Positions 1 through 64,000 of a stretch of 64,000 nt of DNA are shown here, in pieces (positions within the stretch are counted from its first letter, which is position 1; each line of letters opens with the position of its first letter). Location of the stretch: IMG/VR virus record IMGVR_UViG_3300027710_000009; one strand, written 5' to 3'. Source of the stretch: a virus. Lineage: Duplodnaviria > Heunggongvirae > Uroviricota > Caudoviricetes. A program made the position numbers and the translations under genes. The notes below the pieces were generated by a model. It was not told where the DNA came from. It ran no database searches and worked only from the letters and a program-made list of their open reading frames with translations.

Positions 1-147
1 GGGCAACGGATGATGACAACTGGTTGTTTGTCCGCTACCTAACCATATGGTAGCATTATACCATTTGGCTCCGCAGAAGCTGGCTGACTTGATGTCAATA
101 ACTCTGCGTTTGTATTCCAAATCTGTTTCGTTATTCAGTTTCGGCAT
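1..147 (-). CDS. N-terminal part of a twitch/SPASM-type radical SAM protein (runs off left edge)
   Basis: Manual translation from ATG at 147: MPKLNNETDLEYKRRVIDIKSASFCGAKWYNATIWLGSGQTTSCHHPLP. It matches the N-terminal C-x-AKW...SC-x-HP segment of the neighbouring 131..1492 protein. Confidence 0.75.
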   Translation of the reverse strand, partial: MPKLNNETDLEYKRRVIDIKSASFCGAKWYNATIWLGSGQTTSCHHPLP

Positions 148-1492
148 GATATTTGCACTCCTGCCAGAATTCCGTCATCTCTGGAAATGTTTGTAAAAAG
201 TCTGTGCCACGACGCCGATCATGCTCTGCAAAGAAACGATAAAAGTCTGCACGTTGTGTTGTCAGTGCTGGCGGAGTTTCGTGCATCCATGCTAGATTAC
301 GTTCCATACGCTGTATCTCGTAGTCTTTGAATCCCACAAAGCCATCCGTCATTTGATTTTCTTTCATGAAACCAATCACTTGTTCCAGTTTGTATTTGTA
401 ACTTGCTGGCAAGGTTTGTATGCTTTGCCAGGCAGGTGTGCGTAGCAATGGTGTATCAAACCACACACGCTGATAGGTCTTGCTGTGTCTAGCACGTAGT
501 TCTAGTATGTAATCCAATAGATCGTGTAGGCCAGTGATATTCAAATTGTTCATGGTAATGATAAATGTTAAACTATTCTTATACGGAATGTCTGTCAAGT
601 ACCTGTCTACATTGTCAAGGCAACGTTCAAAGTCTAGTCCATTGCGTATGTATTCAGCTTGAGCGGCTATACCGGTGTCAAGGCTAACATACTGCATGAA
701 ATGTTCTATCTGTGTGTTGCACAGTTGTTTCACATAACCAAGATATTTGTCCATTAGCTTGGGCTCTACGCTAAAGTTACTGGTCACATCCAGGTGTAGG
801 CCATTAAGCGGTAGCGCCAACACATAGTCAAACACACGATATGTATTGTGATCCATGAGTGGTTCTCCGCCAGTCATACGAAAATGTTTTAATCTTGGAT
901 ATAAGGTAGGCCACCAATCCCAGAATGCGTCAACATAAGGATTATGATCTCTTGCAGGAATAGGCCGGCGGCTACCAGTAAAATGCTCAGGGCTATTATG
1001 AGGTGTAGCAGTGGGATAGGCTCCGTGGGCATTAACTTCTGCTTGCCAGCTAGAACTAAATTGTGGACTACAATAACTGCATTTAAGATTGCAAGCATGA
1101 TTAAAATTGACTTCAACGTAACTAGGTATAACATCTTCTTCTCCTGTATTTGTTTTAATACTGTTAAGGTGTTCTGCGGCCCACGGCTCACCAGAACGAT
1201 AATGTCTGTCACTTAGTTGTCCGTTGTCTTCTGCTGACCAGCAGTAGCCGCACTCTGATGGTCGTTGATCTTTCAGCATGATCACACGCTGTTGTTTTTT
1301 GTATGGGGTGTTGTGCAATGCACCTGGGTTGTCTTTTAATAATTCTGCTGGTATTTTGTGTAACGGTGGATGGTAGCAGGAATTGTTCATTCCGGTGGCC
1401 AAATGCAAACTAACTTGTTGCCATTTGGCCAAGCAGAGAGCTGGCCCAAGTTTGGCCTTCATATCCTCTGCGGCTTGCATAAAATCACTCAC
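131..1492 (-). CDS. Radical SAM protein with N-terminal twitch/SPASM-like Cys cluster
   Basis: CNLKCSYC (CxxxCxxC), MTGGEPL glycine motif, extra Cys in LCLAKW, SCYHPP and ECGYCW. Confidence 0.85.
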   Translation of the reverse strand: MSDFMQAAEDMKAKLGPALCLAKWQQVSLHLATGMNNSCYHPPLHKIPAELLKDNPGALHNTPYKKQQRVIMLKDQRPSECGYCWSAEDNGQLSDRHYRSGEPWAAEHLNSIKTNTGEEDVIPSYVEVNFNHACNLKCSYCSPQFSSSWQAEVNAHGAYPTATPHNSPEHFTGSRRPIPARDHNPYVDAFWDWWPTLYPRLKHFRMTGGEPLMDHNTYRVFDYVLALPLNGLHLDVTSNFSVEPKLMDKYLGYVKQLCNTQIEHFMQYVSLDTGIAAQAEYIRNGLDFERCLDNVDRYLTDIPYKNSLTFIITMNNLNITGLHDLLDYILELRARHSKTYQRVWFDTPLLRTPAWQSIQTLPASYKYKLEQVIGFMKENQMTDGFVGFKDYEIQRMERNLAWMHETPPALTTQRADFYRFFAEHDRRRGTDFLQTFPEMTEFWQECKYHAETE

Positions 1493-2408
1493 GTGTCATT
1501 ATACCTTTATTTGTAAAATTGCTTTTGTAGTGATGTTTGAAAAATGCACTAGGCTCTGGGTCCAGATCCACAATGTTCAACCCTAGTTGTCTGCGCAGAA
1601 CATCTCCTACAGCAGTGCAGTCATCTGCGTCATGCTGTTGATATGTGTTCCAGAGTTTTTGTAGCTCGTCAAAATCCTGTACCTTTGTGTAGTCCCAGTC
1701 ATTGAGCATGGTCATGTACGTGCCACAGCGAGCTCCATACACAGCCCAAAAGCCATTGGCATCGTCGGCACCAACACTTTGCCATATGGTCAAATGATCC
1801 ATGTTACGTGCATGTACCCGTGCTTTGAATTCAGCAAGGCTAGGACGTTGTCCACGATCCAAGCACATCTTGACACCTTCACGAAATCCTGCTCTCCAGG
1901 CCTGATGGGGTGTTTGATTGGGATAGGTAGTTGAGTAACAATCGTGCATGGCCCAGTAGTTGGGGTAAAAACAAAATTCCACGTCATTTGCCGCCGTGCC
2001 GTCTGTGGCTTCGTGTGTGCGCATGTTCTCAACAAAATCTTGAGTCCAACAACTCAGACCACCATTGCCATACATCAATCCGTTGATTGTGTTGCGGGCT
2101 TTCCAGCGGAACACACAATCCCTATTAGTATCATCAAGGGATAACTGAAGATTGAAAAAACCAGGATCAGGAATATTATCGCCATCAATAATGATAAAAC
2201 GATCAGTGTCACTGGCACGGCCAGCAGCCTTGTGGGCCGCATCACTTCCTTTAACGCCGTCCACACGCTTGGCCCATGGGACCATGTTTTTGATACGTAT
2301 CCAGAATTCTTCTTTCTTTGGCTCGTCATAGGTCAAGAATATGCAATCTAAATCTGCAATATCAATCAATGTTGTTTGTGTACCTTGTGACATTTTCGTA
2401 TTCTTCAT
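1485..2408 (-). CDS. Putative GT-A fold glycosyltransferase-like protein (start probably 2393)
   Basis: DCIFLTYDEP N-terminus and IIIDGDN DxD motif. Confidence 0.55.
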   Translation of the reverse strand: MKNTKMSQGTQTTLIDIADLDCIFLTYDEPKKEEFWIRIKNMVPWAKRVDGVKGSDAAHKAAGRASDTDRFIIIDGDNIPDPGFFNLQLSLDDTNRDCVFRWKARNTINGLMYGNGGLSCWTQDFVENMRTHEATDGTAANDVEFCFYPNYWAMHDCYSTTYPNQTPHQAWRAGFREGVKMCLDRGQRPSLAEFKARVHARNMDHLTIWQSVGADDANGFWAVYGARCGTYMTMLNDWDYTKVQDFDELQKLWNTYQQHDADDCTAVGDVLRRQLGLNIVDLDPEPSAFFKHHYKSNFTNKGIMTRE

Positions 2409-2745
2409 TTGGATCCAGATGTAAACTCATGTGATCTTTAACAGTCACATGTTCGCCAGTGTCGCTTTCCTGTAATTGTAGCACAGACCTAGCACGTAAG
2501 TCAAAGAAAACCAATGCACCATTTTTTACTTTGGTCAAACTATCAATGCGATCCCATTGTTCTTCAGTTATATCAACAAAATCATTGGGCAGATCCAACC
2601 ACGGTGGACCCATGACCATATCAACTATTTTACCGCTAGAGTTATAGTAAGCTCTGCGTTTGTTTTTAACTTCGTGCAGTGCTAGATTGTCCTGCTCTTG
2701 CATGAACAGTTCAATGGCTTTTTCGAATTCGGTAGGCATGTTCAT
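2362..2745 (-). CDS. Hypothetical protein
   Basis: Open frame in the operon; GGAG RBS upstream of ATG 2745. Confidence 0.55.
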   Translation of the reverse strand: MNMPTEFEKAIELFMQEQDNLALHEVKNKRRAYYNSSGKIVDMVMGPPWLDLPNDFVDITEEQWDRIDSLTKVKNGALVFFDLRARSVLQLQESDTGEHVTVKDHMSLHLDPNEEYENVTRYTNNID

Positions 2746-3559
2746 ATTTCTCCAGTAATAAATCTGTGGCCCAGTGTTTGTCATGGTAGTGAAATGGGTG
2801 CAGTTGATCCTGGGCACTTACTCTTATGTATGGCGGCACTGTTTCAATAACCAATTCTTTCATCCATTGCTCGCGAGGAATTCGATAATTGATAGCTGGC
2901 TTCATGTGCGTCATTTGGAAAAAATTCAACTCTGGTAAAGTCACAAGTTCTACACCTGTCAGCTTTGCGGCAACTGCAAACACCATGTCGTTGCTGCCAG
3001 GGTCTTCACAGGCTATTAAATTTTCACTCACTGATTTCCAATCTTGGTACACACGTCTTGCATGCTCAAACAATGCAACGGCTGTGTGACTTTTGCGCCA
3101 GTACATGAGTCCAGTGTACACATCAGGTAGTTCGTTTTGATCAAATGTTTTTCTATAAGCTCTAACATCAGAAACGTCTCCAAGATAGTTTCTACAGCCT
3201 GTGCTAATCACAACATCTCTAAGACGTAATGCTCTCCACCAGTGCGCAATACTACGTGTAAACAGTAAATCAGCTTCAACCTTGATAGTTTCTCTAAACG
3301 GAGTCAGTCTGGCCAACTGCCAGCTGTTGCGTTGTTTCCATTCTTGATCTTGTGCATCATCCAAGTCTAGTATGACCACATGGTCAAACACTTTGCGTAT
3401 GTGGTCCGCTGTGGCGTCCCAGCTGACTTGATCTGTAATCAGTGCATAAGGCAAGTCGGGATCTACCAGTGCAAGACTAAGTCGTTGCAAATAGGCCAGC
3501 CGCACATAGTCTGTGCTGGTATTGTTTTGTGCCAAACATACTATGCCTTTTTCAATCAT
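2711..3559 (-). CDS. Putative GT-A glycosyltransferase (GT8-like)
   Basis: KGIVCLA start, TPFRETIKVEADLL (DxD-like), YTGLMYWRKS; paralogous to 3556..4329. Confidence 0.55.
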   Translation of the reverse strand: MIEKGIVCLAQNNTSTDYVRLAYLQRLSLALVDPDLPYALITDQVSWDATADHIRKVFDHVVILDLDDAQDQEWKQRNSWQLARLTPFRETIKVEADLLFTRSIAHWWRALRLRDVVISTGCRNYLGDVSDVRAYRKTFDQNELPDVYTGLMYWRKSHTAVALFEHARRVYQDWKSVSENLIACEDPGSNDMVFAVAAKLTGVELVTLPELNFFQMTHMKPAINYRIPREQWMKELVIETVPPYIRVSAQDQLHPFHYHDKHWATDLLLEKYEHAYRIRKSH

Positions 3560-4329
3560 TGCCGTGCCTGTTGTAGGAATTGATCAAAGCTGGTGCTCTG
3601 CAACCAGGCCTTGCTTTGTACATGCAGATCCTGTCTGGGCAAGATGTCTGCACCATGTTCTGTGCGCACCACCATCCAGTCTTGATTGATATCAATGGAC
3701 TGTACAGGTGCATCCACTGTGGTTATACCCCATGGCATTCTTGTTTGTTGCGGTAACGCATATCCATACAGTATTTTCTCAGCCATGGCAAATGCCATGT
3801 CATTGCGAAAGTTAGATTGTAGTATGCCAAATATCTGTCGATAGTAGCTGTAGTTCTTTTGTATGCGACCCACAAGATCAAAAAAGTGCTGTGCTCGTGG
3901 CCCTTTGCGAAAGAAAAACACTGTGGCCCAGATTGGTTGTAGCCCGCGGGTGTGAAAGGATTGGTCATGCAACATGTGATTGTGATGACAGAACACCAGA
4001 TCGCTCTGGCTAGCAAACAACAAATTCAGTTTGTTTGTTGTGACCAAGTAGTCTGCATCAATTACTATGGTCTCATCCCAGGGTGACAAATCATACACTT
4101 GAAACCTGTTGTGATTCAACCATTCCACACGTTGTTGTGTATCAGTATCATTGCGATGATTAAGCCAGTGTTTGGGTGTGGGTGTGGACACAACCTGACA
4201 GGGAATATCCAGATGATGGCTTGCTAGTTCTAGAGTTTTTTTGGCTATGCCTTGATAATCAATTGAACTAGTGTTGTTTGCTAGTGCAAGTATGCCCCTA
4301 GATTTTTCGCTGGCGCTGAAGTTGTTCAT
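3556..4329 (-). CDS. Putative GT-A glycosyltransferase (GT8-like)
   Basis: RGILALA start, SPWDETIVIDADYL DxD motif, WATVFFFRK, FRND. Confidence 0.6.
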   Translation of the reverse strand: MNNFSASEKSRGILALANNTSSIDYQGIAKKTLELASHHLDIPCQVVSTPTPKHWLNHRNDTDTQQRVEWLNHNRFQVYDLSPWDETIVIDADYLVTTNKLNLLFASQSDLVFCHHNHMLHDQSFHTRGLQPIWATVFFFRKGPRAQHFFDLVGRIQKNYSYYRQIFGILQSNFRNDMAFAMAEKILYGYALPQQTRMPWGITTVDAPVQSIDINQDWMVVRTEHGADILPRQDLHVQSKAWLQSTSFDQFLQQARQ

Positions 4330-4609
4330 GCTGTTGATGCCATCTATTCATTACCATTGAATACTGTTGTTTGCACTGAGCCAGTAGTTCCAACCTTTTA
4401 CAAAGTATTGGATTTCCGTAGGTATCTTCAACAAACACAGTGTCCTCGTCCCATGCACTTAAAAAACACATCAATTCTGGAGTGGCTTTGAATAGGCCAT
4501 TTTCGTAAGGAAGGAGCAGATCCGTTTGAATCTGTTCCTTTAGTTTGAGTTTGTTTCTTTGATAATCGGTTGCTTGACGTATGTCTTGCACCAGTGCATT
4601 GAGTGTCAT
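4298..4609 (-). CDS. Hypothetical protein
   Basis: ORF-track frame; likely start MTLNAL at 4609. Confidence 0.55.
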   Translation of the reverse strand: MTLNALVQDIRQATDYQRNKLKLKEQIQTDLLLPYENGLFKATPELMCFLSAWDEDTVFVEDTYGNPILCKRLELLAQCKQQYSMVMNRWHQQHEQLQRQRKI

Positions 4610-4641
4610 ACACTTACTTATCAGTGCCGGGCATGTGTAAA

Positions 4642-5067
4642 TTAGAAATTCAACACAATGTTGCCGTTGATGATGTTCAATGCACATTGCAAGCGGTCAC
4701 GCCGTGTCCAACTGATCCTACCAAGATCGTAATGTTCCATATGGAATACCTTGCGAACTTTGGTTTTGTTGCTGGTTACATTGACTCGTTTCCAGGATGC
4801 GTTTTCAAACGTATAGCGAACGCCTTCAGCAGTTTTGAAACTCCATCTAGAGCTCATTTCTGTATCTGAACCAACTACATCAAATTTGATAGTATCAGCA
4901 AGCGATCGATTTCTTTTGGCTTCAGCGGCCGCTTGCGAACGATCAATGTGGCCGCCCAGACTCACTAGATCCTTGCCAGTCAAACCCATGAGTTGGCACC
5001 ATTCTAGTAAGCCTTGCAGTTGTTCGTGTTTTGCTTTGTCAAAACGTTTTAATCGAGATAAGTCCAT
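4642..5067 (-). CDS. Hypothetical protein
   Basis: 141-aa ORF filling the gap, co-oriented with neighbours. Confidence 0.55.
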   Translation of the reverse strand: MDLSRLKRFDKAKHEQLQGLLEWCQLMGLTGKDLVSLGGHIDRSQAAAEAKRNRSLADTIKFDVVGSDTEMSSRWSFKTAEGVRYTFENASWKRVNVTSNKTKVRKVFHMEHYDLGRISWTRRDRLQCALNIINGNIVLNF

Positions 5068-5068
5068 G

Positions 5069-5476
5069 TTAGTAAATCAATTGTGTTCGTTGTTGAATGC
5101 GATCGCTGTAAAGTTGATTACCTCGTTCGCGGATCAGTTCTGCGGCATGTTGGGGATCGCTGTTGAACAATTCCCACATGTCACGTTCGCTTACGCTTGC
5201 ATCTGTTTGTATAGTATACACTTCATAGTGACGCTGACTGTTGACCCTAGCACGAAGTAAAATACCTTGTACTGCACGATTTAGAGCCGCACCTGTTTGA
5301 TCTCCAGGGTCGCGAGCTTCTGGATCAGAAAGTATCTGCATCATGCGGATTTTTTCTTCTTCATTACGTAGTCGTTCCAGGGTAGTTAGGTCCAGCACAG
5401 TTTCCAAGCCAGTCATGTCCCAACTGAGTAAAAATACGTTATGTTTTTTCTTTGCCATGTTGATGCCTGTATTCAC
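5069..5476 (-). CDS. Hypothetical protein (start probably 5458)
   Basis: Co-oriented ORF abutting neighbours. Confidence 0.55.
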   Translation of the reverse strand: MNTGINMAKKKHNVFLLSWDMTGLETVLDLTTLERLRNEEEKIRMMQILSDPEARDPGDQTGAALNRAVQGILLRARVNSQRHYEVYTIQTDASVSERDMWELFNSDPQHAAELIRERGNQLYSDRIQQRTQLIY

Positions 5477-5600
5477 GTCGGAGCCAATACTTGTATCTGT
5501 TGAAATAATCTTTTATTTCGTAGTCACGCTGTTGACTAAACAGTTCAAGTTCATCTTTGTGTTGCATCCACATTTCCTGCAACCAATGTCTAAAGGTCAT
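5439..5600 (-). CDS. Small hypothetical protein, 53 aa (absent from ORF track)
   Basis: Manual translation MTFRHWLQEMWMQHKDELELFSQQRDYEIKDYFNRYKYWLRREYRHQHGKEKT; GGAGG RBS upstream. Confidence 0.6.
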   Translation of the reverse strand: MTFRHWLQEMWMQHKDELELFSQQRDYEIKDYFNRYKYWLRREYRHQHGKEKT

Positions 5601-5608
5601 ACTACCTC

Positions 5609-6103
5609 CTATACCATGGCTTTGATTAACATATCCAATGCTTTTTTCTCTTCAGCTTTTTCTTCTTCGGTGAGTTCTTTTTCAATGATCTTTTCGCTGT
5701 GTTGCGGAACATAGCCTTCCTCAGGCAGTTGCTCAACCATGGTGATCAACATGCGATACTGTTCCCACGCCGCAGTAACAGATTCATTTACTGTACCATG
5801 TGGTGCAGTAGGAAACAGATCCATCCAGATGTAATCACGCGGCACCTGCATGGGGCTGATGCCGTTGGCACGAGGTTCCAGGATCTTGCCTGAGTTGAAC
5901 AACTCTAGCCCCACACGTTCACATTCCTTTTGATCCAGACCCAACAAATATCCACGACGGTGCATGTATTCGTTAACCACCCATTTCACATGTTCTTCGG
6001 ATGCCATGTGTGTTCGCGCAATAAGACATAGCACATCGTCAAAGGCAACTTCACCACGCACAATGCTACCAAGACACCGACCAAAGCTGAAACCAATTTT
6101 CAT
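5609..6103 (-). CDS. Hypothetical protein (MKIGFSFGRC...)
   Basis: AAGGAG RBS and sigma70 promoter directly upstream of ATG 6103. Confidence 0.65.
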   Translation of the reverse strand: MKIGFSFGRCLGSIVRGEVAFDDVLCLIARTHMASEEHVKWVVNEYMHRRGYLLGLDQKECERVGLELFNSGKILEPRANGISPMQVPRDYIWMDLFPTAPHGTVNESVTAAWEQYRMLITMVEQLPEEGYVPQHSEKIIEKELTEEEKAEEKKALDMLIKAMV

Positions 6104-6126
6104 GTAAACTCTCCTTAGATAGTGAT

Positions 6127-6155
6127 AGTTTAACACAAAGTTGAAATAGTGTCAA
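6127..6155 (-). promoter_or_regulatory. Sigma70-type promoter
   Basis: TTGACA (6155-6150), 17 nt spacer, TAAACT (6132-6127), then AAGGAG RBS. Confidence 0.7.
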
Positions 6156-6505
6156 CTGTTATTTAGATTTTCCAAATATTGTTTAAGGTTATTTCCGTGC
6201 AAACTAAGCATCATGGCATCCTGTTCGCCCATGAGTTCAATTGCATGCCGACTGCGAATATAATACGGAGATGTTAACAAATGATCCAACTGTAGTAACT
6301 GTAGGTTGGTCATTTCTTGTATTTTGAAATGATAAAACTTTACATCTTTGTTTTGTAAAAGTTTTTTGTGTGCGCTGACTGTGAGTCGTAGACTATTGGG
6401 ATTTAGAATATTGCGCCAAATATCTTCTGGAAGGTGGATTGCCTCTGGAAACAACTGTTGTTCCCATTGTCGTTGCCGTCCTGGCTTACGGATAGATTTT
6501 GTCAC
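6152..6505 (-). CDS. Hypothetical protein
   Basis: 117-aa co-oriented ORF. Confidence 0.55.
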   Translation of the reverse strand: MTKSIRKPGRQRQWEQQLFPEAIHLPEDIWRNILNPNSLRLTVSAHKKLLQNKDVKFYHFKIQEMTNLQLLQLDHLLTSPYYIRSRHAIELMGEQDAMMLSLHGNNLKQYLENLNNS

Positions 6506-6773
6506 CTTGTGTCAGAATTACCACACTAAATTTATCAGTCTTGAAAAGACTATTGAGCTTCTTGGCCAAGTTAATGGCATGGCCAGGATTACTGAAACTA
6601 ACCTTTTTGTATTTGGGACCTGGGTAAGCTACCAACATACTTTGATTTTTTAGGTTAATGGGTTTTGAGTCGTAGAACACTGCCCATATTCCTTCGCTGT
6701 TAAGGACTTGGTCGCTCTTGAAGGTGTTTTTATTCACGTGCTCAAGAAGCACTACTGGCTTGGGTCTACTCAT
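6486..6773 (-). CDS. Hypothetical protein (MSRPKPVVLLE...)
   Basis: 95-aa ORF; GAGG RBS and TAAATA box upstream. Confidence 0.65.
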   Translation of the reverse strand: MSRPKPVVLLEHVNKNTFKSDQVLNSEGIWAVFYDSKPINLKNQSMLVAYPGPKYKKVSFSNPGHAINLAKKLNSLFKTDKFSVVILTQGDKIYP

Positions 6774-6818
6774 TATTGAAATTTCCTCTACATTTATTTA
6801 TGCATTAATCTGGGCATA

Positions 6819-7040
6819 TTATTGGAATCCTCCACCATCAATGGAAATTTGTACAATTTGTTCGTTCTGTTGATTGTTGAGAACACTAAGTCGTGCAATT
6901 TCTGCCAGCATGGCAGTGATATCAGCTTGTAGATTGTTTGCCTCAATCGAGGTCATACGCAGTTCTGGCGCACGTGTTTGGTTCATTAATCTGATTTTAT
7001 CGTTGAACCCTAGAATATTAACAGTGGGATTATAATCCAT
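6819..7040 (-). CDS. Hypothetical protein
   Basis: 73-aa co-oriented ORF. Confidence 0.55.
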   Translation of the reverse strand: MDYNPTVNILGFNDKIRLMNQTRAPELRMTSIEANNLQADITAMLAEIARLSVLNNQQNEQIVQISIDGGGFQ

Positions 7041-7500
7041 TTTTTTGCCTTAGCGCCTGTGCTTGTTCTTCTGGATCCTTGAATGGACCAATAAATTCAT
7101 ATCGTTGTAGTGTAATCAACTTAGGGCAATAGACCTTGCTCCAGTGATTGTTCAATCTAACTAGATAATGTCCTGCACAATAAAAGCTCTTGCTTTTGCT
7201 GTCCTTGGTATAGATAGGTAGTTTTTTACGAACATCATACAAGGGATTGTGCGGCTTGCCACTGGCAGGAAAACCATTTACTTCATTGCTGGGAGCAGCC
7301 GATACCTTTTTGCCGTTGCGTAGGAATTCAATGTTGTGACGACTCTTGAGCATGGTAATGGATGGATACTTTTCTCTTTGATCATCTTTGACAAATACCA
7401 CACCGTCTTCAGCGGCCAAGATACTGGCAACCTTTTCGCCGTCTTTTTCCACAATCCAAAACTTGTTCTTAACAACAGGGGTAGCTTTGAGTTCAGTCAT
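7030..7500 (-). CDS. Hypothetical protein (MTELKATPVVKNKFWIVE...)
   Basis: Likely start ATG 7500 overlapping the upstream stop (ATGACTGA). Confidence 0.6.
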   Translation of the reverse strand: MTELKATPVVKNKFWIVEKDGEKVASILAAEDGVVFVKDDQREKYPSITMLKSRHNIEFLRNGKKVSAAPSNEVNGFPASGKPHNPLYDVRKKLPIYTKDSKSKSFYCAGHYLVRLNNHWSKVYCPKLITLQRYEFIGPFKDPEEQAQALRQKNGL

Positions 7501-8011
7501 GATGTCCTGTGTCTTCTCCAATAAATTGATATTTGATTTCATTTTGATTTTCCTTTTTTGTTTTGTACTCTGCGGTTTGTCTAGCATATTCTGCCGCACG
7601 TTTATCCTCACATGGCTCGCAGATAGTTTTAATCCAGCCGCCGCGTGTTTGCTCGCCTGGATTGCCACAACTTTCGCAAGTGACAGCACTCATGCTTTCT
7701 GCCATGCTAACCAGACCGCGAATGTATTCATCACCGCCTGTGTAGTAGAAACGCAAGGTGCCAAACTTTTCCTTAACTTGGTCCAAGGTCACCTGCGGCA
7801 CTTGTTTGTACTGCTTGTAACCTTTTTCAAAGTTCTTGTTGTTATGGTCAATGTGATGTTGGATATTGCTCATCAGCAGGTTCAAGATATTGTACCAACC
7901 GTCGCCGCACTCAAAGCCCCAACACATGCAGGTCTCAGTCACTGCACCGTTGCGATTGACCATCATAGCAGGATACTTCTCGCACAACTGTTTGTCTAGT
8001 TCTTGTCTCAT
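7493..8011 (-). CDS. Hypothetical protein with C-terminal CxxC...CxxC (possible Zn site)
   Basis: GFECGDGW, QVKEKFGTLRFY, TCESCG...TICEPC. Confidence 0.6.
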   Translation of the reverse strand: MRQELDKQLCEKYPAMMVNRNGAVTETCMCWGFECGDGWYNILNLLMSNIQHHIDHNNKNFEKGYKQYKQVPQVTLDQVKEKFGTLRFYYTGGDEYIRGLVSMAESMSAVTCESCGNPGEQTRGGWIKTICEPCEDKRAAEYARQTAEYKTKKENQNEIKYQFIGEDTGHHD

Positions 8012-8012
8012 A

Positions 8013-8264
8013 TTACCACTTGCTCACGTCAGTTAGATCAAGATCAAATGTAAAACGTATGCTAGGACCTATGCCGCTTTCATGACTGATACGCAGTTGA
8101 AAATCATCTACGTCTTTGAAGTGATCAATCATTTGATGCATTTGTTCAATCTGCTTGCGGGTCAAGTGAATGACCTTTTCTTCAGGTGCGCCAAAAGAAT
8201 CTATCTTGAAATTTTTGTTGGATTTGGTAGCCATGTTAGCCTCCGTAGTAGTCGATGATAGCAT
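8013..8264 (-). CDS. Hypothetical protein
   Basis: Co-oriented small ORF. Confidence 0.5.
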   Translation of the reverse strand: MLSSTTTEANMATKSNKNFKIDSFGAPEEKVIHLTRKQIEQMHQMIDHFKDVDDFQLRISHESGIGPSIRFTFDLDLTDVSKW

Positions 8265-8505
8265 CCATGTGATGTATCAGTATTTCATTTTTGCCCACGT
8301 CTTCTGGGTGCAACCAATAGCCACCAGGGTTGGTATCAGTCTTGGGATTTTTGCGCCACTGTTTGAGTTCACTTTTTAGATAGTCTCTATGATTCTTGAG
8401 ACTCTCAAGTGTGATTTGGTCAGCTGTTTCCCAAGGAATTGTTAGGCCTTGTGCTTTGTCTTTCTTGCTCATAATTGATCCTCTGGCCATTCTGAGTGAA
8501 CCCAC
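8236..8505 (-). CDS. Hypothetical protein (start probably 8472)
   Basis: Co-oriented small ORF. Confidence 0.5.
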   Translation of the reverse strand: MGSLRMARGSIMSKKDKAQGLTIPWETADQITLESLKNHRDYLKSELKQWRKNPKTDTNPGGYWLHPEDVGKNEILIHHMDAIIDYYGG

Positions 8506-9002
8506 CCTAGTTTATAAAAGTCATCTTCAATTTCTTGAGTGACTGTGCCTTCTGATACATAGCCTTTGGCGCCAGTTATGTCACCGTTGCCTAGGCCTTC
8601 GCCCATGCCAGAGCAATACCAATCAATATAGTCGCCTTGGCCTAGTATATCTGCCACAATTCCGCCTGCAGAGCGCCAGCTACATGACCAGTGTTCATCT
8701 TTGAGGACCGGCAATACTTCACGCTTTTGCCAACGTATGTTGCACATGGCTGCATAAATGTTTTGCGCATATCCGTCGTTGGCACGTGCTTTGGCCACAA
8801 TCCAATCAGTACTGCGCAAGTCGTATTCTAGATTGTTTTCTTTCCATTCCTCTGTGGCTTCGTATTCGGCTTTTTGAGTTTGCCAGTTCAGCATCATGTC
8901 CAAGAAAGCATCATCGGCTTCCTTGCCTTCTTCTTTCTTGCGTTCGACATAAGCATCACGTTGGAAGGTTCCACGATCTGGGCTTTTTGCTATATCAGTC
9001 AC
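8469..9002 (-). CDS. Hypothetical protein
   Basis: 177-aa ORF with ATGA-type overlaps on both sides. Confidence 0.6.
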   Translation of the reverse strand: MTDIAKSPDRGTFQRDAYVERKKEEGKEADDAFLDMMLNWQTQKAEYEATEEWKENNLEYDLRSTDWIVAKARANDGYAQNIYAAMCNIRWQKREVLPVLKDEHWSCSWRSAGGIVADILGQGDYIDWYCSGMGEGLGNGDITGAKGYVSEGTVTQEIEDDFYKLGWVHSEWPEDQL

Positions 9003-9238
9003 GCTTCAATTCCAAACTGTTGTTTGATACGCTGATTGACGGCGTGAGCGGTGTGTATTGGTTCAACACTATTAGTATTCATCTTGCCAACCCAAGTAGA
9101 ACACACCATACATTCTCGAACAATCAACTTGGCGAACTTTTCTGGATCATCAATTGTGTACTCGGGCCAAGCGTGCTGATTGCCGCTATCATAGCGACCT
9201 CCAGCCTGTGTCCAAAGTTCTCGAATTCGTTCGTTCAT
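8999..9238 (-). CDS. Small hypothetical protein, MNERI...FGIE family
   Basis: Paralog of 9235..9477. Confidence 0.6.
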   Translation of the reverse strand: MNERIRELWTQAGGRYDSGNQHAWPEYTIDDPEKFAKLIVRECMVCSTWVGKMNTNSVEPIHTAHAVNQRIKQQFGIEA

Positions 9239-9477
9239 TCTTCAACTCCGAAATGTTCTTTGATCGTTTTAGCACACTCTCTTTGTCCTTCACGGACTGC
9301 TTCATTTGCCTTGACACTATCTAACCAATCACTGCATGTGTCAGCACGATGATTGATAATATCAGCACATTTAAGAACAATCAACTCGGCTAACATCTCC
9401 ATGCGATGCTGACAGTCTTCACTGATATTTTTGTGTAGACCTTTACTCCGCATCAGTTCTGCAATTCGTTCATTCAT
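9235..9477 (-). CDS. Small hypothetical protein, MNERI...HFGVE family
   Basis: Paralog of 8999..9238; GGAG RBS. Confidence 0.6.
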   Translation of the reverse strand: MNERIAELMRSKGLHKNISEDCQHRMEMLAELIVLKCADIINHRADTCSDWLDSVKANEAVREGQRECAKTIKEHFGVEE

Positions 9478-9522
9478 AGTAGATCTCCAACATCCATACT
9501 CGCCATTCCCTTGTGTTTGGCT

Positions 9523-9750
9523 TCATGCTGATAACCTATCCATCATTAGTTCATAGTCTTTGACATTGGCTGCACATCTAATGTAGCCCTGCGCGATTGC
9601 CCAGTCCAGTGTTGTGGCAACATTAGCAGGAGCACCTGGCATGACCACAATCTCAGCTCGAGGATACACAGCCAAGCCATCAACAATGGTAAAGTCGGGC
9701 TCGCCTGCTTGTATAGTGCGAACAATGCTTTTGTGTACAGTGTATGTCAT
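9523..9750 (-). CDS. Hypothetical protein
   Basis: Co-oriented ORF with 4-nt overlap. Confidence 0.5.
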   Translation of the reverse strand: MTYTVHKSIVRTIQAGEPDFTIVDGLAVYPRAEIVVMPGAPANVATTLDWAIAQGYIRCAANVKDYELMMDRLSA

Positions 9751-9995
9751 TGCAGTGTGCGTTTGTCCATGCCTGAAATCTGTTGCATGGCCGCAATCAG
9801 TTCAGGATCGTTTTCTAATGCTTCGTCTAGGTCAATCAAACGACTTTGACGTTCCAGTTCCTCTGGCGTCATGCTGGCAAAAGTGCTTTGAATTTCTGCC
9901 ATCAGTCCATCCAGCTCTTCCTGAGTGCCGTCAAAATTGTCAAAGCAACCAGGTGCAAATTCTACTTTAAGTGGTTTGTTCACGTGATACTCCAA
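9747..9995 (-). CDS. Hypothetical acidic protein
   Basis: Co-oriented ORF; GGAG near start. Confidence 0.5.
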   Translation of the reverse strand: MEYHVNKPLKVEFAPGCFDNFDGTQEELDGLMAEIQSTFASMTPEELERQSRLIDLDEALENDPELIAAMQQISGMDKRTLQ

Positions 9996-10170
9996 AGTGG
10001 TTTAAGATACAATCGCTAGGGTCATGTTCTTCACGTAGTGCAATTTCTGCACATTGCTTGACCAATTCGGTGGCAAACTTTTCCAACAGCTCACCGCCCA
10101 CACCAGGGTAGTGTGATCCACCTGTTGCTAGTGCAATATCAAAAAATTTAGGGTTTTTCATTTTACTCAT
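9967..10170 (-). CDS. Small hypothetical protein (EKFA...CAEI...HFGV family)
   Basis: Shares EKFA-x-LV-x-x-C and HFGV with the 8999 and 9235 genes. Confidence 0.55.
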   Translation of the reverse strand: MSKMKNPKFFDIALATGGSHYPGVGGELLEKFATELVKQCAEIALREEHDPSDCILNHFGVSREQTT

Positions 10171-11186
10171 GTTCTTAAAATCCTTGCTACTTGTTCTACC
10201 TCAGGGTAAGGTGCTGTTAAAAATTCTGCGTAGTTCTGTGCTTGCTCGCCAATCTTGACCAGTTGATGTTTGCCGCAAAACTTCATGAACTTCACACCAA
10301 CTTGTGGAATGTCTTTTGGCACACTGCCTTCGGCAATGGTCTCTGCAATAAATCCTTTAACATGTTCAGGCTGTGCTCGAAGATCCACAAGTATTACATT
10401 GCGCTCGTAGTCATCCAGCACACGATGCTCTTCGCCATTGTGATCAACCCAACGCTGAAGCATGAGATTGTTCCAAGAGTAGCCTTTACGATCCATGTCA
10501 GCAAATGCTTCCTCTAGTCCAACTTTCTTGCTAGAGCCTTTGGTACGCACACCTGGGTAGGCTGAAAACACATTGTCAGTGGAGTCGCCACGCATGCACT
10601 TCTCAAACAGGATCCACTTGGGATCAGGAATTACTTTGGGTTCCTTGGTCTTCTTGTCAACAACCAGCTTGCCTTTCTTGTCCAGGATGCCTTTTAGTGT
10701 GTGCAGTTCATCGCTGATACCATTGTACTGATTCACATTTTCTGCCAGCAACTGATAGAAGTCTGTGTCTGAGCTTACGATGGTGTGGTGATCATGCGGA
10801 TGGCTCTGTATCCAACCTGCCACAAGATCATCTGCTTCTAGATTTTCGTGACGCAGAACTGTGCAGTTGCTTTTTTCTACAAAGAATGTTTTAAGGTCGT
10901 CAAAGGCTTCCCAAAATGCTGTGTCTTCTTCTTGTTGAGATTCTGTCAGTGCCGCACGTGCCACAGCACGATTGGCTTTGTAGGGTTTGTAAAAATCCTT
11001 GCGCCACGAACGACCTTCGAGGCAGATCACAACATGATCTGCCTTTTGATCGCGCCAGGCTTTGTAGATACTAGCAAGGGTCACGTGAATAGCAAAGCCT
11101 ACTTTTTCCTCCAGCGAGCTTGCACGGTGCGCGGCATGGCGGGCACGGAAGAATGTATTAGCGGTGTCTACAATTAGATAGTTCAT
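10167..11186 (-). CDS. rnh: T4-like RNase H / 5'-3' exonuclease (FEN1/PIN fold)
   Basis: LIVDTAN, EADDL, IVSSDTDFYQL, RGDSTDNV acidic active-site motifs. Confidence 0.85.
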   Translation of the reverse strand: MNYLIVDTANTFFRARHAAHRASSLEEKVGFAIHVTLASIYKAWRDQKADHVVICLEGRSWRKDFYKPYKANRAVARAALTESQQEEDTAFWEAFDDLKTFFVEKSNCTVLRHENLEADDLVAGWIQSHPHDHHTIVSSDTDFYQLLAENVNQYNGISDELHTLKGILDKKGKLVVDKKTKEPKVIPDPKWILFEKCMRGDSTDNVFSAYPGVRTKGSSKKVGLEEAFADMDRKGYSWNNLMLQRWVDHNGEEHRVLDDYERNVILVDLRAQPEHVKGFIAETIAEGSVPKDIPQVGVKFMKFCGKHQLVKIGEQAQNYAEFLTAPYPEVEQVARILRT

Positions 11187-11221
11187 AGAGATATAATAGC
11201 ATATATTTATCTCTGTGTCAA
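11187..11221 (-). promoter_or_regulatory. Composite promoter of rnh: sigma70 promoter with nested TAAATA and an inverted repeat; leaderless mRNA predicted
   Basis: TTGACA (11221-11216), 17 nt, TATTAT (11198-11193); predicted +1 = 11186 = A of ATG. TAAATA at 11209-11204. Inverted repeat AGAGATA/TATCTCT spans 11187-11214. Confidence 0.75.
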
Positions 11222-11227
11222 GCGGTG

Positions 11228-11473
11228 TTAGCCCGTTTTTTGGTATGCAGGATTAGGAACTTCTAACTCAAACACGTGGAATATGTTGTTGGATTTGTCC
11301 GAAAGGATAGCAAGGGTACGAGCTTTTTCGGCTTCGTCTCTGGTGCCAAAGAAACCAGACCCCATGGTAGAGGTGATACCGGCCACAGCAGCCGGATTGA
11401 AATAGAAGCTGGTACTACTCTGATTCAACAGCATGTAGATTGTTAGAGTGGCAGGAGCTTCTAATGGTTTCAT
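11228..11473 (-). CDS. Hypothetical protein
   Basis: Co-oriented ORF, ATGA overlap. Confidence 0.5.
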   Translation of the reverse strand: MKPLEAPATLTIYMLLNQSSTSFYFNPAAVAGITSTMGSGFFGTRDEAEKARTLAILSDKSNNIFHVFELEVPNPAYQKTG

Positions 11474-11880
11474 GATACTTCGGTTCTACCGTCACCTAGG
11501 TCTTTACGGCTAATGACTCTTGGATCAGTTTGGTTAGCGGCCCACTGCTCAAAGTTTTCCTGCAGGACATTACGGCAAATGGTTTGGAACCAACGGTCCA
11601 CAATGTCTGCATCCGTTTTACCTTCGTAACCAGCCTTGACCAATTTGGCCAAGAAAGCATCATTCCAGTCTAGTTCAAATGCACCGTTGCCCACATCATC
11701 TTTGTCCAACTCAATGCTAACAATAGACACATAAGGCTCGCCACGTTTGGTAGCGGCCTCTTTTGGTCCAGTGGCTTTGACTTTGAGTTTTGGTTCAACA
11801 GACTTTTTTGCAGTTGTGGTTTTTTTAGCAGGTGCTTTTTTGGCCACAACTTTTTTTGCAGGCGTCTTTTTGGTTACCAT
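11470..11880 (-). CDS. Hypothetical protein with Lys/Ala/Pro-rich N-terminal tail
   Basis: MVTKKTPAKKVVAKKAPAKKTTTAKK followed by a globular domain; TAATG overlap with queE. Confidence 0.6.
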   Translation of the reverse strand: MVTKKTPAKKVVAKKAPAKKTTTAKKSVEPKLKVKATGPKEAATKRGEPYVSIVSIELDKDDVGNGAFELDWNDAFLAKLVKAGYEGKTDADIVDRWFQTICRNVLQENFEQWAANQTDPRVISRKDLGDGRTEVS

Positions 11881-12773
11881 TACTTGCCCCAGCCATTTCC
11901 CCAAAGGTCCACATGCAGTCGCGGGCTGTAGTAATATCCAAGTTTCAATGCTTCGTCAGCAATGCGCTTTTTGTTAACATCATACAGTTCTGTTGTGCCA
12001 CCAACTGGCATCACATACACATGGCCCATAAACCCTGCGGCACGGTATTCGTCTACCGCACTTTTTACTTCCATCAGGTCTTCAAAATCTGAAACAACAA
12101 ATTTTAGATATGTAACACCAACATGTTGATAATCAGCAATTACTTCAGGACAGATAGCATCAGCCCACTTCTCGCCACTCTTGCTCAGTTTAGGACTAAT
12201 GCTAAATTGCATTTCACGGAAACGACCAATGTACTCTTGATGGTCGGCTTCGGTGGTGCCACGCCATTCGGTATGCCATTCTTGAATATAGTCTTTGAAC
12301 TTTTCATCCAACATCTGAGTGCCATTGGTTTCAAATGTAATATAATCAAGATCTATCATTCTTGGATGACTTAACAGTTCAGAATACACACGTTGCCAAC
12401 CCAACAATGGCTCACCGCCTGTGATCACCAGATGCACAGGGTTGCCAATGTATTGTTGCCATTTGCCATTAGGGGTAAGAGCCAGTAATTCGTCTACAAT
12501 AGTGTCAATGTCTTTTGTGGGACTAAGATCTTTGAACTTGGGATCCCATGAGGCATAGCTGTCACAGCCAGTATGTACCAATGGTAATTGTTCAAATTTA
12601 GAATATTTGCTTGCATCAACGGCATCGCGTTCTGTACTAACTTCACCCTTGGGCATGCCAAATCCACCACAGGTAAAATTACAACCAAATGTACGCAAGA
12701 ACACGCTAGGCACACCTATGTATCTGCCTTCGCCTTGCAGGCTGTAGAACATTTCGCTTACTTTCAATTTCAT
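11880..12773 (-). CDS. queE: 7-carboxy-7-deazaguanine synthase (radical SAM), atypical Cx3Cx34C motif
   Basis: SEMFYSLQGEG...PSVFLRTFGCNFTC...GCDS, VITGGEPLL, ITFETNGT, ISPKL, SPRLH. Confidence 0.9.
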   Translation of the reverse strand: MKLKVSEMFYSLQGEGRYIGVPSVFLRTFGCNFTCGGFGMPKGEVSTERDAVDASKYSKFEQLPLVHTGCDSYASWDPKFKDLSPTKDIDTIVDELLALTPNGKWQQYIGNPVHLVITGGEPLLGWQRVYSELLSHPRMIDLDYITFETNGTQMLDEKFKDYIQEWHTEWRGTTEADHQEYIGRFREMQFSISPKLSKSGEKWADAICPEVIADYQHVGVTYLKFVVSDFEDLMEVKSAVDEYRAAGFMGHVYVMPVGGTTELYDVNKKRIADEALKLGYYYSPRLHVDLWGNGWGK

Positions 12774-13636
12774 AGTATTTCCTCTTTGATTTTATTATAC
12801 AGTGTTTCAAAATTGTCGTCTAGCCATTCATCCACCGTTTGTGGATTCCAATTTGGAACAACTGACTTTAGCTTATTTAGGTCCGCTAGACTCTCCCACT
12901 GATATTTTTCAATCATATGATCAGGCATGGGAGCAATGCATACTTGAGCATTGTCCATGCCCATATGCTTTTGAATCAGCTTGGCAATGTCTTCAAATGT
13001 CAGCTGTTGGCCTGTGCCTAGGTTGTAAACGCCACTCACTCTTGCATCTTTCAGCGCCAGCATGCCCTTGATGCAGTCATCCACGCTGATAAAATCTCGT
13101 GAGCCCAGACGATTGTTGTGGTGCCACACTGTAAGTTTACGTGTGGTTATTGCATTCTCAATATATCTGCGGACTGGACTTGGCTGGTTCTTGTGACCTT
13201 CGTTGCGTCCATATACATTAAAGAAACGCACACCTTGTACAGGCACAGTAAATTTTTGTTCTGCACACCACATGTCAATAGCAATCTTGCTCACACCGTA
13301 GTAGTGCTGTGGCTGGAATGGACCCCACTCTGGGCTACCCGACCACGGCCCGTACACACTGGCACTTGATGCGTAGGTAATACCACAGTTGTGTTCTTGT
13401 GCAAACCGGATCCAGGCTTGGGTGTCTTCAATATTCTTCTTGACCAAAGCTGACCAGTCAGTTACATTGGTTTCGCTGATGGCACCCATGTGAAAAATCC
13501 ATTCAATGGGTTCTTCAGCAGTCCAGGTCCGACCTCTATCAGCCCAATCTAGACTGTGTACCTTGTGGCCGTGCTCCACAAGATGTTGTTTTAATTCGCT
13601 TCCTATAAAGCCACGGTCACCGGTTACTATTATCAT
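12770..13636 (-). CDS. NAD-dependent epimerase, ADP-L-glycero-D-manno-heptose-6-epimerase (HldD/RfaD)-like
   Basis: IIVTGDRGFIG, FHMGAISET, YASSASVYG, YGVSK (YxxxK), RFFNVYG, RDFISVDD. Confidence 0.75.
   Translation of the reverse strand: MIIVTGDRGFIGSELKQHLVEHGHKVHSLDWADRGRTWTAEEPIEWIFHMGAISETNVTDWSALVKKNIEDTQAWIRFAQEHNCGITYASSASVYGPWSGSPEWGPFQPQHYYGVSKIAIDMWCAEQKFTVPVQGVRFFNVYGRNEGHKNQPSPVRRYIENAITTRKLTVWHHNNRLGSRDFISVDDCIKGMLALKDARVSGVYNLGTGQQLTFEDIAKLIQKHMGMDNAQVCIAPMPDHMIEKYQWESLADLNKLKSVVPNWNPQTVDEWLDDNFETLYNKIKEEIL
12794..12822 (-). promoter_or_regulatory. Sigma70-type promoter upstream of queE
   Basis: TAGACG (12822-12817), 17 nt, TATAAT (12799-12794), then GAGG RBS. Confidence 0.55.
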
Positions 13637-14103
13637 CTTCCCTCATCTAAATGTGGCCACGTTCCCTCTGGCGCCGTTCTATAATTACCCTTGCCCGGAA
13701 TCGTGTGTCGTACACCGCCCACAGGATCCGCGACGTCGCCCGTTTTACGGGGAATAAGATGTATATGAGGCCAAGACACAGTTTGTCCAGCAGCCTGGCC
13801 GTAATTAAGTCCAATGTTGAAACCGTCCCATTCGCCATCATCAACCTTTTCTTTTCCGTAATTGAATGCATCTTCAAATGCATCCTTGAGCACACCCACA
13901 GCATTGTACTTGGGTACAAACAACAGATGGCCGTCTGTGACAGGATATCTGTCGCGATACACTGCCACATGGAAATCCTGCCTTACGCTGTCAGTCCAAG
14001 GTGCTTCACTTTCTTCAATCGTTTCTGGAAGATCTTCAAAGATTTCTTGTCTCATATTACCCTTCGTAGATTGCAGAATTGCCTGCGTGTTCAAATACTT
14101 CAA
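13633..14103 (-). CDS. HIT family nucleotide hydrolase
   Basis: YPVTDGHLLFVPK and AGQTVSWPHIHLIPR (HxHxxP). Confidence 0.85.
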   Translation of the reverse strand: MKYLNTQAILQSTKGNMRQEIFEDLPETIEESEAPWTDSVRQDFHVAVYRDRYPVTDGHLLFVPKYNAVGVLKDAFEDAFNYGKEKVDDGEWDGFNIGLNYGQAAGQTVSWPHIHLIPRKTGDVADPVGGVRHTIPGKGNYRTAPEGTWPHLDEGR

Positions 14104-14614
14104 CAGAGATTAATTTAACACGTGGATGCTCGTCACCCAGTAAATTTTGATACTTGTTTGTGGGATCATTGCGCAACCAGTCAGCAGTCCAGGCATACAC
14201 ATACTCAGCAAATGCTTCACAACCCACAGCAGGCATCATTACCAATTTTGCCACACCTTTGTTGCCTACAGGATGTACCTGTACTTCATCTGCTTTTCCG
14301 TGCATGTCTTTGATTGCACTCCACCCAGCCATCTTCTGAAAATGCTTGAGCAGTGGGTCATCTTCTGCAACAATCATGGTATGGTCAAATGTTTTTTCAA
14401 GGAACTCTTTGACTTCGTCTAGGCCGCCAAAGTCTTGTACCCAATTACGTTCATCAAGTTGTTCTGCTTCGAATACAAATTTGAAACCTAAACTGTATCC
14501 ATGTAACAGACTGCAATGACTATGCGTTGCGGCATGTTGACGGAAGGTACAGCTTAGGCCTCGATCGTTGCCATAAGTTTTTGTGCTAAATCTACGTGAC
14601 ATTGAAAACTCCAA
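14057..14614 (-). CDS. queD: 6-carboxy-5,6,7,8-tetrahydropterin synthase, copy 1 (start probably 14602)
   Basis: SHCSLLHGY, NWVQDFGGL, FDHT, VGCEAFA, VFEHAGN. Confidence 0.85.
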   Translation of the reverse strand: MEFSMSRRFSTKTYGNDRGLSCTFRQHAATHSHCSLLHGYSLGFKFVFEAEQLDERNWVQDFGGLDEVKEFLEKTFDHTMIVAEDDPLLKHFQKMAGWSAIKDMHGKADEVQVHPVGNKGVAKLVMMPAVGCEAFAEYVYAWTADWLRNDPTNKYQNLLGDEHPRVKLISVEVFEHAGNSAIYEG

Positions 14615-14633
14615 GAGTAGTTGAAAGTAATGT

Positions 14634-14662
14634 AGTATAACATTAAACTAGGTATTAGTCAA
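14634..14662 (-). promoter_or_regulatory. Sigma70-type promoter dedicated to queD copy 1
   Basis: TTGACT (14662-14657), 17 nt, TATACT (14639-14634). Confidence 0.7.
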
Positions 14663-15161
14663 GCAAGTTTTCATTCCATTCGCGATGACCTTCGCGGAAA
14701 GCCATATTGCTTTGGGTTTCACGCACTTCCACACGATAGCACCACAAACGGGCGGCTTCGCTTGGACCCCACATGTCCGGAATGTAAACACCATTCACAT
14801 ACTTGTACAGCATGTCACTTAGTCCTTCACATCCTAGTCGTGGTAACACCACAATCTTGGCCATGTTCTTTTCTTGTAGCAGTTTGAATGTGGCCATTTC
14901 TGGATCATCTTGTGCTACGATCAAGGTGTGATCAAATTGATCTTCCAGGATCTTCTTGAGTTCTTTGAGTCCGCCATAGTCTGCGGCCCAGTTACGAACG
15001 TCTAGGTCATTGGTTCCAAAATAGAACTTCATTGAGAATGAGTAGCCATGTATTAGATTACAATGACTGTCACTCCTCCATTGACGATAAGCGCATGGGA
15101 ATGCGTCATGATACTCTTTGGTGCTTTGGTATTTGTATACCACTGGTTGTAGTGCTGACAT
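14655..15161 (-). CDS. queD: 6-carboxy-5,6,7,8-tetrahydropterin synthase, copy 2
   Basis: SHCNLIHGY, NWAADYGGL, FDHT, LGCEGLS, VRETQSN; TAAATA box upstream at 15245-15240. Confidence 0.85.
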   Translation of the reverse strand: MSALQPVVYKYQSTKEYHDAFPCAYRQWRSDSHCNLIHGYSFSMKFYFGTNDLDVRNWAADYGGLKELKKILEDQFDHTLIVAQDDPEMATFKLLQEKNMAKIVVLPRLGCEGLSDMLYKYVNGVYIPDMWGPSEAARLWCYRVEVRETQSNMAFREGHREWNENLLD

Positions 15162-15242
15162 GCTGTTTCTCCTATGTTGTGTAGCATAGGCTGGCAGAGT
15201 TTGATATAGCGGGGTGAAGCCAAGGCCGCTTGGAACAAGTAT

Positions 15243-15731
15243 TTATCGTGGGCTAGGGCCACCTGTATCATCTGCGCCCACTGGGTCAGGCCCTAGTTCC
15301 TTTTTGAACTTTTCTGCGGCATGCACACGTTGACGAAGTTCGCTAGAACTGAAACTGTGATCACGACCATTGAAATACAATTCAATGCCTCGCTTGTGAC
15401 AAATTTCACGACCTGTAAACTCTTTGCCTTCGTATTCCACACCCAAGATACGTACATCAATTGGTAATGTGAGCAACAAGTCTTCAAGATCTTTTTCTGT
15501 GTTGTAGACCCAAACTTCATCCACAAACTTGCAACCTTCTAGTTGTAGTTGTCGTTCTACAATACTTTGAATAGGTTTGTTTTTTGTTGAACGATCCAAT
15601 GTGGGATCGTTTTGTAACCCTGCAATCAAATATTCGCAGTGCTCTTTTGCTTCTTTGAGCATGGCAATGTGCCCTGCATGTAGCAAATCAAATGTTGAGG
15701 CTGTGAAGCCAACTTTCTTACTGTTTAACAT
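15243..15731 (-). CDS. HxGH nucleotidyltransferase (glycerol-3-phosphate cytidylyltransferase/TagD-like)
   Basis: GFTASTFDLLHAGH, KPIQSIVER, VDEV, FSSSELR. Confidence 0.8.
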   Translation of the reverse strand: MLNSKKVGFTASTFDLLHAGHIAMLKEAKEHCEYLIAGLQNDPTLDRSTKNKPIQSIVERQLQLEGCKFVDEVWVYNTEKDLEDLLLTLPIDVRILGVEYEGKEFTGREICHKRGIELYFNGRDHSFSSSELRQRVHAAEKFKKELGPDPVGADDTGGPSPR

Positions 15732-15734
15732 CTT

Positions 15735-16295
15735 TTAGTTCTCCCACCAATTTTCCCAAGGAAACACAATCCAACATGGTGTTTCCTGTTTGTTAATTTC
15801 TGTGCCGCAGTAGTCCACATCTTGGAAACCGCTGGATAGATTGTCTACCATCACAGCAAAGCGCACACTATCATGCCAGATATCTGCCCAGGCTGGATCT
15901 TTGGGCAAGCAACCACTTGGCCAGTCTTGTTTGATGTAGTTCAATGTGCGACCCGAGTCATTGATATCGTCAACAACAAGAATCTTCTTGCGCAGGGCAG
16001 GATCGGTTGTGACTCGATCTGCAGGCGCTGGCAACTCAGTACCTTCATATGGCACATAACCAAACGCATCTTCGGCCATCCACAAATTGCTTTCAGGACC
16101 AAGGTCGTTGTCGCGAAAGCTGATGTTCAAGGTATGCATGGGCACATCAAGATAATGACTCAGCATAGTGGCAGGCACAAGTCCGCCACGTGTGATACCT
16201 GCAATGTAGTCTGGGCGCCAGTTATCCTGCGCCATGTCTCGAATGATCTTATGCACCCAGGTGTTTAGATGTTTGTTGTTGTGAATCAGTTTCAT
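15735..16295 (-). CDS. Type I phosphoribosyltransferase (purine PRT-like)
   Basis: IAGITRGGLVPA, ILVVDDINDSGRT PRPP loop, WIVFPWE. Confidence 0.85.
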   Translation of the reverse strand: MKLIHNNKHLNTWVHKIIRDMAQDNWRPDYIAGITRGGLVPATMLSHYLDVPMHTLNISFRDNDLGPESNLWMAEDAFGYVPYEGTELPAPADRVTTDPALRKKILVVDDINDSGRTLNYIKQDWPSGCLPKDPAWADIWHDSVRFAVMVDNLSSGFQDVDYCGTEINKQETPCWIVFPWENWWEN

Positions 16296-16627
16296 AGTTG
16301 AGGCTCCGGTACCTTACAGTCGTGGTTGATAATGTTGTCTATATACTTCATAATAAAAAGGCTGGCTTCTGGTGCAAATTCTTCGCGCAAGTGAATGATG
16401 TAGGTGCCACTACCATCGTTGAATTGGTGGCTCCAGTCACCCTTGCCCATGCGTATGCGATAGTGCTTGTCAGTTCTATGCCGGCCTCTGTGCGTGTGGA
16501 ATTCATCGCTAATTTCCTGTGCTTCAGCACCCATCATGACCCAGAAGTCTACCATCTCTTGAGAAAGAGCATTGGTATGAATCTTAAACGGACGAAGTGC
16601 TACTACGCCGGGTGAGATAATCTTCAT
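16292..16627 (-). CDS. Hypothetical protein
   Basis: Co-oriented ORF, ATGA overlap. Confidence 0.5.
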   Translation of the reverse strand: MKIISPGVVALRPFKIHTNALSQEMVDFWVMMGAEAQEISDEFHTHRGRHRTDKHYRIRMGKGDWSHQFNDGSGTYIIHLREEFAPEASLFIMKYIDNIINHDCKVPEPQL

Positions 16628-17054
16628 TGTGTTCCCAATTTGTTTTTGGATCTTTGCCTGTTAAGAATCCCCATTCACGAGTATGCGGTCCAGGCATAAA
16701 CAATGTCCAGGCAGTTACGCCAGGATCCAGTTCGATGCGATGATAACTGCTAGCACTGCAAGTGCGAAAGTGTCCGGGCCCACGCCAGTGACGAGCTTCT
16801 CCAATTTTAATACCAGTTGAGTTAAACTCCGGAATCCATTCATAATAACCACCTTTCAAGATCAGTGTTGCATACGGCCAAGGATGATCATGAACATCAT
16901 CTGGGTCGCCTTTTAAGAACTTGTGTAAAAATACATTGAACGGAAAACGTTCACGCTCTTTGAGAAACAGGTAATAGCGTTCCAAGTATGGCTCGTTGTT
17001 GATACGATCATATATGATACGTTTACGCCCTAGACGTTCAAGTAATTTTAACAT
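16584..17054 (-). CDS. Cupin-like metal-binding protein
   Basis: LHKF...DVHDHPW...LILKGGYYE...YHRIEL resembles cupin HxH...E...H. Confidence 0.55.
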   Translation of the reverse strand: MLKLLERLGRKRIIYDRINNEPYLERYYLFLKERERFPFNVFLHKFLKGDPDDVHDHPWPYATLILKGGYYEWIPEFNSTGIKIGEARHWRGPGHFRTCSASSYHRIELDPGVTAWTLFMPGPHTREWGFLTGKDPKTNWEHNEDYLTRRSSTSSV

Positions 17055-17571
17055 TTTTTGTTCCTACAGACGAACCTTTGTAGCTGGATTTTAACAGATC
17101 TTCCACACGTTCTGCAACCGTTGATGTTGCCGTTGATGTAACAGGAGGAACTGCACCAAATCCTACGTCTGAGGTTCCGCCTTGTGCCCAGATGGTTCCC
17201 GGAGGATAAGTTCCAGGTTGTGGCGGCCAACCAGTGCCTCCACCTGTGTTAGGCACAATGGTGGGGTGTACATAAGGGCCAAACGGCATGCCGCCACCTC
17301 CAAGTCCTCCGCCAGGGTAGACCCTCTTGTTCTGTTGGTCCGACTCAAGTCTTTCCAACCTCCGAAGTATTGTATGTTGGTCTTCAAACATACGGCGCAT
17401 TGGGCCATTACGTCGATCGTGTTGTGCATGGTTACGAGCCAACGCACAAATAACCATTAGATGCTGTAGTGTCTTTTGCACACTAGGATCATCACTAGTA
17501 AGTGCTTCATCAAACAAGTCAATGAATGCTTCTAGATCAAAGTCTGCCGAATCTTTTTCTCTATGGCTCAT
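17038..17571 (-). CDS. Hypothetical protein with Pro/Gly-rich C-terminal half
   Basis: Co-oriented 177-aa ORF. Confidence 0.55.
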   Translation of the reverse strand: MSHREKDSADFDLEAFIDLFDEALTSDDPSVQKTLQHLMVICALARNHAQHDRRNGPMRRMFEDQHTILRRLERLESDQQNKRVYPGGGLGGGGMPFGPYVHPTIVPNTGGGTGWPPQPGTYPPGTIWAQGGTSDVGFGAVPPVTSTATSTVAERVEDLLKSSYKGSSVGTKNVKIT

Positions 17572-17572
17572 G

Positions 17573-17803
17573 TTACCACTCCGATGCTGAATTGTCGTCT
17601 AGATATTTGTCAACCATTGCATTTGCTTCTGCAAGGTCTACTGCGTGTACGGTAAATGTCATCATTCCGTCTTTGATTGCAATGTCAAATGGCACTTTTC
17701 CACCAAAGATAAAACTCTCAGGCTGAGGTTTAATGATGCGGAACTTCTGCATCTTACGAGCCCTCTCGATTAAGTTTTGTGCAAATTCCGCGGCATTTTT
17801 CAT
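17573..17803 (-). CDS. Hypothetical protein
   Basis: Co-oriented ORF, ATGA overlap with folE. Confidence 0.55.
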   Translation of the reverse strand: MKNAAEFAQNLIERARKMQKFRIIKPQPESFIFGGKVPFDIAIKDGMMTFTVHAVDLAEANAMVDKYLDDNSASEW

Positions 17804-18570
17804 CTTGGTGCAAACTCCTGTTGTAGTTTAATGTTGTCAAAGAATTCCTTCTTTGTATTACCATCGTCCTTGAATGCACCTTTAAGCACAGTAGTCTGTG
17901 TTAAACTAGAGTGTGCCATGATGCCGCGATTCTCACAGCATCCGTGCGTGGCTTGAATATACACACCTAGGTCTGTGGCTCCTGTGGCTTTTTGTATTTC
18001 TCGTGCGATGTCATTGGCCAGTTCTTCTTGTAAAGTACCACGCCTAGCACACCACTGAGCAATGCGAGTATACTTAGATAAACCAATGAGCTTTTCGGCA
18101 GCGATGATTCCAATATAGGCGACCCCAGTAACTGGTTGATGATGATGACTACACATACTGCGCAATTCACTGCGTACAACCAACATGCCTTCGTAACGGT
18201 CTGTTGAATCATTAGGAAATGCTGTTGCGTCTGGTGCTGTGTCATATCTACCTGCCATTATTTCATTGAAGTACATCTTGGCCAGGCGTCGGGCTGTGCC
18301 TTGGCTGTTGGGATCGGTTTGTCGATCAATTAGTAGCGTGTCTAACACAAGTTCAAATGCCGCTGTGGCTTCGTCAATCAATTGCTCTTTGGCTTTGTCA
18401 TCAACATAGTCACTGATGTTGTCGCCTGCCCAGAAACGTTTTTTGTCTCTGTTCATTTTGAATGCGATCTGTTTGTGTGCTGTACCTAGTTCGTAGCCGC
18501 CATCGCCTGCCATGGCATCCAGTGCTGTTTCGTCTGGATCGTTGCTAATGTATACTTTGTTGTATGTCAA
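17800..18570 (-). CDS. folE: GTP cyclohydrolase I
   Basis: TARRLAKMY, SMCSHHHQP, IGLSKYTRI, LQEEL, HGCCENRG; probable TTG start at 18570 after GGAG. Confidence 0.92.
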   Translation of the reverse strand: MTYNKVYISNDPDETALDAMAGDGGYELGTAHKQIAFKMNRDKKRFWAGDNISDYVDDKAKEQLIDEATAAFELVLDTLLIDRQTDPNSQGTARRLAKMYFNEIMAGRYDTAPDATAFPNDSTDRYEGMLVVRSELRSMCSHHHQPVTGVAYIGIIAAEKLIGLSKYTRIAQWCARRGTLQEELANDIAREIQKATGATDLGVYIQATHGCCENRGIMAHSSLTQTTVLKGAFKDDGNTKKEFFDNIKLQQEFAPR

Positions 18571-18610
18571 TTTGTTCTCCGAGTTAATAGTCGTGGATGA
18601 CTTTGTTTGT

Positions 18611-18639
18611 ATTGTAAGATTATTTAGATGATTTGTCAA
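18611..18639 (-). promoter_or_regulatory. Sigma70 promoter of folE with nested TAAATA
   Basis: TTGACA (18639-18634), 17 nt, TACAAT (18616-18611); TAAATA at 18626-18621. Confidence 0.7.
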
Positions 18640-19591
18640 TGACATGTGGTAGGTTATTATACCACTTCCAGGCTGATTCAATAATGGTCTTGAGGTCTGA
18701 ATGTGCAGGACTCCAGCCCAGCGTGGTCTTTGCCATTAGATTGCCTGCTACCAGTTGTGCTGGATCACCTGGTCTTGCTGGCGCCTTGGTCAGTTGCACG
18801 GTACCAACCAACTGCGCAACCAAATCAATGATCTCTTGATTGCTGGCACCAGTACCTGTGCCAAGATTCAATGCCATACATTCCTGCATGTCGCTCATGA
18901 GATACTGCACAGCCATAACATGTGCGGCGGCTAGGTCAGTCACGTGTACGTAGTCACGCACATGAGTGCCATCACCGTACAGTGTGAATTCTGTGTTATC
19001 ACGTACACTTTCCAATAGTCGTGCAATAATGTGTGTGGCACCAGGTTCTTGGCCTAGTTCACTGTCAAGATCTGCGCCGCAGGCATTGAAATAGCGTAGA
19101 CTTGCACTTTTCATTCCATATGCACGATTGTAATCAGTAAGCATGATTTCAATCATGGCCTTGCTAGTACCATACGGGCTCAGTGGACTGTATGGTGTGT
19201 GCTCGTATATGACCTTGGCATCCGGATTGCCATACACAGCGGCTGAACTAGAAAACACAATCACTGGCATCTTTTCCAACCAACGTGCCACATCCAACAA
19301 TGCCGCAGTCTTGGCCACGTTGTTGGTATAGTATTCAGCAGGATCACTCATGCTAGGACCAACAAGGCTGGTACCTGCTAGATGAATGATAGCATCTGGT
19401 TGTTCGTAGGCCAGTGCATCAAAACACACAGGACTATGATAGTCAGCTTCAATAAAGCGATCCATGTGCTTTATAGTATGTTCACGATGCACACGGTCAA
19501 GGCCAACTACTTCATAGCCGTCCTGCTTGAGTTGTTTGCACACATGGCTACCAATGTAGCCTGTTGCACCTGTTACAAATATTTTTGTCAT
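18620..19591 (-). CDS. galE: UDP-glucose 4-epimerase-like extended SDR
   Basis: VTGATGYIG, HLAGTSLVGPS, FSSSAAVYG, YGTSK, LRYFNACGA, RDYVHVTDLA. Confidence 0.82.
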   Translation of the reverse strand: MTKIFVTGATGYIGSHVCKQLKQDGYEVVGLDRVHREHTIKHMDRFIEADYHSPVCFDALAYEQPDAIIHLAGTSLVGPSMSDPAEYYTNNVAKTAALLDVARWLEKMPVIVFSSSAAVYGNPDAKVIYEHTPYSPLSPYGTSKAMIEIMLTDYNRAYGMKSASLRYFNACGADLDSELGQEPGATHIIARLLESVRDNTEFTLYGDGTHVRDYVHVTDLAAAHVMAVQYLMSDMQECMALNLGTGTGASNQEIIDLVAQLVGTVQLTKAPARPGDPAQLVAGNLMAKTTLGWSPAHSDLKTIIESAWKWYNNLPHVIDKSSK

Positions 19592-20565
19592 TAGCACTCC
19601 GAATCTAGAATAATTTTATCTAGTTCGTCACGCAGGTCTTGCTCGTCAGGATTGTAAGCAATACCCTGCCACTCTTTGATTTTGAGTTCTTCAGTGCCAC
19701 TGCCGTCTTCTTGCCAAGAACTAATCCAACGTGAGCCAGTCCATTTGGCCTGATGTGTGTAGCTGTTCTTACCAGCAGTCTTGATATTGTAAACACCTTC
19801 ACGCACAGGCTGAACTTTCTTTGGAAACCACTCAGTCATAGTGTACACAATGTCATCCATGTTGGTGTACTTTTCCCACTTGCCATCATTGTGTTTTTGT
19901 GAACCAGCAATGTACATGCCAAAGTCTGAACTCTTACCATCTGTGTTGCCACCGTTGTTGTCAATGTCTTCGTCGTCGTAGGTTACAGTATTGATAATTT
20001 CTTCGCCATCAACTTCGTCGTAACCCAAGCACAGTTTGGTAATATCAAAAGGTTCTTTGAGTTCAATCTCTCCTTCAAAGAATGTGCCTTTTTCATTACT
20101 ACTGCCAAGAAACACTACTGTACCGTCAGCTTGAGAACCAATCCAAACTTCGTCACCACATGACCAGTCTGGACCATCTTCACCACCGCCATCAATGGCA
20201 TCAAAACTCTTTTCAAATACAGCGTTACCGTTTTCGTCCAAGATTTGCAGTGTGCCAGCATTGCGGCTAACACCATGCACATGGCCCATGTTGTCGCAAT
20301 CGTACCATGAGCCTGGAGAAAATGGCCACATGTCTTCTGGAATGTTGTTGTCTTCTGCATAGTCACTATCCCAAGCAAAGTCACTTACATCTAGTCTACG
20401 TTGCTTGAAGTAATCGTAAATCTTGCGATCCACAGTACCCATGACTTTCTCGCCACCGTAGCCCCACATGCAGATGCTGTAGGTGCGTGGTGTAAACTTG
20501 AGCACTTGAATCAGACGCTCTTGTTCTGCAAGTTTTTCTGCTTCGGTTTGTTTCTTTGTTGCCAT
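19591..20565 (-). CDS. Hypothetical acidic protein
   Basis: 324-aa co-oriented ORF. Confidence 0.6.
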   Translation of the reverse strand: MATKKQTEAEKLAEQERLIQVLKFTPRTYSICMWGYGGEKVMGTVDRKIYDYFKQRRLDVSDFAWDSDYAEDNNIPEDMWPFSPGSWYDCDNMGHVHGVSRNAGTLQILDENGNAVFEKSFDAIDGGGEDGPDWSCGDEVWIGSQADGTVVFLGSSNEKGTFFEGEIELKEPFDITKLCLGYDEVDGEEIINTVTYDDEDIDNNGGNTDGKSSDFGMYIAGSQKHNDGKWEKYTNMDDIVYTMTEWFPKKVQPVREGVYNIKTAGKNSYTHQAKWTGSRWISSWQEDGSGTEELKIKEWQGIAYNPDEQDLRDELDKIILDSEC

Positions 20566-20567
20566 GA

Positions 20568-21263
20568 TTATTTTCTTTCGCCAAACAACTGTAACAAGTT
20601 TAGGAACAAATTGATAAAGTTCATGTACAAAGACAATGCGCCTGTTACTTCCACGGCTGGACTGGTGTCAACACTGACTTCTTCACGAATACGTTGTGTG
20701 TCGTATGCTGTTAGTCCCAGGAAGATGATAATGGCCAATGCACTGATAACCATCTGCATTACGGTACTACCAATAAAGATGTTTACAATGCTGGCAATCA
20801 CAATAGCAATCAAGCCCACAAACATCATCTGGCCCATTGAGCTTAGATCCTTTTTAGTAAAGTAGCCATAGCCACTCATCACCCCAAACAAGATTGCCGC
20901 ACCCATGAACGCACTAACAATTGACCCCATGTTGAACACAGCAAAGATCATGCTAAAGCTCAATCCCATAAGTGCCGCAAAGCCATGCAAGCATAGTTGT
21001 GCCACACCTTTACTGGGGTTGTTACCCAGAACATAGCTCACGCCAAAGATTGCCGCCAGCGGTGCAAAGATCACAATCCACTTTAGCACACCTGTAAAAA
21101 AGAATTGTAGCAACTCTGGACTGGTGCCTACAAAATAACTCACAAACATTGACACAAGCACAGCCAGACTCATGTGTCCGTATACACGACCCATTGCTGA
21201 GTTGATTTCGCTTGCAGAACGATAGTTCATTATGCCACCGTCTGTATAATTTGCTCCAAACAT
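20568..21263 (-). CDS. Bax inhibitor-1/YccA family membrane protein
   Basis: About 7 hydrophobic segments; TKKDLS, LTAYDTQRI, ALSLYMNFINLF C-terminus. Confidence 0.85.
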   Translation of the reverse strand: MFGANYTDGGIMNYRSASEINSAMGRVYGHMSLAVLVSMFVSYFVGTSPELLQFFFTGVLKWIVIFAPLAAIFGVSYVLGNNPSKGVAQLCLHGFAALMGLSFSMIFAVFNMGSIVSAFMGAAILFGVMSGYGYFTKKDLSSMGQMMFVGLIAIVIASIVNIFIGSTVMQMVISALAIIIFLGLTAYDTQRIREEVSVDTSPAVEVTGALSLYMNFINLFLNLLQLFGERK

Positions 21264-21264
21264 A

Positions 21265-21489
21265 TTAAATCTCCTTCTTGAGTATTGATACTAGTTTACA
21301 TTGTTCGTAGAGTTTTGTCAAGTCTACTGCACCACCAACGCCATCCTGAGCATAGTAGTTCATACCATGTCCCCAGGCATTTACTGTGTTTTGATAAACG
21401 TCGGTGGCGTATTCTGGACCAACTTCTTTCCACCAAAGTTCTTCCGTGAGCATTTGGTACCAAAGTTCAAAATCAAAATTTTGACTCAT
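21265..21489 (-). CDS. Hypothetical protein
   Basis: Co-oriented small ORF. Confidence 0.45.
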   Translation of the reverse strand: MSQNFDFELWYQMLTEELWWKEVGPEYATDVYQNTVNAWGHGMNYYAQDGVGGAVDLTKLYEQCKLVSILKKEI

Positions 21490-22663
21490 GTGTGTGCTTG
21501 CGGTAGTCTGTGCTCATACGCAACCATTGCTCGCCCTTGCCTTCAAGGATGTCCACAATACGATCAACTGTGCCATTGGTCCAGTCTGAAATCTTGCCTT
21601 GATTAGCATGCGGCTTACGAATTAACTTTTCCAACTTGCCAATAGCATCTTCCAGACTCCAGGGTATGTAAAGACGTTCTAGGTCGTTAGCAAAAGTCTC
21701 GGGAAAACTTCTATAAGCAGGGTAAAGAACATTAGTACCCAAAGTATCCGCTTCTGAAACTGTGTTAGATACCCAGTCTTGTAATGCACAATTAAACAAA
21801 ACCCTTGTATCAGCAAGCAAAGTATAGTAATCATTTTTCTCTAGGTCCTCGTAGATTGTAAGCAATCCACGTGCCTGCAGATCTCTGGTACGAGCCATGT
21901 AGCTGTCGTTGTTGCTTTTTAGTTTGGCACCAGAAAACAACGCAAACTCCAGGCGCTCACCTGGATGACGTTCTGCCCACAGCTCAATTAGATCCATATA
22001 GAAGTCTGGTTGCTTCTCTTGATCCCAACGTGCGGCAAAGCCCACACGGAATGCTCGTTTGTCAAATGGCTTGAGCTCACCTGGCACACGTTCACGTACT
22101 TCGCTCTTGCCAAATGCCAAGCCTGAAATATTGTAGACGGGAGCAGTCCAGCCCGCTACCTTCATGTGCATGACCATCTCTTCATTGGTAGCCAACACAG
22201 CACCACCAGAGATAGACACAATGTCATTGACCATGCGTTCATAGTCCATCATCCACTTGCCCATACCCCATACATGAACAAAGTCATCTGGATCAATTGC
22301 CTGCGCCAAACAGCGTACAAAAATACGTGGACGCATTTCTTGCGGAACTTGGTTGATAATGTAACCAAGACTTTCAAAGCCCGGCTGGAACATGTCTTCA
22401 AAGTAGATCACATCTTCACTGGTGACTTCGCCTTGTTGCATGAGTCGCACAAGATTCATCATCTGGCTCATGCCAAAGTAACTGCGACCGTGTGCATCTA
22501 ACACTTGACCCACAACAATCTTTTGACTGTTGTCTAGGGTCAAGCCTGGCACGTAGACTACATCTAGTCCACGTGCATCAAACACACGCTTGTTCCACTC
22601 TGTCAGTTGCAGAGTATATCGAGCCTTGTAAGACTCCAAGCCCATGTAGTATAGCTTACGCAT
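21473..22663 (-). CDS. GT-B fold glycosyltransferase (GT4-like)
   Basis: GFAARWDQEKQP (R..xxK), ALQDWVSNTVSEA (Ex7E-like), VLYP; likely start MRKLYY at 22663. Confidence 0.7.
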   Translation of the reverse strand: MRKLYYMGLESYKARYTLQLTEWNKRVFDARGLDVVYVPGLTLDNSQKIVVGQVLDAHGRSYFGMSQMMNLVRLMQQGEVTSEDVIYFEDMFQPGFESLGYIINQVPQEMRPRIFVRCLAQAIDPDDFVHVWGMGKWMMDYERMVNDIVSISGGAVLATNEEMVMHMKVAGWTAPVYNISGLAFGKSEVRERVPGELKPFDKRAFRVGFAARWDQEKQPDFYMDLIELWAERHPGERLEFALFSGAKLKSNNDSYMARTRDLQARGLLTIYEDLEKNDYYTLLADTRVLFNCALQDWVSNTVSEADTLGTNVLYPAYRSFPETFANDLERLYIPWSLEDAIGKLEKLIRKPHANQGKISDWTNGTVDRIVDILEGKGEQWLRMSTDYRKHTHESKF

Positions 22664-22973
22664 TGCGGTAGTTGCTCCGGAAGTTGTTGCCTTTATAACC
22701 ACCTTGTCCGCCTTCACGACGAGGACCTGTGTACGGCTTGCGTACTTCGTTGGGATCCTTGTTGGCCCAGTTCCATTGGTTCTTTGCGTAACCACGTTCT
22801 TGGAACTTCAAGAAGTCAATGAAGTCACGGTCACGTTCGTTGTACAGCGCAGCCTCATTAAACAGTCTGCCGTGACTTACACAGAACTCTTTGTACTTTT
22901 CTAGATCCTCATAGATCTGTTCTACTTCTGGCTTCATGCGAAGATATTTCTCTAGCCATTTAGGTTGTGCCAT
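22656..22973 (-). CDS. Hypothetical protein
   Basis: AGGAG RBS; overlaps the GT start. Confidence 0.6.
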   Translation of the reverse strand: MAQPKWLEKYLRMKPEVEQIYEDLEKYKEFCVSHGRLFNEAALYNERDRDFIDFLKFQERGYAKNQWNWANKDPNEVRKPYTGPRREGGQGGYKGNNFRSNYRNA

Positions 22974-22987
22974 CTTGATTTCTCCTA

Positions 22988-23431
22988 TTAGACGGGATGG
23001 TAAAAGGTTTTCTCGGGTTGACGTGGATCGCGGTATACAATCTCACATCCGTTTTCGTCGTCCTCGCTCACACTGAGTATAACATGTCTGCCAGGATAAC
23101 GCGAGTTGATTTGGACATATAAGTCATCTGCGATCATTTCGCAACTCTTATAGTCGAGTTGCAAACTATTTGGTTGTCCCGAATACAGTGATTCAAGCCA
23201 CCTTTTGAATTGAATAAATTCGATGTCCCTGTCGTTGTGGAAGACACTGATTGACACCCGGAAATGGAAAATATGGCGATGAGGATAGCCAAGAAAAGAT
23301 ACGTCTGCAAGTTTAGGATCCTCCAAGGCAGCGGGATATTTGTGAATGCCTTCTTTCTGGAACTTTACCCAGATCATGCGTTCTGCTACTTCGCTGTTGA
23401 TTTCAGTTTGTCTTCTTTCATCATATGTCAT
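22988..23431 (-). CDS. dpdL: QueD-like T-fold protein with LxxxHRHxF motif (DpdL-type, putative CDG decarboxylase)
   Basis: LGYPHRHIF = LxxxHRHxF; KSCEMIADDL and VSEDDENG T-fold motifs. The dpdL assignment rests on my recall of the published motif. Confidence 0.7.
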   Translation of the reverse strand: MTYDERRQTEINSEVAERMIWVKFQKEGIHKYPAALEDPKLADVSFLGYPHRHIFHFRVSISVFHNDRDIEFIQFKRWLESLYSGQPNSLQLDYKSCEMIADDLYVQINSRYPGRHVILSVSEDDENGCEIVYRDPRQPEKTFYHPV

Positions 23432-23943
23432 TTTATTACCTCGTCTTGAGTATATTTAGACCAGTCTGTAAACACAGCACGATTTTTTAGGTCATGTAAA
23501 CTGTGACACCATACGCCTGGATTTGTTGCTTCAAAATCTTTGTCGTCAATCTTGATAGTAGTGTTGTAATTGTATAGTTTGGCATAGGGCAATTTTACAC
23601 TGATCATTGGAATAAATCTAGAGTGATCAATTAGTGTGCCTTCAAGCAAACCTTCTGCGGCTGTTACGTCGACGTCTAGTGTACACCAGACTCCGTGCAT
23701 CAAACAGTTACCGATCATGGTTTCCCAACGTCGCCATTCATCACCATTGTTTGTGTCAGGATTGGTAAAACTTTGATTGGCACCAAAGTAGATGTGTTCG
23801 CAGTTGTTTTTTTGTGCCAGGCCCACTATACGTGCAGGATCTTGTACACCAATAACAAACAGTGTGCGCATGCCAAATGCCGGTGAGTGTTCTACTTCTG
23901 TTCCAACAAAGAAGTCAGCGCCATCGTGCTCTGGACGATCCAT
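23428..23943 (-). CDS. Unknown protein translationally coupled to dpdL
   Basis: EVEHSPAFGMRTLFV, HIYFGANQSF, KIDD...NPGVWCH; ATGA overlap with dpdL. Confidence 0.6.
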   Translation of the reverse strand: MDRPEHDGADFFVGTEVEHSPAFGMRTLFVIGVQDPARIVGLAQKNNCEHIYFGANQSFTNPDTNNGDEWRRWETMIGNCLMHGVWCTLDVDVTAAEGLLEGTLIDHSRFIPMISVKLPYAKLYNYNTTIKIDDKDFEATNPGVWCHSLHDLKNRAVFTDWSKYTQDEVIK

Positions 23944-24257
23944 TATGATACCTTTAGTGATTCAACGGTTATGATATGAGCAATGCTTTGCCCTAGATCT
24001 TGATCATCAGAAATAAGATGCAAGTTAGTGGTTGTGCGGTCGGTACGACGATCGTTGTATCGAACTTCCATTACATATCCATTTTCTGCACGGAACATGC
24101 GAAAGTTCAAGTCTGGGTTACTGTCCATGCGATCTCTTGACACTAACTCAGCGGTTTTAATTCCAATTGAGTTTAGAGTATAACTTTGTTTTTCATCTTG
24201 GGAATTCTCCCATGCTCGGCGCACTTTTTTAGCTATCCATTTATCAAACCAATTCAT
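23943..24257 (-). CDS. Hypothetical protein
   Basis: Co-oriented ORF with TAATG overlap. Confidence 0.55.
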   Translation of the reverse strand: MNWFDKWIAKKVRRAWENSQDEKQSYTLNSIGIKTAELVSRDRMDSNPDLNFRMFRAENGYVMEVRYNDRRTDRTTTNLHLISDDQDLGQSIAHIITVESLKVS

Positions 24258-24439
24258 ACTTCACCTTTGTGTTGCTGTTGCAATTTTTGGATTTCGTCTT
24301 TGTATTTTAACTTCTGACGCTTGAGTTCCGCAACCTTTGATTCGTCCACATGAGGATGACGTTCCATTTCGTTGAGTTTGAGATCAAGCACTCTGTGTGC
24401 TTCTTCCAAATGTTTAACACGATTTGTCCAATCACCCAT
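24254..24439 (-). CDS. Small coiled-coil protein (DUF465/YdcH-like)
   Basis: LEEAHRVLD...ELKRQKLKYKDEI. Confidence 0.55.
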   Translation of the reverse strand: MGDWTNRVKHLEEAHRVLDLKLNEMERHPHVDESKVAELKRQKLKYKDEIQKLQQQHKGEV

Positions 24440-24443
24440 TTGT

Positions 24444-26042
24444 TCACCCTCCGTGGTCAAGTCTAAGTATGTCTCCAAGTCTACTCTCTGCTGAATCTTT
24501 TGCCATTTCCTCATCTTGTTCGGTCTCCTCGGTTTCTTCTTCTACATATTCAAACAGCGCATTAAATTGCGTAAGTGGATTAACAGTCTTGTCACCTTTG
24601 AATCCACGTGTGCCAATGATGTCCATCCAATAGCGTTTGTAATATTCAATAATGTCCAAACTTGCTTGTTTAGTTGGCGCGGCAAAAATAGCGTCCACAA
24701 TGTCACGGAACTTGGCATGATCACCTGTGCGCTTTTTAGTACCTTCGTTCCACATCATGTTAGGCCATCGGCCTGCATCGTATTCACGATTGGCACGTTG
24801 TACTGCTTCGATGTGTGTCCACACGTTGTGTCCCATCATGAGTGCATAGCTGAAGCTGTCCCAGCTGGTCTTGCCCTCTTTGCCGATCTTGTTCAAATCG
24901 CCCGGCTTGTATATACATACATCTTTGATCTGTAAATGCTGGCTTATTGGGCTCTCGTCAAAATGCGGAAAGATTCCATCCTGTAGTACTACATCGCGGA
25001 ACATTCGTGTATCAACGGCATATTTTTTGTCGTCTGCACTTGGACTCATTCGATAACACCATTTATCATTGTGTGGCAAATCAATATGATGATACATTTG
25101 TCCATTAGCAGTGGCTAGAAAAGGACTAGCACAGTCAAAGCTGATAGTAAATGCAGGGTTAACGTATTTGCGAACTGCACGTTGAATGTCAGTGAGCAAG
25201 ACTGCCCACTCTAGTTTACTTGTGCCCAAGAAGTGCATCCAGTCATGAACTCCCTCTTGTAACAAGTTATCGTAGCGTAATGCTACCAGTCTGCGTAGCA
25301 CTAGATCTACGTCACACATGTTTTGACCACCCATTGACCAACCGTCAAAGTGAGTGTCAGGATATTTCACAGGATCACAATATTCCTTCATGGTCTGATA
25401 CCATTCTTCAGCTGAAGTATGATTATCGCCTTGTAGAACATTTAAGAATTTTGCACCGCCGTTCTTTTTTCCTTTACGATGTTTCATAAAGTATTCGTTA
25501 TTGAATTTGGTAGCGGCCACTGCTTCATCCAGTGTGGTAATCTGACAAGCCTTGCTAGCTTTCTTGTCGTGAATAACCCAAGTTGGAATATCCAAGATCA
25601 TTCCATAGTCGGCAATCTCGTCCAACCACTTTAGAACAGAACTGCGTTTCTTTTCAGCTTTGGCACAACCTGAATTGGCCTTCCAGTCGCCTTCCCACAG
25701 GCCCTTGGCAATCTGGAATCCACCAGAGTCACCTAGCATGAACGTACCTGGCTCACGCTTGCGAACCATGTCTTCACTAGGATCATCTTTGTTGAGATCT
25801 AGATTGGCATGACCACCCGAGTACAGGCTCCACTTGTATGGGAACAATGCCTTCTGACTGTTAAGCCAGTTCATCTGTTCCATGTCGGGCATTCCAGCTG
25901 GCATACGTGCAGGATCTATGTAGTCATTGTTCACACGCTGTTTGCCTATGAAGGTAGCATAGAAGCCACTGATAGCTGGCAAGAACACAGCATAGTCTAG
26001 CTGTTTGCTAGTTAGATCATCTTGTTCAGGCTTCTTGTCCAT
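24444..26042 (-). CDS. dpdA: TGT-fold 7-deazaguanine base-exchange enzyme (DpdA family, probably DpdA2-like)
   Basis: TGT motifs in order: LGDSGGFQ, MILDIP, VLQG, GWSMGG, MHFLG, SFDCASP. No C-terminal CxCxxC Zn site of tRNA TGTs. Confidence 0.8.
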   Translation of the reverse strand: MDKKPEQDDLTSKQLDYAVFLPAISGFYATFIGKQRVNNDYIDPARMPAGMPDMEQMNWLNSQKALFPYKWSLYSGGHANLDLNKDDPSEDMVRKREPGTFMLGDSGGFQIAKGLWEGDWKANSGCAKAEKKRSSVLKWLDEIADYGMILDIPTWVIHDKKASKACQITTLDEAVAATKFNNEYFMKHRKGKKNGGAKFLNVLQGDNHTSAEEWYQTMKEYCDPVKYPDTHFDGWSMGGQNMCDVDLVLRRLVALRYDNLLQEGVHDWMHFLGTSKLEWAVLLTDIQRAVRKYVNPAFTISFDCASPFLATANGQMYHHIDLPHNDKWCYRMSPSADDKKYAVDTRMFRDVVLQDGIFPHFDESPISQHLQIKDVCIYKPGDLNKIGKEGKTSWDSFSYALMMGHNVWTHIEAVQRANREYDAGRWPNMMWNEGTKKRTGDHAKFRDIVDAIFAAPTKQASLDIIEYYKRYWMDIIGTRGFKGDKTVNPLTQFNALFEYVEEETEETEQDEEMAKDSAESRLGDILRLDHGG

Positions 26043-26379
26043 GCTTCTTTTCTTCTAGTGTTAGTGCATCCATGATCTGAAACTGCTCCCAAGCACTCTT
26101 TAGTCCTGGGTGCCGCTTCATGCGATCATGCAAGTCTTTTTCTTCTTGCATCTTACGCCGTGCCCAATCAATGGCTTCTTGGGTAATAGGATCCAGGCTA
26201 ACAGTGGCATAACTGGTGCTCATGTTGATCCATGTTGTACCATCAAACACCTGCATGTCTGTTCCGTTGACACGGAGCATACCCTGTATGGGATTGCTGG
26301 CATTTGAGTTAACATACGGAACACTGGTGTTACCACCATCCACTACTACTCCGCGACTGCCCATTAGACCTTTAATCAT
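26026..26379 (-). CDS. Hypothetical protein
   Basis: Co-oriented ORF. Confidence 0.55.
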   Translation of the reverse strand: MIKGLMGSRGVVVDGGNTSVPYVNSNASNPIQGMLRVNGTDMQVFDGTTWINMSTSYATVSLDPITQEAIDWARRKMQEEKDLHDRMKRHPGLKSAWEQFQIMDALTLEEKKHGQEA

Positions 26380-27107
26380 TTTTGTTGTGCTGGCAATAGA
26401 TAGTTGTATTCAGCAATGCCGCTGTCCACAGTGATCTGCATCACCCCTTCGTCGCTGATCTTCATAGTCTTGTCACCACTCAATGCAAGAATGGCAATAA
26501 CAGAAGTCACTGGCCACGCCCATGCTTTGGTTAGTGTACCAGTTGCACCATCATGAAACACAAAGTTACCTGCATGTGAACTATGGTCACCAAAGAAAAA
26601 CTTCAATTGATTGTTTTCTGTTTTGGCAGTAAATGTATTTTCGTCGCTGTTGGCACTGGCTTGAAATCGCAAACGTTGAATGTTTTGTACTGTGGGATTA
26701 AACTCCACACTCCATTTAACATTTTTCATTTTCACGCTTTTGAGTTTGTCGTTCACAATCTCGCTGGTCATGAAACGATATTCATTCTTAAAGTCACCTG
26801 CTTTGTTTTCAAAGGTAATGCCAACTGGAACATCTGCACCATTGCGTTGTTGCATACTGATGCTTAGTTTAGCGTCTTCTTTGTATTCTGGAATGTTTAG
26901 AACTGTGTTTAGTTTGCCTAGATTAGGCATGCCAAATGTGCCAACAAACTCTGGCACAGGGTTCTTGAACTTGGCCTGTACAATCACACTACGATCTTCT
27001 GCGATAGAATCAATGGTGGTTTCTTGATCTGTGCCTGTAATTTTAACCAAATCAATCACACCCAGTGCGTGTGTGTGTTGTACGATGTCTTGTAAGTAAT
27101 CTTTCAT
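26376..27107 (-). CDS. DNA polymerase sliding clamp (gp45-like)
   Basis: 243-aa beta-rich protein near the polymerase, own promoter, C-terminal EYNYLLPAQQK. Family recognition only. Confidence 0.6.
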   Translation of the reverse strand: MKDYLQDIVQHTHALGVIDLVKITGTDQETTIDSIAEDRSVIVQAKFKNPVPEFVGTFGMPNLGKLNTVLNIPEYKEDAKLSISMQQRNGADVPVGITFENKAGDFKNEYRFMTSEIVNDKLKSVKMKNVKWSVEFNPTVQNIQRLRFQASANSDENTFTAKTENNQLKFFFGDHSSHAGNFVFHDGATGTLTKAWAWPVTSVIAILALSGDKTMKISDEGVMQITVDSGIAEYNYLLPAQQK

Positions 27108-27130
27108 GCGTTCTCCTGTAGATAGTTGAT

Positions 27131-27159
27131 AGTTTATATGATTTTATTTAGATCGTCAA
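27131..27159 (-). promoter_or_regulatory. Sigma70 promoter of the clamp gene with nested TAAATA
   Basis: TTGACG (27159-27154), 17 nt, TAAACT (27136-27131); TAAATA at 27150-27145; AGGAG RBS. Confidence 0.65.
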
Positions 27160-27163
27160 TGAC

Positions 27164-28141
27164 TTAGGCTTTTTTATTTGCTGTTCTACTTGCCATATAC
27201 TTGCTTGAGTGTAACACACCCGGCGCGGCAATTTCAACCAAGGCAAAGGTTTGAGTGATAACACTTTCCCATTGTTTGAATACAAATCCGTTTTCTTCAA
27301 CCAATTTATGTATTCTTGATTGAGTGGCATAACCGTTTGCTCTAATAGCCACATTGGTAGCACCTGCAGGACTGTCTGCATTGTTCACAGTAAAAAATAT
27401 CTTGCCACCAGGACGCAGGAGAGGTTTGAGTTGATTCAATACAATACCAATCATTTCCATATTGAATCTTTCAAAAATTCCACTGATTAGAATAATGCCA
27501 ATTTGTCCCAATGGCAAGCCCCATCGATTGTGCTGTTGAGTAAAAGTGATATATTGATCAAGTTCAATTTCGTGCCAGTTCTCAATCCTATGACTTCTCA
27601 TTCTGGCCTGTACTGCTGGGTTAACATTAGATATTTGTTTTTGAATCAACTCAGTATCAACGTCAATCAAATAAACAACATCACCTGCCAGCACCTGTTC
27701 TACCATGTAACTAAATTGTGCATTAACAATACAAGTAGGAAATTTCCAAATGTCAGGAAGTCCTGTGCCCACCGCAATTTCTTTAAGCATGTAATCTGAC
27801 ACATGAAACTTTTCGCGTGTGTCGTTGGTAATTTGCAAATGTTGCAAAAAGTATTCTTTGGTTGAAACAGCATCTCCAATGGCATCAATCTCAGTTTGCA
27901 CCCGAGCATGTATTTGATCAATGTTTTGTTTCACTGACCGTAAATTTTGCACAAGTTCTTGCACAACATCAAGCTGTGGCGATGCCAAAGTAGAAATATC
28001 ATCTAGAGTGCCTACCAGTTCACACAGGTCTGTGTATAGAGTTTGTTGTGCTTGACTAGCAGGATCCCAAGATCGCATGTGTAGCATGTGATTTCTTAAA
28101 GATACCAGCCCCGGCAATCGATCTACTTGCTTTTGATCCAT
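27164..28141 (-). CDS. Coiled-coil N-terminus plus class I SAM methyltransferase-like C-terminus
   Basis: LIDVD (motif II-like), IFERFN, LLRPGGKIFFT; motif I is not clear. Confidence 0.45.
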   Translation of the reverse strand: MDQKQVDRLPGLVSLRNHMLHMRSWDPASQAQQTLYTDLCELVGTLDDISTLASPQLDVVQELVQNLRSVKQNIDQIHARVQTEIDAIGDAVSTKEYFLQHLQITNDTREKFHVSDYMLKEIAVGTGLPDIWKFPTCIVNAQFSYMVEQVLAGDVVYLIDVDTELIQKQISNVNPAVQARMRSHRIENWHEIELDQYITFTQQHNRWGLPLGQIGIILISGIFERFNMEMIGIVLNQLKPLLRPGGKIFFTVNNADSPAGATNVAIRANGYATQSRIHKLVEENGFVFKQWESVITQTFALVEIAAPGVLHSSKYMASRTANKKA

Positions 28142-28142
28142 G

Positions 28143-30803
28143 TCAGTCAAATGTAAACAAACTATCAAACGTGGTGGCAATGTCAGTGTTTTCTGCAATG
28201 TTCCACTTTAGAACACCCAACAAGTTTTCTACCTTTTGATCCACAATGGTTGTCTCCATCAGTGCATCGTCAAACGGTAGTTCCTTGAACCATTGCGGAA
28301 TGTGCAGTTCATCAGTTGGATATCCAACTGAAGTATAGTTCAATGAATTTTCTTTCAGTTTACACACAATGGTTTTCATACCGTCTACAATGCTGGTGCT
28401 ATAGTTGTCACCGTGCATGCGTTTGAGATTGTTCCAGTTCATAGCCGCACGTACATGTCCTGGCATGTTGGCTTTGCCCAGTCTAGACTCTTCAGCAGTG
28501 TATTTGGTCAAGTTGTTCACACGTTTGGGTGTGCCTTTTTCCCAAGCAGGACGTTCTTGAAATGCAATCTTGAAGTCACGCACCTTGTCATAGATACCTT
28601 CCTTCTGTCCGCCTGTCAGCACATCCAACAACAGTTCGCTCAAGAAGTCTTGTACAACCTTGGGCGTGTCACTGCGCTTCAAGTCTAGACCCATGGCTTT
28701 AACTTTGCCTGGTTTGCCGTGTGTGTCTTGTCGCTTGCCTTCTAGGTCATAGATCAACAGTGCATAACGTTTCTTCTTGATAAACAAACTTTTCTCAGCC
28801 ACCAGCTCACGACCGCCTTTGATCAGTTCGCCCATGTTGCGTGGACAGTGGCAGGCCCGTTCCATGAATGCTGGAAAACTGGCGTTCACTTGATCTGCAA
28901 TGCTGTCGTACAGTTGCACACAGATGTTTTTGTTCCACTCCATCCTGCCAGCTTCAACATCTTCCTTCACAGCAGGCCACGCACTGAAGTAAGCAGAGTC
29001 AGTGTCTCCGTAGATGATTGCCTTGCCCACATGATCGTATTCTCCAAAGATGCACTCATTGATGTATGCATCCATGTGTCTGGCAATGATTCGTCCTGTA
29101 AGTGTAGTTGACTGACCAATACGCTTGTCAAAGAACCTACAACCTGGATTGAGAATAGCACCGTACAAACTGTTCAAGTTAATTTTCTTGACCAGCTGTC
29201 GTTTGTCCCAAAAGGCTTTGTCTTCATCTGTTTCTGCATCCTTCTTCTTGGCCTGCATTTCTTGACGTTCGCGATACCAACGTTCCAACAAGCCAGGGAT
29301 AACACCTTTCTTTTCATATGTCATGATAGTGCCGTTGGCAGTAAGGATCCAGGGCTTGTGACTGTCAAAGATCAGTCGCCAGACTTCCGCGGCTGAGTGT
29401 ACAGTTGATTCGCCCGACTCCCAATCAATGGTAAGTTCGGTGCCAGGACGATTTTCCATCACAGCAGTATATTCAAGAGTGCCAAACATGTTTTCCCAAG
29501 CATCAGCAAAACTGCTACCTGAGTCCATCTTGTCCTTGATATACTTGTCGGTCATTACTGGCCGGATCTGTCCAACGATTGTTTCTGGGCCCATGTTGCA
29601 GGCACGGATCGCAGAAGGATACAAGCTGTTGATGTCGATTGCTCCAACCCAGTCGTGCATGCCTGCTTTGGGGAAAGCAACATAGGCACCTGCCGCTTGT
29701 GTGTCACCATGATCATCTCTACCTTTTCTGTTGGGAACAATTAGTCCCAGTTGATGTGCTTCGTTGATAATAGCTTGCTCAGTAACTGCCACAGCACCCA
29801 TTGTGGTTTGTAGCAGTACAGTGTTTTCATGTGCTAGTACGTTTGCTAGATCCAAGAATTTAAGTTTCTTGTCCAGCTTGTTGAGTAGCATGGTATCTTG
29901 CCGGTTGTACACAATAAACTCGCGAAAGTCTTTGTTGTACAATTGATCCAGGGTGCCTTCGTATTGTGTCTTACGTTCATCCAGTTCGTATTCTGCAATA
30001 GCATCCAGGCTGTAGCTGTGACGTTCTTCATATGTGTACTTGCGATACAGTTGCATATAGTCCATATGCACACGACCAATCAAGTCAAACGTCAGTGTTT
30101 CAGCACCAAATCGCTCAAACATACGTTGCTTGGGCAGTTGTCCCCACAAGCAGAAACGGCGTGTGTCGTCTTTGCTCAACACACGTGTGATACGCATCAC
30201 AGTATAAGGGATGTCGAAGCCTTCACTGTTCCATCCGCTTAGGATATCAGCATCTTCAATCAAGTCTAGAAATGTGTTTAACAGTTCTTCTTCACGCTCA
30301 AATAGATAACAGTTATCAAATTGATCACATATCTCTTGTGCAGTTTCCCAACTCATGCTCTTGGGCGGGACAACCAAGGTGACCATCTTGTCCATCCAAT
30401 CCAAGTACACAGAGATTGCGGTAATAGCGTTGAAAGGATCTTCAGGTTTTGAGAATCCACGTAGTGGATCAAAGTCTACTTCAATGTCAAAGAATGCTGT
30501 TTGCAGTTTGGGTGATGTGGCACCTAGATAGTTTGTTTCCAAACAACGAAAAACAGGATTGATGTCACTTTCCCACAGGCGCTTGCCAGAGTTGACTTTT
30601 AGTTCTTTGTGGTATTCTTTTGAATTGCGGGTGTTGAAACGGCTTACTGGTGTGCCGTATATGGTTCGGTGTTTGCCTCGCGGATCATCATAATAAAAGA
30701 TGTAGTCTGCTGGAAACTCTCTGTACTCTCTTTTGCCGTCTACACGTTCTACCACGTGTATACGATCTTTATCTCGTTCAAACAATGCGTCGACGTAGCT
30801 CAT
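28143..30803 (-). CDS. Family B DNA polymerase (T4 gp43-like)
   Basis: Exo I FDIEVD, Exo II GWNSEGFDIPY, Exo III YNRQD; Pol A DINSLYPS, Pol B KINLNSLYG, Pol C YGDTDS; normal length, no intein. Confidence 0.95.
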   Translation of the reverse strand: MSYVDALFERDKDRIHVVERVDGKREYREFPADYIFYYDDPRGKHRTIYGTPVSRFNTRNSKEYHKELKVNSGKRLWESDINPVFRCLETNYLGATSPKLQTAFFDIEVDFDPLRGFSKPEDPFNAITAISVYLDWMDKMVTLVVPPKSMSWETAQEICDQFDNCYLFEREEELLNTFLDLIEDADILSGWNSEGFDIPYTVMRITRVLSKDDTRRFCLWGQLPKQRMFERFGAETLTFDLIGRVHMDYMQLYRKYTYEERHSYSLDAIAEYELDERKTQYEGTLDQLYNKDFREFIVYNRQDTMLLNKLDKKLKFLDLANVLAHENTVLLQTTMGAVAVTEQAIINEAHQLGLIVPNRKGRDDHGDTQAAGAYVAFPKAGMHDWVGAIDINSLYPSAIRACNMGPETIVGQIRPVMTDKYIKDKMDSGSSFADAWENMFGTLEYTAVMENRPGTELTIDWESGESTVHSAAEVWRLIFDSHKPWILTANGTIMTYEKKGVIPGLLERWYRERQEMQAKKKDAETDEDKAFWDKRQLVKKINLNSLYGAILNPGCRFFDKRIGQSTTLTGRIIARHMDAYINECIFGEYDHVGKAIIYGDTDSAYFSAWPAVKEDVEAGRMEWNKNICVQLYDSIADQVNASFPAFMERACHCPRNMGELIKGGRELVAEKSLFIKKKRYALLIYDLEGKRQDTHGKPGKVKAMGLDLKRSDTPKVVQDFLSELLLDVLTGGQKEGIYDKVRDFKIAFQERPAWEKGTPKRVNNLTKYTAEESRLGKANMPGHVRAAMNWNNLKRMHGDNYSTSIVDGMKTIVCKLKENSLNYTSVGYPTDELHIPQWFKELPFDDALMETTIVDQKVENLLGVLKWNIAENTDIATTFDSLFTFD

Positions 30804-30875
30804 AGTTCTCCTTTGTGCGACTTCTAGCTCACACACACTCTACTTGCTGTTTAGTGTCCAGCGTGACAAAAATAT

Positions 30876-31172
30876 TTATTGTAATTGCATAATCATTCTA
30901 ATTAAACCTACTGTGTCGATGGTTGTAAGAAGAATGTAATTAGCCAGCATGCCGAAGGAACCACGACTGTAAGCACACCCAGCGTATATAGCACAACCTG
31001 CAATCCAGACTGGGTACATGTAAAGAAGGGGTGGATTAGGCACGGTGAGGGCCATAGTGAGAGAACAGCCAATAGATATAGCCCAAGCAAGGACCTCAAA
31101 ACAAAAACGAACTCGATCGCTTTTGTAATCTTCTTTGATCCAATTGGCAGTTCCACTTAATACTTCGATCAA
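30876..31172 (-). CDS. Small membrane protein
   Basis: Three hydrophobic segments. Confidence 0.55.
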   Translation of the reverse strand: MIEVLSGTANWIKEDYKSDRVRFCFEVLAWAISIGCSLTMALTVPNPPLLYMYPVWIAGCAIYAGCAYSRGSFGMLANYILLTTIDTVGLIRMIMQLQ

Positions 31173-31429
31173 AGTGTTTTGCCCACTGTTTCAAGGATGG
31201 TGTTCAATTCCTCGTGATCTGCATTGTGCTTGCCTAGTTCGGCTTTGTGTGCAATACGCACGGCCTTTTTTAGCACAGCAGGTTTGATTTCCATTTCCTC
31301 TGCAATGGCCTTGATAGTGTCATTGAGGCCTTCGTTGAGTGTGTCTACTTCTTGCATGACTTGCATGCCTTCGTTGATCAGTTGAGTGAGTTTTGCTTTT
31401 TCGGCTGAGCCGAACATACGTGCTGACAT
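31169..31429 (-). CDS. T4 DsbA/GapR-like dsDNA-binding protein
   Basis: 86-aa helical protein with pattern IKAIAEEMEIKPAVLKKAVRIAHK; own promoter and AAGGAG RBS. Confidence 0.55.
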   Translation of the reverse strand: MSARMFGSAEKAKLTQLINEGMQVMQEVDTLNEGLNDTIKAIAEEMEIKPAVLKKAVRIAHKAELGKHNADHEELNTILETVGKTL

Positions 31430-31450
31430 TGAAATCTCCTTAGTTGATTG

Positions 31451-31479
31451 ATTATACAGTTTGTGTTAGGAATTAGCAA
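31451..31479 (-). promoter_or_regulatory. Sigma70-type promoter
   Basis: TTGCTA (31479-31474), 17 nt, TATAAT (31456-31451). Confidence 0.6.
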
Positions 31480-32221
31480 TACGCAGTTTTGCCAATTTAG
31501 CCTTTTCAAGAAGTTTGATATACATCCAACCAATATCAAACTCCCAAGGTTTCAGCGATAGCTTTGCGCTACCAGGGTCCAGATGATGATTATTGTGAAG
31601 CTCTTCACCGCCAACAACAATACCCCATGGACTAATATTTCTAGATTGATCTCTCGTTGTGCCATTTCTATACCCCCACCAGTGTGCAACACCATTGATA
31701 ACTCCTGCGGCCCAGAACGGAATCCAGAGCATCTGTATGCCCCATATCAAGGCGCCAATCCAACCAAAGACAATGATGTTGAACAAAAGGAGAATGCCAA
31801 TGCCAAGTCTGGAGTGAGGAGTGTATACGTGAAGCTCCATCCAATCAGCAGGAGTACCAACACCATATGAATCAACCATATCTTTATCTTTTGATGCCGC
31901 ATGATATAATCCTGCCCCCTTAAAGAAAACTTGTTTGATTCCATACACATGTGGACTGTGCGGATCACCCGGCTCGTCACTGTATCTGTGATGTTTGCGA
32001 TGTATGGCCACCCATTGTTTGGTAACCATACCTGTTGTTAACCATAGCCAAAAACGCATAAAATGCGCTACCACAGGATGGAATGTCACTGCACGATGTG
32101 CCTGACTACGATGTAGGTATAATGTGACGCAGGCAATAGTAATATGTGTTACTACTAGTGTGTATAATAGTTCAATCATTCGTTCATTCGCCATTTGTTT
32201 TCTGGCAGGCCATAATCCCAT
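31466..32221 (-). CDS. Membrane fatty-acid (acyl-lipid/acyl-CoA, delta-9-type) desaturase
   Basis: Three His boxes HRSQAH, HRKHH, HNNHH; EFDIGW. Confidence 0.9.
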   Translation of the reverse strand: MGLWPARKQMANERMIELLYTLVVTHITIACVTLYLHRSQAHRAVTFHPVVAHFMRFWLWLTTGMVTKQWVAIHRKHHRYSDEPGDPHSPHVYGIKQVFFKGAGLYHAASKDKDMVDSYGVGTPADWMELHVYTPHSRLGIGILLLFNIIVFGWIGALIWGIQMLWIPFWAAGVINGVAHWWGYRNGTTRDQSRNISPWGIVVGGEELHNNHHLDPGSAKLSLKPWEFDIGWMYIKLLEKAKLAKLRIANS

Positions 32222-32808
32222 TTTGGATCCATTTCAACATTCCATCTGGTGGTGGCAACATTAAAATCTGGAATCTTCATTTCTTTAGGATTACTTGCAG
32301 GTTCCAAAATAACAACACGATTGTTTGGTTGTGCGGCAAATTGTCCATTGTCGCATTTGATAAAGTTAAAAGATTTATGATCCTCAACATCCTCACCGTG
32401 TCCGCAATCAAGCGTATTAAAATCAGGATGACAAGAATCTACAGTAAAAAGATACTCGCCTTCTAACCAAGATCCGTCCTTCATTTTAATTTTACATCTC
32501 ATGTTTGCTATCATTGCTTTTTTAATCACAGTGATATCATAAGACATGCTGTTCCATAATTGTAAGAAGTCTAGTGGATACGGATCACCTTCGATGGGTT
32601 TCCAGCAGTAAGCGTGTAGTGGAAGTTTGTCATACAACGCACCGTATTGATTCAAATACGCTTCAATTCTAAATGCTTGACTTCTTTGTGACTTGATTGA
32701 GATCCACCAGCATGGTTCAAGTTCTCCGTGTCCTTTTTCAAAATCATAGAGAAATTCTCTACGAATAAAACATTTCACGGGCGGTAGATTCGCAACTAAG
32801 AATGACAT
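32176..32808 (-). CDS. Hypothetical protein
   Basis: 210-aa co-oriented ORF. Confidence 0.65.
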   Translation of the reverse strand: MSFLVANLPPVKCFIRREFLYDFEKGHGELEPCWWISIKSQRSQAFRIEAYLNQYGALYDKLPLHAYCWKPIEGDPYPLDFLQLWNSMSYDITVIKKAMIANMRCKIKMKDGSWLEGEYLFTVDSCHPDFNTLDCGHGEDVEDHKSFNFIKCDNGQFAAQPNNRVVILEPASNPKEMKIPDFNVATTRWNVEMDPKWDYGLPENKWRMNE

Positions 32809-33146
32809 TACTTTCCTTGTTTGATCAATTTGAGTTCTTTAATTTCTTGTTTGGTTTCTGTCAACAGATTGCATGCACTGTCAACTTTTTGTTGTATGTT
32901 GACCCACCAGGTCATTATGTCGCGGAATGTTTTTACTATCCACAAACACCATAACACACTGGCGGTGGCAATTACACTAAGTATCACTTCAATGATACCA
33001 GCATGATTAAACGAGTGACTGACTGTTGCGTATACTGCAAGGAACACCACCAACAATAATATGGCTTTTTCCCATAGCAGACATTTTAATTGTTTTTGTA
33101 TAGGGCAAGCAAGTTTCATTTTGTTATTGTAGCCTTCAACATCCAT
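32808..33146 (-). CDS. Small two-TM membrane protein
   Basis: Two hydrophobic segments and a coiled-coil tail. Confidence 0.5.
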   Translation of the reverse strand: MDVEGYNNKMKLACPIQKQLKCLLWEKAILLLVVFLAVYATVSHSFNHAGIIEVILSVIATASVLWCLWIVKTFRDIMTWWVNIQQKVDSACNLLTETKQEIKELKLIKQGK

Positions 33147-33553
33147 GAGTGTTTGCGGTGCGCATCCATACGTCCTGCAAGAAAATCTGCTAGACCTTCT
33201 TCGCCTTGTGCTGTGGCAATGTCAAACACGTATTTGAGAATTTTGACCATTTTGTCGCTGTCTGCTAACAATATTGCAATCATATCTCCGTCGTCGGGTA
33301 TGTTGGTTTGATCATCAATCTCACTCAACATAGAAAATCTTGTGTAGCTGGCAGGCACAAAAGCACCAGCACTGCGAATTTCTTCTGCAAACTGATCAAT
33401 GCTTCCGTACACTTCTTCGTAGATTTTTCCAAACAAGTCATGCAGTTGGCTAAAAAACGGGCCTGTCACATTCCAGTGAAAATTGTGTGCTTTTAGATAA
33501 AAGCTAAATTCGCTTGCAAATGCTACCTTGAGTGCTTTGTGTAATTGTTCCAT
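33116..33553 (-). CDS. dps: Dps/ferritin-like DNA-protecting protein
   Basis: KAHNFHWNVTGPFFSQLHDLF...DQFAEEIR; HRKHSWML. Confidence 0.88.
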   Translation of the reverse strand: MEQLHKALKVAFASEFSFYLKAHNFHWNVTGPFFSQLHDLFGKIYEEVYGSIDQFAEEIRSAGAFVPASYTRFSMLSEIDDQTNIPDDGDMIAILLADSDKMVKILKYVFDIATAQGEEGLADFLAGRMDAHRKHSWMLKATITK

Positions 33554-33569
33554 TTTTTATATTGCCTTG

Positions 33570-34601
33570 TTATGCATATGATCTAGTTCCGCCACCGCCA
33601 AAGTTGATTCCAACATTTGCGTTGGTAAAATCAAGAGTATCAGCGTTTGATATTGTTTGCCATTTGTTGTTGATTTTATGATAGGCGCCGGTAATTGGTC
33701 GCCACTGACCGCCGTCTTTCACCCATCCAGCGGTTACTTTAGCCCAGCTGCCACCTACTTTGATAAAAGGAAGCGGACCATTAATCAATCTAAGAATGGC
33801 AAACCCAGAACCACCTGCTTGTGTGGCCGTGCCACCATTGGCATAAGGGCCAATGTCAAATCCATCAATGTTGGTTGGAGCACTAGCAGTTCCTGCATAC
33901 ACAGTATTTGACAATGTGATACTGGCATTTGCCCAACTGCTACCAGTTATGCCTGGGTTGGCACCTTCGTCGTAGCTGCCACTGATTGCGCCGCCAGCAC
34001 CACCATAAAAGCCACCACCACCGCCACCACCACCACCACCGTCACTAGAATGGTCTTGTCCGTTACCACCAGTACGGAATGCATTTGCACCAGACCCAGT
34101 TGCACTGGCATTTTTTCCATTGCGAGAGCCACGATTACCTGCACCACCACCGCCTGCACCACCACCTGCTACTGCAAGAACTACTCTATCAGCTTGTGCA
34201 ACACGAAACAAAGATATCACAGTAGCACCACCGCCTCCACCACCGCCTCCTGACGTTCCTGATCCACCTGCGTTGCCGCCGCGTCCGCCACCATATCTAG
34301 TTCCAGCGTCATCAACAAAAGAAGATCCAGCAGTGCCGCCACCAGTTCCTCTAACTCCACTTGAGCCGCGACCACCACCAGTGCCAACACTTACCTCAAG
34401 TATATCACCAACGTTTGCGTTAAACGTGACTTTGATCAACTGTCCAGCAGCACCGCTTCCGCCTGTGCCTGTGTCGTTGCCGCCACCACCGCCGCCGCCA
34501 CCCCATAGGTATGCGGTAATAGGATTAATGAATCCTTGTTGTAGTGGAAATATCTGCTTGCGATCAGTAGATGCAAGAGATGTAATTTCTGATCCGCTCA
34601 T
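33570..34601 (-). CDS. Glycine-rich protein, probably virion structural
   Basis: LWGGGGGGG, VAGGGAGGG and poly-Gly runs; C-terminal KVGGSW...KDGGQW...KINNKW repeats. Confidence 0.6.
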   Translation of the reverse strand: MSGSEITSLASTDRKQIFPLQQGFINPITAYLWGGGGGGGGNDTGTGGSGAAGQLIKVTFNANVGDILEVSVGTGGGRGSSGVRGTGGGTAGSSFVDDAGTRYGGGRGGNAGGSGTSGGGGGGGGATVISLFRVAQADRVVLAVAGGGAGGGGAGNRGSRNGKNASATGSGANAFRTGGNGQDHSSDGGGGGGGGGGFYGGAGGAISGSYDEGANPGITGSSWANASITLSNTVYAGTASAPTNIDGFDIGPYANGGTATQAGGSGFAILRLINGPLPFIKVGGSWAKVTAGWVKDGGQWRPITGAYHKINNKWQTISNADTLDFTNANVGINFGGGGTRSYA

Positions 34602-34861
34602 GTACGTCCTAGTTCTTTACAAATTGCTAATGCTTCGCGTGTCCATGCACTTATGTCACTGCTGCCAATTTCGTCAACGTTGCCAACATTATCAGCAACT
34701 TCTTCTGCGGCCTGCATGATAACAACAGGACCGTGCGCAGCCAACGCTTCTTTATGTTGAGTCATAATTCTGCGTATGATTGCACTTTGTACTGCATTAC
34801 GAGAATCATTGTTCTCGTTGACAGGATTAAGATCGGAGTTAAACAATTCATACACAAACAT
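34598..34861 (-). CDS. Putative head-packaged protein (leader ending PVNE)
   Basis: MFVYELFNSDLNPVNE N-terminus. Confidence 0.5.
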   Translation of the reverse strand: MFVYELFNSDLNPVNENNDSRNAVQSAIIRRIMTQHKEALAAHGPVVIMQAAEEVADNVGNVDEIGSSDISAWTREALAICKELGRT

Positions 34862-34863
34862 GA

Positions 34864-35466
34864 TTATACCTTTGGCGTAAGTTTTTGTATTTGACCCCTT
34901 AGGGAACTCATTGCTTGTGGATTCTTAAACACTGGCTCTAGAGTGTTTGCAAGTTGTCCTAGTTGTTGGGCATCCATTGAGTTGGTTTTGCTAGGGTCTT
35001 TACTTAGAGCTTGTTGTATTTTACCAACATTCAGTGTTGGATCCATGGTCTTCAATGTGGCAATATTTTTTGTAAGATCGCCTTGTTCTTTTTGTTTCAT
35101 TGCTGCCTGTTGTGCAGGATTTGGTTGTTGGTTCAGTGGTGTTTGTGGTTGCACAGTGCTAGTGCCTGCGCTGACGTTGGCAGCGGCATTGGCTTGTGTT
35201 CCTTGTCCAGCTGGATTTATATTAGCAACAGGACTATTGGGATTGCCCGGAACATCATCTTCTGGCAACACAGCAAATTTATGATATTCAAGCATGAGCT
35301 CTTGTGCATACTGTTCCACGTCCTCACCTACCAGTCGATCTCCAAAGCCGTGTTTCTTTCCAGACTTCTTTGGGTTGTCTGTGCCACGTACCTGATCGCC
35401 TGGCTTTTGGTCAGGCTCGCCTGCGAACTTGTCCATGCTCTCCAAGAGCTTGCGCATATCACTCAT
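34864..35466 (-). CDS. Putative head-packaged protein (leader MSDMRKLLE)
   Basis: L-L-E and V-G-E motifs; low-complexity Q/N/P middle. Confidence 0.55.
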   Translation of the reverse strand: MSDMRKLLESMDKFAGEPDQKPGDQVRGTDNPKKSGKKHGFGDRLVGEDVEQYAQELMLEYHKFAVLPEDDVPGNPNSPVANINPAGQGTQANAAANVSAGTSTVQPQTPLNQQPNPAQQAAMKQKEQGDLTKNIATLKTMDPTLNVGKIQQALSKDPSKTNSMDAQQLGQLANTLEPVFKNPQAMSSLRGQIQKLTPKV

Positions 35467-35780
35467 TTTTTACCAGCTTTCTTCTTTTTGGCAGTAAACG
35501 GTGTCTTTGGTTTGTAACTACCGCCAAACAACGTGCCTACATTGGGACTACTGCCACCAGTCATTGCACTGCCAATACTGCTTGAGCCAGTGGTTTCTGC
35601 TACACCTTTTTTAGCTGCCATTTTGGCACGTTCTTTTTCTAGCCACCTGTCAGACTTGGCTTTGTCTTTGGCAATTTGCTCATTGGGCGTCAACGGTTTG
35701 GTTTCTTTGCGTTTGGCCAAGCCTGCTCTTGCACTGTCTGTGTTGGCACGAGCTTCTGCAACGATTTCACTGATCTTCAT
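35463..35780 (-). CDS. Putative head-packaged basic protein (leader MKISEIVAE)
   Basis: N-terminus resembles T4 capsid-targeting sequence MKTYQEFIAE; internal KGVAE; TAAATA upstream. Confidence 0.6.
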   Translation of the reverse strand: MKISEIVAEARANTDSARAGLAKRKETKPLTPNEQIAKDKAKSDRWLEKERAKMAAKKGVAETTGSSSIGSAMTGGSSPNVGTLFGGSYKPKTPFTAKKKKAGKK

Positions 35781-35800
35781 AATATGTTCCGTTTTCGTAT

Positions 35801-36127
35801 TTAGCCCAGAGTAAACTCGTTGCCAAACAGATCGACTCCGTTTAATTTGGTATTTTCAATTTGAAGATCAAGCCATCCAGATAAATCTTCAACACGCACA
35901 ATCCAACGACCTAGTCCTAGATCTACAAAATGTGTTTCATGTATCTTGTAAGGATCTCTAATGTCAAACATTCGTTCAGACAACATTTCGCCTGAAGGTT
36001 CTAAATACATGCGAACAGGGATATAACGACCAAAATTCCTCAAACCTTTGGCAAGAGGATCCTTGAGCATTTTCTCTCTGCTGAGATTCCACGACACATG
36101 AAAATCAATGCGAACCTGATTGTTCAT
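35801..36127 (-). CDS. Hypothetical protein
   Basis: Co-oriented ORF, ATGA overlap. Confidence 0.55.
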   Translation of the reverse strand: MNNQVRIDFHVSWNLSREKMLKDPLAKGLRNFGRYIPVRMYLEPSGEMLSERMFDIRDPYKIHETHFVDLGLGRWIVRVEDLSGWLDLQIENTKLNGVDLFGNEFTLG

Positions 36128-39100
36128 TTGTTAAATGCCCTGCTACGCACACCGCCACGCTGACGAATTTTTTCTAGCTCTGCTTGTGCTTGTTCAATTT
36201 CTTGTGCAATAGGATCCATGTTCATGCTCTTGAGCTTTTTGTACACATGATCCCATATTGCGGCCTTGTCAATGTCTTGCCCAGCGTCTGACATTTGTTG
36301 TGCCAGCTCTGCTGTGCGTTTGATCATTTGTTGCTTCCACCCACGTAAGGTCATGCGGCCCATGCCTGCACGTGGTGCAAACTCGCTGTTGTATGGATCT
36401 TCTTTATTGTACTGATACATGTCTTCGTCAATTTCGTTTGGATCCACATATTCATTGGAGCTGACATCGCTGGAATGAAAACTGTGCCTACCATAGTTGT
36501 ACAAGTTAACGACAACAAAACGTTTCATGTCACCAAAGCTGTCAATGTCACCAGTTTTGCCTTTGAATTGCACATCCCCTGTGATAATGACAGGATCGCC
36601 TATGTTCAGCTCTTCTGTGTTTTCGCGCATGTTCAATGACTTGAAGCGATTGCGCTTGTAATCTAGTCCAAGACCACTTTCGTCTACATAATAATCATCT
36701 GATGTTAGACTAAGAGCATACTTTACATATTTTTTATTATTGCCTAGGGCCTTTTCCAACGCTTCAACACCGTACGGTGTAAATGTATCACGCTGATGAT
36801 CCCAGTAACCAGGAATGTCGCTGATCTCAGTAGTTATATTTTGAATCTGCCCTTTGATTTTATCATCAATATCAAACATGCTTTCCGCCACGCCTTGACT
36901 TCTGTGTTGTCTATATGGGTTAAGGAAATCTTCTTCCCAGTGTCCTTCTTTCACCGACCAAGCAAAATCAATAATGCGTCCCATGCCGCCGCCTATTTCG
37001 CCGAACAGGTCGCTGAGATGTGACACTTCTTCAAAAGTGGCACCAGTTCCGTCCATTATTAAACTGATGATCCAATCGGGATCGCCGCTGTCATTTTCTT
37101 CTTGGTATCTAGCCCAAAGTTTGGGATTTTGCACAATTCGTTGGCCTAGTTTGCCTAGCTCCGTAACTAGAGTAAATTCACGATCCATTGCACCAGTGGT
37201 CATTTTATTCATCATGGTGTCAAATTTCTGATCACCAGTTGCTTCCGCTACATCTTGCTTGTCATCTTTGGGCACAGGTTTGCCTGCCCACTTCTTCAGT
37301 GCTTGGTGGCCTGCCTTGGAGTCTTTGACTTTCTTGGCCAATGCTGGATCTTGTCTCAGCATCCAACCTGGCTTGGCACCTGTAGCACCTTCTTCAATTT
37401 CTTTTTTATTGTCTAGGTCCTTTTGACGCAGACTTTTCTTCATTGTATCAATCTTCTTGCCTGCGCCCACTTGGTCTAAGTTAGCATCCTTGGCCGCTTG
37501 GTTGTACTTGCGTTTGGCTTGCTTTAGTTCTGCACCTTCTGCTACTGTTGCATCAACTGTGCCCATGTAGTGGTGATCTAATACTTTGTAACCTTTGCGG
37601 CGATAGTGTGCAATAGCTTGGTTAATGGCTGCTTCTCTATCAATACGAGAAGTTTGCGTGATGCGAATTGATTTTTGAATAGCTTCTTTGCGCTTGCTGA
37701 CCATAGGGTGATTGGGATCAATCACAGTAACGCCAATACGATGTGTAACTGGCCCTGCGTCTTCTGCCACGGTCTGTTGTTTATTTTTTTCTAATTCTAA
37801 TTCTTTTTCTTTTCTTTTTTCTTCTTTGTCGGCTTTGATCTGATCTGGGTGTTTGTAGGTCTTTCCAGTTTTCTCATTTCGACCACCAGCCCACCCATAG
37901 GTAGTACGGAAATGTTTTGCTTCCGCTACACCTTGCTCATCTTCAGGTCGGGTAGTCAACACAAACTTCTTGCCAGCATTGAATGGCTTGGCCATCATGG
38001 TCATTGCAGACTTATGTGCGGCTTCCTTGTCGCGGAATTGAAATGGTGTGCCCATCTTGTCTTTGATGATCTTGCCATTGGCACGAATGTACCAAGTTGA
38101 CGGAGCAGGATCTGGCACATGGTATTCATCATCTTCTCTACCGCGGCGACCCAGGCTGGGCGCAGTTGGACTTGCAAAGCCATGGTTGTATCCACGGTTG
38201 CCTTCTAAATGTAATTTTTTCATGTTCCTTGCAACTTCTCCTGGACGTACATCCTTGGTCAAGCTCATGCTGTATCGAGGATCGTTCTTTTGTTTTTTAC
38301 TGGCAACTACGCCAACACCTGCGGCATCTTCATTGACACTGTCATTGCCTTCAGCATCAAAATCATATTTGTCGTATTGAATATGGCCATCGTGCCCAAT
38401 GCCATACAGCACTACCATAACATAGTCATCGCCGTATTCAGGCTCCCATCCTAATTTTCTTAATTCATCTGCATTGTCACCGTCAGTCCAGTACTGGTAA
38501 GCCAATGGAAATAACTTTGCCTTGTATTTTTCCTCGTTTGGCACACGCGATGGATCAAGATCATAGGGCTCAAATTCTTGTGTTGGAAACATCTCGTCAG
38601 CATCAGCTGGAGTAATTTTTCCAGTCATTTGTCTCATCGACTTGTCAAATTTCTCGTCGCCTGTGGCCTCAGACATGCCATTGGAAGGACCGTATACAAA
38701 TGCTTTTGGATTGAGTCCGTACTTGTCTGCAACAGCGGCAATGAAAGCATTTACTTTGCTGTTTGGAATCTGTGCGCCAACTTTCTTTTGAATTGGCATG
38801 TTGTTTTTACCTTTACCTTTGATATAGATATCAACTAACTGGTCTTTGGTAATGATAGCACCTTCGCCCAGGCCTTCTAGTTCTTCTGCTGGCCAGCTGA
38901 TGTAGCTGTTGCCATTGATGTCGCCTGCTTGCACAACAAACACACCACCGTTGTCGTAGCCTTCGTCTTGGCCAATTTCCCAACCTGCGGCTGCAAGTGT
39001 TTTTTCTACGCGAGGATCCTCGTCACCTTGCCACCACTGTGCGGCTAGACGTTTTAATGTTTCGTCGCTGAATCCATCGTTGCCGTCATCTCCGCCGGGT

Positions 39101-39876
39101 GGTGCAAATTCATTTAAGTCAGCGGCTGGTTGGGGTTGTTTAACTGCTTTGAGCTTGGGTGCGGCAGCTGGTGCTGGTGCAGGTGCGGCATTGGAATCTG
39201 GTATTTTGTTAAAAAGATGTGCTAGTTCTGGAGTGGCACGGCCATACAGTTGTTGCAGTACTTGAGCACTGGCTTTGGGGTCATTGCGTACTTGGTTCCA
39301 CAACTCACGTACTTGTGTTCCGTGACTGGCATTAATTTTCTTGCCGTTTACTTCAACTGCTTTTTCACGTTCGTTGACAATGAGCACATACTGATGTTGA
39401 TCAGCAGTTGTACTGTCTTGTAGGCTTCGGAATGTTTTGAATGGTTTTGGATCGCCTACTGATTTACCGTCGGGTATCTTGCTGGGTCTTCCTGTTGGGG
39501 TGAGTGCAGTATAATTGGCATCAACTTCTAGTCTCTTGAGGTCCGGCTCACCCACTGCAAATATCATCACAGTTTGTTTTGGGTCAAAACCAATTGTACG
39601 AATATAGTCATCGGGCATGTAAGGACTAGTTACTTCGATCACATGATGATTGTTCACACCTGCGGCGGTCATCAACTGTAACTTGTCGCTGAAATTAAAA
39701 GGACTTTTAACAGCATCAGTTTTGTTTGACGTGCCTATGTAAACATTGTCCATGCCAAATTTGGCCTGCAATGTCTCAAATACCTCTTTGTGCCCAAGAT
39801 GGAAAGGCTGAAAACGTCCTGGATAAATTACTATTACCCGTTTGATTTCACCTTCAAATAATTGCTGTATAAACAT
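36124..39876 (-). CDS. 1250-aa modular protein: N-terminal HxGH nucleotidyltransferase plus about 14 short modules separated by [VLIM]-x-E motifs (putative polyprotein)
   Basis: YPGRFQPFHLGH and KSPFNFSDK; repeated VAE, LNE, LGE, MSE, VNE, IEE, VDE, IDE; TAAATA at 39905-39900. Confidence 0.75.
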   Translation of the reverse strand: MFIQQLFEGEIKRVIVIYPGRFQPFHLGHKEVFETLQAKFGMDNVYIGTSNKTDAVKSPFNFSDKLQLMTAAGVNNHHVIEVTSPYMPDDYIRTIGFDPKQTVMIFAVGEPDLKRLEVDANYTALTPTGRPSKIPDGKSVGDPKPFKTFRSLQDSTTADQHQYVLIVNEREKAVEVNGKKINASHGTQVRELWNQVRNDPKASAQVLQQLYGRATPELAHLFNKIPDSNAAPAPAPAAAPKLKAVKQPQPAADLNEFAPPGGDDGNDGFSDETLKRLAAQWWQGDEDPRVEKTLAAAGWEIGQDEGYDNGGVFVVQAGDINGNSYISWPAEELEGLGEGAIITKDQLVDIYIKGKGKNNMPIQKKVGAQIPNSKVNAFIAAVADKYGLNPKAFVYGPSNGMSEATGDEKFDKSMRQMTGKITPADADEMFPTQEFEPYDLDPSRVPNEEKYKAKLFPLAYQYWTDGDNADELRKLGWEPEYGDDYVMVVLYGIGHDGHIQYDKYDFDAEGNDSVNEDAAGVGVVASKKQKNDPRYSMSLTKDVRPGEVARNMKKLHLEGNRGYNHGFASPTAPSLGRRGREDDEYHVPDPAPSTWYIRANGKIIKDKMGTPFQFRDKEAAHKSAMTMMAKPFNAGKKFVLTTRPEDEQGVAEAKHFRTTYGWAGGRNEKTGKTYKHPDQIKADKEEKRKEKELELEKNKQQTVAEDAGPVTHRIGVTVIDPNHPMVSKRKEAIQKSIRITQTSRIDREAAINQAIAHYRRKGYKVLDHHYMGTVDATVAEGAELKQAKRKYNQAAKDANLDQVGAGKKIDTMKKSLRQKDLDNKKEIEEGATGAKPGWMLRQDPALAKKVKDSKAGHQALKKWAGKPVPKDDKQDVAEATGDQKFDTMMNKMTTGAMDREFTLVTELGKLGQRIVQNPKLWARYQEENDSGDPDWIISLIMDGTGATFEEVSHLSDLFGEIGGGMGRIIDFAWSVKEGHWEEDFLNPYRQHRSQGVAESMFDIDDKIKGQIQNITTEISDIPGYWDHQRDTFTPYGVEALEKALGNNKKYVKYALSLTSDDYYVDESGLGLDYKRNRFKSLNMRENTEELNIGDPVIITGDVQFKGKTGDIDSFGDMKRFVVVNLYNYGRHSFHSSDVSSNEYVDPNEIDEDMYQYNKEDPYNSEFAPRAGMGRMTLRGWKQQMIKRTAELAQQMSDAGQDIDKAAIWDHVYKKLKSMNMDPIAQEIEQAQAELEKIRQRGGVRSRAFNK
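36883..37935 (-). repeat. Dispersed 15-bp junction repeat encoding x-x-V-A-E (consensus CAAGGTGTAGCGGAA)
   Basis: Copies at 36883-36897, 37243-37257, 37537-37551, 37762-37776, 37921-37935; another copy at 35595-35609 in a different gene. Confidence 0.6.
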
Positions 39877-39924
39877 GTGTGATCTTACCCTAGATCACTT
39901 ATTTATGCTGTTTTATAGTTTGGC

Positions 39925-40452
39925 TTACAGACGTTCAAGCAGCCAAATATAGAATGGACTAGCAATAGGCAGCTGATAGGTACCATTAAATCCTAAACTT
40001 GTGCAGTTTGTTAGTCTATCCGTAGTTGTACCATTTAGCTGTTGTGGCACATCAAACTGGTACATGCTTTCGCTGTAAATAAGTTGGTGTAAATCAACAT
40101 CGTTTATAGTAATTTTTTCCACATGCAATAATAAATCTCGAGTCCATCCACCGGGTACAAATCCACGTGTGTCACCAAGTGCTTTGTTTTTAAGTCGTAT
40201 AGCCAGCATATGTTCGCCAGGCGTTACACTGCGAGAAAATTCAAATGTCTCTAGTGTGGTTTGTTGGTACTCTGGGGTATTCTGAATAGAATTGCCGTCT
40301 AGTAGCACAATTCCTCGGCTGCTAGACGGCGCATTAATTGTTCCACCTAACACCAACTGATTATCAAATACAATTTCAAACTCTGGTTTTTTAGTCCAGT
40401 AAGTACCGCTGAGTACTATCTTGAAATGCAATTCCTCAGTTGAGGTTAGCAT
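39925..40452 (-). CDS. Hypothetical protein
   Basis: 175-aa co-oriented ORF. Confidence 0.6.
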   Translation of the reverse strand: MLTSTEELHFKIVLSGTYWTKKPEFEIVFDNQLVLGGTINAPSSSRGIVLLDGNSIQNTPEYQQTTLETFEFSRSVTPGEHMLAIRLKNKALGDTRGFVPGGWTRDLLLHVEKITINDVDLHQLIYSESMYQFDVPQQLNGTTTDRLTNCTSLGFNGTYQLPIASPFYIWLLERL

Positions 40453-40455
40453 GTG

Positions 40456-41400
40456 TTAGCCCTTGCGTTCTGTTGGTGTTGGGTTAGCAGAAGCATGAGC
40501 TTGCTGAGCCATTGTGGTAATGTCTAGCTTGCTGATATCACCTTGGAATTCATAGTGACCAATGTGGTTCAACAATGTTTTGCTATGTGCCCAAATTTCG
40601 CCACCAATTGCTTGCCAGCGACGGCAGAATGTCCAGTCTTCACTTAGGTAGTGTCCGCGATGATCAATTTCTGTATCAAAAATAGCATACATCATTGGTT
40701 CATATTGTTTGCCAAGACCAATATCATCAACGTATTTTGTTTCTGGATGTGAAGCAATTAGTTTTTCGTACACACTACGCTTGAACAACAGGAAGCCTGT
40801 GCCCATGGTGTCTACAGTGTAGATATCGCCTTGCACAGTAACCTGTGGCTTCAAGTTAATAACGTAGTTGATTGGCAGGGCTTTTTTGGGATACAAGCCA
40901 CCAATGACTTCTTTGTCATAAGCTATCATTTGCAAAATGCTTTCAGGCTGGAAACGAATATCAGCATCAATAAACATAAAGTGTGTTGATGCAGTATTGG
41001 TCATCATCTTGGCCATCAAGTTGTTACGACCACGTGGAATCAATGATTCATTGACCATTGTGTCCAGACTCCAGTTCAAGCCCACTTGCTGTGCCAGCAA
41101 TGTGAAACGCAAGAATGAAGTCATTGTTGGCTCACTTACCATGCCACCGTAGCATGGGATACCAATGTGCAAATGACATTTGGTGAAGTCGAATGGTACG
41201 CCAGTTTGACCTGGTGCAGTACCAACGGCACCTTGAGTTTGCGCTACTTTGGCAATTTCATCCAGCACACGTCTTTGTTCGGCAGCACCAACTGGCGCCT
41301 GATTTGGGCCGCTTGTACCTGGCGTGAACGTTGGTTGACTGGCTGTTGGGCCAGGAATAACAATTTTTTTGCCCTTGCGGGGTTGGTTTTGATCTGACAT
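40456..41400 (-). CDS. GT-A fold glycosyltransferase-like protein
   Basis: HIGIPCYGG, ESLIPRGRN, FMFIDADI (DxD), GTGFLL, LSEDWTFC, HIGH. Confidence 0.7.
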   Translation of the reverse strand: MSDQNQPRKGKKIVIPGPTASQPTFTPGTSGPNQAPVGAAEQRRVLDEIAKVAQTQGAVGTAPGQTGVPFDFTKCHLHIGIPCYGGMVSEPTMTSFLRFTLLAQQVGLNWSLDTMVNESLIPRGRNNLMAKMMTNTASTHFMFIDADIRFQPESILQMIAYDKEVIGGLYPKKALPINYVINLKPQVTVQGDIYTVDTMGTGFLLFKRSVYEKLIASHPETKYVDDIGLGKQYEPMMYAIFDTEIDHRGHYLSEDWTFCRRWQAIGGEIWAHSKTLLNHIGHYEFQGDISKLDITTMAQQAHASANPTPTERKG

Positions 41401-41459
41401 GTGTATCCTCTTTGAAAATCAGTTTAAGTATTTAATGTTAACAGGCCTGGGGCAGTAAA

Positions 41460-41624
41460 TTAAGCCAGTTGAGCTTCAACCACTGCACCAGTACCAACGA
41501 GTTCTTGTGCCACTTGTTCAAGTGCGGCAACAATATCTGAGGTAGCAATATTATCTACAGTTTCATCGTCTTTGACAAGTTTGCTGAGTTTAATAACTAC
41601 AACTTCTTCATGTATTTTGGCCAT
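41460..41624 (-). CDS. Small hypothetical protein, 54 aa (absent from ORF track)
   Basis: Manual translation MAKIHEEVVVIKLSKLVKDDETVDNIATSDIVAALEQVAQELVGTGAVVEAQLA; GGAGG RBS and TAAATA upstream. Confidence 0.7.
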   Translation of the reverse strand: MAKIHEEVVVIKLSKLVKDDETVDNIATSDIVAALEQVAQELVGTGAVVEAQLA

Positions 41625-41650
41625 AATTGCCTCCGGAATAATAGTAGTAT

Positions 41651-42391
41651 TTATTCTTCATCAATCAGGCTTTTGAATTCTTCTATCTTTGCAATCAGTC
41701 TTGGGTCCATCATGCCCAAAACAGTAGCAATATTTTTATCGTGTACGTAAATATAACCTCCCCAGATCCAGCTGCCTTTTTCCAATTGGTCCCAAAGGCC
41801 ATTGGGCACTTTGATATCATCGCCAAGATTTTTCAAATAGGCCGCAATTTGTCCTTTGTTTTCCAAACTGTACTTTCCATCTCGCATGAGAATTCGATAG
41901 GCCCATTTTACTTTGTTCTTACGCAATGTAAACCCATCTAGAATAAGTTTTTCTTTTTCAGCAGAATCAGGAGACATGATACTGTAAAAATGAAAATTGT
42001 TTCCATACAACAGTCGACTGGCCAGATCTTTTAGCACCTGTTCTTGTGAACTGTAGAATTGAATATATGGTTCTTCGATGCGTATTTTCAACAGTTCATG
42101 TCCGTTGACCTTTGGGCTGGATTCATGATAGATCAACTGTTCTTTAATAATTCTCAATAGATTTGAATCATCATTGCCAATTGGTTTTTTACGCCAACTG
42201 CCAGCCCAGTTGTAATCTCGTTGTTTGTTGTTTCGCCACGTGATTGCATCTTCAATGTCTTGATTGTTTCGAAGTATACTGCATCCGACCACTTGGATCG
42301 CAAGTCTGTAGAGATAATGCCCGTGCATTAACTTTACAGTTTCTTGTTGCAGAATATTAGGATTTAATCCCGTCCAGTACGATATATCCAT
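41651..42391 (-). CDS. Hypothetical protein
   Basis: 246-aa co-oriented ORF. Confidence 0.6.
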   Translation of the reverse strand: MDISYWTGLNPNILQQETVKLMHGHYLYRLAIQVVGCSILRNNQDIEDAITWRNNKQRDYNWAGSWRKKPIGNDDSNLLRIIKEQLIYHESSPKVNGHELLKIRIEEPYIQFYSSQEQVLKDLASRLLYGNNFHFYSIMSPDSAEKEKLILDGFTLRKNKVKWAYRILMRDGKYSLENKGQIAAYLKNLGDDIKVPNGLWDQLEKGSWIWGGYIYVHDKNIATVLGMMDPRLIAKIEEFKSLIDEE

Positions 42392-44657
42392 TGCTGTCTA
42401 TGCTTGGGGTTAGTGCCAATTGCGTGGCAGTGGTGTCAAAAGTAATTTTGTCGTCTTGATAATCAACCAGTACAGTGGTGTTGCTACCCATACGGTCGAA
42501 TAAAATTTTGCGACTCAACGGAACTTTGATCAAATCATTGATTTTTCTTTGCAAAGGCCTTGCACCCATTTTAGGATCAAACCCTTGTTCAATCACATGA
42601 TCAATTGCAGTGTCGGTGAGTTTAACTCGTATGCCTTTTTCCAACAACAGTTCGTTCATGTCGTTGATAAACTTGGAAACAATCATTTTCATATTGCTTT
42701 TTTCTAGTTTATCAAATTTACAAATAGCATCTAGTCTGTTGCGAAACTCTGGTTTGAAAAAGTTCTTTACAGCTTTGTCGTCTTCGCCGGCTTTTTGTAA
42801 ATCTCTACCAAAACCAATGTTGTTGCGTTCGTTATCTGCGGCACCTAGATTAGAAGTCATGATCAAGATAGCGTTGCGACAGTCTGCTTTTTTGCCATTG
42901 CTACTTGTGATAATACCTTCGTCCATCACAGTCAACAAGATGTTGCTAACGTCTGGGTGTGCTTTTTCAATTTCATCAAACAAGATAACACAGTTAGGAT
43001 TCTTTTCTACTTCGCTGATCAACATGCCACCGCCAAGGTTGCTGTCGTCGTAGCCTACATATCCGGGTGGAGCACCAATAAGTTTAGCCACACTGTGCTT
43101 CTCTTGGTATTCACTCATATCATATCTTAGTAGTTTCATCCCAAGATTTTCGGCCAACAACTTAGCAAGCTCAGTTTTACCAACACCAGTTGGTCCAGTA
43201 AACAAAAAGCTACCAATGGGTTTGTTCAATGCTTTGAGTCCAGCACGGCTGACATAGATACGTTCTAGCACTTGTTCAATTGCAGAGTCTTGACCGTAAA
43301 GTTTAACTTTAATTTTAGCTTCAAGTCCTTGCACAGCAGAATGATCACCTTCGGTTTCGCTAGCCAATTGCTCAACCGGAATTTTGGTAAACTTACTCAA
43401 GCAATCAATAATGTTTCTTTTGCTCACAGTCCAGTTTGTTTGATAGATTTTGGCCTTGGCACAAGCAGTGTCAATCAGATCAATTGCCTTGTCCGGTAAT
43501 TTCTTGTCAGTTTGATAACGAACACTTAGTTCAACTGCGGCATCAATTGCAAAGTCATCAATTACTCCGCCATGGAATTCTTCAAAGTGTGAACGCAGAC
43601 CGCGCAGGATATCTTTGGCCACAGCAGGAGTTGGTTCATCCACTGTGAGTCTATAGAAGCGGCGCATGAGCGCACGATCCTTTTCAAAACTCTGTGTATA
43701 TTCTTCCCATGTGGTTGATGCAATAACCTTAATGCGACCTTTGGTCAATGCTGGCTTGATCATGTTAGCAAAGTCTACATTGCTACCAGATCCAGATCCT
43801 GCACCACGCATTTGATGCGCTTCATCAATAAACAAAATACTTTTGCCACGAGTGTTCAATGCTTTGATAACATCACGTAGTTTTTCTTCAAACTCTCCGC
43901 GATACTTTGAGCCTGCCAGTAGATTGCCAATGTCTAGATTAAACACTGTGTAGTCACGCAGATAGTCAGGAACTTCGCCTTTGATAATTTTACGTGCAAG
44001 TCCTTCTGCAATCGCAGTCTTGCCAACACCAGCATCACCAACCATGAGCACGTTTGATTTGTTTCGCTTGGCCAACACATGAGCAATCTCTTCTAGCTCG
44101 TGTTCACGCCCAATCACTGGATCAATTTTTCCTTGTTTAGCAAGTTCATTCAAGTCATCGCAGTATTCTTTTAAGATTTCCAATGCTCTTTGCTTTCCCG
44201 CATTCTTGCGACTACTGCCTTCTTTGTAGTGATCATTATAGTACTCAATAAACTTGGCACGATCAATTCCGTACTTGATAATAAAGTATGCGGCATGGCT
44301 GTTTTGTTCACCAGTTAGACTCAAAAACAAATCCATGACCTGCATGTGATTACGACCGCTAAACAATACCTGTGTCAGGCTACGGTTAAACACACGTTCA
44401 AGTGCATGGGTTTTCTTAGGCTGATAGTCTTCTTCGTAATACAGGTTACCTGTGTCAAGACGATTGTTATAGATTTCCAACTCATCAAGCATGACGTCTA
44501 TTTCAGTGCCATAGCTTCGTAGCAGATCACCAAAGGGTTTATAATTGATGATTGCAAATAAAAGGTGCTCTAGCGTCACATACTCGTGTTTGTGTCGTTT
44601 GGCGTTTTCGCCGGCAGCATTAATGATTAACTCAATCTCTGGATTTGCTTGTATCAT
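42357..44657 (-). CDS. clpA: ATP-dependent Clp protease ATP-binding subunit (ClpA-type)
   Basis: Clp-N HEYVTLEHLL; GDAGVGKT/FIDE; GPTGVGKT/LFDE; no M-domain; IGF ClpP-docking loop (NNIGFGRD). Confidence 0.92.
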   Translation of the reverse strand: MIQANPEIELIINAAGENAKRHKHEYVTLEHLLFAIINYKPFGDLLRSYGTEIDVMLDELEIYNNRLDTGNLYYEEDYQPKKTHALERVFNRSLTQVLFSGRNHMQVMDLFLSLTGEQNSHAAYFIIKYGIDRAKFIEYYNDHYKEGSSRKNAGKQRALEILKEYCDDLNELAKQGKIDPVIGREHELEEIAHVLAKRNKSNVLMVGDAGVGKTAIAEGLARKIIKGEVPDYLRDYTVFNLDIGNLLAGSKYRGEFEEKLRDVIKALNTRGKSILFIDEAHQMRGAGSGSGSNVDFANMIKPALTKGRIKVIASTTWEEYTQSFEKDRALMRRFYRLTVDEPTPAVAKDILRGLRSHFEEFHGGVIDDFAIDAAVELSVRYQTDKKLPDKAIDLIDTACAKAKIYQTNWTVSKRNIIDCLSKFTKIPVEQLASETEGDHSAVQGLEAKIKVKLYGQDSAIEQVLERIYVSRAGLKALNKPIGSFLFTGPTGVGKTELAKLLAENLGMKLLRYDMSEYQEKHSVAKLIGAPPGYVGYDDSNLGGGMLISEVEKNPNCVILFDEIEKAHPDVSNILLTVMDEGIITSSNGKKADCRNAILIMTSNLGAADNERNNIGFGRDLQKAGEDDKAVKNFFKPEFRNRLDAICKFDKLEKSNMKMIVSKFINDMNELLLEKGIRVKLTDTAIDHVIEQGFDPKMGARPLQRKINDLIKVPLSRKILFDRMGSNTTVLVDYQDDKITFDTTATQLALTPSIDSNGYIVLDGIKS

Positions 44658-44678
44658 TTGGTTCCTTTACCAAAATAT

Positions 44679-45497
44679 TTAGTTTAATGATTTAAGTTGC
44701 TGAGCTAATCTAACAGCTTCATCACTGGTTCTGGCAGTGACACTCAACTGTATTTCTACAATCAAGTGCCCGCGAGTAGGTTGGTTAAGGTTATACAATC
44801 CTTGGTTGGGCAAACGCATTCTAGTGCCATGTGTTGTTCCTGCAGGCACTGTCATGCGATATACTTTACTTTCAAGATTTGGAACATCAATTGTTGTGCC
44901 AGTGATTGCATCTAATGCATCAATCACTGAATGATACACAACATCGTCTCCTTCAACATCAAATTGTGGATCTGGCCTTACTGCAAAATGTACAAAAAGA
45001 TCACCACGTGGAATGGTATTGAACATGTTGTCACCCAGTCCTGGGAAACGCATTTGTTGTCCAGATCTAATTCCACGTGGAATGTTTACTTGTACAGTTT
45101 CTCTAGTGCCAGTAGTGGTTTGTACACTGACCGTTTTGTTTTGATCATGCAAAGTGCTAACCAGGTCCAATTCAATCTGTATTCGTAAATCTTTATTCTT
45201 GCGTTGCTGTTGGAATGGCCCACCAAATCCAAATTGGGCAAAAATATCCTCAAACCCACTTCCACCATTGAATTGAAAGTGAAAGCCATCACCACCAAAG
45301 CCTTGCGGCTGTGGGTTGTCATACTGTTGCCGTTTGTGTGCATTGCCCAGTGTGTCGTAGGCTTCTTGAATCTTTTGGAATTTGTTTTGATCACCACCGC
45401 GATCAGGGTGATGTTGCATAGCCAGTTTTCGGTATGCTTTTTTAATTTCGTCTTCAGATGCTCCTTTGGGAACACCTAGTGTTGAATAGTAGTCCAT
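44679..45497 (-). CDS. Class B J-domain co-chaperone (CbpA/DnaJ-like, no Zn finger)
   Basis: DYYSTLGV, HHPDRGG, G/F-rich linker, DnaJ C-terminal domain; start MDYY at 45497 predicted from promoter position. Confidence 0.88.
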   Translation of the reverse strand: MDYYSTLGVPKGASEDEIKKAYRKLAMQHHPDRGGDQNKFQKIQEAYDTLGNAHKRQQYDNPQPQGFGGDGFHFQFNGGSGFEDIFAQFGFGGPFQQQRKNKDLRIQIELDLVSTLHDQNKTVSVQTTTGTRETVQVNIPRGIRSGQQMRFPGLGDNMFNTIPRGDLFVHFAVRPDPQFDVEGDDVVYHSVIDALDAITGTTIDVPNLESKVYRMTVPAGTTHGTRMRLPNQGLYNLNQPTRGHLIVEIQLSVTARTSDEAVRLAQQLKSLN

Positions 45498-45503
45498 GCG
45501 CAT

Positions 45504-45532
45504 AGTTTACACGTTAATTAACCATGTGTCAA
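45504..45532 (-). promoter_or_regulatory. Sigma70 promoter giving a leaderless J-protein mRNA
   Basis: TTGACA (45532-45527), 17 nt, TAAACT (45509-45504); +1 = 45497 = A of ATG; no SD. Confidence 0.7.
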
Positions 45533-45561
45533 GCGGAAATCCCTTGTTAGGCAATTTCCGC
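45533..45561 (-). terminator. Hairpin between the holin-like gene and the J-protein promoter (terminator or operator)
   Basis: GCGGAAAT-N13-ATTTCCGC; weak U tract. Confidence 0.45.
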
Positions 45562-45589
45562 TGACTTGTTTATGCAATTACTTATTTGG

Positions 45590-46081
45590 CTACTGCTTGT
45601 CGCCGAGTTTTTCTTTGGTACGACCATATGCGGCAATACCAAGCACAGCACCCATGGCAATATGATACAGGCCTGCGCCTTGCAGTGTCAGTGGTTGCCA
45701 CTGACTTGTGACTTGGCCACCTTGAACAGTTTGTAAAATGCTCCAAAGAATTGGAAAAACTACAAAGTCCATGAAACAAGTTGTCATGTACAACCAACCC
45801 ATTGCTGGACGCCACTTGTTGTTGATCCAGTCTGTGTTGGTATTGGCCACAGTGCTTTCAGCACCACCAGCCACTGCCGCGGCTGCACTGGCTGTGCGGT
45901 CTGGTGCGTATCCTTGTGGCGCGGCTTGAGGTTGCGGTGCTGATGTTGCTGCCACGGCCCCAAAGCTGGGTGTTACTGCACCAAATCCACTTGGTGATGT
46001 AGTAGGTGGTAGTCCACCTAAAAGTTTTTGATCTGCATCGCCTGTGTCACCTAGGTCTGCAATTTGTTTTCCGATTGGCAT
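45590..46081 (-). CDS. Holin-like membrane protein
   Basis: KWRPAMGW plus hydrophobic segments, GIAAYGRTKEK; located in the lysis cassette. Confidence 0.5.
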   Translation of the reverse strand: MPIGKQIADLGDTGDADQKLLGGLPPTTSPSGFGAVTPSFGAVAATSAPQPQAAPQGYAPDRTASAAAAVAGGAESTVANTNTDWINNKWRPAMGWLYMTTCFMDFVVFPILWSILQTVQGGQVTSQWQPLTLQGAGLYHIAMGAVLGIAAYGRTKEKLGDKQ

Positions 46082-46102
46082 TTGAATGCTCCTTTAATTT
46101 GA

Positions 46103-46666
46103 TTAGAACCAGAGGAATAAACCGTTGAGACTCAACAGTATTCCAAAACCTGCTACAGCAAAACTACCCCAGAACATGGCCATGCTAACTGCAAGGATAC
46201 TTGCTGATAACACAACAATAGCCAGCTGGTACGCGGTACTTGCATAACCAATCCATGGACTGGACTTTTTGGCTTCTTCTCTAGCGGCTTCCATCTCTCT
46301 TGCTTTGACAGCAATTTCTTTCTTGTCAGCATCCATGCGTTCTTTCTCGGCCATGAATTCTGCTTTGATTTTTGGATCAGCTGTTGTCTTGGCCGCAATC
46401 TCGTAGCTAACACCACGACCTGCTTTGGCTTGATATTGTGCCCAGGTGTTGTTGGCACCTAGAGTATTGTTTAATACTGTGCTGGATAGTTTGCCACCGT
46501 ACCATGCGTTGACTGCTAGTAACAAAGCAAAGATAGAAATAACCATACCTGCTTTGTCTTTTAATTTTGCTTCACGTTCTGAACGTGAACCCACTGGAGG
46601 CTTTGGTGCGTCCGGATCTTTTGGTTGTTTGTTTACTAAATTTAATACTGAATCAATTAATGCCAT
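46103..46666 (-). CDS. DUF4337-like membrane protein
   Basis: TM - WAQYQAK - coiled coil - two TMs. Confidence 0.6.
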   Translation of the reverse strand: MALIDSVLNLVNKQPKDPDAPKPPVGSRSEREAKLKDKAGMVISIFALLLAVNAWYGGKLSSTVLNNTLGANNTWAQYQAKAGRGVSYEIAAKTTADPKIKAEFMAEKERMDADKKEIAVKAREMEAAREEAKKSSPWIGYASTAYQLAIVVLSASILAVSMAMFWGSFAVAGFGILLSLNGLFLWF

Positions 46667-46676
46667 TGCTTACTCC

Positions 46677-46937
46677 TTACGCCCATGCGGCTTTTGCGTC
46701 TTCAAGAATTGCCGTGGTCACCCCATTGAGGTCGTCCTTGCGAAGAATTTCTTCTGGTGTTGCAGTTGCAGAAGTCATTTTCATCATTTCAGTAAGCATG
46801 TGAATCAATGCTTCTGTTGGCATTTCTTTGCTTTCGTACAAGCGCACAAGATTTTTAGTCTTGCTTGCTATGTCGCCGACCCATCCGCCTTGGCTGACAA
46901 ATGCGTCTAGGTTGTTTTTGTTAAGTTCTTGTATCAT
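46677..46937 (-). CDS. Hypothetical protein
   Basis: Co-oriented ORF. Confidence 0.55.
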   Translation of the reverse strand: MIQELNKNNLDAFVSQGGWVGDIASKTKNLVRLYESKEMPTEALIHMLTEMMKMTSATATPEEILRKDDLNGVTTAILEDAKAAWA

Positions 46938-46949
46938 TTTATTTTTACC

Positions 46950-47213
46950 TTATATGCTAGATAACATGCTGGCTGCATTGAGCACAGCAGTACATATTGT
47001 ATTTAACCTTTCTTTGGCAGCAAGGTCTGAGCATTTGCTGTTTATTAGATGTTCAACTTGTAAATCTGCTACCAGTTCTTGATATTCTTCATTGCTCAGT
47101 TCACCTGTTTGGAACTGTTGAGTGTATTCTGCCAGTTGTGCAGCCAGTTGCGCGGCAACAGGATCTTGTGTTTCTGTACTGTGAATACTGTCTAATATGT
47201 CTTGTGCTTTCAT
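46950..47213 (-). CDS. Hypothetical protein
   Basis: Co-oriented ORF. Confidence 0.55.
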   Translation of the reverse strand: MKAQDILDSIHSTETQDPVAAQLAAQLAEYTQQFQTGELSNEEYQELVADLQVEHLINSKCSDLAAKERLNTICTAVLNAASMLSSI

Positions 47214-47611
47214 CGCGGCTTGGCTCCTATTACCTTTTGTATATTTTCTGAACTGCGCTCAATTGCTGAAAACTTGGCTTTACAATAAGCCACGCTGGGC
47301 GGCTTGTCGCTTTGGTATTTTTTGTGGAACTCGTCGGTTATCTTGGTCAACGTGTCAGCCAGTTCAAAGCTGTCTTTGTTGCGTGGAATATGTTCAGCAT
47401 AGTTTTTGTACTCACTAGCAACAACATAGATATAACGCACCTCGTTTTTCACAGCATCGGTACCGCATAGATCTTTACCAATTTCAGCATGTGTGCGTAT
47501 ACGAGATATGTACTGATATTCATTGACATCAAATTTGGCCATGAAGTATGCATCCCACACAGCACAACCTGACAACAACAATGGCAACAATATCAACAAT
47601 AGACGTTTCAT
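47210..47611 (-). CDS. Lipoprotein
   Basis: Signal peptide with lipobox LSGC. Confidence 0.7.
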   Translation of the reverse strand: MKRLLLILLPLLLSGCAVWDAYFMAKFDVNEYQYISRIRTHAEIGKDLCGTDAVKNEVRYIYVVASEYKNYAEHIPRNKDSFELADTLTKITDEFHKKYQSDKPPSVAYCKAKFSAIERSSENIQKVIGAKPR

Positions 47612-47874
47612 TTTACGCTTTCATATATCTGTTTTTGTGTCCTGTGCCACTCAACCCAGGCTTCAACCTTGGCCGCGCATTCATGATGCTGAGTGTAGTT
47701 CTCTACCACAGTCTTATGCAAATCTACAATGCTAACAGTTTTGCCTTCGATCTTTTTCAGTGCTGGGCACTTTTCATTTAGAGAAGGAGGTATGTCTGGG
47801 AATTTCATAACCACTGGAACTGTGGTTGAACATCCTGTTAACAAAGTTACAAGTAAAATTGAATATAGTTTCAT
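47608..47874 (-). CDS. o-spanin (Rz1-like) lipoprotein
   Basis: Lipobox LTGC, Pro-rich FPDIPPSL...CP, two Cys; follows an i-spanin-like gene. Confidence 0.65.
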   Translation of the reverse strand: MKLYSILLVTLLTGCSTTVPVVMKFPDIPPSLNEKCPALKKIEGKTVSIVDLHKTVVENYTQHHECAAKVEAWVEWHRTQKQIYESVK

Positions 47875-48428
47875 TTTGGTTCAGCTGCCTTATTGAGTTC
47901 TTCAACAATTATCTCAGGAACAGGACAATTTTTAATTGAATCTTCTAGCTGTTTTTGCTTGGCCAAAAATACCTGGCGCTCTTGTTCGCTCATGTCTCTG
48001 GTGATTTCTGTTGTGTCACCTTTGACCACACGATCAATATACTCAATCTGCTTCTGTCCTTTTTCTTTGATAATTTTTACTTTTTCTACTATCTTGGTTT
48101 CAATCACAGTGTTGACCTGTTGACTCTTGGCTTCTGCGGCAGCAACTTTCTTTTCAAGTTCAGCCACACGCTCGCGCCAGGTCATTTCAATACCATGTCC
48201 GCCTAGCAAGAACGCACCCAGGCCATATGCCAAGATTCCAACAATCTGCGTAGGAAAACGGTAGCGATTGATCAGCGGAATAAAACTCACGAACCAGCTG
48301 GCTAGGATCAAGGCAATGCCTGCAAAAAAGCAGGCATAGAATATCCACATCAGCAGGCTGTCAGGCAACAAAGCCATGAACCAGCTTAGTGTGCCAAACA
48401 TGATCAGTGTCCAATCAGCACATGACAA
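47871..48428 (-). CDS. i-spanin (Rz-like) membrane protein
   Basis: N-terminal TMs, coiled coil, C-terminal CPVP; follows the endolysin. Confidence 0.55.
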   Translation of the reverse strand: MSCADWTLIMFGTLSWFMALLPDSLLMWIFYACFFAGIALILASWFVSFIPLINRYRFPTQIVGILAYGLGAFLLGGHGIEMTWRERVAELEKKVAAAEAKSQQVNTVIETKIVEKVKIIKEKGQKQIEYIDRVVKGDTTEITRDMSEQERQVFLAKQKQLEDSIKNCPVPEIIVEELNKAAEPK

Positions 48429-49033
48429 GCATGATTAATATGCTTGATACGATCTTCCAGCCCAATGTAGCCACCGTTGATCTTCTTGGTCAGTAATTTA
48501 ATATCCATTTTATCTGCTTGAACATTGAGATTGTTGCTTTCCCAGAACCAGCAAGCTGATTGCACAGCGCCTTCGTAGGTTTCTAAGAATTCAATTGTTT
48601 CTTCAAGTGAACATTCAATTGATTCAGCAAATGCCTGATAGTTTGACTTGCCAGTCAATTGAATCAAGCCACGACCACGATGCTTCCAGCCATCGCCGGA
48701 ACGTTCGTCACCGTTGCCCATACGGTTGGCGTAGATCTTGTTGGCAATTTTTTCTGGCTGACGAACATAACCCACTGTGCTTTCCTGTGTAGGAAAATAC
48801 TTCTTGAAAATGCCCATTAGGCCTTTGTCAGAATAGTTTAGGTTCTCACGTAGCGCACGATAGCCACCTGACTCATGTGCAGTCTGCCCCAGGAAGCATG
48901 CCACACGCTCTGCGGTGTCAATCTCATAGTCAGGTAAAATTTCTTGTAATGCCAGGAACCACTGATCCACGTGTGGTGCTCCTACTAGAATCTGTCTTAG
49001 CTTTGCTTCAGTAAAATCAAATTTGAAACTCAT
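48404..49033 (-). CDS. Glycoside hydrolase family 19 endolysin
   Basis: FLGQTAHESGG, ENLNYS, YANRMGNG, GRGLIQLTGKSNY, TKKINGG. Confidence 0.9.
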   Translation of the reverse strand: MSFKFDFTEAKLRQILVGAPHVDQWFLALQEILPDYEIDTAERVACFLGQTAHESGGYRALRENLNYSDKGLMGIFKKYFPTQESTVGYVRQPEKIANKIYANRMGNGDERSGDGWKHRGRGLIQLTGKSNYQAFAESIECSLEETIEFLETYEGAVQSACWFWESNNLNVQADKMDIKLLTKKINGGYIGLEDRIKHINHACHVLIGH

Positions 49034-49046
49034 TTCCGCTCCTTAA

Positions 49047-49577
49047 TTAAAGTATGCCGGCTGCAACTCGCAGGCTTTCGGTGTATTCATTCTTTGGTGC
49101 TTTGGTATCAACTTTCATACCAGATGCAGTTTTTAGGCTGTCAATTTCTTTCTTGCCATATCTAGCATCGTACTCAGTGGCCGATGCTGGAATCATTCGT
49201 CTTAGTGTTTCCTCGTCTAGGCTGTTGTCAGTTTGGTCATGACGATAGCGCACACGATAGTCAGTTAGTTCTTGTTCAGTGAGATTCATAAGGTCTGCCA
49301 TCATCTCCATAATATGAGAAACACAGTCTTGGTCTCGAGGCAGTTCAACAAACACAATGTAATCGCCGTCGTTCATTTCGCCAGAGCTAACGTCTGCGTC
49401 TAATATCCAGTCATAGCCTCTTTCTACAAAGGCACATATGTCCTGGCCTGGTGCTTTGCCAGCAACTTTGAAACTCAATACCACAACATCACGATTTTTT
49501 CCAAGTTTGCTTTCAAACTCGTCAATGTGTATTTCGTTATGAACCAGTCGCTTTAGGTCTCCGCGTTCGATACTCAT
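49047..49577 (-). CDS. Hypothetical protein
   Basis: 176-aa co-oriented ORF. Confidence 0.6.
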   Translation of the reverse strand: MSIERGDLKRLVHNEIHIDEFESKLGKNRDVVVLSFKVAGKAPGQDICAFVERGYDWILDADVSSGEMNDGDYIVFVELPRDQDCVSHIMEMMADLMNLTEQELTDYRVRYRHDQTDNSLDEETLRRMIPASATEYDARYGKKEIDSLKTASGMKVDTKAPKNEYTESLRVAAGIL

Positions 49578-50119
49578 ACTGCGGCTCCTGTTACACCACT
49601 GGGACCGCCTTGTGCGTCAGGAGTACGATTAACGTCATCATCTGCACCTGTTTCATACGCTTGGTCTACGTCTTCTAGATCCACTGTGTCATTTTCTAGT
49701 TCCAGGCTACCTTGATTGATATCTGAAATTAGTTTCTTGGGCATTACAATTTCCACTAACCAAATTGGCTTTTGATCCATCTTGGGATAATGTGTGCCTT
49801 CTTCGTAGTCATCAGGCCCTTTAACTTGTCTGGGGTTTTCCAAGTGATCTCGCTTGTAGCGAATCTCACAGTCGTATTCTGCCAGTCGCTCTGCGCCACG
49901 TGGGTCAGGCATGAGCTTGTAGGGCCACATGAAAATGCAAGTTACAAAATACTTTTCAATAGTGGGGCCTTCGACTAACTCGCCCTTTTTCCAGTTTTCA
50001 AAAGCATAGAGATCAAGCTCGTCTAGTACTCTCTCAAAATCCAGCAGGGTATTCAAGGCACTATCTGTCATGTAGATGTCCTTGGTATTTTCAATAATGT
50101 CTTTAAGTGATGCCGCCAT
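49574..50119 (-). CDS. Hypothetical protein
   Basis: 181-aa ORF; TAAATA at 50144-50139. Confidence 0.6.
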   Translation of the reverse strand: MAASLKDIIENTKDIYMTDSALNTLLDFERVLDELDLYAFENWKKGELVEGPTIEKYFVTCIFMWPYKLMPDPRGAERLAEYDCEIRYKRDHLENPRQVKGPDDYEEGTHYPKMDQKPIWLVEIVMPKKLISDINQGSLELENDTVDLEDVDQAYETGADDDVNRTPDAQGGPSGVTGAAV

Positions 50120-50145
50120 ATTATTTGTCCATTACCCTTATTTAG

Positions 50146-50943
50146 TTACTCTATAGCGTGATACGGAGTGAAACTGTTCATGAAATCAACCCAGGTGTTT
50201 TGTACAACTTCTAGTTCTTGGGTTGCATGTACTCCTATGAATTCATAGATTTCAGCAATAGCACGAGCATTAGCGGTCGCATGATTTCTTAGAGTCACGT
50301 CACCCAGCTCTGAGAAATTTACAATCAGTGCAGAATCTAAATTGGTTTCTGTGCTGGCCGCTAACGCCACCCTGTGATCACGTGCAAAATGTCGTATCAC
50401 ACACTGCACAGGAAACTGGTCCAGTATCATGGGATCAGTTAAAATAGCATCCCAGTCTGGCTCTACATTGATCAGTCCAAAAAATCTTTTGGCTTTCATT
50501 TTGTAAACTTCTATTAGATGCTGGTCTCTGCCTGCTTGTTTGGCCAAATTTGTTTCACGTACAAAATAATTAAAACCCAATTGATTGGCGTCTTCCGCAG
50601 TGGTGGCTATTTTTATAATTTTACAGTTTGGAAATAATCCAACAATGTCTTGAACTGGCAAAGATGTTACTACCACACGATTTTCTGGCTCAATTGGCAA
50701 TTCCCCAGTCCAGTTGTTTACAAACTCAATAAAGGATGTTTGTACATCTTGTTGTTTGTACAAGTATTCTAGGTCATGAAAGAATGTTTGACTTGACCGG
50801 GCAAATGGGTTTTGAACTTGAAGGTTTACACTGGTGTCGCTGTGATTAACAGTGTATTCTAGTAATGCGGCCAGATGCTCAGCTAGCGCACCTTGTGGCG
50901 CACTTATTACTATTGTAAACTTGTTGGTGTATTGACTCATCAT
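50146..50943 (-). CDS. Hypothetical protein
   Basis: 265-aa ORF; TAAATA at 50963-50958. Confidence 0.55.
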   Translation of the reverse strand: MMSQYTNKFTIVISAPQGALAEHLAALLEYTVNHSDTSVNLQVQNPFARSSQTFFHDLEYLYKQQDVQTSFIEFVNNWTGELPIEPENRVVVTSLPVQDIVGLFPNCKIIKIATTAEDANQLGFNYFVRETNLAKQAGRDQHLIEVYKMKAKRFFGLINVEPDWDAILTDPMILDQFPVQCVIRHFARDHRVALAASTETNLDSALIVNFSELGDVTLRNHATANARAIAEIYEFIGVHATQELEVVQNTWVDFMNSFTPYHAIE

Positions 50944-51158
50944 CTACCCTTTATAGCTATTTATGCTGGTGCCTAATAGCTGGGCATTGTTGAAAAAATC
51001 CTGGATAGCCTAATACTTATTGTTATTTGCAGAATCTAAACGTTACACATTACACCATAGACAGGTATCCGTAAATATTCATGTAGACTTGTTTGCCAAG
51101 TCTAGCCAAGGCAAACATGAAAAACATCTACATTACATCAACGACAGGGGAGTCAGAT

Positions 51159-51887
51159 TTGTCTAAACGGAAACAACGTCTTGCAGTACAACCAACTCAA
51201 GACAACACTATCAGCTTCAAAGAGTATTCACATCAGCGCAGAGAACCGGTTCTAATTCCTAAGAGCCGTAACCAGGAAATTTACATAGACCTATTAAAAG
51301 ACGAAAGCAAGATGATTGTTTTTGCCACAGGACCTGCGGGCACGGGTAAAACCATGCTGGCTGTTATTGCCGCAGTACGTGCTATGCGTAATGGCAGTAT
51401 CAGCAAAATTGTGGTCACTCGCCCAGCAGTGGGTGTGGATGATGAACAACATGGGTTTTTACCAGGGGACATCAATCAAAAGATGGAACCATGGACGAGA
51501 CCAATTTTTGATATCATGAAGGAGTACTATAGACCTCAGGAAATCACCCGTATGCTAGAAGACCAACAGATTGAGATTTCTCCACTGGCATACATGCGAG
51601 GACGGACATTTAAGAACGCATTTATCATCGCAGATGAAATGCAAAATGCCACACCCGGGCAAATGAAAATGCTGTTGACTCGTTTAGGTGAAGGTTCCAA
51701 GATGGTGGTAACAGGCGACACTCGTCAGGCCGACCGTGCAGATCCAGACAACGGACTACTGGATTTTAGACACTTGGTTGAACAGTACCAAAAAAGCCAG
51801 TACGTTGCTGGATGCGAATTAACAGGGCGAGACGTACATCGTCACCCTGCTGTGCTGGAGGTGCTAAAGATTTATAAAGAAGTTTAA
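51159..51887 (+). CDS. phoH: PhoH family ATPase
   Basis: GPAGTGKT, TRPAV, GFLPG, LAYMRGRTF, ADEMQN, TRLGEGSK; probable TTG start at 51159 after GGAG; TAAATA at 51072-51077 (+). Confidence 0.92.
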   Translation: MSKRKQRLAVQPTQDNTISFKEYSHQRREPVLIPKSRNQEIYIDLLKDESKMIVFATGPAGTGKTMLAVIAAVRAMRNGSISKIVVTRPAVGVDDEQHGFLPGDINQKMEPWTRPIFDIMKEYYRPQEITRMLEDQQIEISPLAYMRGRTFKNAFIIADEMQNATPGQMKMLLTRLGEGSKMVVTGDTRQADRADPDNGLLDFRHLVEQYQKSQYVAGCELTGRDVHRHPAVLEVLKIYKEV

Positions 51888-52471
51888 TCTTTGGCGGAGA
51901 CTATTTCAAAAATCTCCTTCCAATTCTTAACAATTGGATACGGGCATGTATGCTTCATATTATGCCCGTGTTCAATTAAGATGCTTCTAAGCCCGCGCTC
52001 GAAGCCCACATCGGCATTCTCTGGCTTATCTTCTATCCACCAGTGGCCGGTGCCTGCAAACTTGTCAAGTGCTTCATGTTTGTCACTGCCTGTCTCCAAA
52101 CAAACCACATCATCAAACACATCACCGTAGTATTTCTCTAGGTTCATGCGGCGTAGTTTTTGTGCATTTACGTCAGTTGAGAGGCTGGTAATGCAAATAA
52201 ACCTGTAGCCAAGTTCCTCGTTTAATCGCCGTACCCAGTACACGCTATCTCTTAGTGGCGGCAGGAATCCTATAGCAGCCGACTCGTTAAACAGCCGGGT
52301 AAACTTTTTGGCTTCTGTCCAAGTTAGATTGTCAAATTGGTCATGTATTGTGTAATAGTCTTTTGCATTGGGTCGTTGCACATAACCACGCTCTTGCATC
52401 CAGATACCAAACGCCCATTCCCAATCCAACAACACGCCATCGCAGTCTGTTAGTATCGTTCGATTATTCAT
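51884..52471 (-). CDS. HAD family 5'(3')-deoxyribonucleotidase-like
   Basis: TDCDGVLLD (DxDxxxxD), CITS, WWIEDKPEN. Confidence 0.8.
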   Translation of the reverse strand: MNNRTILTDCDGVLLDWEWAFGIWMQERGYVQRPNAKDYYTIHDQFDNLTWTEAKKFTRLFNESAAIGFLPPLRDSVYWVRRLNEELGYRFICITSLSTDVNAQKLRRMNLEKYYGDVFDDVVCLETGSDKHEALDKFAGTGHWWIEDKPENADVGFERGLRSILIEHGHNMKHTCPYPIVKNWKEIFEIVSAKD

Positions 52472-52490
52472 ATAATACCTTGAAATAAGT

Positions 52491-52510
52491 AAGGGGACCT
52501 AAGTCCCCTT
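52491..52510 (-). terminator. Hairpin downstream of dnaK
   Basis: AAGGGGAC-N4-GTCCCCTT perfect 8-bp stem. Confidence 0.6.
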
Positions 52511-52515
52511 GTTGT

Positions 52516-54450
52516 TTATTTAGACTCTTCGTCTTTTTTGACTTCCGTAAATTCAGCATCAACTACATTATCGTCTTTGCCTTCCTTCTTGGATTTAACT
52601 TCTTCAGCATCAGCCTTTTGTTTTTCCTCTTCGGCTTGACCGGCTAGGTTAAACAATGGCATGGCTTTTGGTACAAATGCCTGCAGAGCTTCATTGATCT
52701 TGTCTGGATCTGTTTCATCTGACAGCACTTTCTTGAAATCGTGCAAGGCAGTTTTAATTGCTTCGCGCTCTTCTTCAGATAGTTTGTCACCGTGCTCCTT
52801 GAGATTTTTCTCAACTCCCCACACTTGATGTTCAGCCGCATTTCGAGTCTCAACCAGTTCACGTTGCTTCTTGTCAGCTTCGGCATTAGCTTCTGCATCC
52901 GCAACCATCTGTGCAATTTCGGCTTCTGTCAGACCTGAATTGGCCTTGATAGTAATGTTGTTGCTCTTGCCTGTGACTTTGTCTTTGGCACTTACCTTGA
53001 GGATACCGTTTACGTCCACATCAAATGTAACTTCAATCTGCGGTGTGCCACGTGCGGCAGGTGGAATACCTTCTAAGTTGAACTCGCCCAACAGTTTGTT
53101 GTGCTGAGCCATTTCACGTTCACCTTGATGTACCTTGATAGTTACCGCAGGTTGATTGTCCTCGGCTGTGGAGAACACTTGTGTTTGCTTGGTAGGAATG
53201 GTTGTGTTCTTGGTAATAACCTTGGCCATAATTCCACCTTGCGTTTCGATACCCAGTGAGAGTGGTGTGACATCTAGGAGTAGAACATCCGTTTTGTCTC
53301 CAGCCAACACAGCACCCTGGATAGCCGCACCCGCGGCCACTGCTTCGTCTGGGTTCACGTCTTTGCGTGGTGCCTTGCCAAAGAAACTTTCCACGTAGCC
53401 TTGTACCATGGGCATGCGTGTTTGCCCACCAACAAGGATAATGTCGTCAATGTCGGCAGCAGTTAGGCCTGCGTCCTTGAGAGCAATGCGGCATGGTTCA
53501 ATTGAACGTTCTACCAAGTCTGTTACCAAGCCTTCCAGCTTGCTACGACTTAGTTTGATTGCCATGTGCTTGGGACCGCTTGCATCAGCTGTGATATAAG
53601 GCAAGTTGATTTCTGTTTGTGTGTTGCTAGACAGTTCAATCTTGGCCTTTTCTGCGCTGTCCTTTAGACGTTGCAGTGCCAGTGTGTCCTTGCTTAGATC
53701 AACACCTGATTCTTTTTGGAACTCTTCAACCAAGTAGTCCATGATGCGTTGGTCAAAGTCTTCACCGCCCAAGAATGTGTCACCATTGGTAGCAAGAACT
53801 TCAAACTGTTTGTCACCATCCACGTTGGCAATTTCAATGACCGATACGTCAAATGTGCCGCCACCTAGATCATAAACAATAATCTTGGCATCCTTCTTGG
53901 TGGCTTTGTCCATGCCATAAGCAAGAGCCGCCGCTGTTGGTTCATTGATGATACGCAACACTTCTAGGCCTGCAATTTTACCTGCGTCTTTGGTTGCTTG
54001 ACGTTGTGAGTCATTGAAGTAAGCAGGAACTGTGATAACTGCTTGGGTTACTTCTGTGCCAAGGTATGCCTCAGCAGTTTGTTTCATTTTACGCAATACC
54101 TCAGCTGAGATTTGCGGTGGTGCTAGTTCGCTGTTGTTGGCGCTGATCCAAGCATCGCCATTTTTAGCTTCAACAATTTTGAAAGGCATCATATCGATGT
54201 CTTTCTGCACAGCGTCTTCTTTGAACTTACGACCAATCAGACGCTTGGCGGCGTAGATGGTGTTCTTTGAATTGGTCACAGCCTGACGTTTTGCACTTGC
54301 ACCAACCAAGACTTCGTCATTGGCGTATGCTACAATACTAGGGGTAGTACGTGCGCCTTCGCTGTTTTCGATTACTTTTGGAACGTTGCCTTCCATTACG
54401 GCAACACACGAGTTTGTGGTACCCAGATCGATACCGATGATTTTGCCCAT
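52516..54450 (-). CDS. dnaK: Hsp70 chaperone DnaK
   Basis: [53 protein letters not shown]. Confidence 0.97.
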
Positions 54451-54474
54451 TTTTTATCTCCTTAAACAAATGGT

Positions 54475-54517
54475 TTTGTACGTGGACCGCAGTGGCATCC
54501 ACGTACAAATATTTATA
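54475..54517 (-). promoter_or_regulatory. TATAAATA late-type promoter immediately followed by a 12-bp inverted repeat in the dnaK leader
   Basis: TATAAATA 54517-54510; TTTGTACGTGGA-N11-TCCACGTACAAA 54509-54475; AAGGAG RBS downstream. Confidence 0.65.
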
Positions 54518-54541
54518 CCAAGTGTAACAGACAATCGCAGA

Positions 54542-54829
54542 TTATGCAATATCTTTTGGACCTCTTGACTTCTTTGAAGGATGTTCTTGTATCCAACGAA
54601 GTACCAGGGCTTCACTACCCCAACTGCCCTGCGGAGCCTGCATAAAAATCCAGCCGGTGATGTCCTTGAGTGCGGGCAAATTTTGTGCGTCAGCACGGCC
54701 CACAGCACCAAAAAGATCGTTGCTGAGTACAGCATGCAAGAATCCGCCCACAGGAATACCACGCTCAATATAGTCTGTCAGCGCAGTCTGCGTATGATCG
54801 GGAATATGGTAATCACTAAAATCAAGCAT
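54542..54829 (-). CDS. Hypothetical protein
   Basis: 95-aa co-oriented ORF. Confidence 0.6.
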   Translation of the reverse strand: MLDFSDYHIPDHTQTALTDYIERGIPVGGFLHAVLSNDLFGAVGRADAQNLPALKDITGWIFMQAPQGSWGSEALVLRWIQEHPSKKSRGPKDIA

Positions 54830-55211
54830 TGATAGCCTCTTTGTTAATGGTAAAACGATACATGGGTTCTACTTCACGCATGAAATTCTCGCCCACATCC
54901 ATGCTCACAAAGTTACAACCTTGCATGCCTTGTTCGCTAAAGCTGATGTCGTTCACAGCGGCACGAGTAAAACCCAGGCTACGCATGAGAGCACGAAACT
55001 CATCAAGCCAGATATTGTCTGTATAGATCAGTCCGTCGGCATCACAGTTCCAAGTCTTGGTGTCGAATCTTGCACACAGTTCGCCGAAGTCACCCTCGTC
55101 ATTGACATTGCGTAAAGATACCTCAAGGATGGTAACGGCTTTTTGCTCTTTGCTCCACAGGCCATTACCGCCGGTGTGAGTCTGCCAATTTACTTTTTTT
55201 TCAAATTCCAT
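54822..55211 (-). CDS. Hypothetical protein
   Basis: Co-oriented ORF, TAATG overlap. Confidence 0.55.
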   Translation of the reverse strand: MEFEKKVNWQTHTGGNGLWSKEQKAVTILEVSLRNVNDEGDFGELCARFDTKTWNCDADGLIYTDNIWLDEFRALMRSLGFTRAAVNDISFSEQGMQGCNFVSMDVGENFMREVEPMYRFTINKEAINA

Positions 55212-55912
55212 TATATTGCCTTTACAAAATTCAGTTGGGTTACCTTGGCGCCATTGTGATACGGGCTTTGTTCAATACGTTTGACCTTGCCAGCAATGCG
55301 TCCGCTTTGGGCCAGTGACTGGTGCGCAGTCAAAAAACTAACCATGTTGCCATTATCATCATGCCCTGTAACAGAGTAGCAATTATACTGCTGAAGGTAA
55401 CGGCTGTCAATTAGAACAAAATCCAGTTGTAGTTTTTCACCCACACGGCCCAGATACTCACTGGTACTGGCCAACACAATTTTGGCTTCAGTTTTTTCCT
55501 GGCGCTCTAGCATGCCAACATAGGTCTTGGGCACAAACGCAACCAAGCCGCAGTCACGTTGGGTGCAAGTGGGCTGACTGATTGTTTCACTGAGTTTGAA
55601 TTGGAAATCATTAACACGGCGATCTGCAAGTTTCTTGATCAGTACGTCACCCTGAATAGCACTGATAGCCGCATCTGCTTGTGCAAAGTCTTCGTCTGTG
55701 GGTACCAGCTCTGGATTGCTACCGGGTTCGATTGCAAAACTGTTGAACATCAAGGTCTTGTTTGGAACCACTTCAACAACCGCATCCTTGCTGGTGTCAA
55801 AGAAAAGATTGTCTTTGTACATGGCACCATTCACACGCTGAGCCGCAAAAGCCAGGGCAACCAGTTTACGGGATTCAATCTTGTAGGTCTTGGCCATGTT
55901 CACATGCTCCAA
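55211..55912 (-). CDS. Hypothetical protein with possible C-terminal OB-like domain
   Basis: YLGRVGEK...beta-rich C-terminus. Confidence 0.55.
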   Translation of the reverse strand: MEHVNMAKTYKIESRKLVALAFAAQRVNGAMYKDNLFFDTSKDAVVEVVPNKTLMFNSFAIEPGSNPELVPTDEDFAQADAAISAIQGDVLIKKLADRRVNDFQFKLSETISQPTCTQRDCGLVAFVPKTYVGMLERQEKTEAKIVLASTSEYLGRVGEKLQLDFVLIDSRYLQQYNCYSVTGHDDNGNMVSFLTAHQSLAQSGRIAGKVKRIEQSPYHNGAKVTQLNFVKAI

Positions 55913-56181
55913 TAAGTTTCAGACGCCGGGTTGCAACACCAAGGAGTGTCACGATCAATTTGGATATCTTTGCCAGTCATCAAGTTCTTCACAGTCACAG
56001 TGGTAGGATGGAACTCAATGCGGAACTGGCTGGTAGGGTACAGTTGATATTGCAGTTCACGCACTTCACGGCGCATTTCAGCCGCATCACGGTTTTGCCA
56101 AACTGTAGTACTGAACAGACGCTCGCCAGTTTTTGTACGACGGTCCGTTTTGTAGATGTACATGGTATGATTCTGTTTCAT
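55900..56181 (-). CDS. Hypothetical protein
   Basis: Co-oriented ORF. Confidence 0.55.
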   Translation of the reverse strand: MKQNHTMYIYKTDRRTKTGERLFSTTVWQNRDAAEMRREVRELQYQLYPTSQFRIEFHPTTVTVKNLMTGKDIQIDRDTPWCCNPASETYWSM

Positions 56182-56182
56182 A

Positions 56183-56416
56183 TTAAGCCTCCACTGAACG
56201 ACGAGCTTCCATCATTTCTGACAGGATAAATTTTGCAATGTTCATCTGCTTGCGAGCGGCATCTGAACGGCCCATTGCCAACAGTTCTTGTGCATCACTC
56301 AGCACACCCATTGCAACCATTTCCAGTCCGCTGAATCTAGCAGTAATTGATTCCATGTATTCTTCACGGATATCAGCTTCTGTTATACCGTAGCAGTTTT
56401 TTTCGAATTCAGTCAT
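56183..56416 (-). CDS. Hypothetical protein
   Basis: AAGGAG RBS and strong promoter upstream. Confidence 0.65.
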   Translation of the reverse strand: MTEFEKNCYGITEADIREEYMESITARFSGLEMVAMGVLSDAQELLAMGRSDAARKQMNIAKFILSEMMEARRSVEA

Positions 56417-56446
56417 TTCAGCTCCTTATTTGTTTACTATGAATAT

Positions 56447-56475
56447 AGTATAGCAAAACGAGCCATTTGGGTCAA
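56447..56475 (-). promoter_or_regulatory. Sigma70-type (early) promoter
   Basis: TTGACC (56475-56470), 17 nt, TATACT (56452-56447). Confidence 0.7.
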
Positions 56476-56480
56476 CCGTT

Positions 56481-56553
56481 TTACAGCACTTTTCAGGTGC
56501 TGTAAGTCATTGATTTATAAGGGTTTTTTGCCCAAAAATGTTGCAAAAGTGCT
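56481..56553. repeat. Nested inverted repeats upstream of the early promoter
   Basis: TTACAGCAC-N7-GTGCTGTAA (56481-56505); AGCACTTTT (56485-56493) / AAAAGTGCT (56545-56553). Confidence 0.55.
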
Positions 56554-56561
56554 ACTTCTGC

Positions 56562-56807
56562 TTATTTTTTAAGCACGGACTGGCGGTGTAGGGCGTCTAA
56601 GTAGCTGGTTTGGCGGGCTAGTTTGCGTTCTAGCTTGTGTACCTGATCTTGCAAGTTCATGATTTGTTGCATAGCAAGTTCGCCAGTGGTTTTCATTCCA
56701 CGAATTTCTTTGTCATGTGAAAGCAAGTTTGGGCGTGGTGGAGCAAGAGGATCCACTGCCCGCTTCTTGGGTGCCTTCATTGCCTTTAGAAATTTTGGGT
56801 GCATCAT
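56562..56807 (-). CDS. Hypothetical protein
   Basis: Coiled-coil C-terminus; TAAATA at 56819-56814. Confidence 0.5.
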   Translation of the reverse strand: MMHPKFLKAMKAPKKRAVDPLAPPRPNLLSHDKEIRGMKTTGELAMQQIMNLQDQVHKLERKLARQTSYLDALHRQSVLKK

Positions 56808-57136
56808 AACAAATATTTATCGTCGGGCACAGATGGAAATTTAATGGCTACTGTGTCAGTTTCTTCCAGGATGTGTATTTGACTCATATCCCCAGGCTCA
56901 AGCACACAAATGTCACCGGCTTCAAAAATAATACCATTCACCATCATGCGTCCACGAGTTACCAACTGTATTTCTGTAACAATTTTGTGATAGTGTGTGG
57001 GACTGTGCTGGCGAGCGTTGGTCTGCCAGTTTACTTCAAAGTCCTTGGTGCGATGCACAGCTTCAGGAAAGTCACCCACAAACCACCCTCGCTGTCCGCT
57101 TTCACTCAGCTTTAACTTCTTCATACTCTGCGTCAA
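56804..57136 (-). CDS. Cupin-like protein
   Basis: RGWFVGDF, HYHKIVTE...GDICVLEPG. Confidence 0.6.
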   Translation of the reverse strand: MTQSMKKLKLSESGQRGWFVGDFPEAVHRTKDFEVNWQTNARQHSPTHYHKIVTEIQLVTRGRMMVNGIIFEAGDICVLEPGDMSQIHILEETDTVAIKFPSVPDDKYLL

Positions 57137-57504
57137 CGATTTGGTTGGAAGATTGTGCAGCCTGTGCGGCTTTCATTTCTTCATCTGTCATTGTTTCTGG
57201 AGGCAATTGTGTTTGCAGTTCTGCGGCAATTGCTTCAAGATATTCACGATCCAGCTGTCCCATAACAGGAACCAAGTATTGACTGTAACCGTTTAGAAAG
57301 TAGATAAAAACTTCGTCGAATGTTTTACCTTGCGTGAAGGTGTTGCGCACAACAGACTTTTCGCTTAAATTCAAAATAACTTGAGCACTGTTGTCTTTGG
57401 ATTTGAGCCCGCGAGTGACCAGCATTTGTTCGTCCCAGCGAATGTTTTCTGGGTTGTCCATCCATCCTGCTTTGCTAGTGTTCACATGCGCCTGCGGCTT
57501 CATG
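57102..57504 (-). CDS. Hypothetical protein
   Basis: Likely start MKPQAH. Confidence 0.55.
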
Positions 57505-57541
57505 AAATATTTTGCTACCAAATAAATGCCTTTTTCTTTAC

Positions 57542-58651
57542 TCACGTTTTTACTCCTTGATATTTTTTGAACATTTCTACAAACTGATCTTTGGTTTGTG
57601 CTTTGGGCGCACACAATCCACAATAGCAGATTTTTTTAGCACAAGTAATAACTGGAACAGTGCCAGTAGTCAATTGTTGTTCCAGAGTTTCCAGCAGTTG
57701 TTGGGTGCGATCTAAATGTCCAATTGGACCCACAGTTCCTTCAAGATTCATCTGACAATCTCTATTGGTGTATATATGTCCTGTTACCTGTTTGACAAAT
57801 AAAAAGAACCAGTTGACTGAACAACTCCAGCCAGTGAAAACATTGTTTACAAAACTGTGACGTTGGGTAAAATTATTATCCCCACAAAGCTGTTTGCCAC
57901 CACAACAGCTTCGTCCAGTCTGCGTTAGATCCGTATCTCCTGCAGGCAATTGAACATCAACTCCGTAACTGCTTTTGTTGTATAATTTATCAAACCATAC
58001 CACTTGGTGCTCTTTGTAAGTGTATTTTTCAGGTTCTTGATGGTCCAATTGACGCGGCAATAGTCTAACTTGATTTTTTTCCAGCCAGCTGACCATGTGC
58101 TGAGCATCATCAAATAATTCGCCTTGTGGATGCATCAGCACCACACATTTTATATCTTTGCCAGCGGCTTTGATTTGAAGTATATTTTTTCTAAACAGAT
58201 CTTTTTGCTTGTCTGTGGATTCTGTATGATAGCTTACTGTAAATTCATCAATCAATGGAATGATTTTTTCCAGCTTGGCTGAACTAACAATGGCATTGGT
58301 TGTGGTGGTTATACACAGATTCCAACGGTCTCGATAAGGTTGGTATCGAGCACGTACCTGTTCTAGCACCTGGACAATATCTGGATGATGCAGACTTTCT
58401 CCGCCATACACATTTAGAACCACTCTTTGCAAGCCACGAATTCTATGTTGCATATAGAGATCCACGTACTTGTACATAAAGTCAATGGTTTCTAGACATT
58501 CCGCAACAGGTGGATGTTTGGTGCTGTTGTCATGACCATCGCCGCAGTAGGAACAATCTAGGTTACACTTGAGAGTGAGCTCCCAATCCAGCAAAAAAGA
58601 CATCTTGCTTTCAGGACCAGGGAAAGGTTCAAGTATTTCAAAGTCTTGCAT
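57542..58651 (-). CDS. Radical SAM protein with C-terminal Cys cluster
   Basis: CNLDCSYC, YGGESL, C-terminal SCC/WSC/CAKKICYCGLC. Confidence 0.85.
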   Translation of the reverse strand: MQDFEILEPFPGPESKMSFLLDWELTLKCNLDCSYCGDGHDNSTKHPPVAECLETIDFMYKYVDLYMQHRIRGLQRVVLNVYGGESLHHPDIVQVLEQVRARYQPYRDRWNLCITTTTNAIVSSAKLEKIIPLIDEFTVSYHTESTDKQKDLFRKNILQIKAAGKDIKCVVLMHPQGELFDDAQHMVSWLEKNQVRLLPRQLDHQEPEKYTYKEHQVVWFDKLYNKSSYGVDVQLPAGDTDLTQTGRSCCGGKQLCGDNNFTQRHSFVNNVFTGWSCSVNWFFLFVKQVTGHIYTNRDCQMNLEGTVGPIGHLDRTQQLLETLEQQLTTGTVPVITCAKKICYCGLCAPKAQTKDQFVEMFKKYQGVKT

Positions 58652-59589
58652 TAAAGTTGTGTAAGCTCAATTATTGTAGCACTCAAATTGATTTCAGAAT
58701 CAGCACACATGGTATGGTTGACCAAACCTTTGCGAATGATTAAGATAGCAGAGTCTTGTTGTTCTGGTGTTTTGCCCCAGATGTCGACGTTGTCATACAT
58801 CCAACGGAATACATCTTCCATTTCTTCTGGAGCCGCTTGTGTGCATAGCAATTGACGTGCTTCGCGAATTTTGCCAGATTTGAACAGTTCCACAGTGTCA
58901 AGTTTCCAGTCACTTACAGACTTGTCACCTTCACGTGGTTTCTTGAGAGCGCCATCTTGTCCGTTCAATTGCACCAGATTCAAACATTTACGCAGATCAG
59001 GATATGTTGCTTTGACATAACTGTCCAGTGTGTCAATATCAAAATCAATGCCTTCTGTTACCAACACAGTGGCCACTCTAGCTGTAAACTCTGTATGATC
59101 CTGTTTGGCAATATGAAAACCCTGGCACCGTGAATGCAGTGCAGGAATAATCTTGTGTGGCGCATTGCAAGTGAATATAAAACGCACACTGGCGTGATAT
59201 GTTTCCATTGCATTACGCAACAATGCCTGTGAGTTGGGACTTAGATAGTCTGCCTCGTCTAACAGGATAACTTTGAACTCACCAAACGGCATGGTACTTG
59301 CAAAGCCAAGTACCTTGTCACGCATGATCTCAACCTTGGTTTCGTTACTGGCATTGATCTGCATCACATCGTATTCGTCAATCTTGAGCTCATTGATCAG
59401 CATACGTGCTAGTGTGGTCTTGCCAGTGCCAGGACCTCCACTCAGCAACAAATGTGGGATGTGTCCATCTTTGACCCAAGCCGCAACTTGATCACGCTGT
59501 GTGTCATCAATGAACACATATTCGCCCATGGTCTTGGGACGGTATTTTTCTACCCACAATTCTTTCATACGTTCTCCGGTAACTTCCAT
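58651..59589 (-). CDS. Clamp loader AAA+ subunit (gp44/RFC-like)
   Basis: LWVEKYRP, GGPGTGKT, INAS, ILLDEAD, SRC, PDLR. Confidence 0.92.
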   Translation of the reverse strand: MEVTGERMKELWVEKYRPKTMGEYVFIDDTQRDQVAAWVKDGHIPHLLLSGGPGTGKTTLARMLINELKIDEYDVMQINASNETKVEIMRDKVLGFASTMPFGEFKVILLDEADYLSPNSQALLRNAMETYHASVRFIFTCNAPHKIIPALHSRCQGFHIAKQDHTEFTARVATVLVTEGIDFDIDTLDSYVKATYPDLRKCLNLVQLNGQDGALKKPREGDKSVSDWKLDTVELFKSGKIREARQLLCTQAAPEEMEDVFRWMYDNVDIWGKTPEQQDSAILIIRKGLVNHTMCADSEINLSATIIELTQL

Positions 59590-59786
59590 TCATGTTCCCA
59601 CGCACCGCCAAGCACAGGGCCGGCTTTGGTAGGACGTTGTTTGATCATGTATATTTTACGATACTTCACGGTCTCAAGCCAAACAATTTGATTTTCAATT
59701 TGTTTTGGGAACAGTAAGAATACTGGTTTCCATGCTGTGGTATCCCCTTGAACAGGGTTAGCAGGAATGTCTAGTTTGAATCTCAT
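59565..59786 (-). CDS. Hypothetical protein
   Basis: Small co-oriented ORF. Confidence 0.45.
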   Translation of the reverse strand: MRFKLDIPANPVQGDTTAWKPVFLLFPKQIENQIVWLETVKYRKIYMIKQRPTKAGPVLGGAWEHEWKLPENV

Positions 59787-60250
59787 TTTTTAGGTACCTT
59801 TGTTTCTTCGTACACCATGCGACGAACTACTTTTGTATCAGCTGGTTCGGGCGCAGGGTCCATGGTTGGTTGTATATGTGGTTCGTATGCGTAGATAGTT
59901 TTGTGACTTGCAAAAAGACTACCAGAAAATGCTTCGACCATGAATCGAATTGGCCAAGCAAAGATTACCAGCAGTACCACCAACAGTATGCCCACGCACA
60001 AACTGACCTGTACATACACTTGGAATATTAATTCTACCAGCATGCGCCAAAAGCCCATGCTTTCAACGTAGGCATAATCTTTTTCTTCTGCGTCTCGATC
60101 AAAACTACGAACATGTCCAATAAGACTGTTGCTTAGAATTTCGTGTTTGGTGCGCAGTATATCAAGAGAACCTCGATATAGTTTAGCCATCACGTGTGAA
60201 CGTTTTTTGGCTTCCTCTTTAATATCTGTACTATCCGTTCCTGTTCCCAT
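59783..60250 (-). CDS. Hypothetical membrane protein
   Basis: One long hydrophobic segment. Confidence 0.5.
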   Translation of the reverse strand: MGTGTDSTDIKEEAKKRSHVMAKLYRGSLDILRTKHEILSNSLIGHVRSFDRDAEEKDYAYVESMGFWRMLVELIFQVYVQVSLCVGILLVVLLVIFAWPIRFMVEAFSGSLFASHKTIYAYEPHIQPTMDPAPEPADTKVVRRMVYEETKVPKK

Positions 60251-60432
60251 GCGTCTTCTCCATCAAAATTTGGTAAGTTGTCGTAAGCATCCTCTAACCA
60301 ACATTTTAACTGATATAGTTCTTGTTTGCAAGCGAATCCGGTGAAACCGTCATTATATGGCGAATTTATTTCAACCAATGAATTACGTATCACCGAGTAA
60401 GCATCTTCTAAGTTAGGTTTGCGGAATCCCAT
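60190..60432 (-). CDS. Hypothetical protein
   Basis: Co-oriented ORF. Confidence 0.55.
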   Translation of the reverse strand: MGFRKPNLEDAYSVIRNSLVEINSPYNDGFTGFACKQELYQLKCWLEDAYDNLPNFDGEDAWEQERIVQILKRKPKNVHT

Positions 60433-60440
60433 AGGAATTA

Positions 60441-60590
60441 TTAGTTAGGAACTATTTTTGGTTGATATGGAACATTTTTAATGCCGTACTCTTGTTCCAA
60501 CAGGTGACGAGCAGTTTTCATATCCGGTGCCCACACCCGTTGCTTCTTTTCGCCTTCGGGTGTACGCACCACAGCTTCGTACATTGGCAT
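60441..60590 (-). CDS. Small hypothetical protein, 49 aa (absent from ORF track)
   Basis: Manual translation MPMYEAVVRTPEGEKKQRVWAPDMKTARHLLEQEYGIKNVPYQPKIVPN; TAATG coupling to groES. Confidence 0.6.
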   Translation of the reverse strand: MPMYEAVVRTPEGEKKQRVWAPDMKTARHLLEQEYGIKNVPYQPKIVPN

Positions 60591-61012
60591 TATCTAGTCT
60601 TGCTTTCTGCCTGAACAGCACTGCTCAGAGTATCATCAATGTCGGGCTCGTTGTCACTAACAAACATGATAGCTTTGGGATCAACAAGACGTAGAGTGAA
60701 TTGTTCATCGTTGATTTCAATGTCAATACCGCGGCTCCAACGACCATGTTCAACCATGATCCATTGTCCAGATGTGACTTCTGTTTGCTCTGGTCCCACA
60801 GCATATACCTGCGCCCAACGAGGACGAATACCAGCTGTTGTTTTATCATCGCCAAGTAACACAATACCACTTGATAATTTGCGTCCGCTGAAGTTCATGT
60901 CGCGAACAAGTACTTTGTCCTTTAACGGAGCCAGCTTACTGATTTTGTGCCTTATTCGCATTGATCCCATTGCTGGAAACAATCCTTCGCCTAGTGGTAG
61001 CATTTCACTCAT
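60590..61012 (-). CDS. groES: GroES/Cpn10 co-chaperonin
   Basis: LAPLKDKVLV...SSGIVL...VYAVGP...VTSGQWIM; true start probably downstream of 61012. Confidence 0.8.
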   Translation of the reverse strand: MSEMLPLGEGLFPAMGSMRIRHKISKLAPLKDKVLVRDMNFSGRKLSSGIVLLGDDKTTAGIRPRWAQVYAVGPEQTEVTSGQWIMVEHGRWSRGIDIEINDEQFTLRLVDPKAIMFVSDNEPDIDDTLSSAVQAESKTR

Positions 61013-61438
61013 TTAGATCCTCGTTGGTCCTGAACTTGGTTTTTTTGGTGTAAGAAGTTTTTGCTCAACCTTGGCAGTTTTGGCCACAGCATCTGCAAGA
61101 TTACCGCGTAGTTTTGGAACATCAACTTCATCCATGGCCGCATCTTGTTCCATGATGTCTGCTGGGAAGTCCACGTGCTCTGCTTCAGCTTTTTGACTGC
61201 GTGGTTGTTGTGGCTCATCGCGACGCTCATCAACTTTTTCTTTGGTATACACAGCATTGCTGTCGTAGTACTCTTTCATGACTTGGTCTCGAGTACGTGT
61301 AACTACGCCACCTGGGCCAAGCTCATCGCCAGCGGCATTGATTTTCATGTTGCCTACAGCAATTACTTTTTCGTTTTGCACACGCAATGCATCCATATTG
61401 ATGGCTTTGCCCTGTGCTGTTCTATATACTTTTGACAT
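61013..61438 (-). CDS. Hypothetical protein
   Basis: AGGAG RBS, TAAATA at 61465-61460. Confidence 0.6.
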   Translation of the reverse strand: MSKVYRTAQGKAINMDALRVQNEKVIAVGNMKINAAGDELGPGGVVTRTRDQVMKEYYDSNAVYTKEKVDERRDEPQQPRSQKAEAEHVDFPADIMEQDAAMDEVDVPKLRGNLADAVAKTAKVEQKLLTPKKPSSGPTRI

Positions 61439-61462
61439 AATTAACTCTCCTGTGTATGCTAT

Positions 61463-61975
61463 TTATTTGAGGAACTCGGCGGGGTCTAAATCATAGTACA
61501 AGCTGTTGATACGATGAACGCCCAACTTGTACAGTACAAAACTGCTCACACTAGATCCACGCCCTACTCCCCAAACAATACCATTTTCTCGCATGACATC
61601 TACCAGATACTTCATGTAGCGCAAGAGCATGAAAGCATCACGCTCTTGGTACATGAGCAATTCTTGTCCCACACGTTGCAGTTCTTCATCTGTGGTGCAT
61701 TGATCCAGTGTCCATTGAGCAATATCAAAATTCACATATTGCTCGGGCATGTGCCATTGTGCTTGCTGATATTGATCAAACTCTTCAACTGTTACATCGT
61801 AGGGCTTGTAGGTTTTTAGAGCTGGGATGTCAACGAACAATGACCGGACTGCATGGTTAAACACAGTGGGATCATCAACCAAAAATTGTGTAAGGTCTAG
61901 ACTGGGCTGAGCATACAATAGCTCGCAAAGCTCGCTTTCGCTTGCATGGCTCAATCCAAATTGATCACGTTTCAT
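61463..61975 (-). CDS. DNA polymerase III alpha (DnaE)-like fragment lacking the catalytic PDxD
   Basis: RVGQELL...YLVD...GVGRGSSVSSFVLYKLG...DPAEFLK then stop. Confidence 0.7.
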   Translation of the reverse strand: MKRDQFGLSHASESELCELLYAQPSLDLTQFLVDDPTVFNHAVRSLFVDIPALKTYKPYDVTVEEFDQYQQAQWHMPEQYVNFDIAQWTLDQCTTDEELQRVGQELLMYQERDAFMLLRYMKYLVDVMRENGIVWGVGRGSSVSSFVLYKLGVHRINSLYYDLDPAEFLK

Positions 61976-62211
61976 TTTATGTTGATAATATTTTTGAAGT
62001 TGTTGTTATTTTTTTCAAGTTCTTCTAGCTTTTTGCGATTGCGCACAGCCAGTTCTTCTTGGTAGTGTGACAACAACATCTGCATTTGTCGTAGCACATC
62101 CCCTGACCCTGATCGATATGCAGAGTTCATTTTGTTTCCAAGCTCAGTGATTTTAGCATAAAGCTCATCATCTTTGAGTTCAGAAATATTAGGTGCCAGG
62201 GGGTGAAACAC
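61972..62211 (-). CDS. Hypothetical protein
   Basis: Small helical co-oriented ORF. Confidence 0.55.
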   Translation of the reverse strand: MFHPLAPNISELKDDELYAKITELGNKMNSAYRSGSGDVLRQMQMLLSHYQEELAVRNRKKLEELEKNNNNFKNIINIK

Positions 62212-62213
62212 AA

Positions 62214-62402
62214 TTAGGCCTTGGCTTCTTTACGTGCGTTTTTCTCAGCAGTGATTTCATTGCGGCGTGCTTTGACTGCTTTGCCCAATTCACCTAGTGC
62301 TTTGCGAGCACGAGTACCTGCGGCATTGTTGCCTGCGGTAAATTTATCATCTTCTTTGATCCATGCATCCACGGCATCTTTGATTACTTGTACACTTGAC
62401 AT
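62214..62402 (-). CDS. Histone H1-like (Hc1 family) nucleoid protein
   Basis: GNNAAGTRARKAL signature of Hc1-like proteins (GNKAAGTRARK). Confidence 0.7.
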   Translation of the reverse strand: MSSVQVIKDAVDAWIKEDDKFTAGNNAAGTRARKALGELGKAVKARRNEITAEKNARKEAKA

Positions 62403-62848
62403 TAGATATCTCCTTGTTGTCGATTTTCGCTATGGTTTACGTCAAACTCACCACCTGGGTAACGAGCCTTCAGTTTATTTACGTTCTCTGCAATGACCTC
62501 GTTTGGATCTAGGTTCAAAGCTCTACAAGCATTGACCCAGTACCACATGACATCACCCAGTTCTCGTTTCATATGGAATACATTTTCTTCTGTTAGCGGT
62601 TTGCCTTGGAAGAACACTTTCTTTGGAATTTCAATGAACTCACCCGATTCTGCGGCAAGTCCTAAACATGCTGTGAGCAACAGTGGTACATTGATATCTG
62701 GACCATGTCGCAATTCAGTCTCGCCTTCAAACAGTTCATAGTTACCGTCCAGCTGATCTAGCCGATCTATGAATGTGGTTAGATCACGAGAAGGTTCGCT
62801 GGTCACAGCACCAACGAACTCAGAATATTTGTTTAAGTCGATTGTCAT
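62402..62848 (-). CDS. MazG-like nucleotide pyrophosphohydrolase
   Basis: LAAESGEFIE...KK...ELGDVMWY...N..KL..RYP. Confidence 0.85.
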   Translation of the reverse strand: MTIDLNKYSEFVGAVTSEPSRDLTTFIDRLDQLDGNYELFEGETELRHGPDINVPLLLTACLGLAAESGEFIEIPKKVFFQGKPLTEENVFHMKRELGDVMWYWVNACRALNLDPNEVIAENVNKLKARYPGGEFDVNHSENRQQGDI

Positions 62849-62856
62849 TTTAACTC

Positions 62857-62897
62857 CTAGTTGGGCTAGTATAACACTAACCCAACCTAGAAGTCAA
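62857..62897 (-). promoter_or_regulatory. Sigma70 promoter embedded in an inverted repeat that reaches the RBS of the MazG-like gene
   Basis: TTGACT (62897-62892), 18 nt, TATACT (62873-62868); arms 62857-62865 and 62881-62890; AGGAG RBS overlaps the downstream arm. Confidence 0.6.
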
Positions 62898-62900
62898 TGA

Positions 62901-64000
62901 TTATGATGTTACAAAGTTACCAACACCAAATGTACTTGAGCCGCCAATTGGAGTAAGTTTCCAATAACTGCCTGGCAATGCTTGTACAATAACACCAAGC
63001 GCACTGCCAAAAGACACTTGTGGTAAAATGGTACCAGCTGTGTTCACGCTAATGATACCATTTACTTCTAGCACCTTGTTTGCTGTTTGCTGTGCTGATA
63101 TAACCACGCCACTGGTAGCAGTAGGCACTGTTGTGGTACCTGCAAAGGTTTGTATAGCAATGTTGCTGGCCAATCCGCTGAACTGCACAGTGCCAGAGCC
63201 AGACACATAGTTAAGGTTGGCACAGGTTGTTTGATACTGGAACCAGTTGTAGGTGGCCGCAGTGCCTGTTCCACCAAACGAAAACTGCATGGTTGATGAT
63301 GCAGGTGTGCCACTGGTGCCAAGTAGAACTTTGAGTTCAAATTGGTACGTGGTTCCTGCCACAGCATTGAACTGTCCTGCTGTGCCGGTACCAGTCGATC
63401 CACCAAAAATACCATAACCAGTATTGGTAGCACTGATAGTTGATCCAGAGTTCAAACTTGAGTTGGCACTCAATATAAACAAGTGAGAAGTATTTAGGAT
63501 ACCGCGACTGCTTGCAGAAGGAGTAGCGTACCAGATACCGCTTTGGAATTCGAGAGCTCCTGCCACTGCTGAAGTGTTTAGTGTACCAGTGGTCAATTGC
63601 AACGGTGTTGTGGATGTACCGCCTGCGGCAATCAACAAGTTACCAGTGCTCATACCAGAACCAGCAATGATAGTACCACCTGCGGCAATACCACCTGTAC
63701 CAGTCAATATCAATGCACCGGTAGACGGAGCACCAGTGGCAAATGTTGCTAACGATCCGCTTTGAATAACAACGTTACCACCTACGTTTAGACGTCGTTT
63801 GATACCAGCACCACCCAGTGCAACAAATGATCCGTTTGGATTTGTGAATGCATCTGTGGATTCTGTAGAACTTGCGGCAACAAGGTTTGCAAAGTTACTG
63901 CTTACGCCAAACCCGCCCAAGAATGCTGCCGAGTTAACATATAAATTACCAGCAATACCAGCACCGCCATCGCTAGTACTACCATCTGCCCAGGTAACCT
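62901..64000 (-). CDS. C-terminal part of a tail-fibre/virion structural protein (runs off right edge)
   Basis: Frame is open to 64000; GGAGIAGNLYV / GAGIKRRLNVGG / GGIAAGG repeats; G/T/S/A-rich. Confidence 0.7.
   Translation of the reverse strand, partial: VTWADGSTSDGGAGIAGNLYVNSAAFLGGFGVSSNFANLVAASSTESTDAFTNPNGSFVALGGAGIKRRLNVGGNVVIQSGSLATFATGAPSTGALILTGTGGIAAGGTIIAGSGMSTGNLLIAAGGTSTTPLQLTTGTLNTSAVAGALEFQSGIWYATPSASSRGILNTSHLFILSANSSLNSGSTISATNTGYGIFGGSTGTGTAGQFNAVAGTTYQFELKVLLGTSGTPASSTMQFSFGGTGTAATYNWFQYQTTCANLNYVSGSGTVQFSGLASNIAIQTFAGTTTVPTATSGVVISAQQTANKVLEVNGIISVNTAGTILPQVSFGSALGVIVQALPGSYWKLTPIGGSSTFGVGNFVTS

Follow-up and report, generated by a model that had tools for sequence, protein, structure and literature searches.

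Cellulophaga phage phiST encodes FolE, QueD, QueE, DpdL and DpdA3, and all G in its DNA is replaced by dDG (Cui, Hutinet et al., NAR 2023, PMC10516641). According to the same work, members of the DpdL family are predicted to convert 7-carboxy-7-deazaguanine (CDG) to unsubstituted 7-deazaguanine, experiments on the DpdA2 enzymes of Vibrio phages nt-1 and VH7D established that these place preQ0 or preQ1 in DNA, and every phage then known to carry 7-deazaguanines encodes DpdA, with insertion regarded as post-replicative (PMC10516641). Cui et al. report that E. coli co-expressing dpdL and dpdA of either Acidovorax phage ACP17 or phiST yielded no dDG, and suggest that enzymes were missing from the ACP17 test (PMC10516641). 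The DNA of Pseudomonas jumbo phage PA5oct (Wroclawvirus) resists restriction enzymes that act at G sites and is sensed as containing modified G; the PA5oct paper names QueE and PTPS only, with the transglycosylase annotated as hypothetical (PMC12191111). In Streptomyces tubercidicus, tubercidin is made through TubC/A/B, the CDG-PRPP transferase TubE and the UbiD decarboxylase TubF (PMC6112128).

Here we analyse a stretch of 64,000 nucleotides (the window) from the viral record IMGVR_UViG_3300027710_000009. Its minus strand carries, from 11880 to 26042, genes for FolE, QueE, a DpdL-type protein, a TGT-fold protein and a pair of QueD paralogues, together with the accessory genes described below. 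The initial annotation had recognised these five activities from motifs, and Pfam, PHROG, motif and fold comparisons find each of them at its claimed place. Homology and genomic context support a QueC-independent 7-deazaguanine DNA-modification pathway. The carrier of the cluster is a giant freshwater phage.

CDG-forming enzymes in the absence of QueC and QueF

FolE, GTP cyclohydrolase I (17800..18681; PF01227 132 bits, E 1.8e-38; phrog_2197 E 3e-44), has an N-terminal extension of ~100 residues with an uncertain start and a median identity of 81% across 36 related loci. The two QueD paralogues are 35% identical to each other, and both match PF01242 (QueD-a, 14057..14614, E 1.4e-14; QueD-b, 14655..15161, E 2e-14) and phrog_2389 (E about 1e-35 each). 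QueD-a shares 44% identity with QueD of phage BUCT-ZZ01 and 34% with that of phiST, while QueD-b, of the CPH4 synthase type, shares 51% with ACP17 QueD and can be aligned with the solved CPH4 synthase 7v0f. Both carry a CxxxHGY variant, also found in phiST QueD, in which the third zinc histidine is replaced by Tyr, a feature that counts against the pathway. QueE, the predicted radical SAM CDG synthase (11880..12773; phrog_2076 E 2e-51), has significant sequence matches in the PDB solely to three solved QueE proteins (6nhl, 4njg and 5tgs), and the third Cys of its cluster motif, Cx3Cx34C, aligns to the canonical CxxxCxxC of ACP17 QueE. FolE, QueD and QueE all score below their NCBIfam equivalog cut-offs.

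The window was said to hold neither QueC nor QueF. Indeed, neither was found when the ORFs between 131 and 30836 were scanned with Pfam, or when the whole window was searched by tblastn with a phage QueC and with 88 residues from the N terminus of a phage QueF, and the PP-loop motif SGGxDS occurs in none of the six frames. Five relatives, one of them a complete genome of 337 kb that has terminal repeats, also have no QueC and no QueF, the lone weak PP-loop match among them being a NadE-like protein; the absence of QueC beyond the window in this phage would follow only by analogy with these relatives.

A DpdL-family protein and a divergent TGT-fold protein

The 147-residue DpdL-type T-fold protein (22988..23431) contains LGYPHRHIF, an exact LxxxHRHxF motif, and H30, H51, H53, C97 and E98 are invariant in an alignment of seven DpdLs. 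It shares 57% identity with ACP17 DpdL and 35% with phiST DpdL. With the family defined as in PMC10516641, the product is by homology a bona fide DpdL-family member, the proposed CDG decarboxylase.

The DpdA-like putative DNA-guanine transglycosylase (24444..26042, 532 residues) has a TGT fold with DSGGFQ and SFDC motifs. It matches no Pfam model, including TGT; a profile-to-sequence search of the PDB with its family retrieves no TGT; BLAST does not connect it to ACP17 DpdA2 or phiST DpdA3; and the CxCxxC...H zinc site of TGT is absent, with a single Cys in that region. The best 50 Foldseek matches of its AF2 model (pLDDT 89.6) in the PDB are all TGT, with VIA Z scores of 19.2 to 2ash and 18.6 to ArcTGT 1iq8 over about 300 residues. 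Among viral models (BFVD, Foldseek), its neighbours are phage TGT/DpdA-like proteins, including nt-1 DpdA2 (E 2e-8), which ranks far before phiST DpdA3 (E 7e-3). Across 67 homologues, D105 and D303 never vary and D151 hardly does; these residues, in DSGGFQ (D105), LDIPT (D151) and SFDC (D303), are the counterparts of D102, D156 and D280-C281 of Z. mobilis TGT, whose numbering is backed by mutant names in PDB titles.

Furthermore, when the profile of this family is compared by hhalign with aligned DpdA2 proteins, among them those of nt-1 and VH7D whose activity experiments have confirmed, a kind of comparison that the initial annotation had proposed, the match reaches 97.3% (E 1.8e-11), and the DSGGxQ, D-x-IP, HxLG and S-(F/Y)-D columns of a homologous catalytic core align; against phiST DpdA3 it reaches 62%. 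By profile comparison, therefore, the protein shows a remote yet significant homology to DpdA2 enzymes of validated function, although it has no BLAST-level similarity to those of nt-1 and VH7D. The nt-1 and VH7D clusters hold QueC, and that of VH7D also QueF, whereas the cluster here has neither; since the DpdA-like family pairs with DpdL and occurs without QueC, a substrate other than that of nt-1 and VH7D would be expected.

Conservation and comparison with known clusters

All 80 of the related viral contigs that were fetched (out of 552 matched stretches) keep the cluster. Gene order is conserved in these relatives and in PA5oct, and the arrangement also occurs in several cultured phages; such recurrence shows that it is not due to chance. 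In all relatives the DpdA-like gene lies beside PolB in the replication module. The genes in the window are densely packed, with spacings of −62 to +81 nt from RNase H through PolB. The family-B DNA polymerase (28143..30836, minus strand; PF00136 E 2.6e-32, PF03104 E 1e-16), correctly placed next to the cluster by the initial annotation, forms the upstream border of the module and is 75% identical to its G001 counterpart. The neighbouring 243-residue protein (26376-27107) had been called a sliding clamp, a name that finds no confirmation: sequence searches link it to neither a Pfam family nor a solved protein, and its homologue in PA5oct bears the annotation virion structural protein.

In PA5oct, EST35_0314 to 0325 are syntenic with the cluster, and the order of PolB, the 243-residue protein, DpdA-like protein, GT4, DpdL, PRTase-like protein, QueE and RNase H matches. 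Among cultured phages PA5oct is the nearest relative, and its homologue of the DpdA-like protein is the closest one (35% identity; E 2e-80 in local blastp, 3e-67 in tblastn). However, its DpdL has HFH where HRH is found here, its homologue of the 171-residue protein described below lies about 26 kb away, and a homing endonuclease splits its polymerase gene.

The ACP17 cluster, in the replication module of a T4-like phage, comprises QueD, FolE, gp122, the DpdA2-type gp123, the GT4 gp124, DpdL (gp125) and QueE (gp126). The same parts are thus present, including the glycosyltransferase (E 3e-11) and the 171-residue homologue gp122 (E 1e-12), but gp123 clearly belongs to DpdA2, with 34-36% identity to the nt-1 and VH7D enzymes, and is linked to the DpdA-like protein by profile comparison only (96.4%, E 1.4e-9). 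phiST shares the QueC-less gene set and the location of the cluster between CDG genes and polymerase, as well as a DpdL with LxxxHRHxF. In contrast, its DpdA3 has 259 residues and matches the 532-residue protein only weakly in both profile and structure comparisons, and its cluster has a MazG-like gene instead of homologues of GT4, GalE, PRTase and the 171-residue protein.

Sugar-transfer and accessory genes

A GT4-type (GT-B) glycosyltransferase of 396 residues (21473..22663) is assigned from homology to phage GT4s and from Atlas neighbours that form GT4 clusters; its start is the ATG of gene calls on near-identical contigs, the ORF reaching 22795 from a GTG. It has no significant Pfam, NCBIfam or PHROG match of its own, and is 61% identical to the BUCT-ZZ01 protein that adjoins DpdL in that phage and itself scores above the PF13692 and PF00534 cut-offs. 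Further homologues are found in BUDD (PF00534, 45.7 bits), ACP17 (gp124) and PA5oct (0317), and the gene is present in 55 of the 80 related loci. GalE, UDP-glucose 4-epimerase (18620..19597; PF01370 E 8e-59), exceeds its equivalog cut-off (TIGR01179 299.3 bits; cut-off 262.3) and follows the glycosyltransferase both in 46 related loci and in G001.

The 171-residue conserved protein (23428..23943), whose 3' end shares 4 nt with the start of dpdL, is found in 73 of 80 related loci and in ACP17 and PA5oct-like phages; its fold is unassigned, structural comparison of its model (pLDDT 74.7) giving no clear match. A 105-residue conserved protein between dpdL and the glycosyltransferase gene (22656..22973) keeps its position in 41 related loci and has no match in family searches. 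The purine (6-oxopurine type) phosphoribosyltransferase (PRTase; 15735..16295; PF00156 E 2.6e-15) has its best PDB sequence matches to the purine PRTases 1vdm and 4z1o, followed by HGPRT and XGPRT; its homologues adjoin QueE in G001, BUCT-ZZ01 and PA5oct, and QueC in Stenotrophomonas phage Ps15. A HIT-family nucleotide hydrolase/transferase (13633..14103; PF01230 E 2.4e-7) keeps its place within the cluster in 13 related loci and in G001, where the identity is 59%. The variable sugar island contains an HldD-like nucleotide-sugar epimerase (12770..13636; TIGR02197 183 bits, under cut-off), whose position is not conserved among relatives, and an RfaE-domain-II-like sugar-phosphate adenylyltransferase (15243..15731; PF01467 E 5e-12; phrog_7878 E 7e-33; TIGR02199 72.9 bits, under cut-off).

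Discussion

We propose that the cluster probably converts GTP to a 7-deazaguanine base without QueC and that the phage substitutes this base for guanine in its own DNA, blunting host restriction. FolE would convert GTP to dihydroneopterin triphosphate, the two QueD paralogues would produce CPH4, and QueE would produce CDG, following the established enzymology of families to which these proteins belong by homology. The DpdL-type protein is then predicted, as published for its family, to convert CDG to unsubstituted 7-deazaguanine. The fold, conserved catalytic aspartates, homology and context of the 532-residue TGT-fold protein suggest that it would swap guanine for 7-deazaguanine in double-stranded DNA after replication, and the PRTase probably returns the released guanine to GMP/GTP, feeding the FolE step. 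GT4, GalE and the 171-residue protein probably act after or around the DpdL or base-exchange step, so that the pathway may end in dDG or in a form of it that bears a hexose. Every computational test run fits a QueC-independent DNA-modification pathway of this kind. The initial annotation expected G to be replaced by dDG, dCDG or a derivative; that cautious wording is apt, because the putative final base may be any of these.

The recurrence of GT4, GalE, PRTase and the 171-residue protein with DpdL in about seven phage lineages implies that the product may exceed plain dDG, and the conserved GT4/GalE pair suggests further decoration of the base. A plain dDG end product leaves this pair unexplained. 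It is conceivable, though we would not put it first, that the same pathway ends in a sugar-bearing base, with GT4 placing a hexose from GalE-supplied UDP-galactose on 7-deazaguanine, which would accept it as a free base ahead of insertion or once in DNA, as hydroxymethylcytosine does in T4. Glycosyltransferase homologues adjoin DpdL/DpdA in ACP17, the PA5oct group, BUDD/X1, Phosso, BCSR5, BUCT-ZZ01 and this clade, and the ACP17-type enzyme occurs in just 23 of 50,697 phage records, 18 of the 23 being among the 28 records that bear DpdL. The enzymes suspected by Cui et al. to be absent from the ACP17 test also fit such a product, and HuiG of huimycin, which glycosylates a 7-deazapurine base directly, provides a precedent (bioRxiv 10.64898/2026.04.15.718813). 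Among relatives, dpdA and queE lie about 10.6 to 22.6 kb apart, with differing sugar genes in between, and the sugar genes that vary from folE to queE would diversify the donor sugar. On the other hand, the glycosyltransferase in the window has no significant family match, unsubstituted 7-deazaguanine offers no obvious hydroxyl acceptor, phiST produces dDG without a glycosyltransferase, sugar genes of large phages frequently target host envelopes, and our literature search found no report of glycosylated deazaguanine in DNA.

The recurrent PRTase could instead join CDG to PRPP, like TubE, the CDG-specific PRTase of a QueC-less pathway (PMC6112128), after which DpdL would decarboxylate the nucleotide, which would be reduced and phosphorylated and then incorporated by the phage polymerase, the TGT-fold protein having an auxiliary or other role. 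The tubercidin pathway likewise uses CDG, a purine-type PRTase and decarboxylation to an unsubstituted 7-deazapurine, and the HIT nucleotide enzyme is also kept in the cluster. However, that pathway yields a free nucleoside antibiotic rather than DNA, employs a UbiD-type and not a T-fold decarboxylase, and has no TGT-fold protein. We consider this route improbable here: no dedicated kinase or UbiD-type decarboxylase is seen in the cluster, the complete catalytic aspartate set of the TGT-fold protein is strongly conserved, and DpdA with post-replicative insertion is the pattern described for known 7-deazaguanine phages (PMC10516641). General salvage fits the PRTase better, since it also accompanies the QueC-containing DpdA2 cluster of Ps15.

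Finally, although the TGT-fold protein has the fold and catalytic residues of a tRNA-guanine transglycosylase and DNA specificity cannot be read from sequence, it is very unlikely that it acts on host or phage tRNA in a queuosine-like pathway, given that a search of the 64-kb window gave zero tRNA genes, that the gene lies beside PolB in all relatives, that its nearest recognisable relatives are phage DpdA2 proteins shown to act on DNA (PMC10516641), that PA5oct DNA resists G-site restriction, and that the TGT zinc subdomain motif is absent.

The use of 7-deazaguanine for guanine in phage DNA is an already known anti-restriction strategy; in this phage the putative base-swapping enzyme has diverged far, and partner genes for sugar transfer are conserved beside it.

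Organization and Conservation of the Locus

Between 10.1 and 30.8 kb, the window forms one co-directional minus-strand array with intergenic gaps of −62 to +81 nt, bordered above by a family-B DNA polymerase (PolB, 28143-30836; PF00136 and PF03104) and below by an RNase H/FEN-type exonuclease (10167-11186); every window gene given with coordinates here lies on the minus strand. The five activities listed for this locus in the initial annotation, namely FolE, QueD (two copies), QueE, a DpdL-type protein and a TGT-fold protein, are all present on family, motif or structural evidence. The "sliding clamp" placed beside them in the same annotation found no support. The protein so labeled (243 aa, 26376-27107) lies between PolB and the DpdA-like gene and is kept in 79 of the 80 relatives. 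Sequence searches gave it no Pfam family and no solved counterpart, and mass spectrometry has detected the PA5oct homologue in virions; the label is therefore unproven.

An IMG/VR scan found 552 stretches encoding relatives, of which 80 were fetched for conservation counts (transglycosylases 76-87% identical). The gene order in relatives is PolB, an approximately 320-aa protein, the 243-aa protein, the DpdA-like protein, a 171-aa protein, DpdL, a small protein, GT4, GalE, FolE, QueD, PRTase and QueE, and PA5oct has the same order as the window clade. Among the 80 loci, the 171-aa protein was counted in 73, DpdL in 65, GT4 in 55, GalE in 46 and FolE in 36, each count being bounded by the flank length of the contigs. 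Compared with cultured phages by megablast, the locus gave no match.

Several neighboring genes were recorded alongside. The PA5oct polymerase gene (216595-221821 in the comparison record L001) is divided into two parts by an intervening Hef-like homing endonuclease gene, and its window homologue is one uninterrupted ORF. Just upstream of the polymerase, a fatty-acid desaturase (PF00487, 31466-32221) and a ferritin-like protein (PF00210, 33116-33553), both assigned from gene calls on the near-identical contig L002, are auxiliary metabolic genes with no relation to the deazaguanine cluster. About 10 kb downstream of queE lies a twitch-domain radical SAM protein (453 aa, 131-1492; NF033640, 316.9 bits against a cut-off of 170), with weak homologues in five related loci. 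A Bax inhibitor-1/YccA-type membrane protein (20568-21263; PF01027, E 1.3e-54) sits between GalE and GT4; it occupies the same place in only seven related loci and is thus probably an inserted host-takeover gene.

Enzymes for CDG Synthesis in the Apparent Absence of QueC

FolE (17800-18681) scores 132.2 bits against PF01227 (cut-off 27) and lies below the NCBIfam equivalog cut-off (135 versus 202). The QueD paralogues (14057-14614 and 14655-15161) score 54.6 and 53.8 bits against PF01242 (cut-off 22.4; E about 1e-14 each) and are 35% identical to each other. The catalytic Cys and an FDH motif are invariant in the QueD alignment; the zinc motif CxxxHGH is not kept, both paralogues reading CxxxHGY, with the third zinc His missing. 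CxxxHGY also occurs in the QueDs of phiST, ACP17, BUCT-ZZ01 and RHph_I1_18, and since phiST DNA is fully dDG, the unsubstituted 7-deazaguanine nucleoside (PMC10516641), a QueD of this kind works in a deazaguanine pathway.

QueE (11880-12773; phrog_2076, E 2e-51) falls below the NCBIfam equivalog cut-offs, and its only significant sequence matches in the PDB are three QueE structures. It has the QueE-specific N-terminal signature and the GGEP motif. The cluster cysteines C31, C35 and C70 are conserved with the spacing Cx3Cx34C, C70 aligning with the final position of the canonical CxxxCxxC motif in the ACP17 enzyme; the 34 residues inserted between C35 and C70 are shared with PA5oct, BUCT-ZZ01 and BUDD and are found in neither ACP17 nor phiST. 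We considered whether FolE and the PTPS proteins serve pterin or folate metabolism and rejected this, since QueE, DpdL and the transglycosylase accompany them.

That the window holds no QueC or QueF, as had been claimed, was borne out in three ways: the ORFs between 131 and 30836 contained neither in Pfam scans, tblastn with a phage QueC and an N-terminal fragment of a phage QueF gave no match in all 64 kb, and a six-frame search found no PP-loop motif SGGxDS. Beyond the window, QueC may likewise be lacking, by analogy with relatives. The complete 337-kb relative G001, which has terminal repeats and a transglycosylase about 80% identical, gave no QueC, QueF or Pfam-TGT match. Its sole weak PP-loop match is a 251-aa NadE-like NAD synthetase (L085, G001:C1:190180-190935; SGGIDS, YGDGG) directly after queE; the weak QueC-like matches in relatives come from this PP-loop protein and were rejected, and the window has no counterpart of it.

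A DpdL-Type Protein

DpdL was defined as a QueD paralogue with LxxxHRHxF in place of CxxxHGH, in phages that have DpdA, FolE, QueD and QueE and are without QueC (PMC10516641). The window protein (22988-23431) carries L47-G-Y-P-H51-R-H53-I-F55 and is homologous to the founding members, with 57% identity to ACP17 gp125 (E 2e-45) and 35% to phiST CGPG_00067 (E 1e-17), so the DpdL-type call of the initial annotation holds. The motif is kept in six of seven aligned DpdLs (HFH in PA5oct), and invariant His, Cys-Glu and Glu-Asp positions are common to all seven. The genomic context fits as well, with DpdA, FolE, QueD and QueE present and QueC absent in both the window and G001.

The signal for a QueD/PTPS-like T-fold is faint in our comparisons. 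Pfam gave no PTPS match; hhalign against a phage QueD alignment gave a weak match (69.7%, 42 columns, C-terminal third only), and a weak profile match to the PTPS homologue 2dj6 (E 0.4) sets HGHTF opposite HRHLF. For phiST DpdL, the published HHpred value is 99.9% (PMC10516641). CDG (7-carboxy-7-deazaguanine) decarboxylation by DpdL is a proposal for all members of the family, and a heterologous test of it failed (PMC10516641).

A Divergent Putative Transglycosylase Nearest to DpdA2

The DpdA-like protein (532 aa, 24444-26042) has a predicted TIM-barrel TGT fold. Its AlphaFold model (pLDDT 89.6) retrieved tRNA-guanine transglycosylases as all of its best 50 Foldseek matches in the PDB (E about 3e-7), and a second structural aligner gave Z 19.2 to the T. 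maritima TGT 2ash (rmsd 4.2, 301 residues) and Z 18.6 to the archaeosine TGT 1iq8 over about 300 residues. Among 67 homologues, D105 (DSGGFQ) and D303 (SFDC) never vary, and D151 (LDIPT) shows at least 90% conservation. Aligned by their motifs and by hhalign against DpdA2, rather than by side-chain superposition, the three correspond to D102 (in DSGGYQ), the nucleophile D280 (preceding C281) and D156, respectively, the catalytic and substrate aspartates of the Z. mobilis TGT. The TGT zinc site CxCxxC...H is missing: there is a single Cys (C375) in the region 370-410, and the family consensus is without CxCxxC. In the pocket around C7, the motif register puts Trp and Met/Phe of the family opposite L231 and V233 of the Z. 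mobilis enzyme, a difference that may point to a small substituent.

The family, which comprises 944 cluster representatives at E ≤ 1e-3, is revealed only by structure and by profile-profile comparison. The window protein has no match in Pfam (E ≤ 0.01), NCBIfam or PHROGs, PF01702 has none in five related records (E ≤ 1), and a profile of the 67 sequences found no TGT among PDB sequences, only one chance match. PF01702 likewise misses the known DpdA2 and DpdA3 of ACP17, BUDD and phiST. Annotation relying on the Pfam and NCBIfam models that we tried would therefore miss these loci.

The profile comparison with DpdA2 and DpdA3, proposed earlier as a check, favored DpdA2. Against seven proteins of DpdA2 type, among them the validated nt-1 and VH7D enzymes from Vibrio phages, hhalign reached 97.3% (E 1.8e-11) over 183 columns of the catalytic core; the match to phiST DpdA3 (CGPG_00065) was weak (62%, E 7e-5, 81 columns). 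BFVD viral structure models rank in the same way (nt-1, E 2e-8; phiST, E 7e-3). Pairwise BLAST gave no match to the nt-1 or VH7D DpdA2. ACP17 gp123 was typed as DpdA2 by its similarity to the nt-1 and VH7D enzymes. The protein is thus probably a DpdA homologue on a separate branch, nearest to DpdA2, and we file it in neither DpdA2 nor DpdA3. It is predicted to exchange guanine in DNA for a 7-deazaguanine, with indirect support, by analogy, from the restriction resistance of PA5oct DNA.

Conserved Partner Genes and a Variable Sugar Island

The putative GT4 glycosyltransferase (21473-22663) matches no family itself. It is 61% identical to a protein beside DpdL in Synechococcus phage BUCT-ZZ01 that passes the Pfam Glycos_transf_1 cut-off, and its Atlas feature neighbors are GT4 clusters. 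Homologues are wedged between DpdA and DpdL in ACP17, PA5oct and BUDD, the BUDD protein passing the Pfam cut-off at 45.7 bits. Among 50,697 phage records, 23 carry the ACP17-type glycosyltransferase and 28 carry DpdL; the two sets share 18 records, a co-occurrence that represents roughly seven independent lineages. The cultured cyanophage BUCT-ZZ01 has, besides the gene next to dpdL, a second GT4-like gene (447 aa, L092, 68503-69846; PF13692, E 3e-5) between folE and a DpdA2-type gene, and thus two glycosyltransferases in one deazaguanine cluster. GalE (18620-19597; 299.3 bits against the TIGR01179 equivalog cut-off of 262.3) comes after the glycosyltransferase in relatives.

The purine PRTase (15735-16295) adjoins QueE in G001, BUCT-ZZ01 and PA5oct, and QueC in a DpdA2 phage. 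We infer that it recycles the guanine freed by base exchange; alternatively, it could be a TubE-like enzyme, TubE being a CDG-PRPP transferase (PMC6112128). The 171-aa protein recurs in ACP17 and PA5oct. Its model (pLDDT 74.7) has no recognizable fold among PDB representatives (best Z 7.3, to STAS and partial barrels); AFDB clusters hold one unnamed homologue, and the Atlas yielded nothing usable.

The sugar-nucleotide genes in the interval from folE to queE are variable, being heptose-type in the window: an HldD-like epimerase (12770-13636) and an RfaE-domain-II-like adenylyltransferase (15243-15731), accompanied by a cupin (16584-17054). At this position G001 instead carries other sugar genes, about 10 kb of them, and the interval is thus a sugar island that varies within a conserved module. 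The dpdA and queE genes lie between about 10.6 and 22.6 kb apart.

Proposed Pathway and Implications

Few purine modifications of phage DNA are known; replacement of G by 7-deazaguanine is among them and defeats many restriction systems. For the window phage, we favor with some confidence a route in which FolE, QueD and QueE would make CDG, DpdL would then act, and the DpdA-like enzyme would swap the resulting base into DNA after replication. A nucleotide route, in place of exchange in DNA, is improbable, and a tRNA target for the TGT-fold protein, despite its structural matches to tRNA enzymes, is very unlikely indeed.

Within the favored route of post-replicative exchange, plain dDG and a sugar-bearing derivative appear about equally likely as products. 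A wider reading, which we offer tentatively and rate as the less probable side of the question, is that in the window clade and in the cultured phages ACP17, PA5oct, BUDD/X1, Phosso, BCSR5 and BUCT-ZZ01 the DpdL pathway runs past dDG. GT4, with GalE and the variable sugar-nucleotide genes, might then add a sugar to the 7-deazaguanine and give a glycosylated purine in DNA; the 532-aa transglycosylase would represent a new subfamily of DpdA and the 171-aa protein an additional component. A glycosylated purine in DNA would be, to our knowledge, a class of base without earlier description.

The QueC-less DpdL pathway type was published in 2023 (PMC10516641). The present analysis adds a divergent family of transglycosylases, the extent of the clade and four conserved partners, namely GT4, GalE, PRTase and the 171-aa protein. 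These partners could explain the failed reconstitution of the DpdL step and suggest that the purine may bear a sugar. Furthermore, the 552 IMG/VR matches and 944 transglycosylase cluster representatives indicate that the QueC-less DpdL route is more than an oddity seen in a few Cellulophaga phages and belongs to the standard equipment of a giant freshwater phage clade that is very abundant.

Follow-up and report, generated by a model that had tools for sequence, protein, structure and literature searches.

A DpdL-linked GT4-type glycosyltransferase in a phage 7-deazaguanine gene cluster, a candidate for sugar addition to 7-deazaguanine in DNA

FolE, QueD, and QueE convert GTP to 7-carboxy-7-deazaguanine (CDG). 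To our knowledge, all known 7-deazaguanine marks in DNA carry small C7 groups or none, and the glycosylated DNA bases known so far, namely base J and hmC bearing a glucosyl or arabinosyl group, are all pyrimidines. Among the closest described systems, Cellulophaga phage phiST has DNA that contains plain dDG (Cui, Hutinet et al., NAR 2023, PMC10516641). DpdL, for which the motif LxxxHRHxF was defined in the same study, is a proposed CDG decarboxylase, an activity never demonstrated even for phiST DpdL (PMC10516641). The DNA of phage PA5oct resists restriction at sites that contain G, and how its G is modified chemically is unreported (PMC12191111). Outside phages, HuiG, which is encoded in the huimycin cluster of Kutzneria albida, transfers GlcNAc onto a 7-deazapurine at its 2-amino group (PMC7439116), and the HuiG family carries the GT4-type domain Pfam PF13439 (bioRxiv 10.64898/2026.04.15.718813). 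An earlier note on the DNA described here stated that no characterised glycosylated 7-deazaguanine is known in phage DNA, in agreement with our literature search, which found no description of glycosylated 7-deazaguanine in DNA.

The window (the whole 64,000-nucleotide stretch of Caudoviricetes DNA analysed here, from a giant, lake-type phage, IMG/VR record IMGVR_UViG_3300027710_000009) contains a four-gene unit on the minus strand that encodes a 171-aa protein (p171; 23428–23943), the 147-aa DpdL (22988–23431), a 105-aa protein (p105; 22656–22973), and a 395-aa glycosyltransferase (GT; 21473–22660), linked by ATGA or 8-bp overlaps. The stop codon of p171 and the start codon of DpdL share the ATGA, the 105-aa gene has an AGGAG ribosome-binding site ahead of it, and the GT ATG is located 8 bp within the 3′ end of that gene. 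The GT ORF spans 21473–22795, and its likely ATG at 22660 yields the 395-aa product. The tight unit that the earlier note had described is thus borne out in its ORFs and overlaps. Each gene of the unit has thousands of metagenomic homologues and the gene order is kept in 80 related viral contigs, and the genes are therefore considered real. The unit is located downstream of a TGT-like DpdA gene (532 aa; 24444–26042), with genes for a 104-aa protein of unassigned function (23943–24257; an ORF with homologues in 8 of the 80 related loci) and an 86-aa DUF465 protein (24254–24514; Pfam PF04325, E 6e-9; present in 23 of the 80) between them, all on the minus strand. A Megablast search of phage genomes with the locus found no match.

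The surrounding cluster, likewise on the minus strand, encodes FolE (GTP cyclohydrolase I; 17800–18681; PF01227, E 2e-38), two QueD/PTPS paralogues supported by alignment (14655–15161, with a CxxxHGY motif, PF01242, E 2e-14; and 14057–14614, PF01242, E 1e-14), and QueE (radical-SAM CDG synthase; 11880–12773; NCBIfam QueE models at the N-terminus, E 1e-11), the last being 42% identical to the annotated QueE of BUCT-ZZ01. QueC had no match among the scanned cluster ORFs between 10167 and 26042. Genes for sugar supply are also present, namely GalE (UDP-glucose 4-epimerase; 18620–19597; TIGR01179, 299 bits, over the cut-off of 262; Pfam Epimerase, E 8e-59), an RfaE-domain-II-like nucleotidyltransferase (15243–15731; PF01467, E 5e-12; TIGR02199, 73 bits, under the cut-off), and a second SDR epimerase resembling ADP-glyceromanno-heptose 6-epimerase (12770–13636; TIGR02197, 183 bits against a cut-off of 275; PF01370, E 4e-28). 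GalE, which is found in the cluster of at least 50 of the 80 related loci and often directly 3′ of the GT, is likely the supplier of the sugar donor. A type I purine phosphoribosyltransferase (15735–16295; PF00156, E 3e-15; weak match to xanthine PRT) has homologues inside the BUCT-ZZ01 and PA5oct clusters.

Judged from its model and motifs, the 395-aa protein is a GT-B, GT4-type (retaining-type) glycosyltransferase that is catalytically intact. The AF2 model (pLDDT 95.7, pTM 0.93) has the GT-B fold of two Rossmann-like domains with an interdomain cleft. Foldseek against the PDB returned at least 500 matches at E < 1e-3, and all 50 listed are GT-B glycosyltransferases, mostly of GT4/GT5 type, with TM up to 0.69; glycogen synthase, MshA, BshA, PimA, and GlgM match at about E 1e-11. 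The profile alignment of the GT family covers the GT4 motifs of PglH, GlgM, and MshA and places SRlDkEKqP of the GT opposite GRLqpfKGP of MshA, and QDwvS..llEA opposite the GT4 EX7E stretch. Arg211 and Lys216, together with Asp295 and Glu303, fall on the GT4 donor-binding motifs (R-x4-K and D-x7-E). Arg211, Glu215, and Lys216 are invariant and Asp295 and Glu303 nearly invariant in 77 GT-family sequences, and the N-terminal acceptor domain has invariant residues of its own (Arg14, Gln66, Asp89, Gly94, Asp126, Trp136, Glu141). Thus, fold model, Foldseek, and profile alignment agree with the earlier description of the protein as a GT4-like glycosyltransferase. The window GT alone has no sequence match in Pfam, PHROG, NCBIfam, or PDB, and two family members exceed the cut-offs of the Pfam models Glycos_transf_1 and Glyco_trans_1_4 (P0284, PF00534, 27.7 against 26.4; P0309, PF13692, 34.8 against 27). 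The protein is acidic (pI 5.4; family median 5.75). A complex prediction for GT and DpdL scored 0.00, which gives no verdict and is counted neither for nor against an interaction.

The 147-aa protein is, by homology and motif, a DpdL homologue, as the earlier note had proposed. This QueD-like T-fold protein (phrog_17812, E 1e-36) aligns with both QueD paralogues of the window and bears LGYPHRHIF, which fits LxxxHRHxF, in place of the QueD CxxxHGH motif; His51, Arg52, His53, and Phe55 do not vary among 26 homologues. Identity is 35% to phiST CGPG_00067 (E 8e-10, tblastn) and 57% to ACP17 DpdL, and the setting of the protein includes FolE, QueD, QueE, and the DpdA-like gene.

The earlier note placed the unit downstream of dpdA. 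A TGT-like gene is indeed found there, and it is named DpdA on the basis of motifs and of weak matches between profiles, not of a family-model match: the 532-aa protein has no sequence match in Pfam, NCBIfam, or PDB, with none to TGT PF01702 or DpdA PF23859 even at E up to 5, and neither a profile of 24 DpdA-like homologues nor the BCSR5 TGT-like protein alone matches PDB sequences. The TGT signature motifs DSGG(F/Y)Q and (F/Y)DC..P are present, and LGDSGGFQ (Asp105), LDIP (Asp151), and FDCASP (Asp303) are invariant or nearly so in the 24 homologues; we take these aspartates to be the counterparts of bacterial TGT Asp102, Asp156, and Asp280. In hhalign, the probability is 55% against ACP17 DpdA (E 1e-4, 182 columns), 41% against the BCSR5 TGT-like protein (across the DSGGFQ stretch), and only 2% against phiST DpdA3. 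Atlas features link the protein to TGT (0.93) and DpdA PF23859 (0.89) clusters, and it shares 35% identity with its positional counterpart in PA5oct (EST35_0316 type). It is therefore described here as a divergent, DpdA-like transglycosylase of the TGT superfamily.

The GT gene is closely associated with dpdL across its family. dpdL is located within a few kb of the GT gene in 77 of 80 close viral contigs, beside it in all 12 contigs of a branch about 30% identical to the window GT (where FolE, QueE, and QueD also occur), and near it in three of three single metagenomic contigs; it is present in all 18 isolate records that have a clear GT-family member, which represent six lineages (BUCT-ZZ01, the PA5oct group, ACP17, Phosso, BUDD/X1, and BCSR5). 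Pooled over the 95 metagenomic loci and the 18 isolate records, which sample a minor fraction of the 721 family clusters (at 50% identity), dpdL is near the GT in all except three truncated or rearranged loci. Occurrence of the GT independently of dpd genes, which the earlier note had named as evidence against its proposal, was looked for and not seen in these loci and isolates. Scans of viral contigs with the queries P0348 and P0372 found nothing. A glycosyltransferase of Xanthomonas phage PhiXhv-15 was considered as a breach of the rule and rejected because it is related far more weakly (profile score of 82 bits against 130–470); its gene neighbours encode GlmS and a BshB-like deacetylase, and the phage carries, at a distance, a true QueD (CxxxHGY), not DpdL.

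The association is asymmetric in the sampled genomes: the GT family is found with DpdL only, whereas DpdL is also found without the GT. A GT-family gene is absent genome-wide from the DpdL-bearing phages phiST, RHph_I1_18, Bakedbeans, Ahp1, D479, and MA9V-3 (positive controls were detected). GT-bearing and GT-lacking phages interleave in the DpdL tree, and the starred branches force at least three changes; the RHph_I1_18 and Ahp1 DpdL proteins nest with eight sequences from GT-bearing phages in one clade (support 95/93), and one DpdL from a phage lacking the GT is 62% identical to that of the window. Because of this interleaving and of the six DpdL lineages without the GT, the GT is best regarded as an optional add-on step after DpdL.

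Of the remaining proteins of the unit, the 105-aa protein is basic (pI 9.2) with a Gly/Arg-rich tail and has no match to Pfam, PHROG, or other family models; in the 80 related contigs, where the order DpdL–p105–GT retains DpdL in 77 cases, it is located between DpdL and the GT in 74, and it may assist the GT specifically in this lineage. A p177 match located between p105 and the GT in some loci is probably a low-complexity Gly-rich cross-match. The earlier note proposed p171 as a candidate new Dpd enzyme. Its peptides HIYFGANQSF, KIDD, and GVWCH are present and conserved, and His50, Phe53, Gly54, Ala55, Asn56, Asp133, Asp134, Trp145, and His147 are invariant in 41 homologues, many of these residues being polar; 6701 homologues were detected overall. 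However, p171 occurs only in 40 of the 80 related loci, the PA5oct group (27 kb off the cluster in PA5oct itself), ACP17, and L109, and is absent from BUCT-ZZ01, Phosso, BUDD, and BCSR5. It also has no recognisable fold: with an AF2 model of pLDDT 89, the best Foldseek match in the PDB is at E 0.04 and no fold can be assigned, wide VIA-align comparison gives Z of at most 6.9, its entries for STAS, QueE, and partial TIM barrels being no better than background, and a search of AFDB clusters yields only an unnamed homologue (34% identical). Sequence searches of Pfam, PHROGs, NCBIfam, and PDB gave nothing, and Atlas gave no usable match. p171 is thus a weak candidate for a new Dpd enzyme and would rather be an accessory protein, acting as an optional tailoring or helper enzyme.

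Taken together, the block may extend the QueC-less, DpdL-type pathway of 7-deazaguanine DNA modification, with the GT most likely adding a hexose to 7-deazaguanine destined for or already in DNA, a reading to which we assign an even chance. The specific proposal that DpdL–GT phages replace guanine with a glycosylated 7-deazaguanine bearing the sugar on C7 or N2 is made more tentatively, at slightly under an even chance. After formation of CDG, DpdL would remove its carboxyl group to give 7-deazaguanine (DG), and the TGT-like DpdA would exchange guanine in phage DNA for DG. The GT would use a UDP-hexose, probably UDP-galactose or UDP-glucose because the cluster has its own GalE, and would transfer the sugar to the DpdL product, either as the free DG base before insertion or as dDG in DNA; either acceptor would result in virion DNA with glycosyl-7-deazaguanine. 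DG has no hydroxyl group, so the transfer must form a C- or N-glycoside, and the candidate positions would be C7, which is exposed, or, as in the natural product huimycin, the exocyclic N2. Acceptor, donor, and linkage are all inferred here, and we know of no precedent for C-glycosylation by a retaining-type GT4 enzyme. A hydroxymethyl-pyrimidine acceptor is considered unlikely because ACP17 has no thymidylate-synthase-family gene and contigs related to the window have a single one, which scores like canonical ThyA (366 bits). The acidity of the GT, its fold matches to small-molecule GT4 enzymes, a similarity to T4-type DNA glucosyltransferases no greater than that to generic GT4 enzymes, the non-dpd setting of the PhiXhv-15 relative, and a DpdL activity that is itself a proposal weigh against glycosylation of 7-deazaguanine in DNA.

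One alternative is that the GT makes a soluble glycoside kept out of DNA, such as a pterin or free deazapurine glycoside derived from FolE/QueD/QueE/DpdL intermediates and serving as a metabolite, a signal, or a host-directed inhibitor. The acidic pI would suit such a role, FolE and PTPS-type enzymes also make pterins, the substrate of HuiG is a free base (PMC7439116), and small-molecule GT4 enzymes dominate the fold matches, including a BH4 glucosyltransferase (5ze7/5zer) and 9v0w. However, the BH4 enzyme ranks only 26th, with unremarkable similarity, the GT family tracks DpdL specifically rather than FolE or QueD generally, and the sampled GT-family clusters always also hold a TGT-like gene near replisome genes. 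We regard this alternative as unlikely, and if a free-base glycoside could be a substrate of DpdA, it would merge into the DNA-glycosylation reading. It is similarly improbable that the GT acts on something other than deazaguanine (sugars of the host envelope, a phage protein, or a different DNA base) and neighbours dpdL through a shared early/replication transcription unit. Many phage GT4 genes serve envelope or protein glycosylation, GalE and heptose-type genes are classic LPS genes, and the PhiXhv-15 relative is found in a non-dpd context, but GT–DpdL adjacency persists in at least eight unrelated phage lineages that differ in gene order and DpdA type, no clear GT-family member was seen without DpdL in the sampled loci and isolates, and ACP17 lacks a TS-family hydroxymethylase. 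That the GT is needed for making or inserting plain dDG, via a transient glycosyl intermediate or as a DpdA partner, with final DNA like that of phiST, would fit the co-expression of ACP17 dpdL and dpdA in E. coli, which gave no dDG and led the authors to suggest missing enzymes (PMC10516641), and the location of the omitted GT between dpdL and dpdA in ACP17, but is very unlikely given that phiST co-expression failed equally although phiST has no GT, that phiST DNA is fully dDG-substituted without one (PMC10516641), that DpdL proteins from phages with and without the GT interleave, one of the latter being 62% identical to that of the window, and that a GalE encoded in the cluster itself suggests a net use of sugar donor.

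If glycosylation of 7-deazaguanine in DNA is correct, a sugar on a deazapurine would constitute a new class of DNA hypermodification and, as far as we know, the first sugar-bearing purine described in natural DNA, made by a dedicated GT4-type family that acts on a decarboxylated deazapurine and forms a C- or N-glycoside on a nucleobase. Such a modification would bear on the evasion of restriction and of defences such as the END nucleases, by which the modified G of PA5oct is sensed, and on artefacts in sequencing the giant phages that abound in freshwater and the sea. The GT could also belong to the "other unknown enzymes" to which Cui et al. appealed when dpdL plus dpdA failed to produce dDG in E. 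coli, at least for ACP17 (PMC10516641). With its 721 family clusters, the GT–DpdL pair is very common, it recurs in many unrelated phages, and cultured hosts exist.

Compared with known systems, the cluster in the window resembles the DpdL/DpdA3 system of phiST in having FolE, QueD, and QueE, no QueC among the scanned cluster ORFs, an LxxxHRHxF DpdL, and a divergent TGT-like transglycosylase near replication genes. Unlike the window, phiST has no GT-family, GalE, 171-aa, or 105-aa gene, and its DpdA3 (259 aa) has no detectable similarity to the 532-aa protein. The α- and β-glucosyltransferases of T4 share with the window GT the GT-B fold and a location beside phage nucleotide and replication genes, and offer a functional analogy in transferring a UDP-sugar onto a modified base in the major groove. 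They have no specific sequence or fold affinity to the window GT (none is among the 50 PDB matches listed, and a cyanophage "DNA alpha-GT" protein comes only 8th in BFVD, on a par with generic GT4 enzymes), and, unlike that of T4, the proposed acceptor of the window GT has no hydroxymethyl group and no linked hydroxymethylase. The best fold matches, MshA, BshA, PimA, and GlgM, are only 9–14% identical to the window GT and have in common with it the donor signature R-x4-K plus acidic-x7-E. The HuiG system belongs to bacterial secondary metabolism, proceeds via QueC, preQ0, and O-methylation, and unlike the reading proposed here yields a free glycoside, not modified DNA; like the window, it and the dapiramicins are described as having a GT4-type enzyme clustered with FolE, QueD, and QueE homologues.

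The 395-aa glycosyltransferase (GT; ATG at 22660, end at 21473) lies downstream of the DpdA slot, in a region where the ORF reading of the window places every gene on the minus strand. From the upstream end, the order is DNA polymerase (28143–30836), a clamp-like gene (26376–27107), a 532-aa TGT-like gene in the DpdA slot (24444–26042), a DUF465 gene recognized by family search (24254–24514), a 104-aa gene, the 171-aa gene p171 (23428–23943), the 147-aa DpdL gene (22988–23431), the 105-aa gene p105 (22656–22973), and the GT gene. An ATGA is common to the p171 stop and the dpdL start, p105 is preceded by the ribosome-binding site AGGAG, and the GT ATG lies 8 bp inside the 3′ end of p105. The tight, coupled unit 3′ of dpdA described in the earlier note is thus correct in its coordinates, its ATGA, and its overlap of the p105 and GT genes. 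On the same strand follow genes for a Bax-inhibitor-type membrane protein, GalE (TIGR01179, 299 bits, above the cut-off), FolE, a purine-type phosphoribosyltransferase, an RfaE-domain-II-like nucleotidyltransferase, two QueD/PTPS paralogs, a HIT protein, an ADP-heptose-epimerase-like SDR, and QueE. Because no cluster ORF scanned (10167–26042) matched QueC, the locus is, by its predicted gene content, a QueC-less deazaguanine cluster with nucleotide-sugar genes interleaved. The membrane protein gene (Bax-inhibitor-1/YccA-type; 20568–21263, minus strand; PF01027, E 1e-54), located between GT and GalE, is probably an unrelated moron, as just 7 of the 80 related loci contain it.

The GT sequence alone matched nothing in any family library searched. 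An alignment of 77 diverse homologs, chosen from the 721 clusters retrieved among 1.84 billion representatives, yielded a GT-B model with a pLDDT of 95.7, and the best structural matches were retaining-type GT4/GT5 enzymes (glycogen synthase, MshA, BshA, PimA, and GlgM; E about 1e-11). In profile alignment, two stretches of the GT (SRlDkEKqP and QDwvS..llEA) fall on the donor-binding motifs of the GT4 enzymes PglH, GlgM, and MshA, the donor-motif residues are invariant or nearly so within the 77-sequence alignment, and some family members exceed the Pfam cut-offs for Glycos_transf_1. For these reasons, the identity of the 395-aa protein as a glycosyltransferase is sound, which bears out its original reading as a GT-B/GT4-like enzyme, and the modeled protein looks catalytically intact.

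Other GT4-like proteins were also seen. P0284, a 655-aa GT-family member on contig L111 (1888–3855), carries a C-terminal extension of about 230 aa without a family match, and DpdL lies 700 bp upstream of it. Synechococcus phage BUCT-ZZ01 has a second GT4-like gene (UTS52035; L001, 9007–10350; 447 aa; Glyco_trans_1_4, E 3e-5), situated between folE and a 416-aa unknown gene and upstream of dpdL and GT, an arrangement suggestive of either a disaccharide or two sugars used as alternatives. Xanthomonas phage PhiXhv-15, which has deazaguanine genes too, encodes a more distant GT4 relative (L095, 9878–10981; 82 bits to the GT profile). This gene lies beside GlmS and a BshB-like deacetylase, 87 kb from the true QueD of that phage, and is part of another sugar pathway.

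The 147-aa protein contains LGYPHRHIF, which in alignment with QueD paralogs corresponds to LxxxHRHxF, the signature that defines DpdL and replaces the CxxxHGH of QueD (Cui, Hutinet et al.; PMC10516641). It also matches phrog_17812 and is homologous to CGPG_00067 of Cellulophaga phage phiST and to DpdL of Acidovorax phage ACP17, and its earlier assignment as DpdL-type is upheld on these sequence features. In two phages lacking the GT, DpdL forms the C-terminal domain of a longer protein whose N-terminal domain has no recognized family: gp176 of Vibrio phage Bakedbeans (L090, 9212–10363; 383 aa) and a 293-aa protein of Chryseobacterium phage MA9V-3 (L094, 9431–10312). Every TGT/DpdA family model failed on the 532-aa protein. 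This protein retains the invariant DSGGFQ, LDxP, and FDCxxP motifs in its homolog alignment, aligns weakly with ACP17 DpdA (hhalign probability 55%, E 1e-4), and resembles TGT and DpdA clusters in its language-model features; its counterpart fills the DpdA slot of PA5oct. It is accepted, on motif-level evidence, as a putative TGT-superfamily transglycosylase.

Across 80 related viral contigs, the core genes run in the order polymerase, clamp, DpdA, DpdL, p105, GT, FolE, QueD, QueD, and QueE. Occurrence of the GT apart from dpd genes, which the earlier note had named as evidence against its proposal, was not what was found. DpdL is present at 77 of these 80 GT loci, and p105 (74/80, between dpdL and GT), GalE (at least 50/80), and p171 (40/80) also accompany the GT. 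In a GT branch about 30% identical to the window GT, DpdL adjoins the GT on 12 of 12 contigs, together with FolE, QueE, and QueD, and the two genes also adjoin on all three single metagenomic contigs picked from distant representatives. In cultured phages, the GT profile detects a family gene adjoining dpdL or at most 3 kb from it in BUCT-ZZ01, the PA5oct group, ACP17, Sinorhizobium Phosso, Xanthomonas BUDD/X1, and Burkholderia BCSR5, and each of the 18 isolate records in which a family member is clear also belongs to the DpdL-carrying set. The converse is false: a genome-wide search that detected its positive controls found no GT-family gene in six DpdL phages (phiST, RHph_I1_18, Bakedbeans, Ahp1, D479, and MA9V-3). 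Phages with and without the GT are interleaved on the DpdL tree, where the well-supported branches require three or more changes, and two sequences from phages lacking the GT fall within a clade (support 95/93) of eight from phages that have it. These distributions are most simply read as DpdL having one and the same role in all these phages, with the GT as an optional subsequent step that needs the DpdL product. That the GT target is unrelated to deazaguanine, with the linkage to dpdL arising through shared transcription only, is considered unlikely. In Rhizobium phage RHph_I1_18, whose DpdL is 62% identical to that of the window, a macro-domain (Appr-1-p processing) protein (L087, 10429–11253) directly follows dpdL, in the GT slot.

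Under the preferred reading of an optional step after DpdL, the GT would move a hexose from a UDP-sugar onto 7-deazaguanine (DG), either as the free base or within DNA, and the donor would be UDP-Gal or UDP-Glc, since GalE is in the cluster. DG has no hydroxyl group, and two linkages are therefore candidates. The first would be at C7, the carbon exposed by decarboxylation, which would account for the restriction of the GT to phages with DpdL; a GT4 enzyme that forms a C-glycoside would, to our knowledge, be without precedent. The second would be at the exocyclic N2, for which the huimycin enzyme HuiG, acting on a free 7-deazapurine, is a direct precedent (PMC7439116); the HuiG family carries the GT4-type Pfam domain PF13439 (bioRxiv 10.64898/2026.04.15.718813). 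That the GT product is itself a soluble pterin or deazapurine glycoside is rather improbable. A role of the GT in making plain dDG, the deoxynucleoside of DG, is very doubtful: it would fit the failed expression of ACP17 dpdA and dpdL in E. coli, where the GT that lies between these two genes was omitted, but expression of the phiST pair, from a phage that lacks the GT, failed as well (PMC10516641). Glycosylation of CDG/DG, which the earlier note had put forward as a possibility, is thus partly supported: the enzyme identity and the DpdL linkage stand, and the acceptor is one that we infer.

The sole oxygenase-like candidate of the window is p156, a 156-aa cupin-like protein encoded inside the cluster (16584–17054, minus strand) with a VHDHPW motif. 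Among named Atlas clusters, cysteine-dioxygenase/cupin families come closest (0.82 and 0.78, a weak lead), and p156 could be an oxygenase preparing an acceptor hydroxyl group. Hydroxymethyl-pyrimidine is an unlikely acceptor for the GT family, judging from gene content, because no gene of the thymidylate-synthase family occurs in ACP17 and only one, which scores like canonical ThyA, occurs in relatives. PA5oct G is modified, as inferred from restriction resistance (PMC12191111); beyond this, the literature searched held no published DNA chemistry for phages with the GT.

The p171 model is confident (pLDDT 89) and matched no known fold in structure searches. Numerous Glu, His, and Asp residues are invariant in its homolog alignment, so p171 looks like an enzyme. 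The family occurs only in genomes with both DpdL and GT (the window lineage, the PA5oct group, ACP17, and contig L109), but half of the close relatives and four other lineages with the GT lack it, and the PA5oct copy is 27 kb away from the cluster, amid hypothetical genes. The label of new Dpd enzyme is therefore not yet earned, and the most that can be said for p171 is an optional role as a tailoring or helper enzyme. The p105 protein has a pI of 9.2 and a tail rich in Gly, Arg, and Asn, and may assist the GT by binding nucleic acid; the dpdL–GT interval contains no gene in BUCT-ZZ01, ACP17, or PA5oct.

A type I purine phosphoribosyltransferase is encoded inside the deazaguanine cluster of the window (15735–16295, minus strand), BUCT-ZZ01 (L001, 7078–7548), and PA5oct (L002, 11916–12377). 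It could salvage guanine freed by DpdA or, by analogy with TubE of tubercidin biosynthesis, could make a deazaguanine ribonucleotide. The RfaE-domain-II-like nucleotidyltransferase (15243–15731), the ADP-heptose-6-epimerase-like SDR (12770–13636), and the HIT protein (13633–14103), all on the minus strand, are interleaved with queD/queE. All three score below equivalog cut-offs and vary in presence among related loci; they raise the possibility of a second nucleotide-sugar route, heptose-like or otherwise.

The literature searched contained no glycosylated deazaguanine in DNA, in agreement with the earlier statement that no characterized example was known in phage DNA. The GT locus has a functional likeness to the glucosylation of hmC in T4, but the GT lies outside the AGT and BGT families of T4 in both sequence and fold comparison. 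The closest known system is the DpdL/DpdA3 dDG pathway of phiST, a phage without the GT in whose DNA all G is replaced by plain dDG (PMC10516641). Compared with phiST, the window locus has a much larger, divergent putative DpdA, and also carries a dedicated GT family as well as GalE and further sugar genes.

Follow-up and report, generated by a model that had tools for sequence, protein, structure and literature searches.

The window analysed here, a 64,000-nt stretch of DNA taken as a whole, contains an open reading frame at 36124-39876 on the minus strand that encodes a 1250-aa protein of a giant T4-like lake phage. Sequence comparison establishes that this protein is modular, that its modules are shuffled, that a shared motif marks their joints, that it carries a leader, and that relatives of the phage encode a T4-type protease. 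The protein is probably a capsid-targeted precursor that the prohead protease cuts into an NMNAT-like nucleotidyltransferase and a series of alternating acidic and basic small proteins; on the same reading, the T4 internal-protein system has been fused into a cassette polyprotein in a T4-related lake phage of ~370 kb. Its targeting and cleavage, the retention of the products in the head, their ejection, and the roles of the modules in the host are steps that we infer.

Architecture of the proposed polyprotein and its surroundings

The overall build is that of an enzyme followed by about 13 small modules, with a cutting motif at each joint. The span proposed in an earlier, sequence-only reading stands, but the frame lies on the minus strand; the plus-strand frame contains stops throughout. 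All features below lie on the minus strand, and an arrow marks the predicted cut. The chain opens with MFIQQLFE (residues 1-8; 39853..39876), a candidate capsid-targeting sequence (CTS) ending L-F-E↓G, in which M1, F7, and E8 are at least 90% conserved across 50 nucleotidyltransferase (NTase)-headed homologs. The N-terminal logo of the family is M-[FKRN]-[IL]-x-[DQE]-[LIF]-[FLI]-E, and [LIVMF]-x-E occurs at residues 6-12 in 62% of family N-termini vs. 12-20% of controls. Over 8-10 residues, the leader resembles the CTS of T4 IPII/IPIII (MKTYQEFIAE↓A) and the gp24 propeptide (MAKINELLRE↓S) in the T4 record. By resemblance, it has the form of the leader of T4-type CTS cargo, a CTS-like stretch of ~8-20 residues with a hydrophobic-x-Glu end, and where the earlier reading invoked a capsid-targeting signal, comparative evidence supports a conserved leader like that of T4. 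For T4 itself, CTS function and the rules of gp21 processing are established (PMC9026906, PMC5694885).

Residues 9-256 (39109..39852) comprise an NMNAT-like nucleotidyltransferase and a Pro/Ala-rich linker running to LNE256. This region matches PF01467 (E 2.2e-8, 34.8 bits, curated cut-off 21) and phrog_395; among solved structures, the closest to it are those of archaeal NMN adenylyltransferases (1f9a, E 8e-5). Homologs conserve H26-x-G28-H29 and S184-H-G-T-x-x-R190 (H26, G28, H29, S184, T187, R190). The HxGH motif, a second motif of the ISxT..R type, a Rossmann-like domain, and a score over the Pfam cut-off place the region in PF01467. Judged by its motifs, the first module is an NMNAT-like nucleotidyltransferase of the cytidylyltransferase (HxGH) superfamily, catalytically intact. 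The earlier description of small effector modules is therefore amended for this first module, which is a recognisable enzyme.

The modules behind the enzyme differ sharply, as the sequence-only reading had noted, with charge alternating between pI ~4.0-4.6 and 9.3-10.3. The commonest cassette is an acidic FAPPGG...GLGE module (pI 4.05; residues 257-338; 38863..39108), found in 121 other proteins; 96 of its 99 distinct upstream contexts end in [LIVMF]-x-E, and it also stands directly behind N-terminal leaders, e.g., MRLYE↓FAPPGG. Next come a basic GAIITK...MSE module (pI 9.7; residues 339-403; 38668..38862; 15 proteins, 12 distinct upstream contexts) and an acidic module that starts with an ATGDEKFD..M mini-leader (residues 404-516; 38329..38667; 17 proteins), preceded by [VM]-x-E in 12 of 13 distinct contexts. 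A run of six basic modules follows. The 42-aa DAAGVG...KKLHLE module (residues 517-558; 38203..38328; 29 proteins) has [LIVMF]-x-E before it in 21/21 distinct contexts, and its own C-terminal site, LHLE↓G, is atypical. Either KKLHLE↓ or PVAE↓A precedes the GNRGY...QGVAE module (residues 559-652; 37921..38202; 58 proteins), and all six distinct contexts of the AKHFRT...TVAE module (residues 653-705; 37762..37920; 7 proteins) end in [VM]-x-E. The ..GPVTHRIGVT...TVAE module (residues 706-780; 37537..37761; 49 proteins, motif in 23/26 distinct contexts) is also present, behind IQE↓G, in the cultured Synechococcus phage BUCT-ZZ01, where the protein that carries it has 612 aa. Two 49-aa modules complete the run, the helical-looking GAELKQ...EIEE (residues 781-829; 37390..37536; 27 proteins, motif in 23/23 distinct contexts) and GATGAK...DVAE (residues 830-878; 37243..37389; 16 proteins, motif in 13/14).

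The second mini-leader, ATGDQKFD..M, opens an acidic module that continues with DREF..LG.LG.RIVQNP (residues 879-998; 36883..37242; 26 proteins), the core of which is likewise found directly behind N-terminal leaders, e.g., MKINQILE↓DAEPMDREF. It is followed by an acidic SMFDID...YYVDE module (residues 999-1066; 36679..36882; 8 proteins, motif in 6/6 distinct contexts) and a basic 19-aa mini-module, SGLGLD...NMRE (residues 1067-1085; 36622..36678; 13 proteins), which has the motif in 9/9 distinct upstream contexts and two different downstream partners. An acidic SH3/KOW-like β-barrel module (residues 1086-1151; 36424..36621; 67 proteins, motif in 46/53 distinct contexts) leads into a helical C-terminal tail ending SRAFNK (residues 1152-1250 plus stop; 36124..36423; 60 proteins). 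The tail is always the last module, nearly always directly follows the KOW-like module, and is terminal in 46 of the 50 NTase-headed homologs. Taken from these alignments, the two ends of the chain, enzyme head and KOW-barrel/helical tail, are a constant frame around a middle cassette region with in-frame swapping at the joints.

AF2 folding covered two regions with four junctions, all of which fall in linkers of pLDDT <50 between confident folds. The model of residues 257-338 has a core of pLDDT ~88 with flanks <50, and no PDB fold match was found for it. Residues 1086-1151 are modelled at pLDDT ~85 and matched by Foldseek to the NusG/Spt5 KOW domain (E 4.5e-4, rmsd 2.0, 56 columns); the junction at 1147-1151 is <50, and the 19-aa mini-module is disordered in its model.

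The gene is surrounded by replication and auxiliary genes, with no head genes adjoining. This siting away from the head genes is a counter-point to a cargo function, but the T4 ip genes are likewise sited away from the head cluster. The late-promoter-like heptamer ATAAATA found upstream carries no information here, since the DNA polymerase gene is preceded by an identical one. Directly downstream are three small genes with leaders or leader-like starts. A 105-aa basic protein (35463..35780) has the leader MKISEIVAE↓A and an internal KGVAE↓T, making it a stand-alone cargo-type gene, and part of it matches modules within family polyproteins. The adjacent 200-aa protein (34864..35466; leader MSDMRKLLE↓S) shows homology to family members P0059 and P0154 in their N- and C-terminal parts. 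An 87-aa protein (34598..34861) starts MFVYELFN, leader-like with Asn replacing Glu, and its body matches a module inside >20 family polyproteins.

The Glu motif and shuffling across the family

All 15 Glu sites listed in the sequence-only reading are present in the context given: LFE8↓G, LNE256↓F, LGE338↓G, MSE403↓A, VNE516↓D, LHLE558↓G, VAE652↓A, VAE705↓D, VAE780↓G, IEE829↓G, VAE878↓A, VAE998↓S, VDE1066↓S, MRE1085↓N, and IDE1151↓D. The junction at E558 is atypical in having His at P3. The motif enrichment proposed there as a check holds for the strict form [LIVMF]-x-E-[GASDN], with 14 copies vs. 6.7 ± 2.4 in 5000 shuffles (p ~0.006), whereas the loose [LIVMF]-x-E alone is not enriched within the protein (23 vs. 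19.4 expected, p 0.2). Thirteen of the 14 strict copies lie at proposed junctions, which are homology-block borders; VKE977↓G is an extra site inside residues 879-998, where there is no homology-border support. The codons of the V-A-E junctions vary from joint to joint, which indicates that the constraint acts on the peptide and not on a DNA repeat.

Every segment is found again in other metagenomic proteins, from 7 to 121 of them, in which order and neighbours vary, and at least 1503 clusters (50% identity) match modules of this protein. Collinearity of homologs over the full length had been set beforehand as the observation that would count against a modular chain; the homologs are decisively non-collinear mosaics, and a module-by-module search found the segments separately, in different proteins and orders. 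Module starts were projected by homology without conditioning on Glu, giving 360 distinct starts (distinct contexts not being phylogenetically independent) with E at P1 in 91% and [LIVMF]-x-E in 86%, against backgrounds of 7.2% and 2.0%. Of the homology-border peaks, 39% have [LIVMF]-x-E no more than 3 aa away, vs. ~10% with shifted peaks. Where the same modules stand directly behind N-terminal leaders, the E↓X boundary is the same, so that the predicted mature N-terminus is identical in both settings. The ATGD(E/Q)KFD..M leader does occur twice (at 404 and 879), each time directly behind a motif, as described earlier. Among 213 retrieved family proteins, 25 carry 26 copies of it, with at least four different downstream sequences, and [VML]-x-E precedes all but one copy. 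Comparative evidence thus upholds the earlier picture of independent modules in series, bordered by a motif of the Glu-specific prohead-protease type. At E1151, the Glu is present as claimed but shuffling lends no support, as its two modules almost always travel together and no shuffled example of this joint was seen.

Predicted processing and alternative explanations

The protease is linked to this protein through relatives of the phage; no S77 match was found among the scanned ORFs of the window. The IMG/VR contig G005, whose DNA polymerase is 74% identical, carries a tandem array of polyprotein-family genes and a T4-type head module with Peptidase_S77 (gp21-like, E 2e-23), a gp22-like scaffold, and a gp23 capsid protein with a propeptide ending YLRE↓N. 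The cultured phage BUCT-ZZ01, which has one family member, also encodes S77 (E 2.8e-48). In relatives, the predicted prohead protease is a T4-type S77 enzyme; of the two precedents first cited for it, T4 gp21 is more to the point than phiKZ gp175.

On the preferred reading, MFIQQLFE would act like a T4 CTS and direct the precursor of 140 kDa to the prohead core during assembly, where the S77 protease (gp21 homolog) would cut behind Glu at the leader and the [V/L/M/I]-x-E joints. The predicted products are the NMNAT-like nucleotidyltransferase of ~27 kDa, about 12 small acidic or basic proteins of 4.6-13.6 kDa, and a 19-residue peptide. These would remain with the packaged DNA, and at least some may enter the host with it.

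An alternative, the main one though improbable, is that the protein is an uncut multidomain "polyvalent" chain of 140 kDa, cellular or injected, in which the (Q)G-V-A-E-G joints are hinges or recombination-tolerant linkers that mimic protease sites. Large phage proteins that combine 2-15 unrelated domains are well established as a class, with some members packaged in unprocessed form (Iyer et al., 2017, PMC5512222); relatives of this protein carry ParB, GNAT, Zeta toxin, HD, GH19, and LysM domains, which are typical of that class. However, a passive linker leaves unexplained the invariant P1 Glu and hydrophobic P3, the identical E↓X boundary behind N-terminal leaders, the upkeep of foldless pieces of 19-49 residues as units, and the codon variation at the joints, and a matching protease is present in the lineage. 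Still less probable is that the prohead protease does cut the chain but that the pieces are mainly assembly material, as core or scaffold filler or counter-ions of a very large capsid, leaving the head or staying inert and not acting as host effectors. Most modules are indeed small, highly charged, alternately acidic and basic, and devoid of a recognisable enzymatic fold; T4 core proteins are cut to short peptides (PMC5694885; cf. gp22, gp67, gp68, and internal peptides II and VII), and the G005 scaffold protein has the same E↓ATGD element. Yet the chain opens with an apparently catalytically intact nucleotidyltransferase, in relatives the same modules are found joined to ParB, lysozyme-type, and other enzymes, and the extreme cassette turnover fits conflict proteins better than structural material.

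That the pattern reflects chance or composition, with no organised feature, could be argued from the unenriched loose motif, but the enrichment of the strict motif, the coincidence of 13 of its 14 copies with homology-block borders, and the presence of [LIVMF]-x-E at 86% of family borders vs. 2% of background leave this explanation next to no probability. A chance or compositional origin is rejected on the mosaic homology and the motif at shuffled borders.

Beyond this one protein, it is conceivable, if somewhat short of an even prospect, that in T4-related giant phages of lakes and oceans a single capsid address peptide loads interchangeable cassettes which the prohead protease separates, the motif doubling as an in-frame exchange joint, for combinatorial delivery of injected effectors from thousands of uncharacterised protein families. 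If the joints are cut, one gene would yield ~15 capsid-packed proteins, and tailed phages would share a polyprotein strategy otherwise tied to RNA viruses and retroviruses. A leader with hydrophobic-x-Glu joints would then be a simple rule for spotting head cargo in a very large body of unannotated phage proteins, and hundreds of small modules would be candidates for the first proteins met by an infected cell, possibly anti-defence factors, DNA-binding proteins, or metabolic enzymes like the NMNAT-like head. The natural cassettes and joints would also suggest a means of loading foreign proteins into T4-type capsids.

Comparison with known systems

No paper describing such a shuffled cassette polyprotein was found in the literature, but the earlier remark that polyproteins are rarely described in tailed phages is tempered, as there are already descriptions both of head proteins processed at several sites and of injected polyvalent proteins with many domains. 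Like polyvalent proteins (Iyer, Burroughs, Anand, de Souza, and Aravind, 2017), the chain is long, phage-encoded, built of many unrelated domains (~15 units with independent distributions, where 2-15 define the class), and predicted to travel with the DNA. Of the conflict domains that are their hallmark (MPTase, ParB, ART, methylase, lysozyme, etc.), none was detected here, where Pfam detects PF01467 only; relatives carry ParB, GNAT, Zeta, HD, GH19, and LysM. Processing of polyvalent proteins, if any, has been proposed to occur via their own zincin-like MPTase domain (PMC5512222), and no such peptidase domain was detected in this protein with Pfam or PHROGs. Unlike polyvalent proteins, it has the motif of a trans-acting prohead protease at every joint, and most of its units are tiny and non-enzymatic.

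The head and inner-body proteins of phiKZ, 201phi2-1, and SPN3US offer a second parallel, in that their prohead protease is specific for Glu and cuts many head proteins, a number of them more than once, and in that they include ejection proteins. In those phages, gp175/gp245 cut at (S/A/G)-x-E or A-x-E, whereas here P3 is hydrophobic (T4 type) and the head module of the lineage is T4-like; their cuts mostly remove long propeptides of single proteins, and shuffled cassettes are not described there.

A search of the mature parts against PHROGs and Pfam found no homology to T4 IPI/IPII/IPIII (only the nucleotidyltransferase matched), and tblastn against 50,697 phage records gave no T4-group match. 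What defines the T4 internal proteins is the CTS and not the mature sequence. The likeness to T4 IPI, IPII, IPIII, and Alt lies in a short N-terminal leader with a hydrophobic-x-Glu end and a gp21-type Peptidase_S77 in the lineage, together with cargo that is small, basic or acidic, and very variable in sequence, and with genes outside the head-gene cluster. As in T4 gp67, gp68, and gp22, one precursor with several hydrophobic-x-Glu sites is predicted to give small charged peptides in the prohead; unlike those short, conserved structural core proteins, it contains an enzyme and exchanges cassettes. Whereas T4 internal proteins have one cargo per gene and one or two cuts, this ORF holds ~15 units, with a predicted cut motif at each joint and in-frame shuffling.

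Module borders and their motif

The gene for the candidate head-cargo polyprotein (36124-39876, minus strand) is a single open reading frame of 1250 residues, and a plus-strand reading of the same interval is ruled out by a frame full of stops. The sequence-only reading had divided the product into modules at fifteen proposed Glu cut sites (joints, written E|X with Glu at P1), all of which were found in the contexts it gave. The same holds for the leader ATGD(E/Q)KFD..M, present at residues 404 and 879, and for the sharp differences between segments, acidic ones (pI 4.0-4.6) alternating with basic ones (pI 9.3-10.3). Enrichment over shuffled sequence holds for the strict motif [LIVMF]-x-E-[GASDN], with 14 copies versus 6.7 +/- 2.4 in shuffles (p ~0.006), but not for the loose motif [LIVMF]-x-E (23 versus 19.4), which has no enrichment of its own. 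By itself, the motif count is suggestive, not strong. At E558 (LHLE|G) the P3 residue departs from the usual pattern. One more strict-motif site, VKE|G at E977 (36946-36948, minus strand), lies inside the 879-998 module; it has no homology-border support and could be a further cut freeing a 21-residue C-terminal piece.

Among 5.8 billion proteins, a search picked out 85 relatives comparable in length, and an exhaustive profile-free search with query residues 230-1250 yielded 1503 cluster representatives at E <= 1e-3. BLASTP mapping resolves this homology into blocks whose order differs from protein to protein and whose borders cluster at 253/254, 338-341, 401-404, 511-514, 559/560, 650-653, 702-710, 775-782, 826-831, 874, 994, 1064, 1080-1085, and 1148, coinciding with the sites first proposed. 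Searched module by module, every segment is found in 7-121 other proteins with differing upstream neighbours, despite which Glu nearly always stands directly before the module start and a hydrophobic residue two positions ahead of that Glu. Homologs collinear over the full length, which the sequence-only reading had set against its modules, are clearly not what is found, since the blocks are re-ordered and the modules follow varied upstream contexts with a Glu border.

Module borders were counted as distinct contexts only and projected from homology alone. Among 360 such borders, Glu occupies P1 in 91% (background 7.2%) and [LIVMF]-x-E is present in 86% (background 2.0%); these contexts are not phylogenetically independent, and most differ in the five residues preceding the motif. 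The resulting logo is (K/Q/E)-(G/D)-[L/V/M/I]-[A/N/D/S]-E | [F/G/D/N/S/A]. The five V-A-E joints of the gene differ in their codons, and the constraint is therefore one of peptide sequence rather than of repeated DNA.

Residues 257-338 and 1060-1250 were modelled by AlphaFold2 from family alignments; two alignments combining query stretches with single-module fragments (A1, A2) were misaligned by MAFFT and left out of folding. The 257-338 model is a small alpha/beta domain with a core pLDDT of ~88 and both junction flanks below 50, for which Foldseek found no significant match in the PDB. In the second model, the stretch 1060-1087, which holds a 19-residue mini-module, is disordered, residues 1089-1144 form a confident SH3/KOW-like barrel (NusG KOW match, E 4.5e-4), and pLDDT falls under 50 over 1147-1151, precisely where the IDE|D joint lies, beyond which the tail is a three-helix model of low confidence. 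Low pLDDT thus marks the four junctions of the two modelled regions, whose joints are expected to form exposed linkers. The joint at E1151 has motif and disorder support without shuffling support, since its two modules almost always travel together.

The constant ends and the leader

Residues 9-256 form a nucleotidyltransferase of the cytidylyltransferase superfamily (PF01467, 34.8 bits, cut-off 21; also phrog_395), with archaeal NMN adenylyltransferases as the nearest solved relatives (E 8e-5). The HxGH and S-H-G-T-x-x-R motifs are kept in 50 homologs of this head, and no further Pfam or PHROGs match was obtained over the rest of the chain. At the other end, the KOW barrel and helical tail close the protein in 46/50 enzyme-headed homologs, whose total size runs from 478 to 1601 residues. 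The gene is a fixed frame around a hypervariable middle of exchangeable cassettes.

The ~50 homologs sharing the enzyme head also conserve its N-terminal octapeptide, MFIQQLFE, with G/D/A/S as the next residue. Across 206 retrieved Met-starting members of the family (the metagenomic and phage proteins that share modules with the polyprotein), the N-terminus follows M-[FKRN]-[IL]-x-[DQE]-[LIF]-[FLI]-E, and [LIVMF]-x-E falls at residues 6-12 in 62%, versus 12-20% in two controls; MKANEFITE, MKAHEFVVE, MRAREFITE, and MKINQILE are examples. In the T4 record, IPII and IPIII begin MKTYQEFIAE|A and gp24 begins MAKINELLRE|S, while the gp23 cut site is FLTE|A. Experiments have defined the T4 decapeptide as a capsid-targeting sequence (CTS), in which the N-terminal part, notably residues 4 and 7, is important for targeting and residues 8 and 10 for cleavage; Asp at the CTS cut position stops processing yet leaves targeting intact (PMC9026906).

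Genomic neighbourhood and related phages

Directly downstream of the polyprotein gene lie three small genes that have modules in common with family polyproteins, encoding a basic protein headed by the leader MKISEIVAE|A, with KGVAE|T inside it (35463-35780), a product with leader MSDMRKLLE|S (34864-35466), and one starting MFVYELFN (34598-34861). Comparison showed that the two unassigned flanking ORFs at 35801-36127 and 39925-40452 are not paralogs. Farther along, 33570-34601 (minus strand) encodes an extremely glycine-rich protein of 343 residues with long GGGGG runs and weak matches to the virion structural family phrog_29022 (E 4e-8) and to Gly_rich_2. An auxiliary run beside the DNA polymerase gene (31466-33553, minus strand) comprises a fatty-acid desaturase (PF00487), a phrog_3704 'ferredoxin' family protein, and a ferritin/Dps-like protein (PF00210). 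On the upstream side, at a distance of 2.5 kb, 42357-44657 (minus strand) encodes a full-length two-ring AAA+ protein of the ClpA/ClpB type (Clp_N, AAA, AAA_lid_9, AAA_2, ClpB_D2-small; phrog_4871, E 2e-242). This ATPase was rejected as the processor of the polyprotein because Clp machines break proteins down processively instead of cleaving them at set motifs.

The T4 late promoter TATAAATA was not found upstream of the polyprotein gene. The heptamer ATAAATA occurs 24 nt upstream (39900-39906), which is uninformative since it stands before the DNA polymerase gene as well and is no more frequent in total than expected by chance. All ten copies in the window lie on the coding (minus) strand (e.g., 30873-30879, 50958-50964, and 61460-61466), several of them 15-60 nt ahead of a gene start, that of the DNA polymerase among them, and the heptamer may serve this phage as a promoter element.

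Besides its auxiliary genes, the window encodes a family-B DNA polymerase of T4 type; neither megablast against phage records nor an exact 40-mer search of IMG/VR gave a match. A related phage contig in IMG/VR (G005; 197 kb, estimated 57% complete) has a DNA polymerase 74% identical to that of the window and, at a similar distance from it, a tandem array of leader-bearing family genes. About 140 kb away on the same contig lies a T4-type head module with an acidic core protein, a gp21-type prohead protease (Peptidase_S77, E 2e-23), a gp22-like scaffold (L024:2063-3190, equal to L026:187-1314), and a gp23 capsid protein with a propeptide ending in YLRE|NASSG. An S77 protease of the lineage is the 214-residue protein at L024:1444-2088. 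This capsid protein and the head-module protease have close copies on lake-metagenome contigs of 356-371 kb, and the protease has > 8000 close matches in the protein database. The scaffold ends ...TFNE|ATGDKS, an E|ATGD element identical to the one at the start of several cargo modules, a resemblance that may hint at a scaffold-derived or scaffold-binding ATGD mini-leader. Also on G005, L022:4373-5299 encodes 308 residues comprising the leader MRLRE|, an FAPAGG module, a hydrophobic Ala/Gly segment, and a GH19-type lysozyme/chitinase-like domain, and the product may be a capsid-addressed wall-degrading enzyme; adjoining genes encode ParB-like domains behind MKA.EF..E leaders. The cultured phage BUCT-ZZ01 (Kyanoviridae) encodes a Peptidase_S77 protease and, between terminase and baseplate genes, a 612-residue family member (ON615601.1, 33658-35496) with IQE|G before a THRVGV module and also TEE|ATGD.

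Proposed processing, its rivals, and known systems

The best-supported mechanism, and probably the correct one, is the T4 internal-protein system in fused form, for which we infer targeting, cutting, retention, and function from sequence. The leader would bring the precursor to the prohead core, the Peptidase_S77 protease would cleave after Glu at the leader and at every joint, and the products, with predicted masses beginning 27.4, 8.8, 6.9, and 13.1 kDa, would stay with the DNA and be delivered upon infection. Identical modules stand either behind another module or directly behind a leader with an identical E|X boundary (MRLYE|FAPPGG versus ...DLNE|FAPPGG), as expected if both arrangements give the same mature protein. 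The NMNAT-like head invites the idea of NAD-related counter-defence as a possible role. Alternatively, the chain may be an uncut polyvalent protein in which the joints are linkers only, a reading we hold to be unlikely. Less probable still, cutting may yield assembly filler or counter-ions instead of effectors.

For the fused internal-protein system, the components are known, and a search covering mainly literature outside the subscription journals found no paper in which a CTS is joined to a polyprotein made of shuffled cassettes. CTS targeting and gp21 processing are already known in T4. Head proteins of phiKZ-type phages are cut at multiple sites (PMC5694885), and processing of injected polyvalent proteins by their own MPTase domains has been proposed (PMC5512222).
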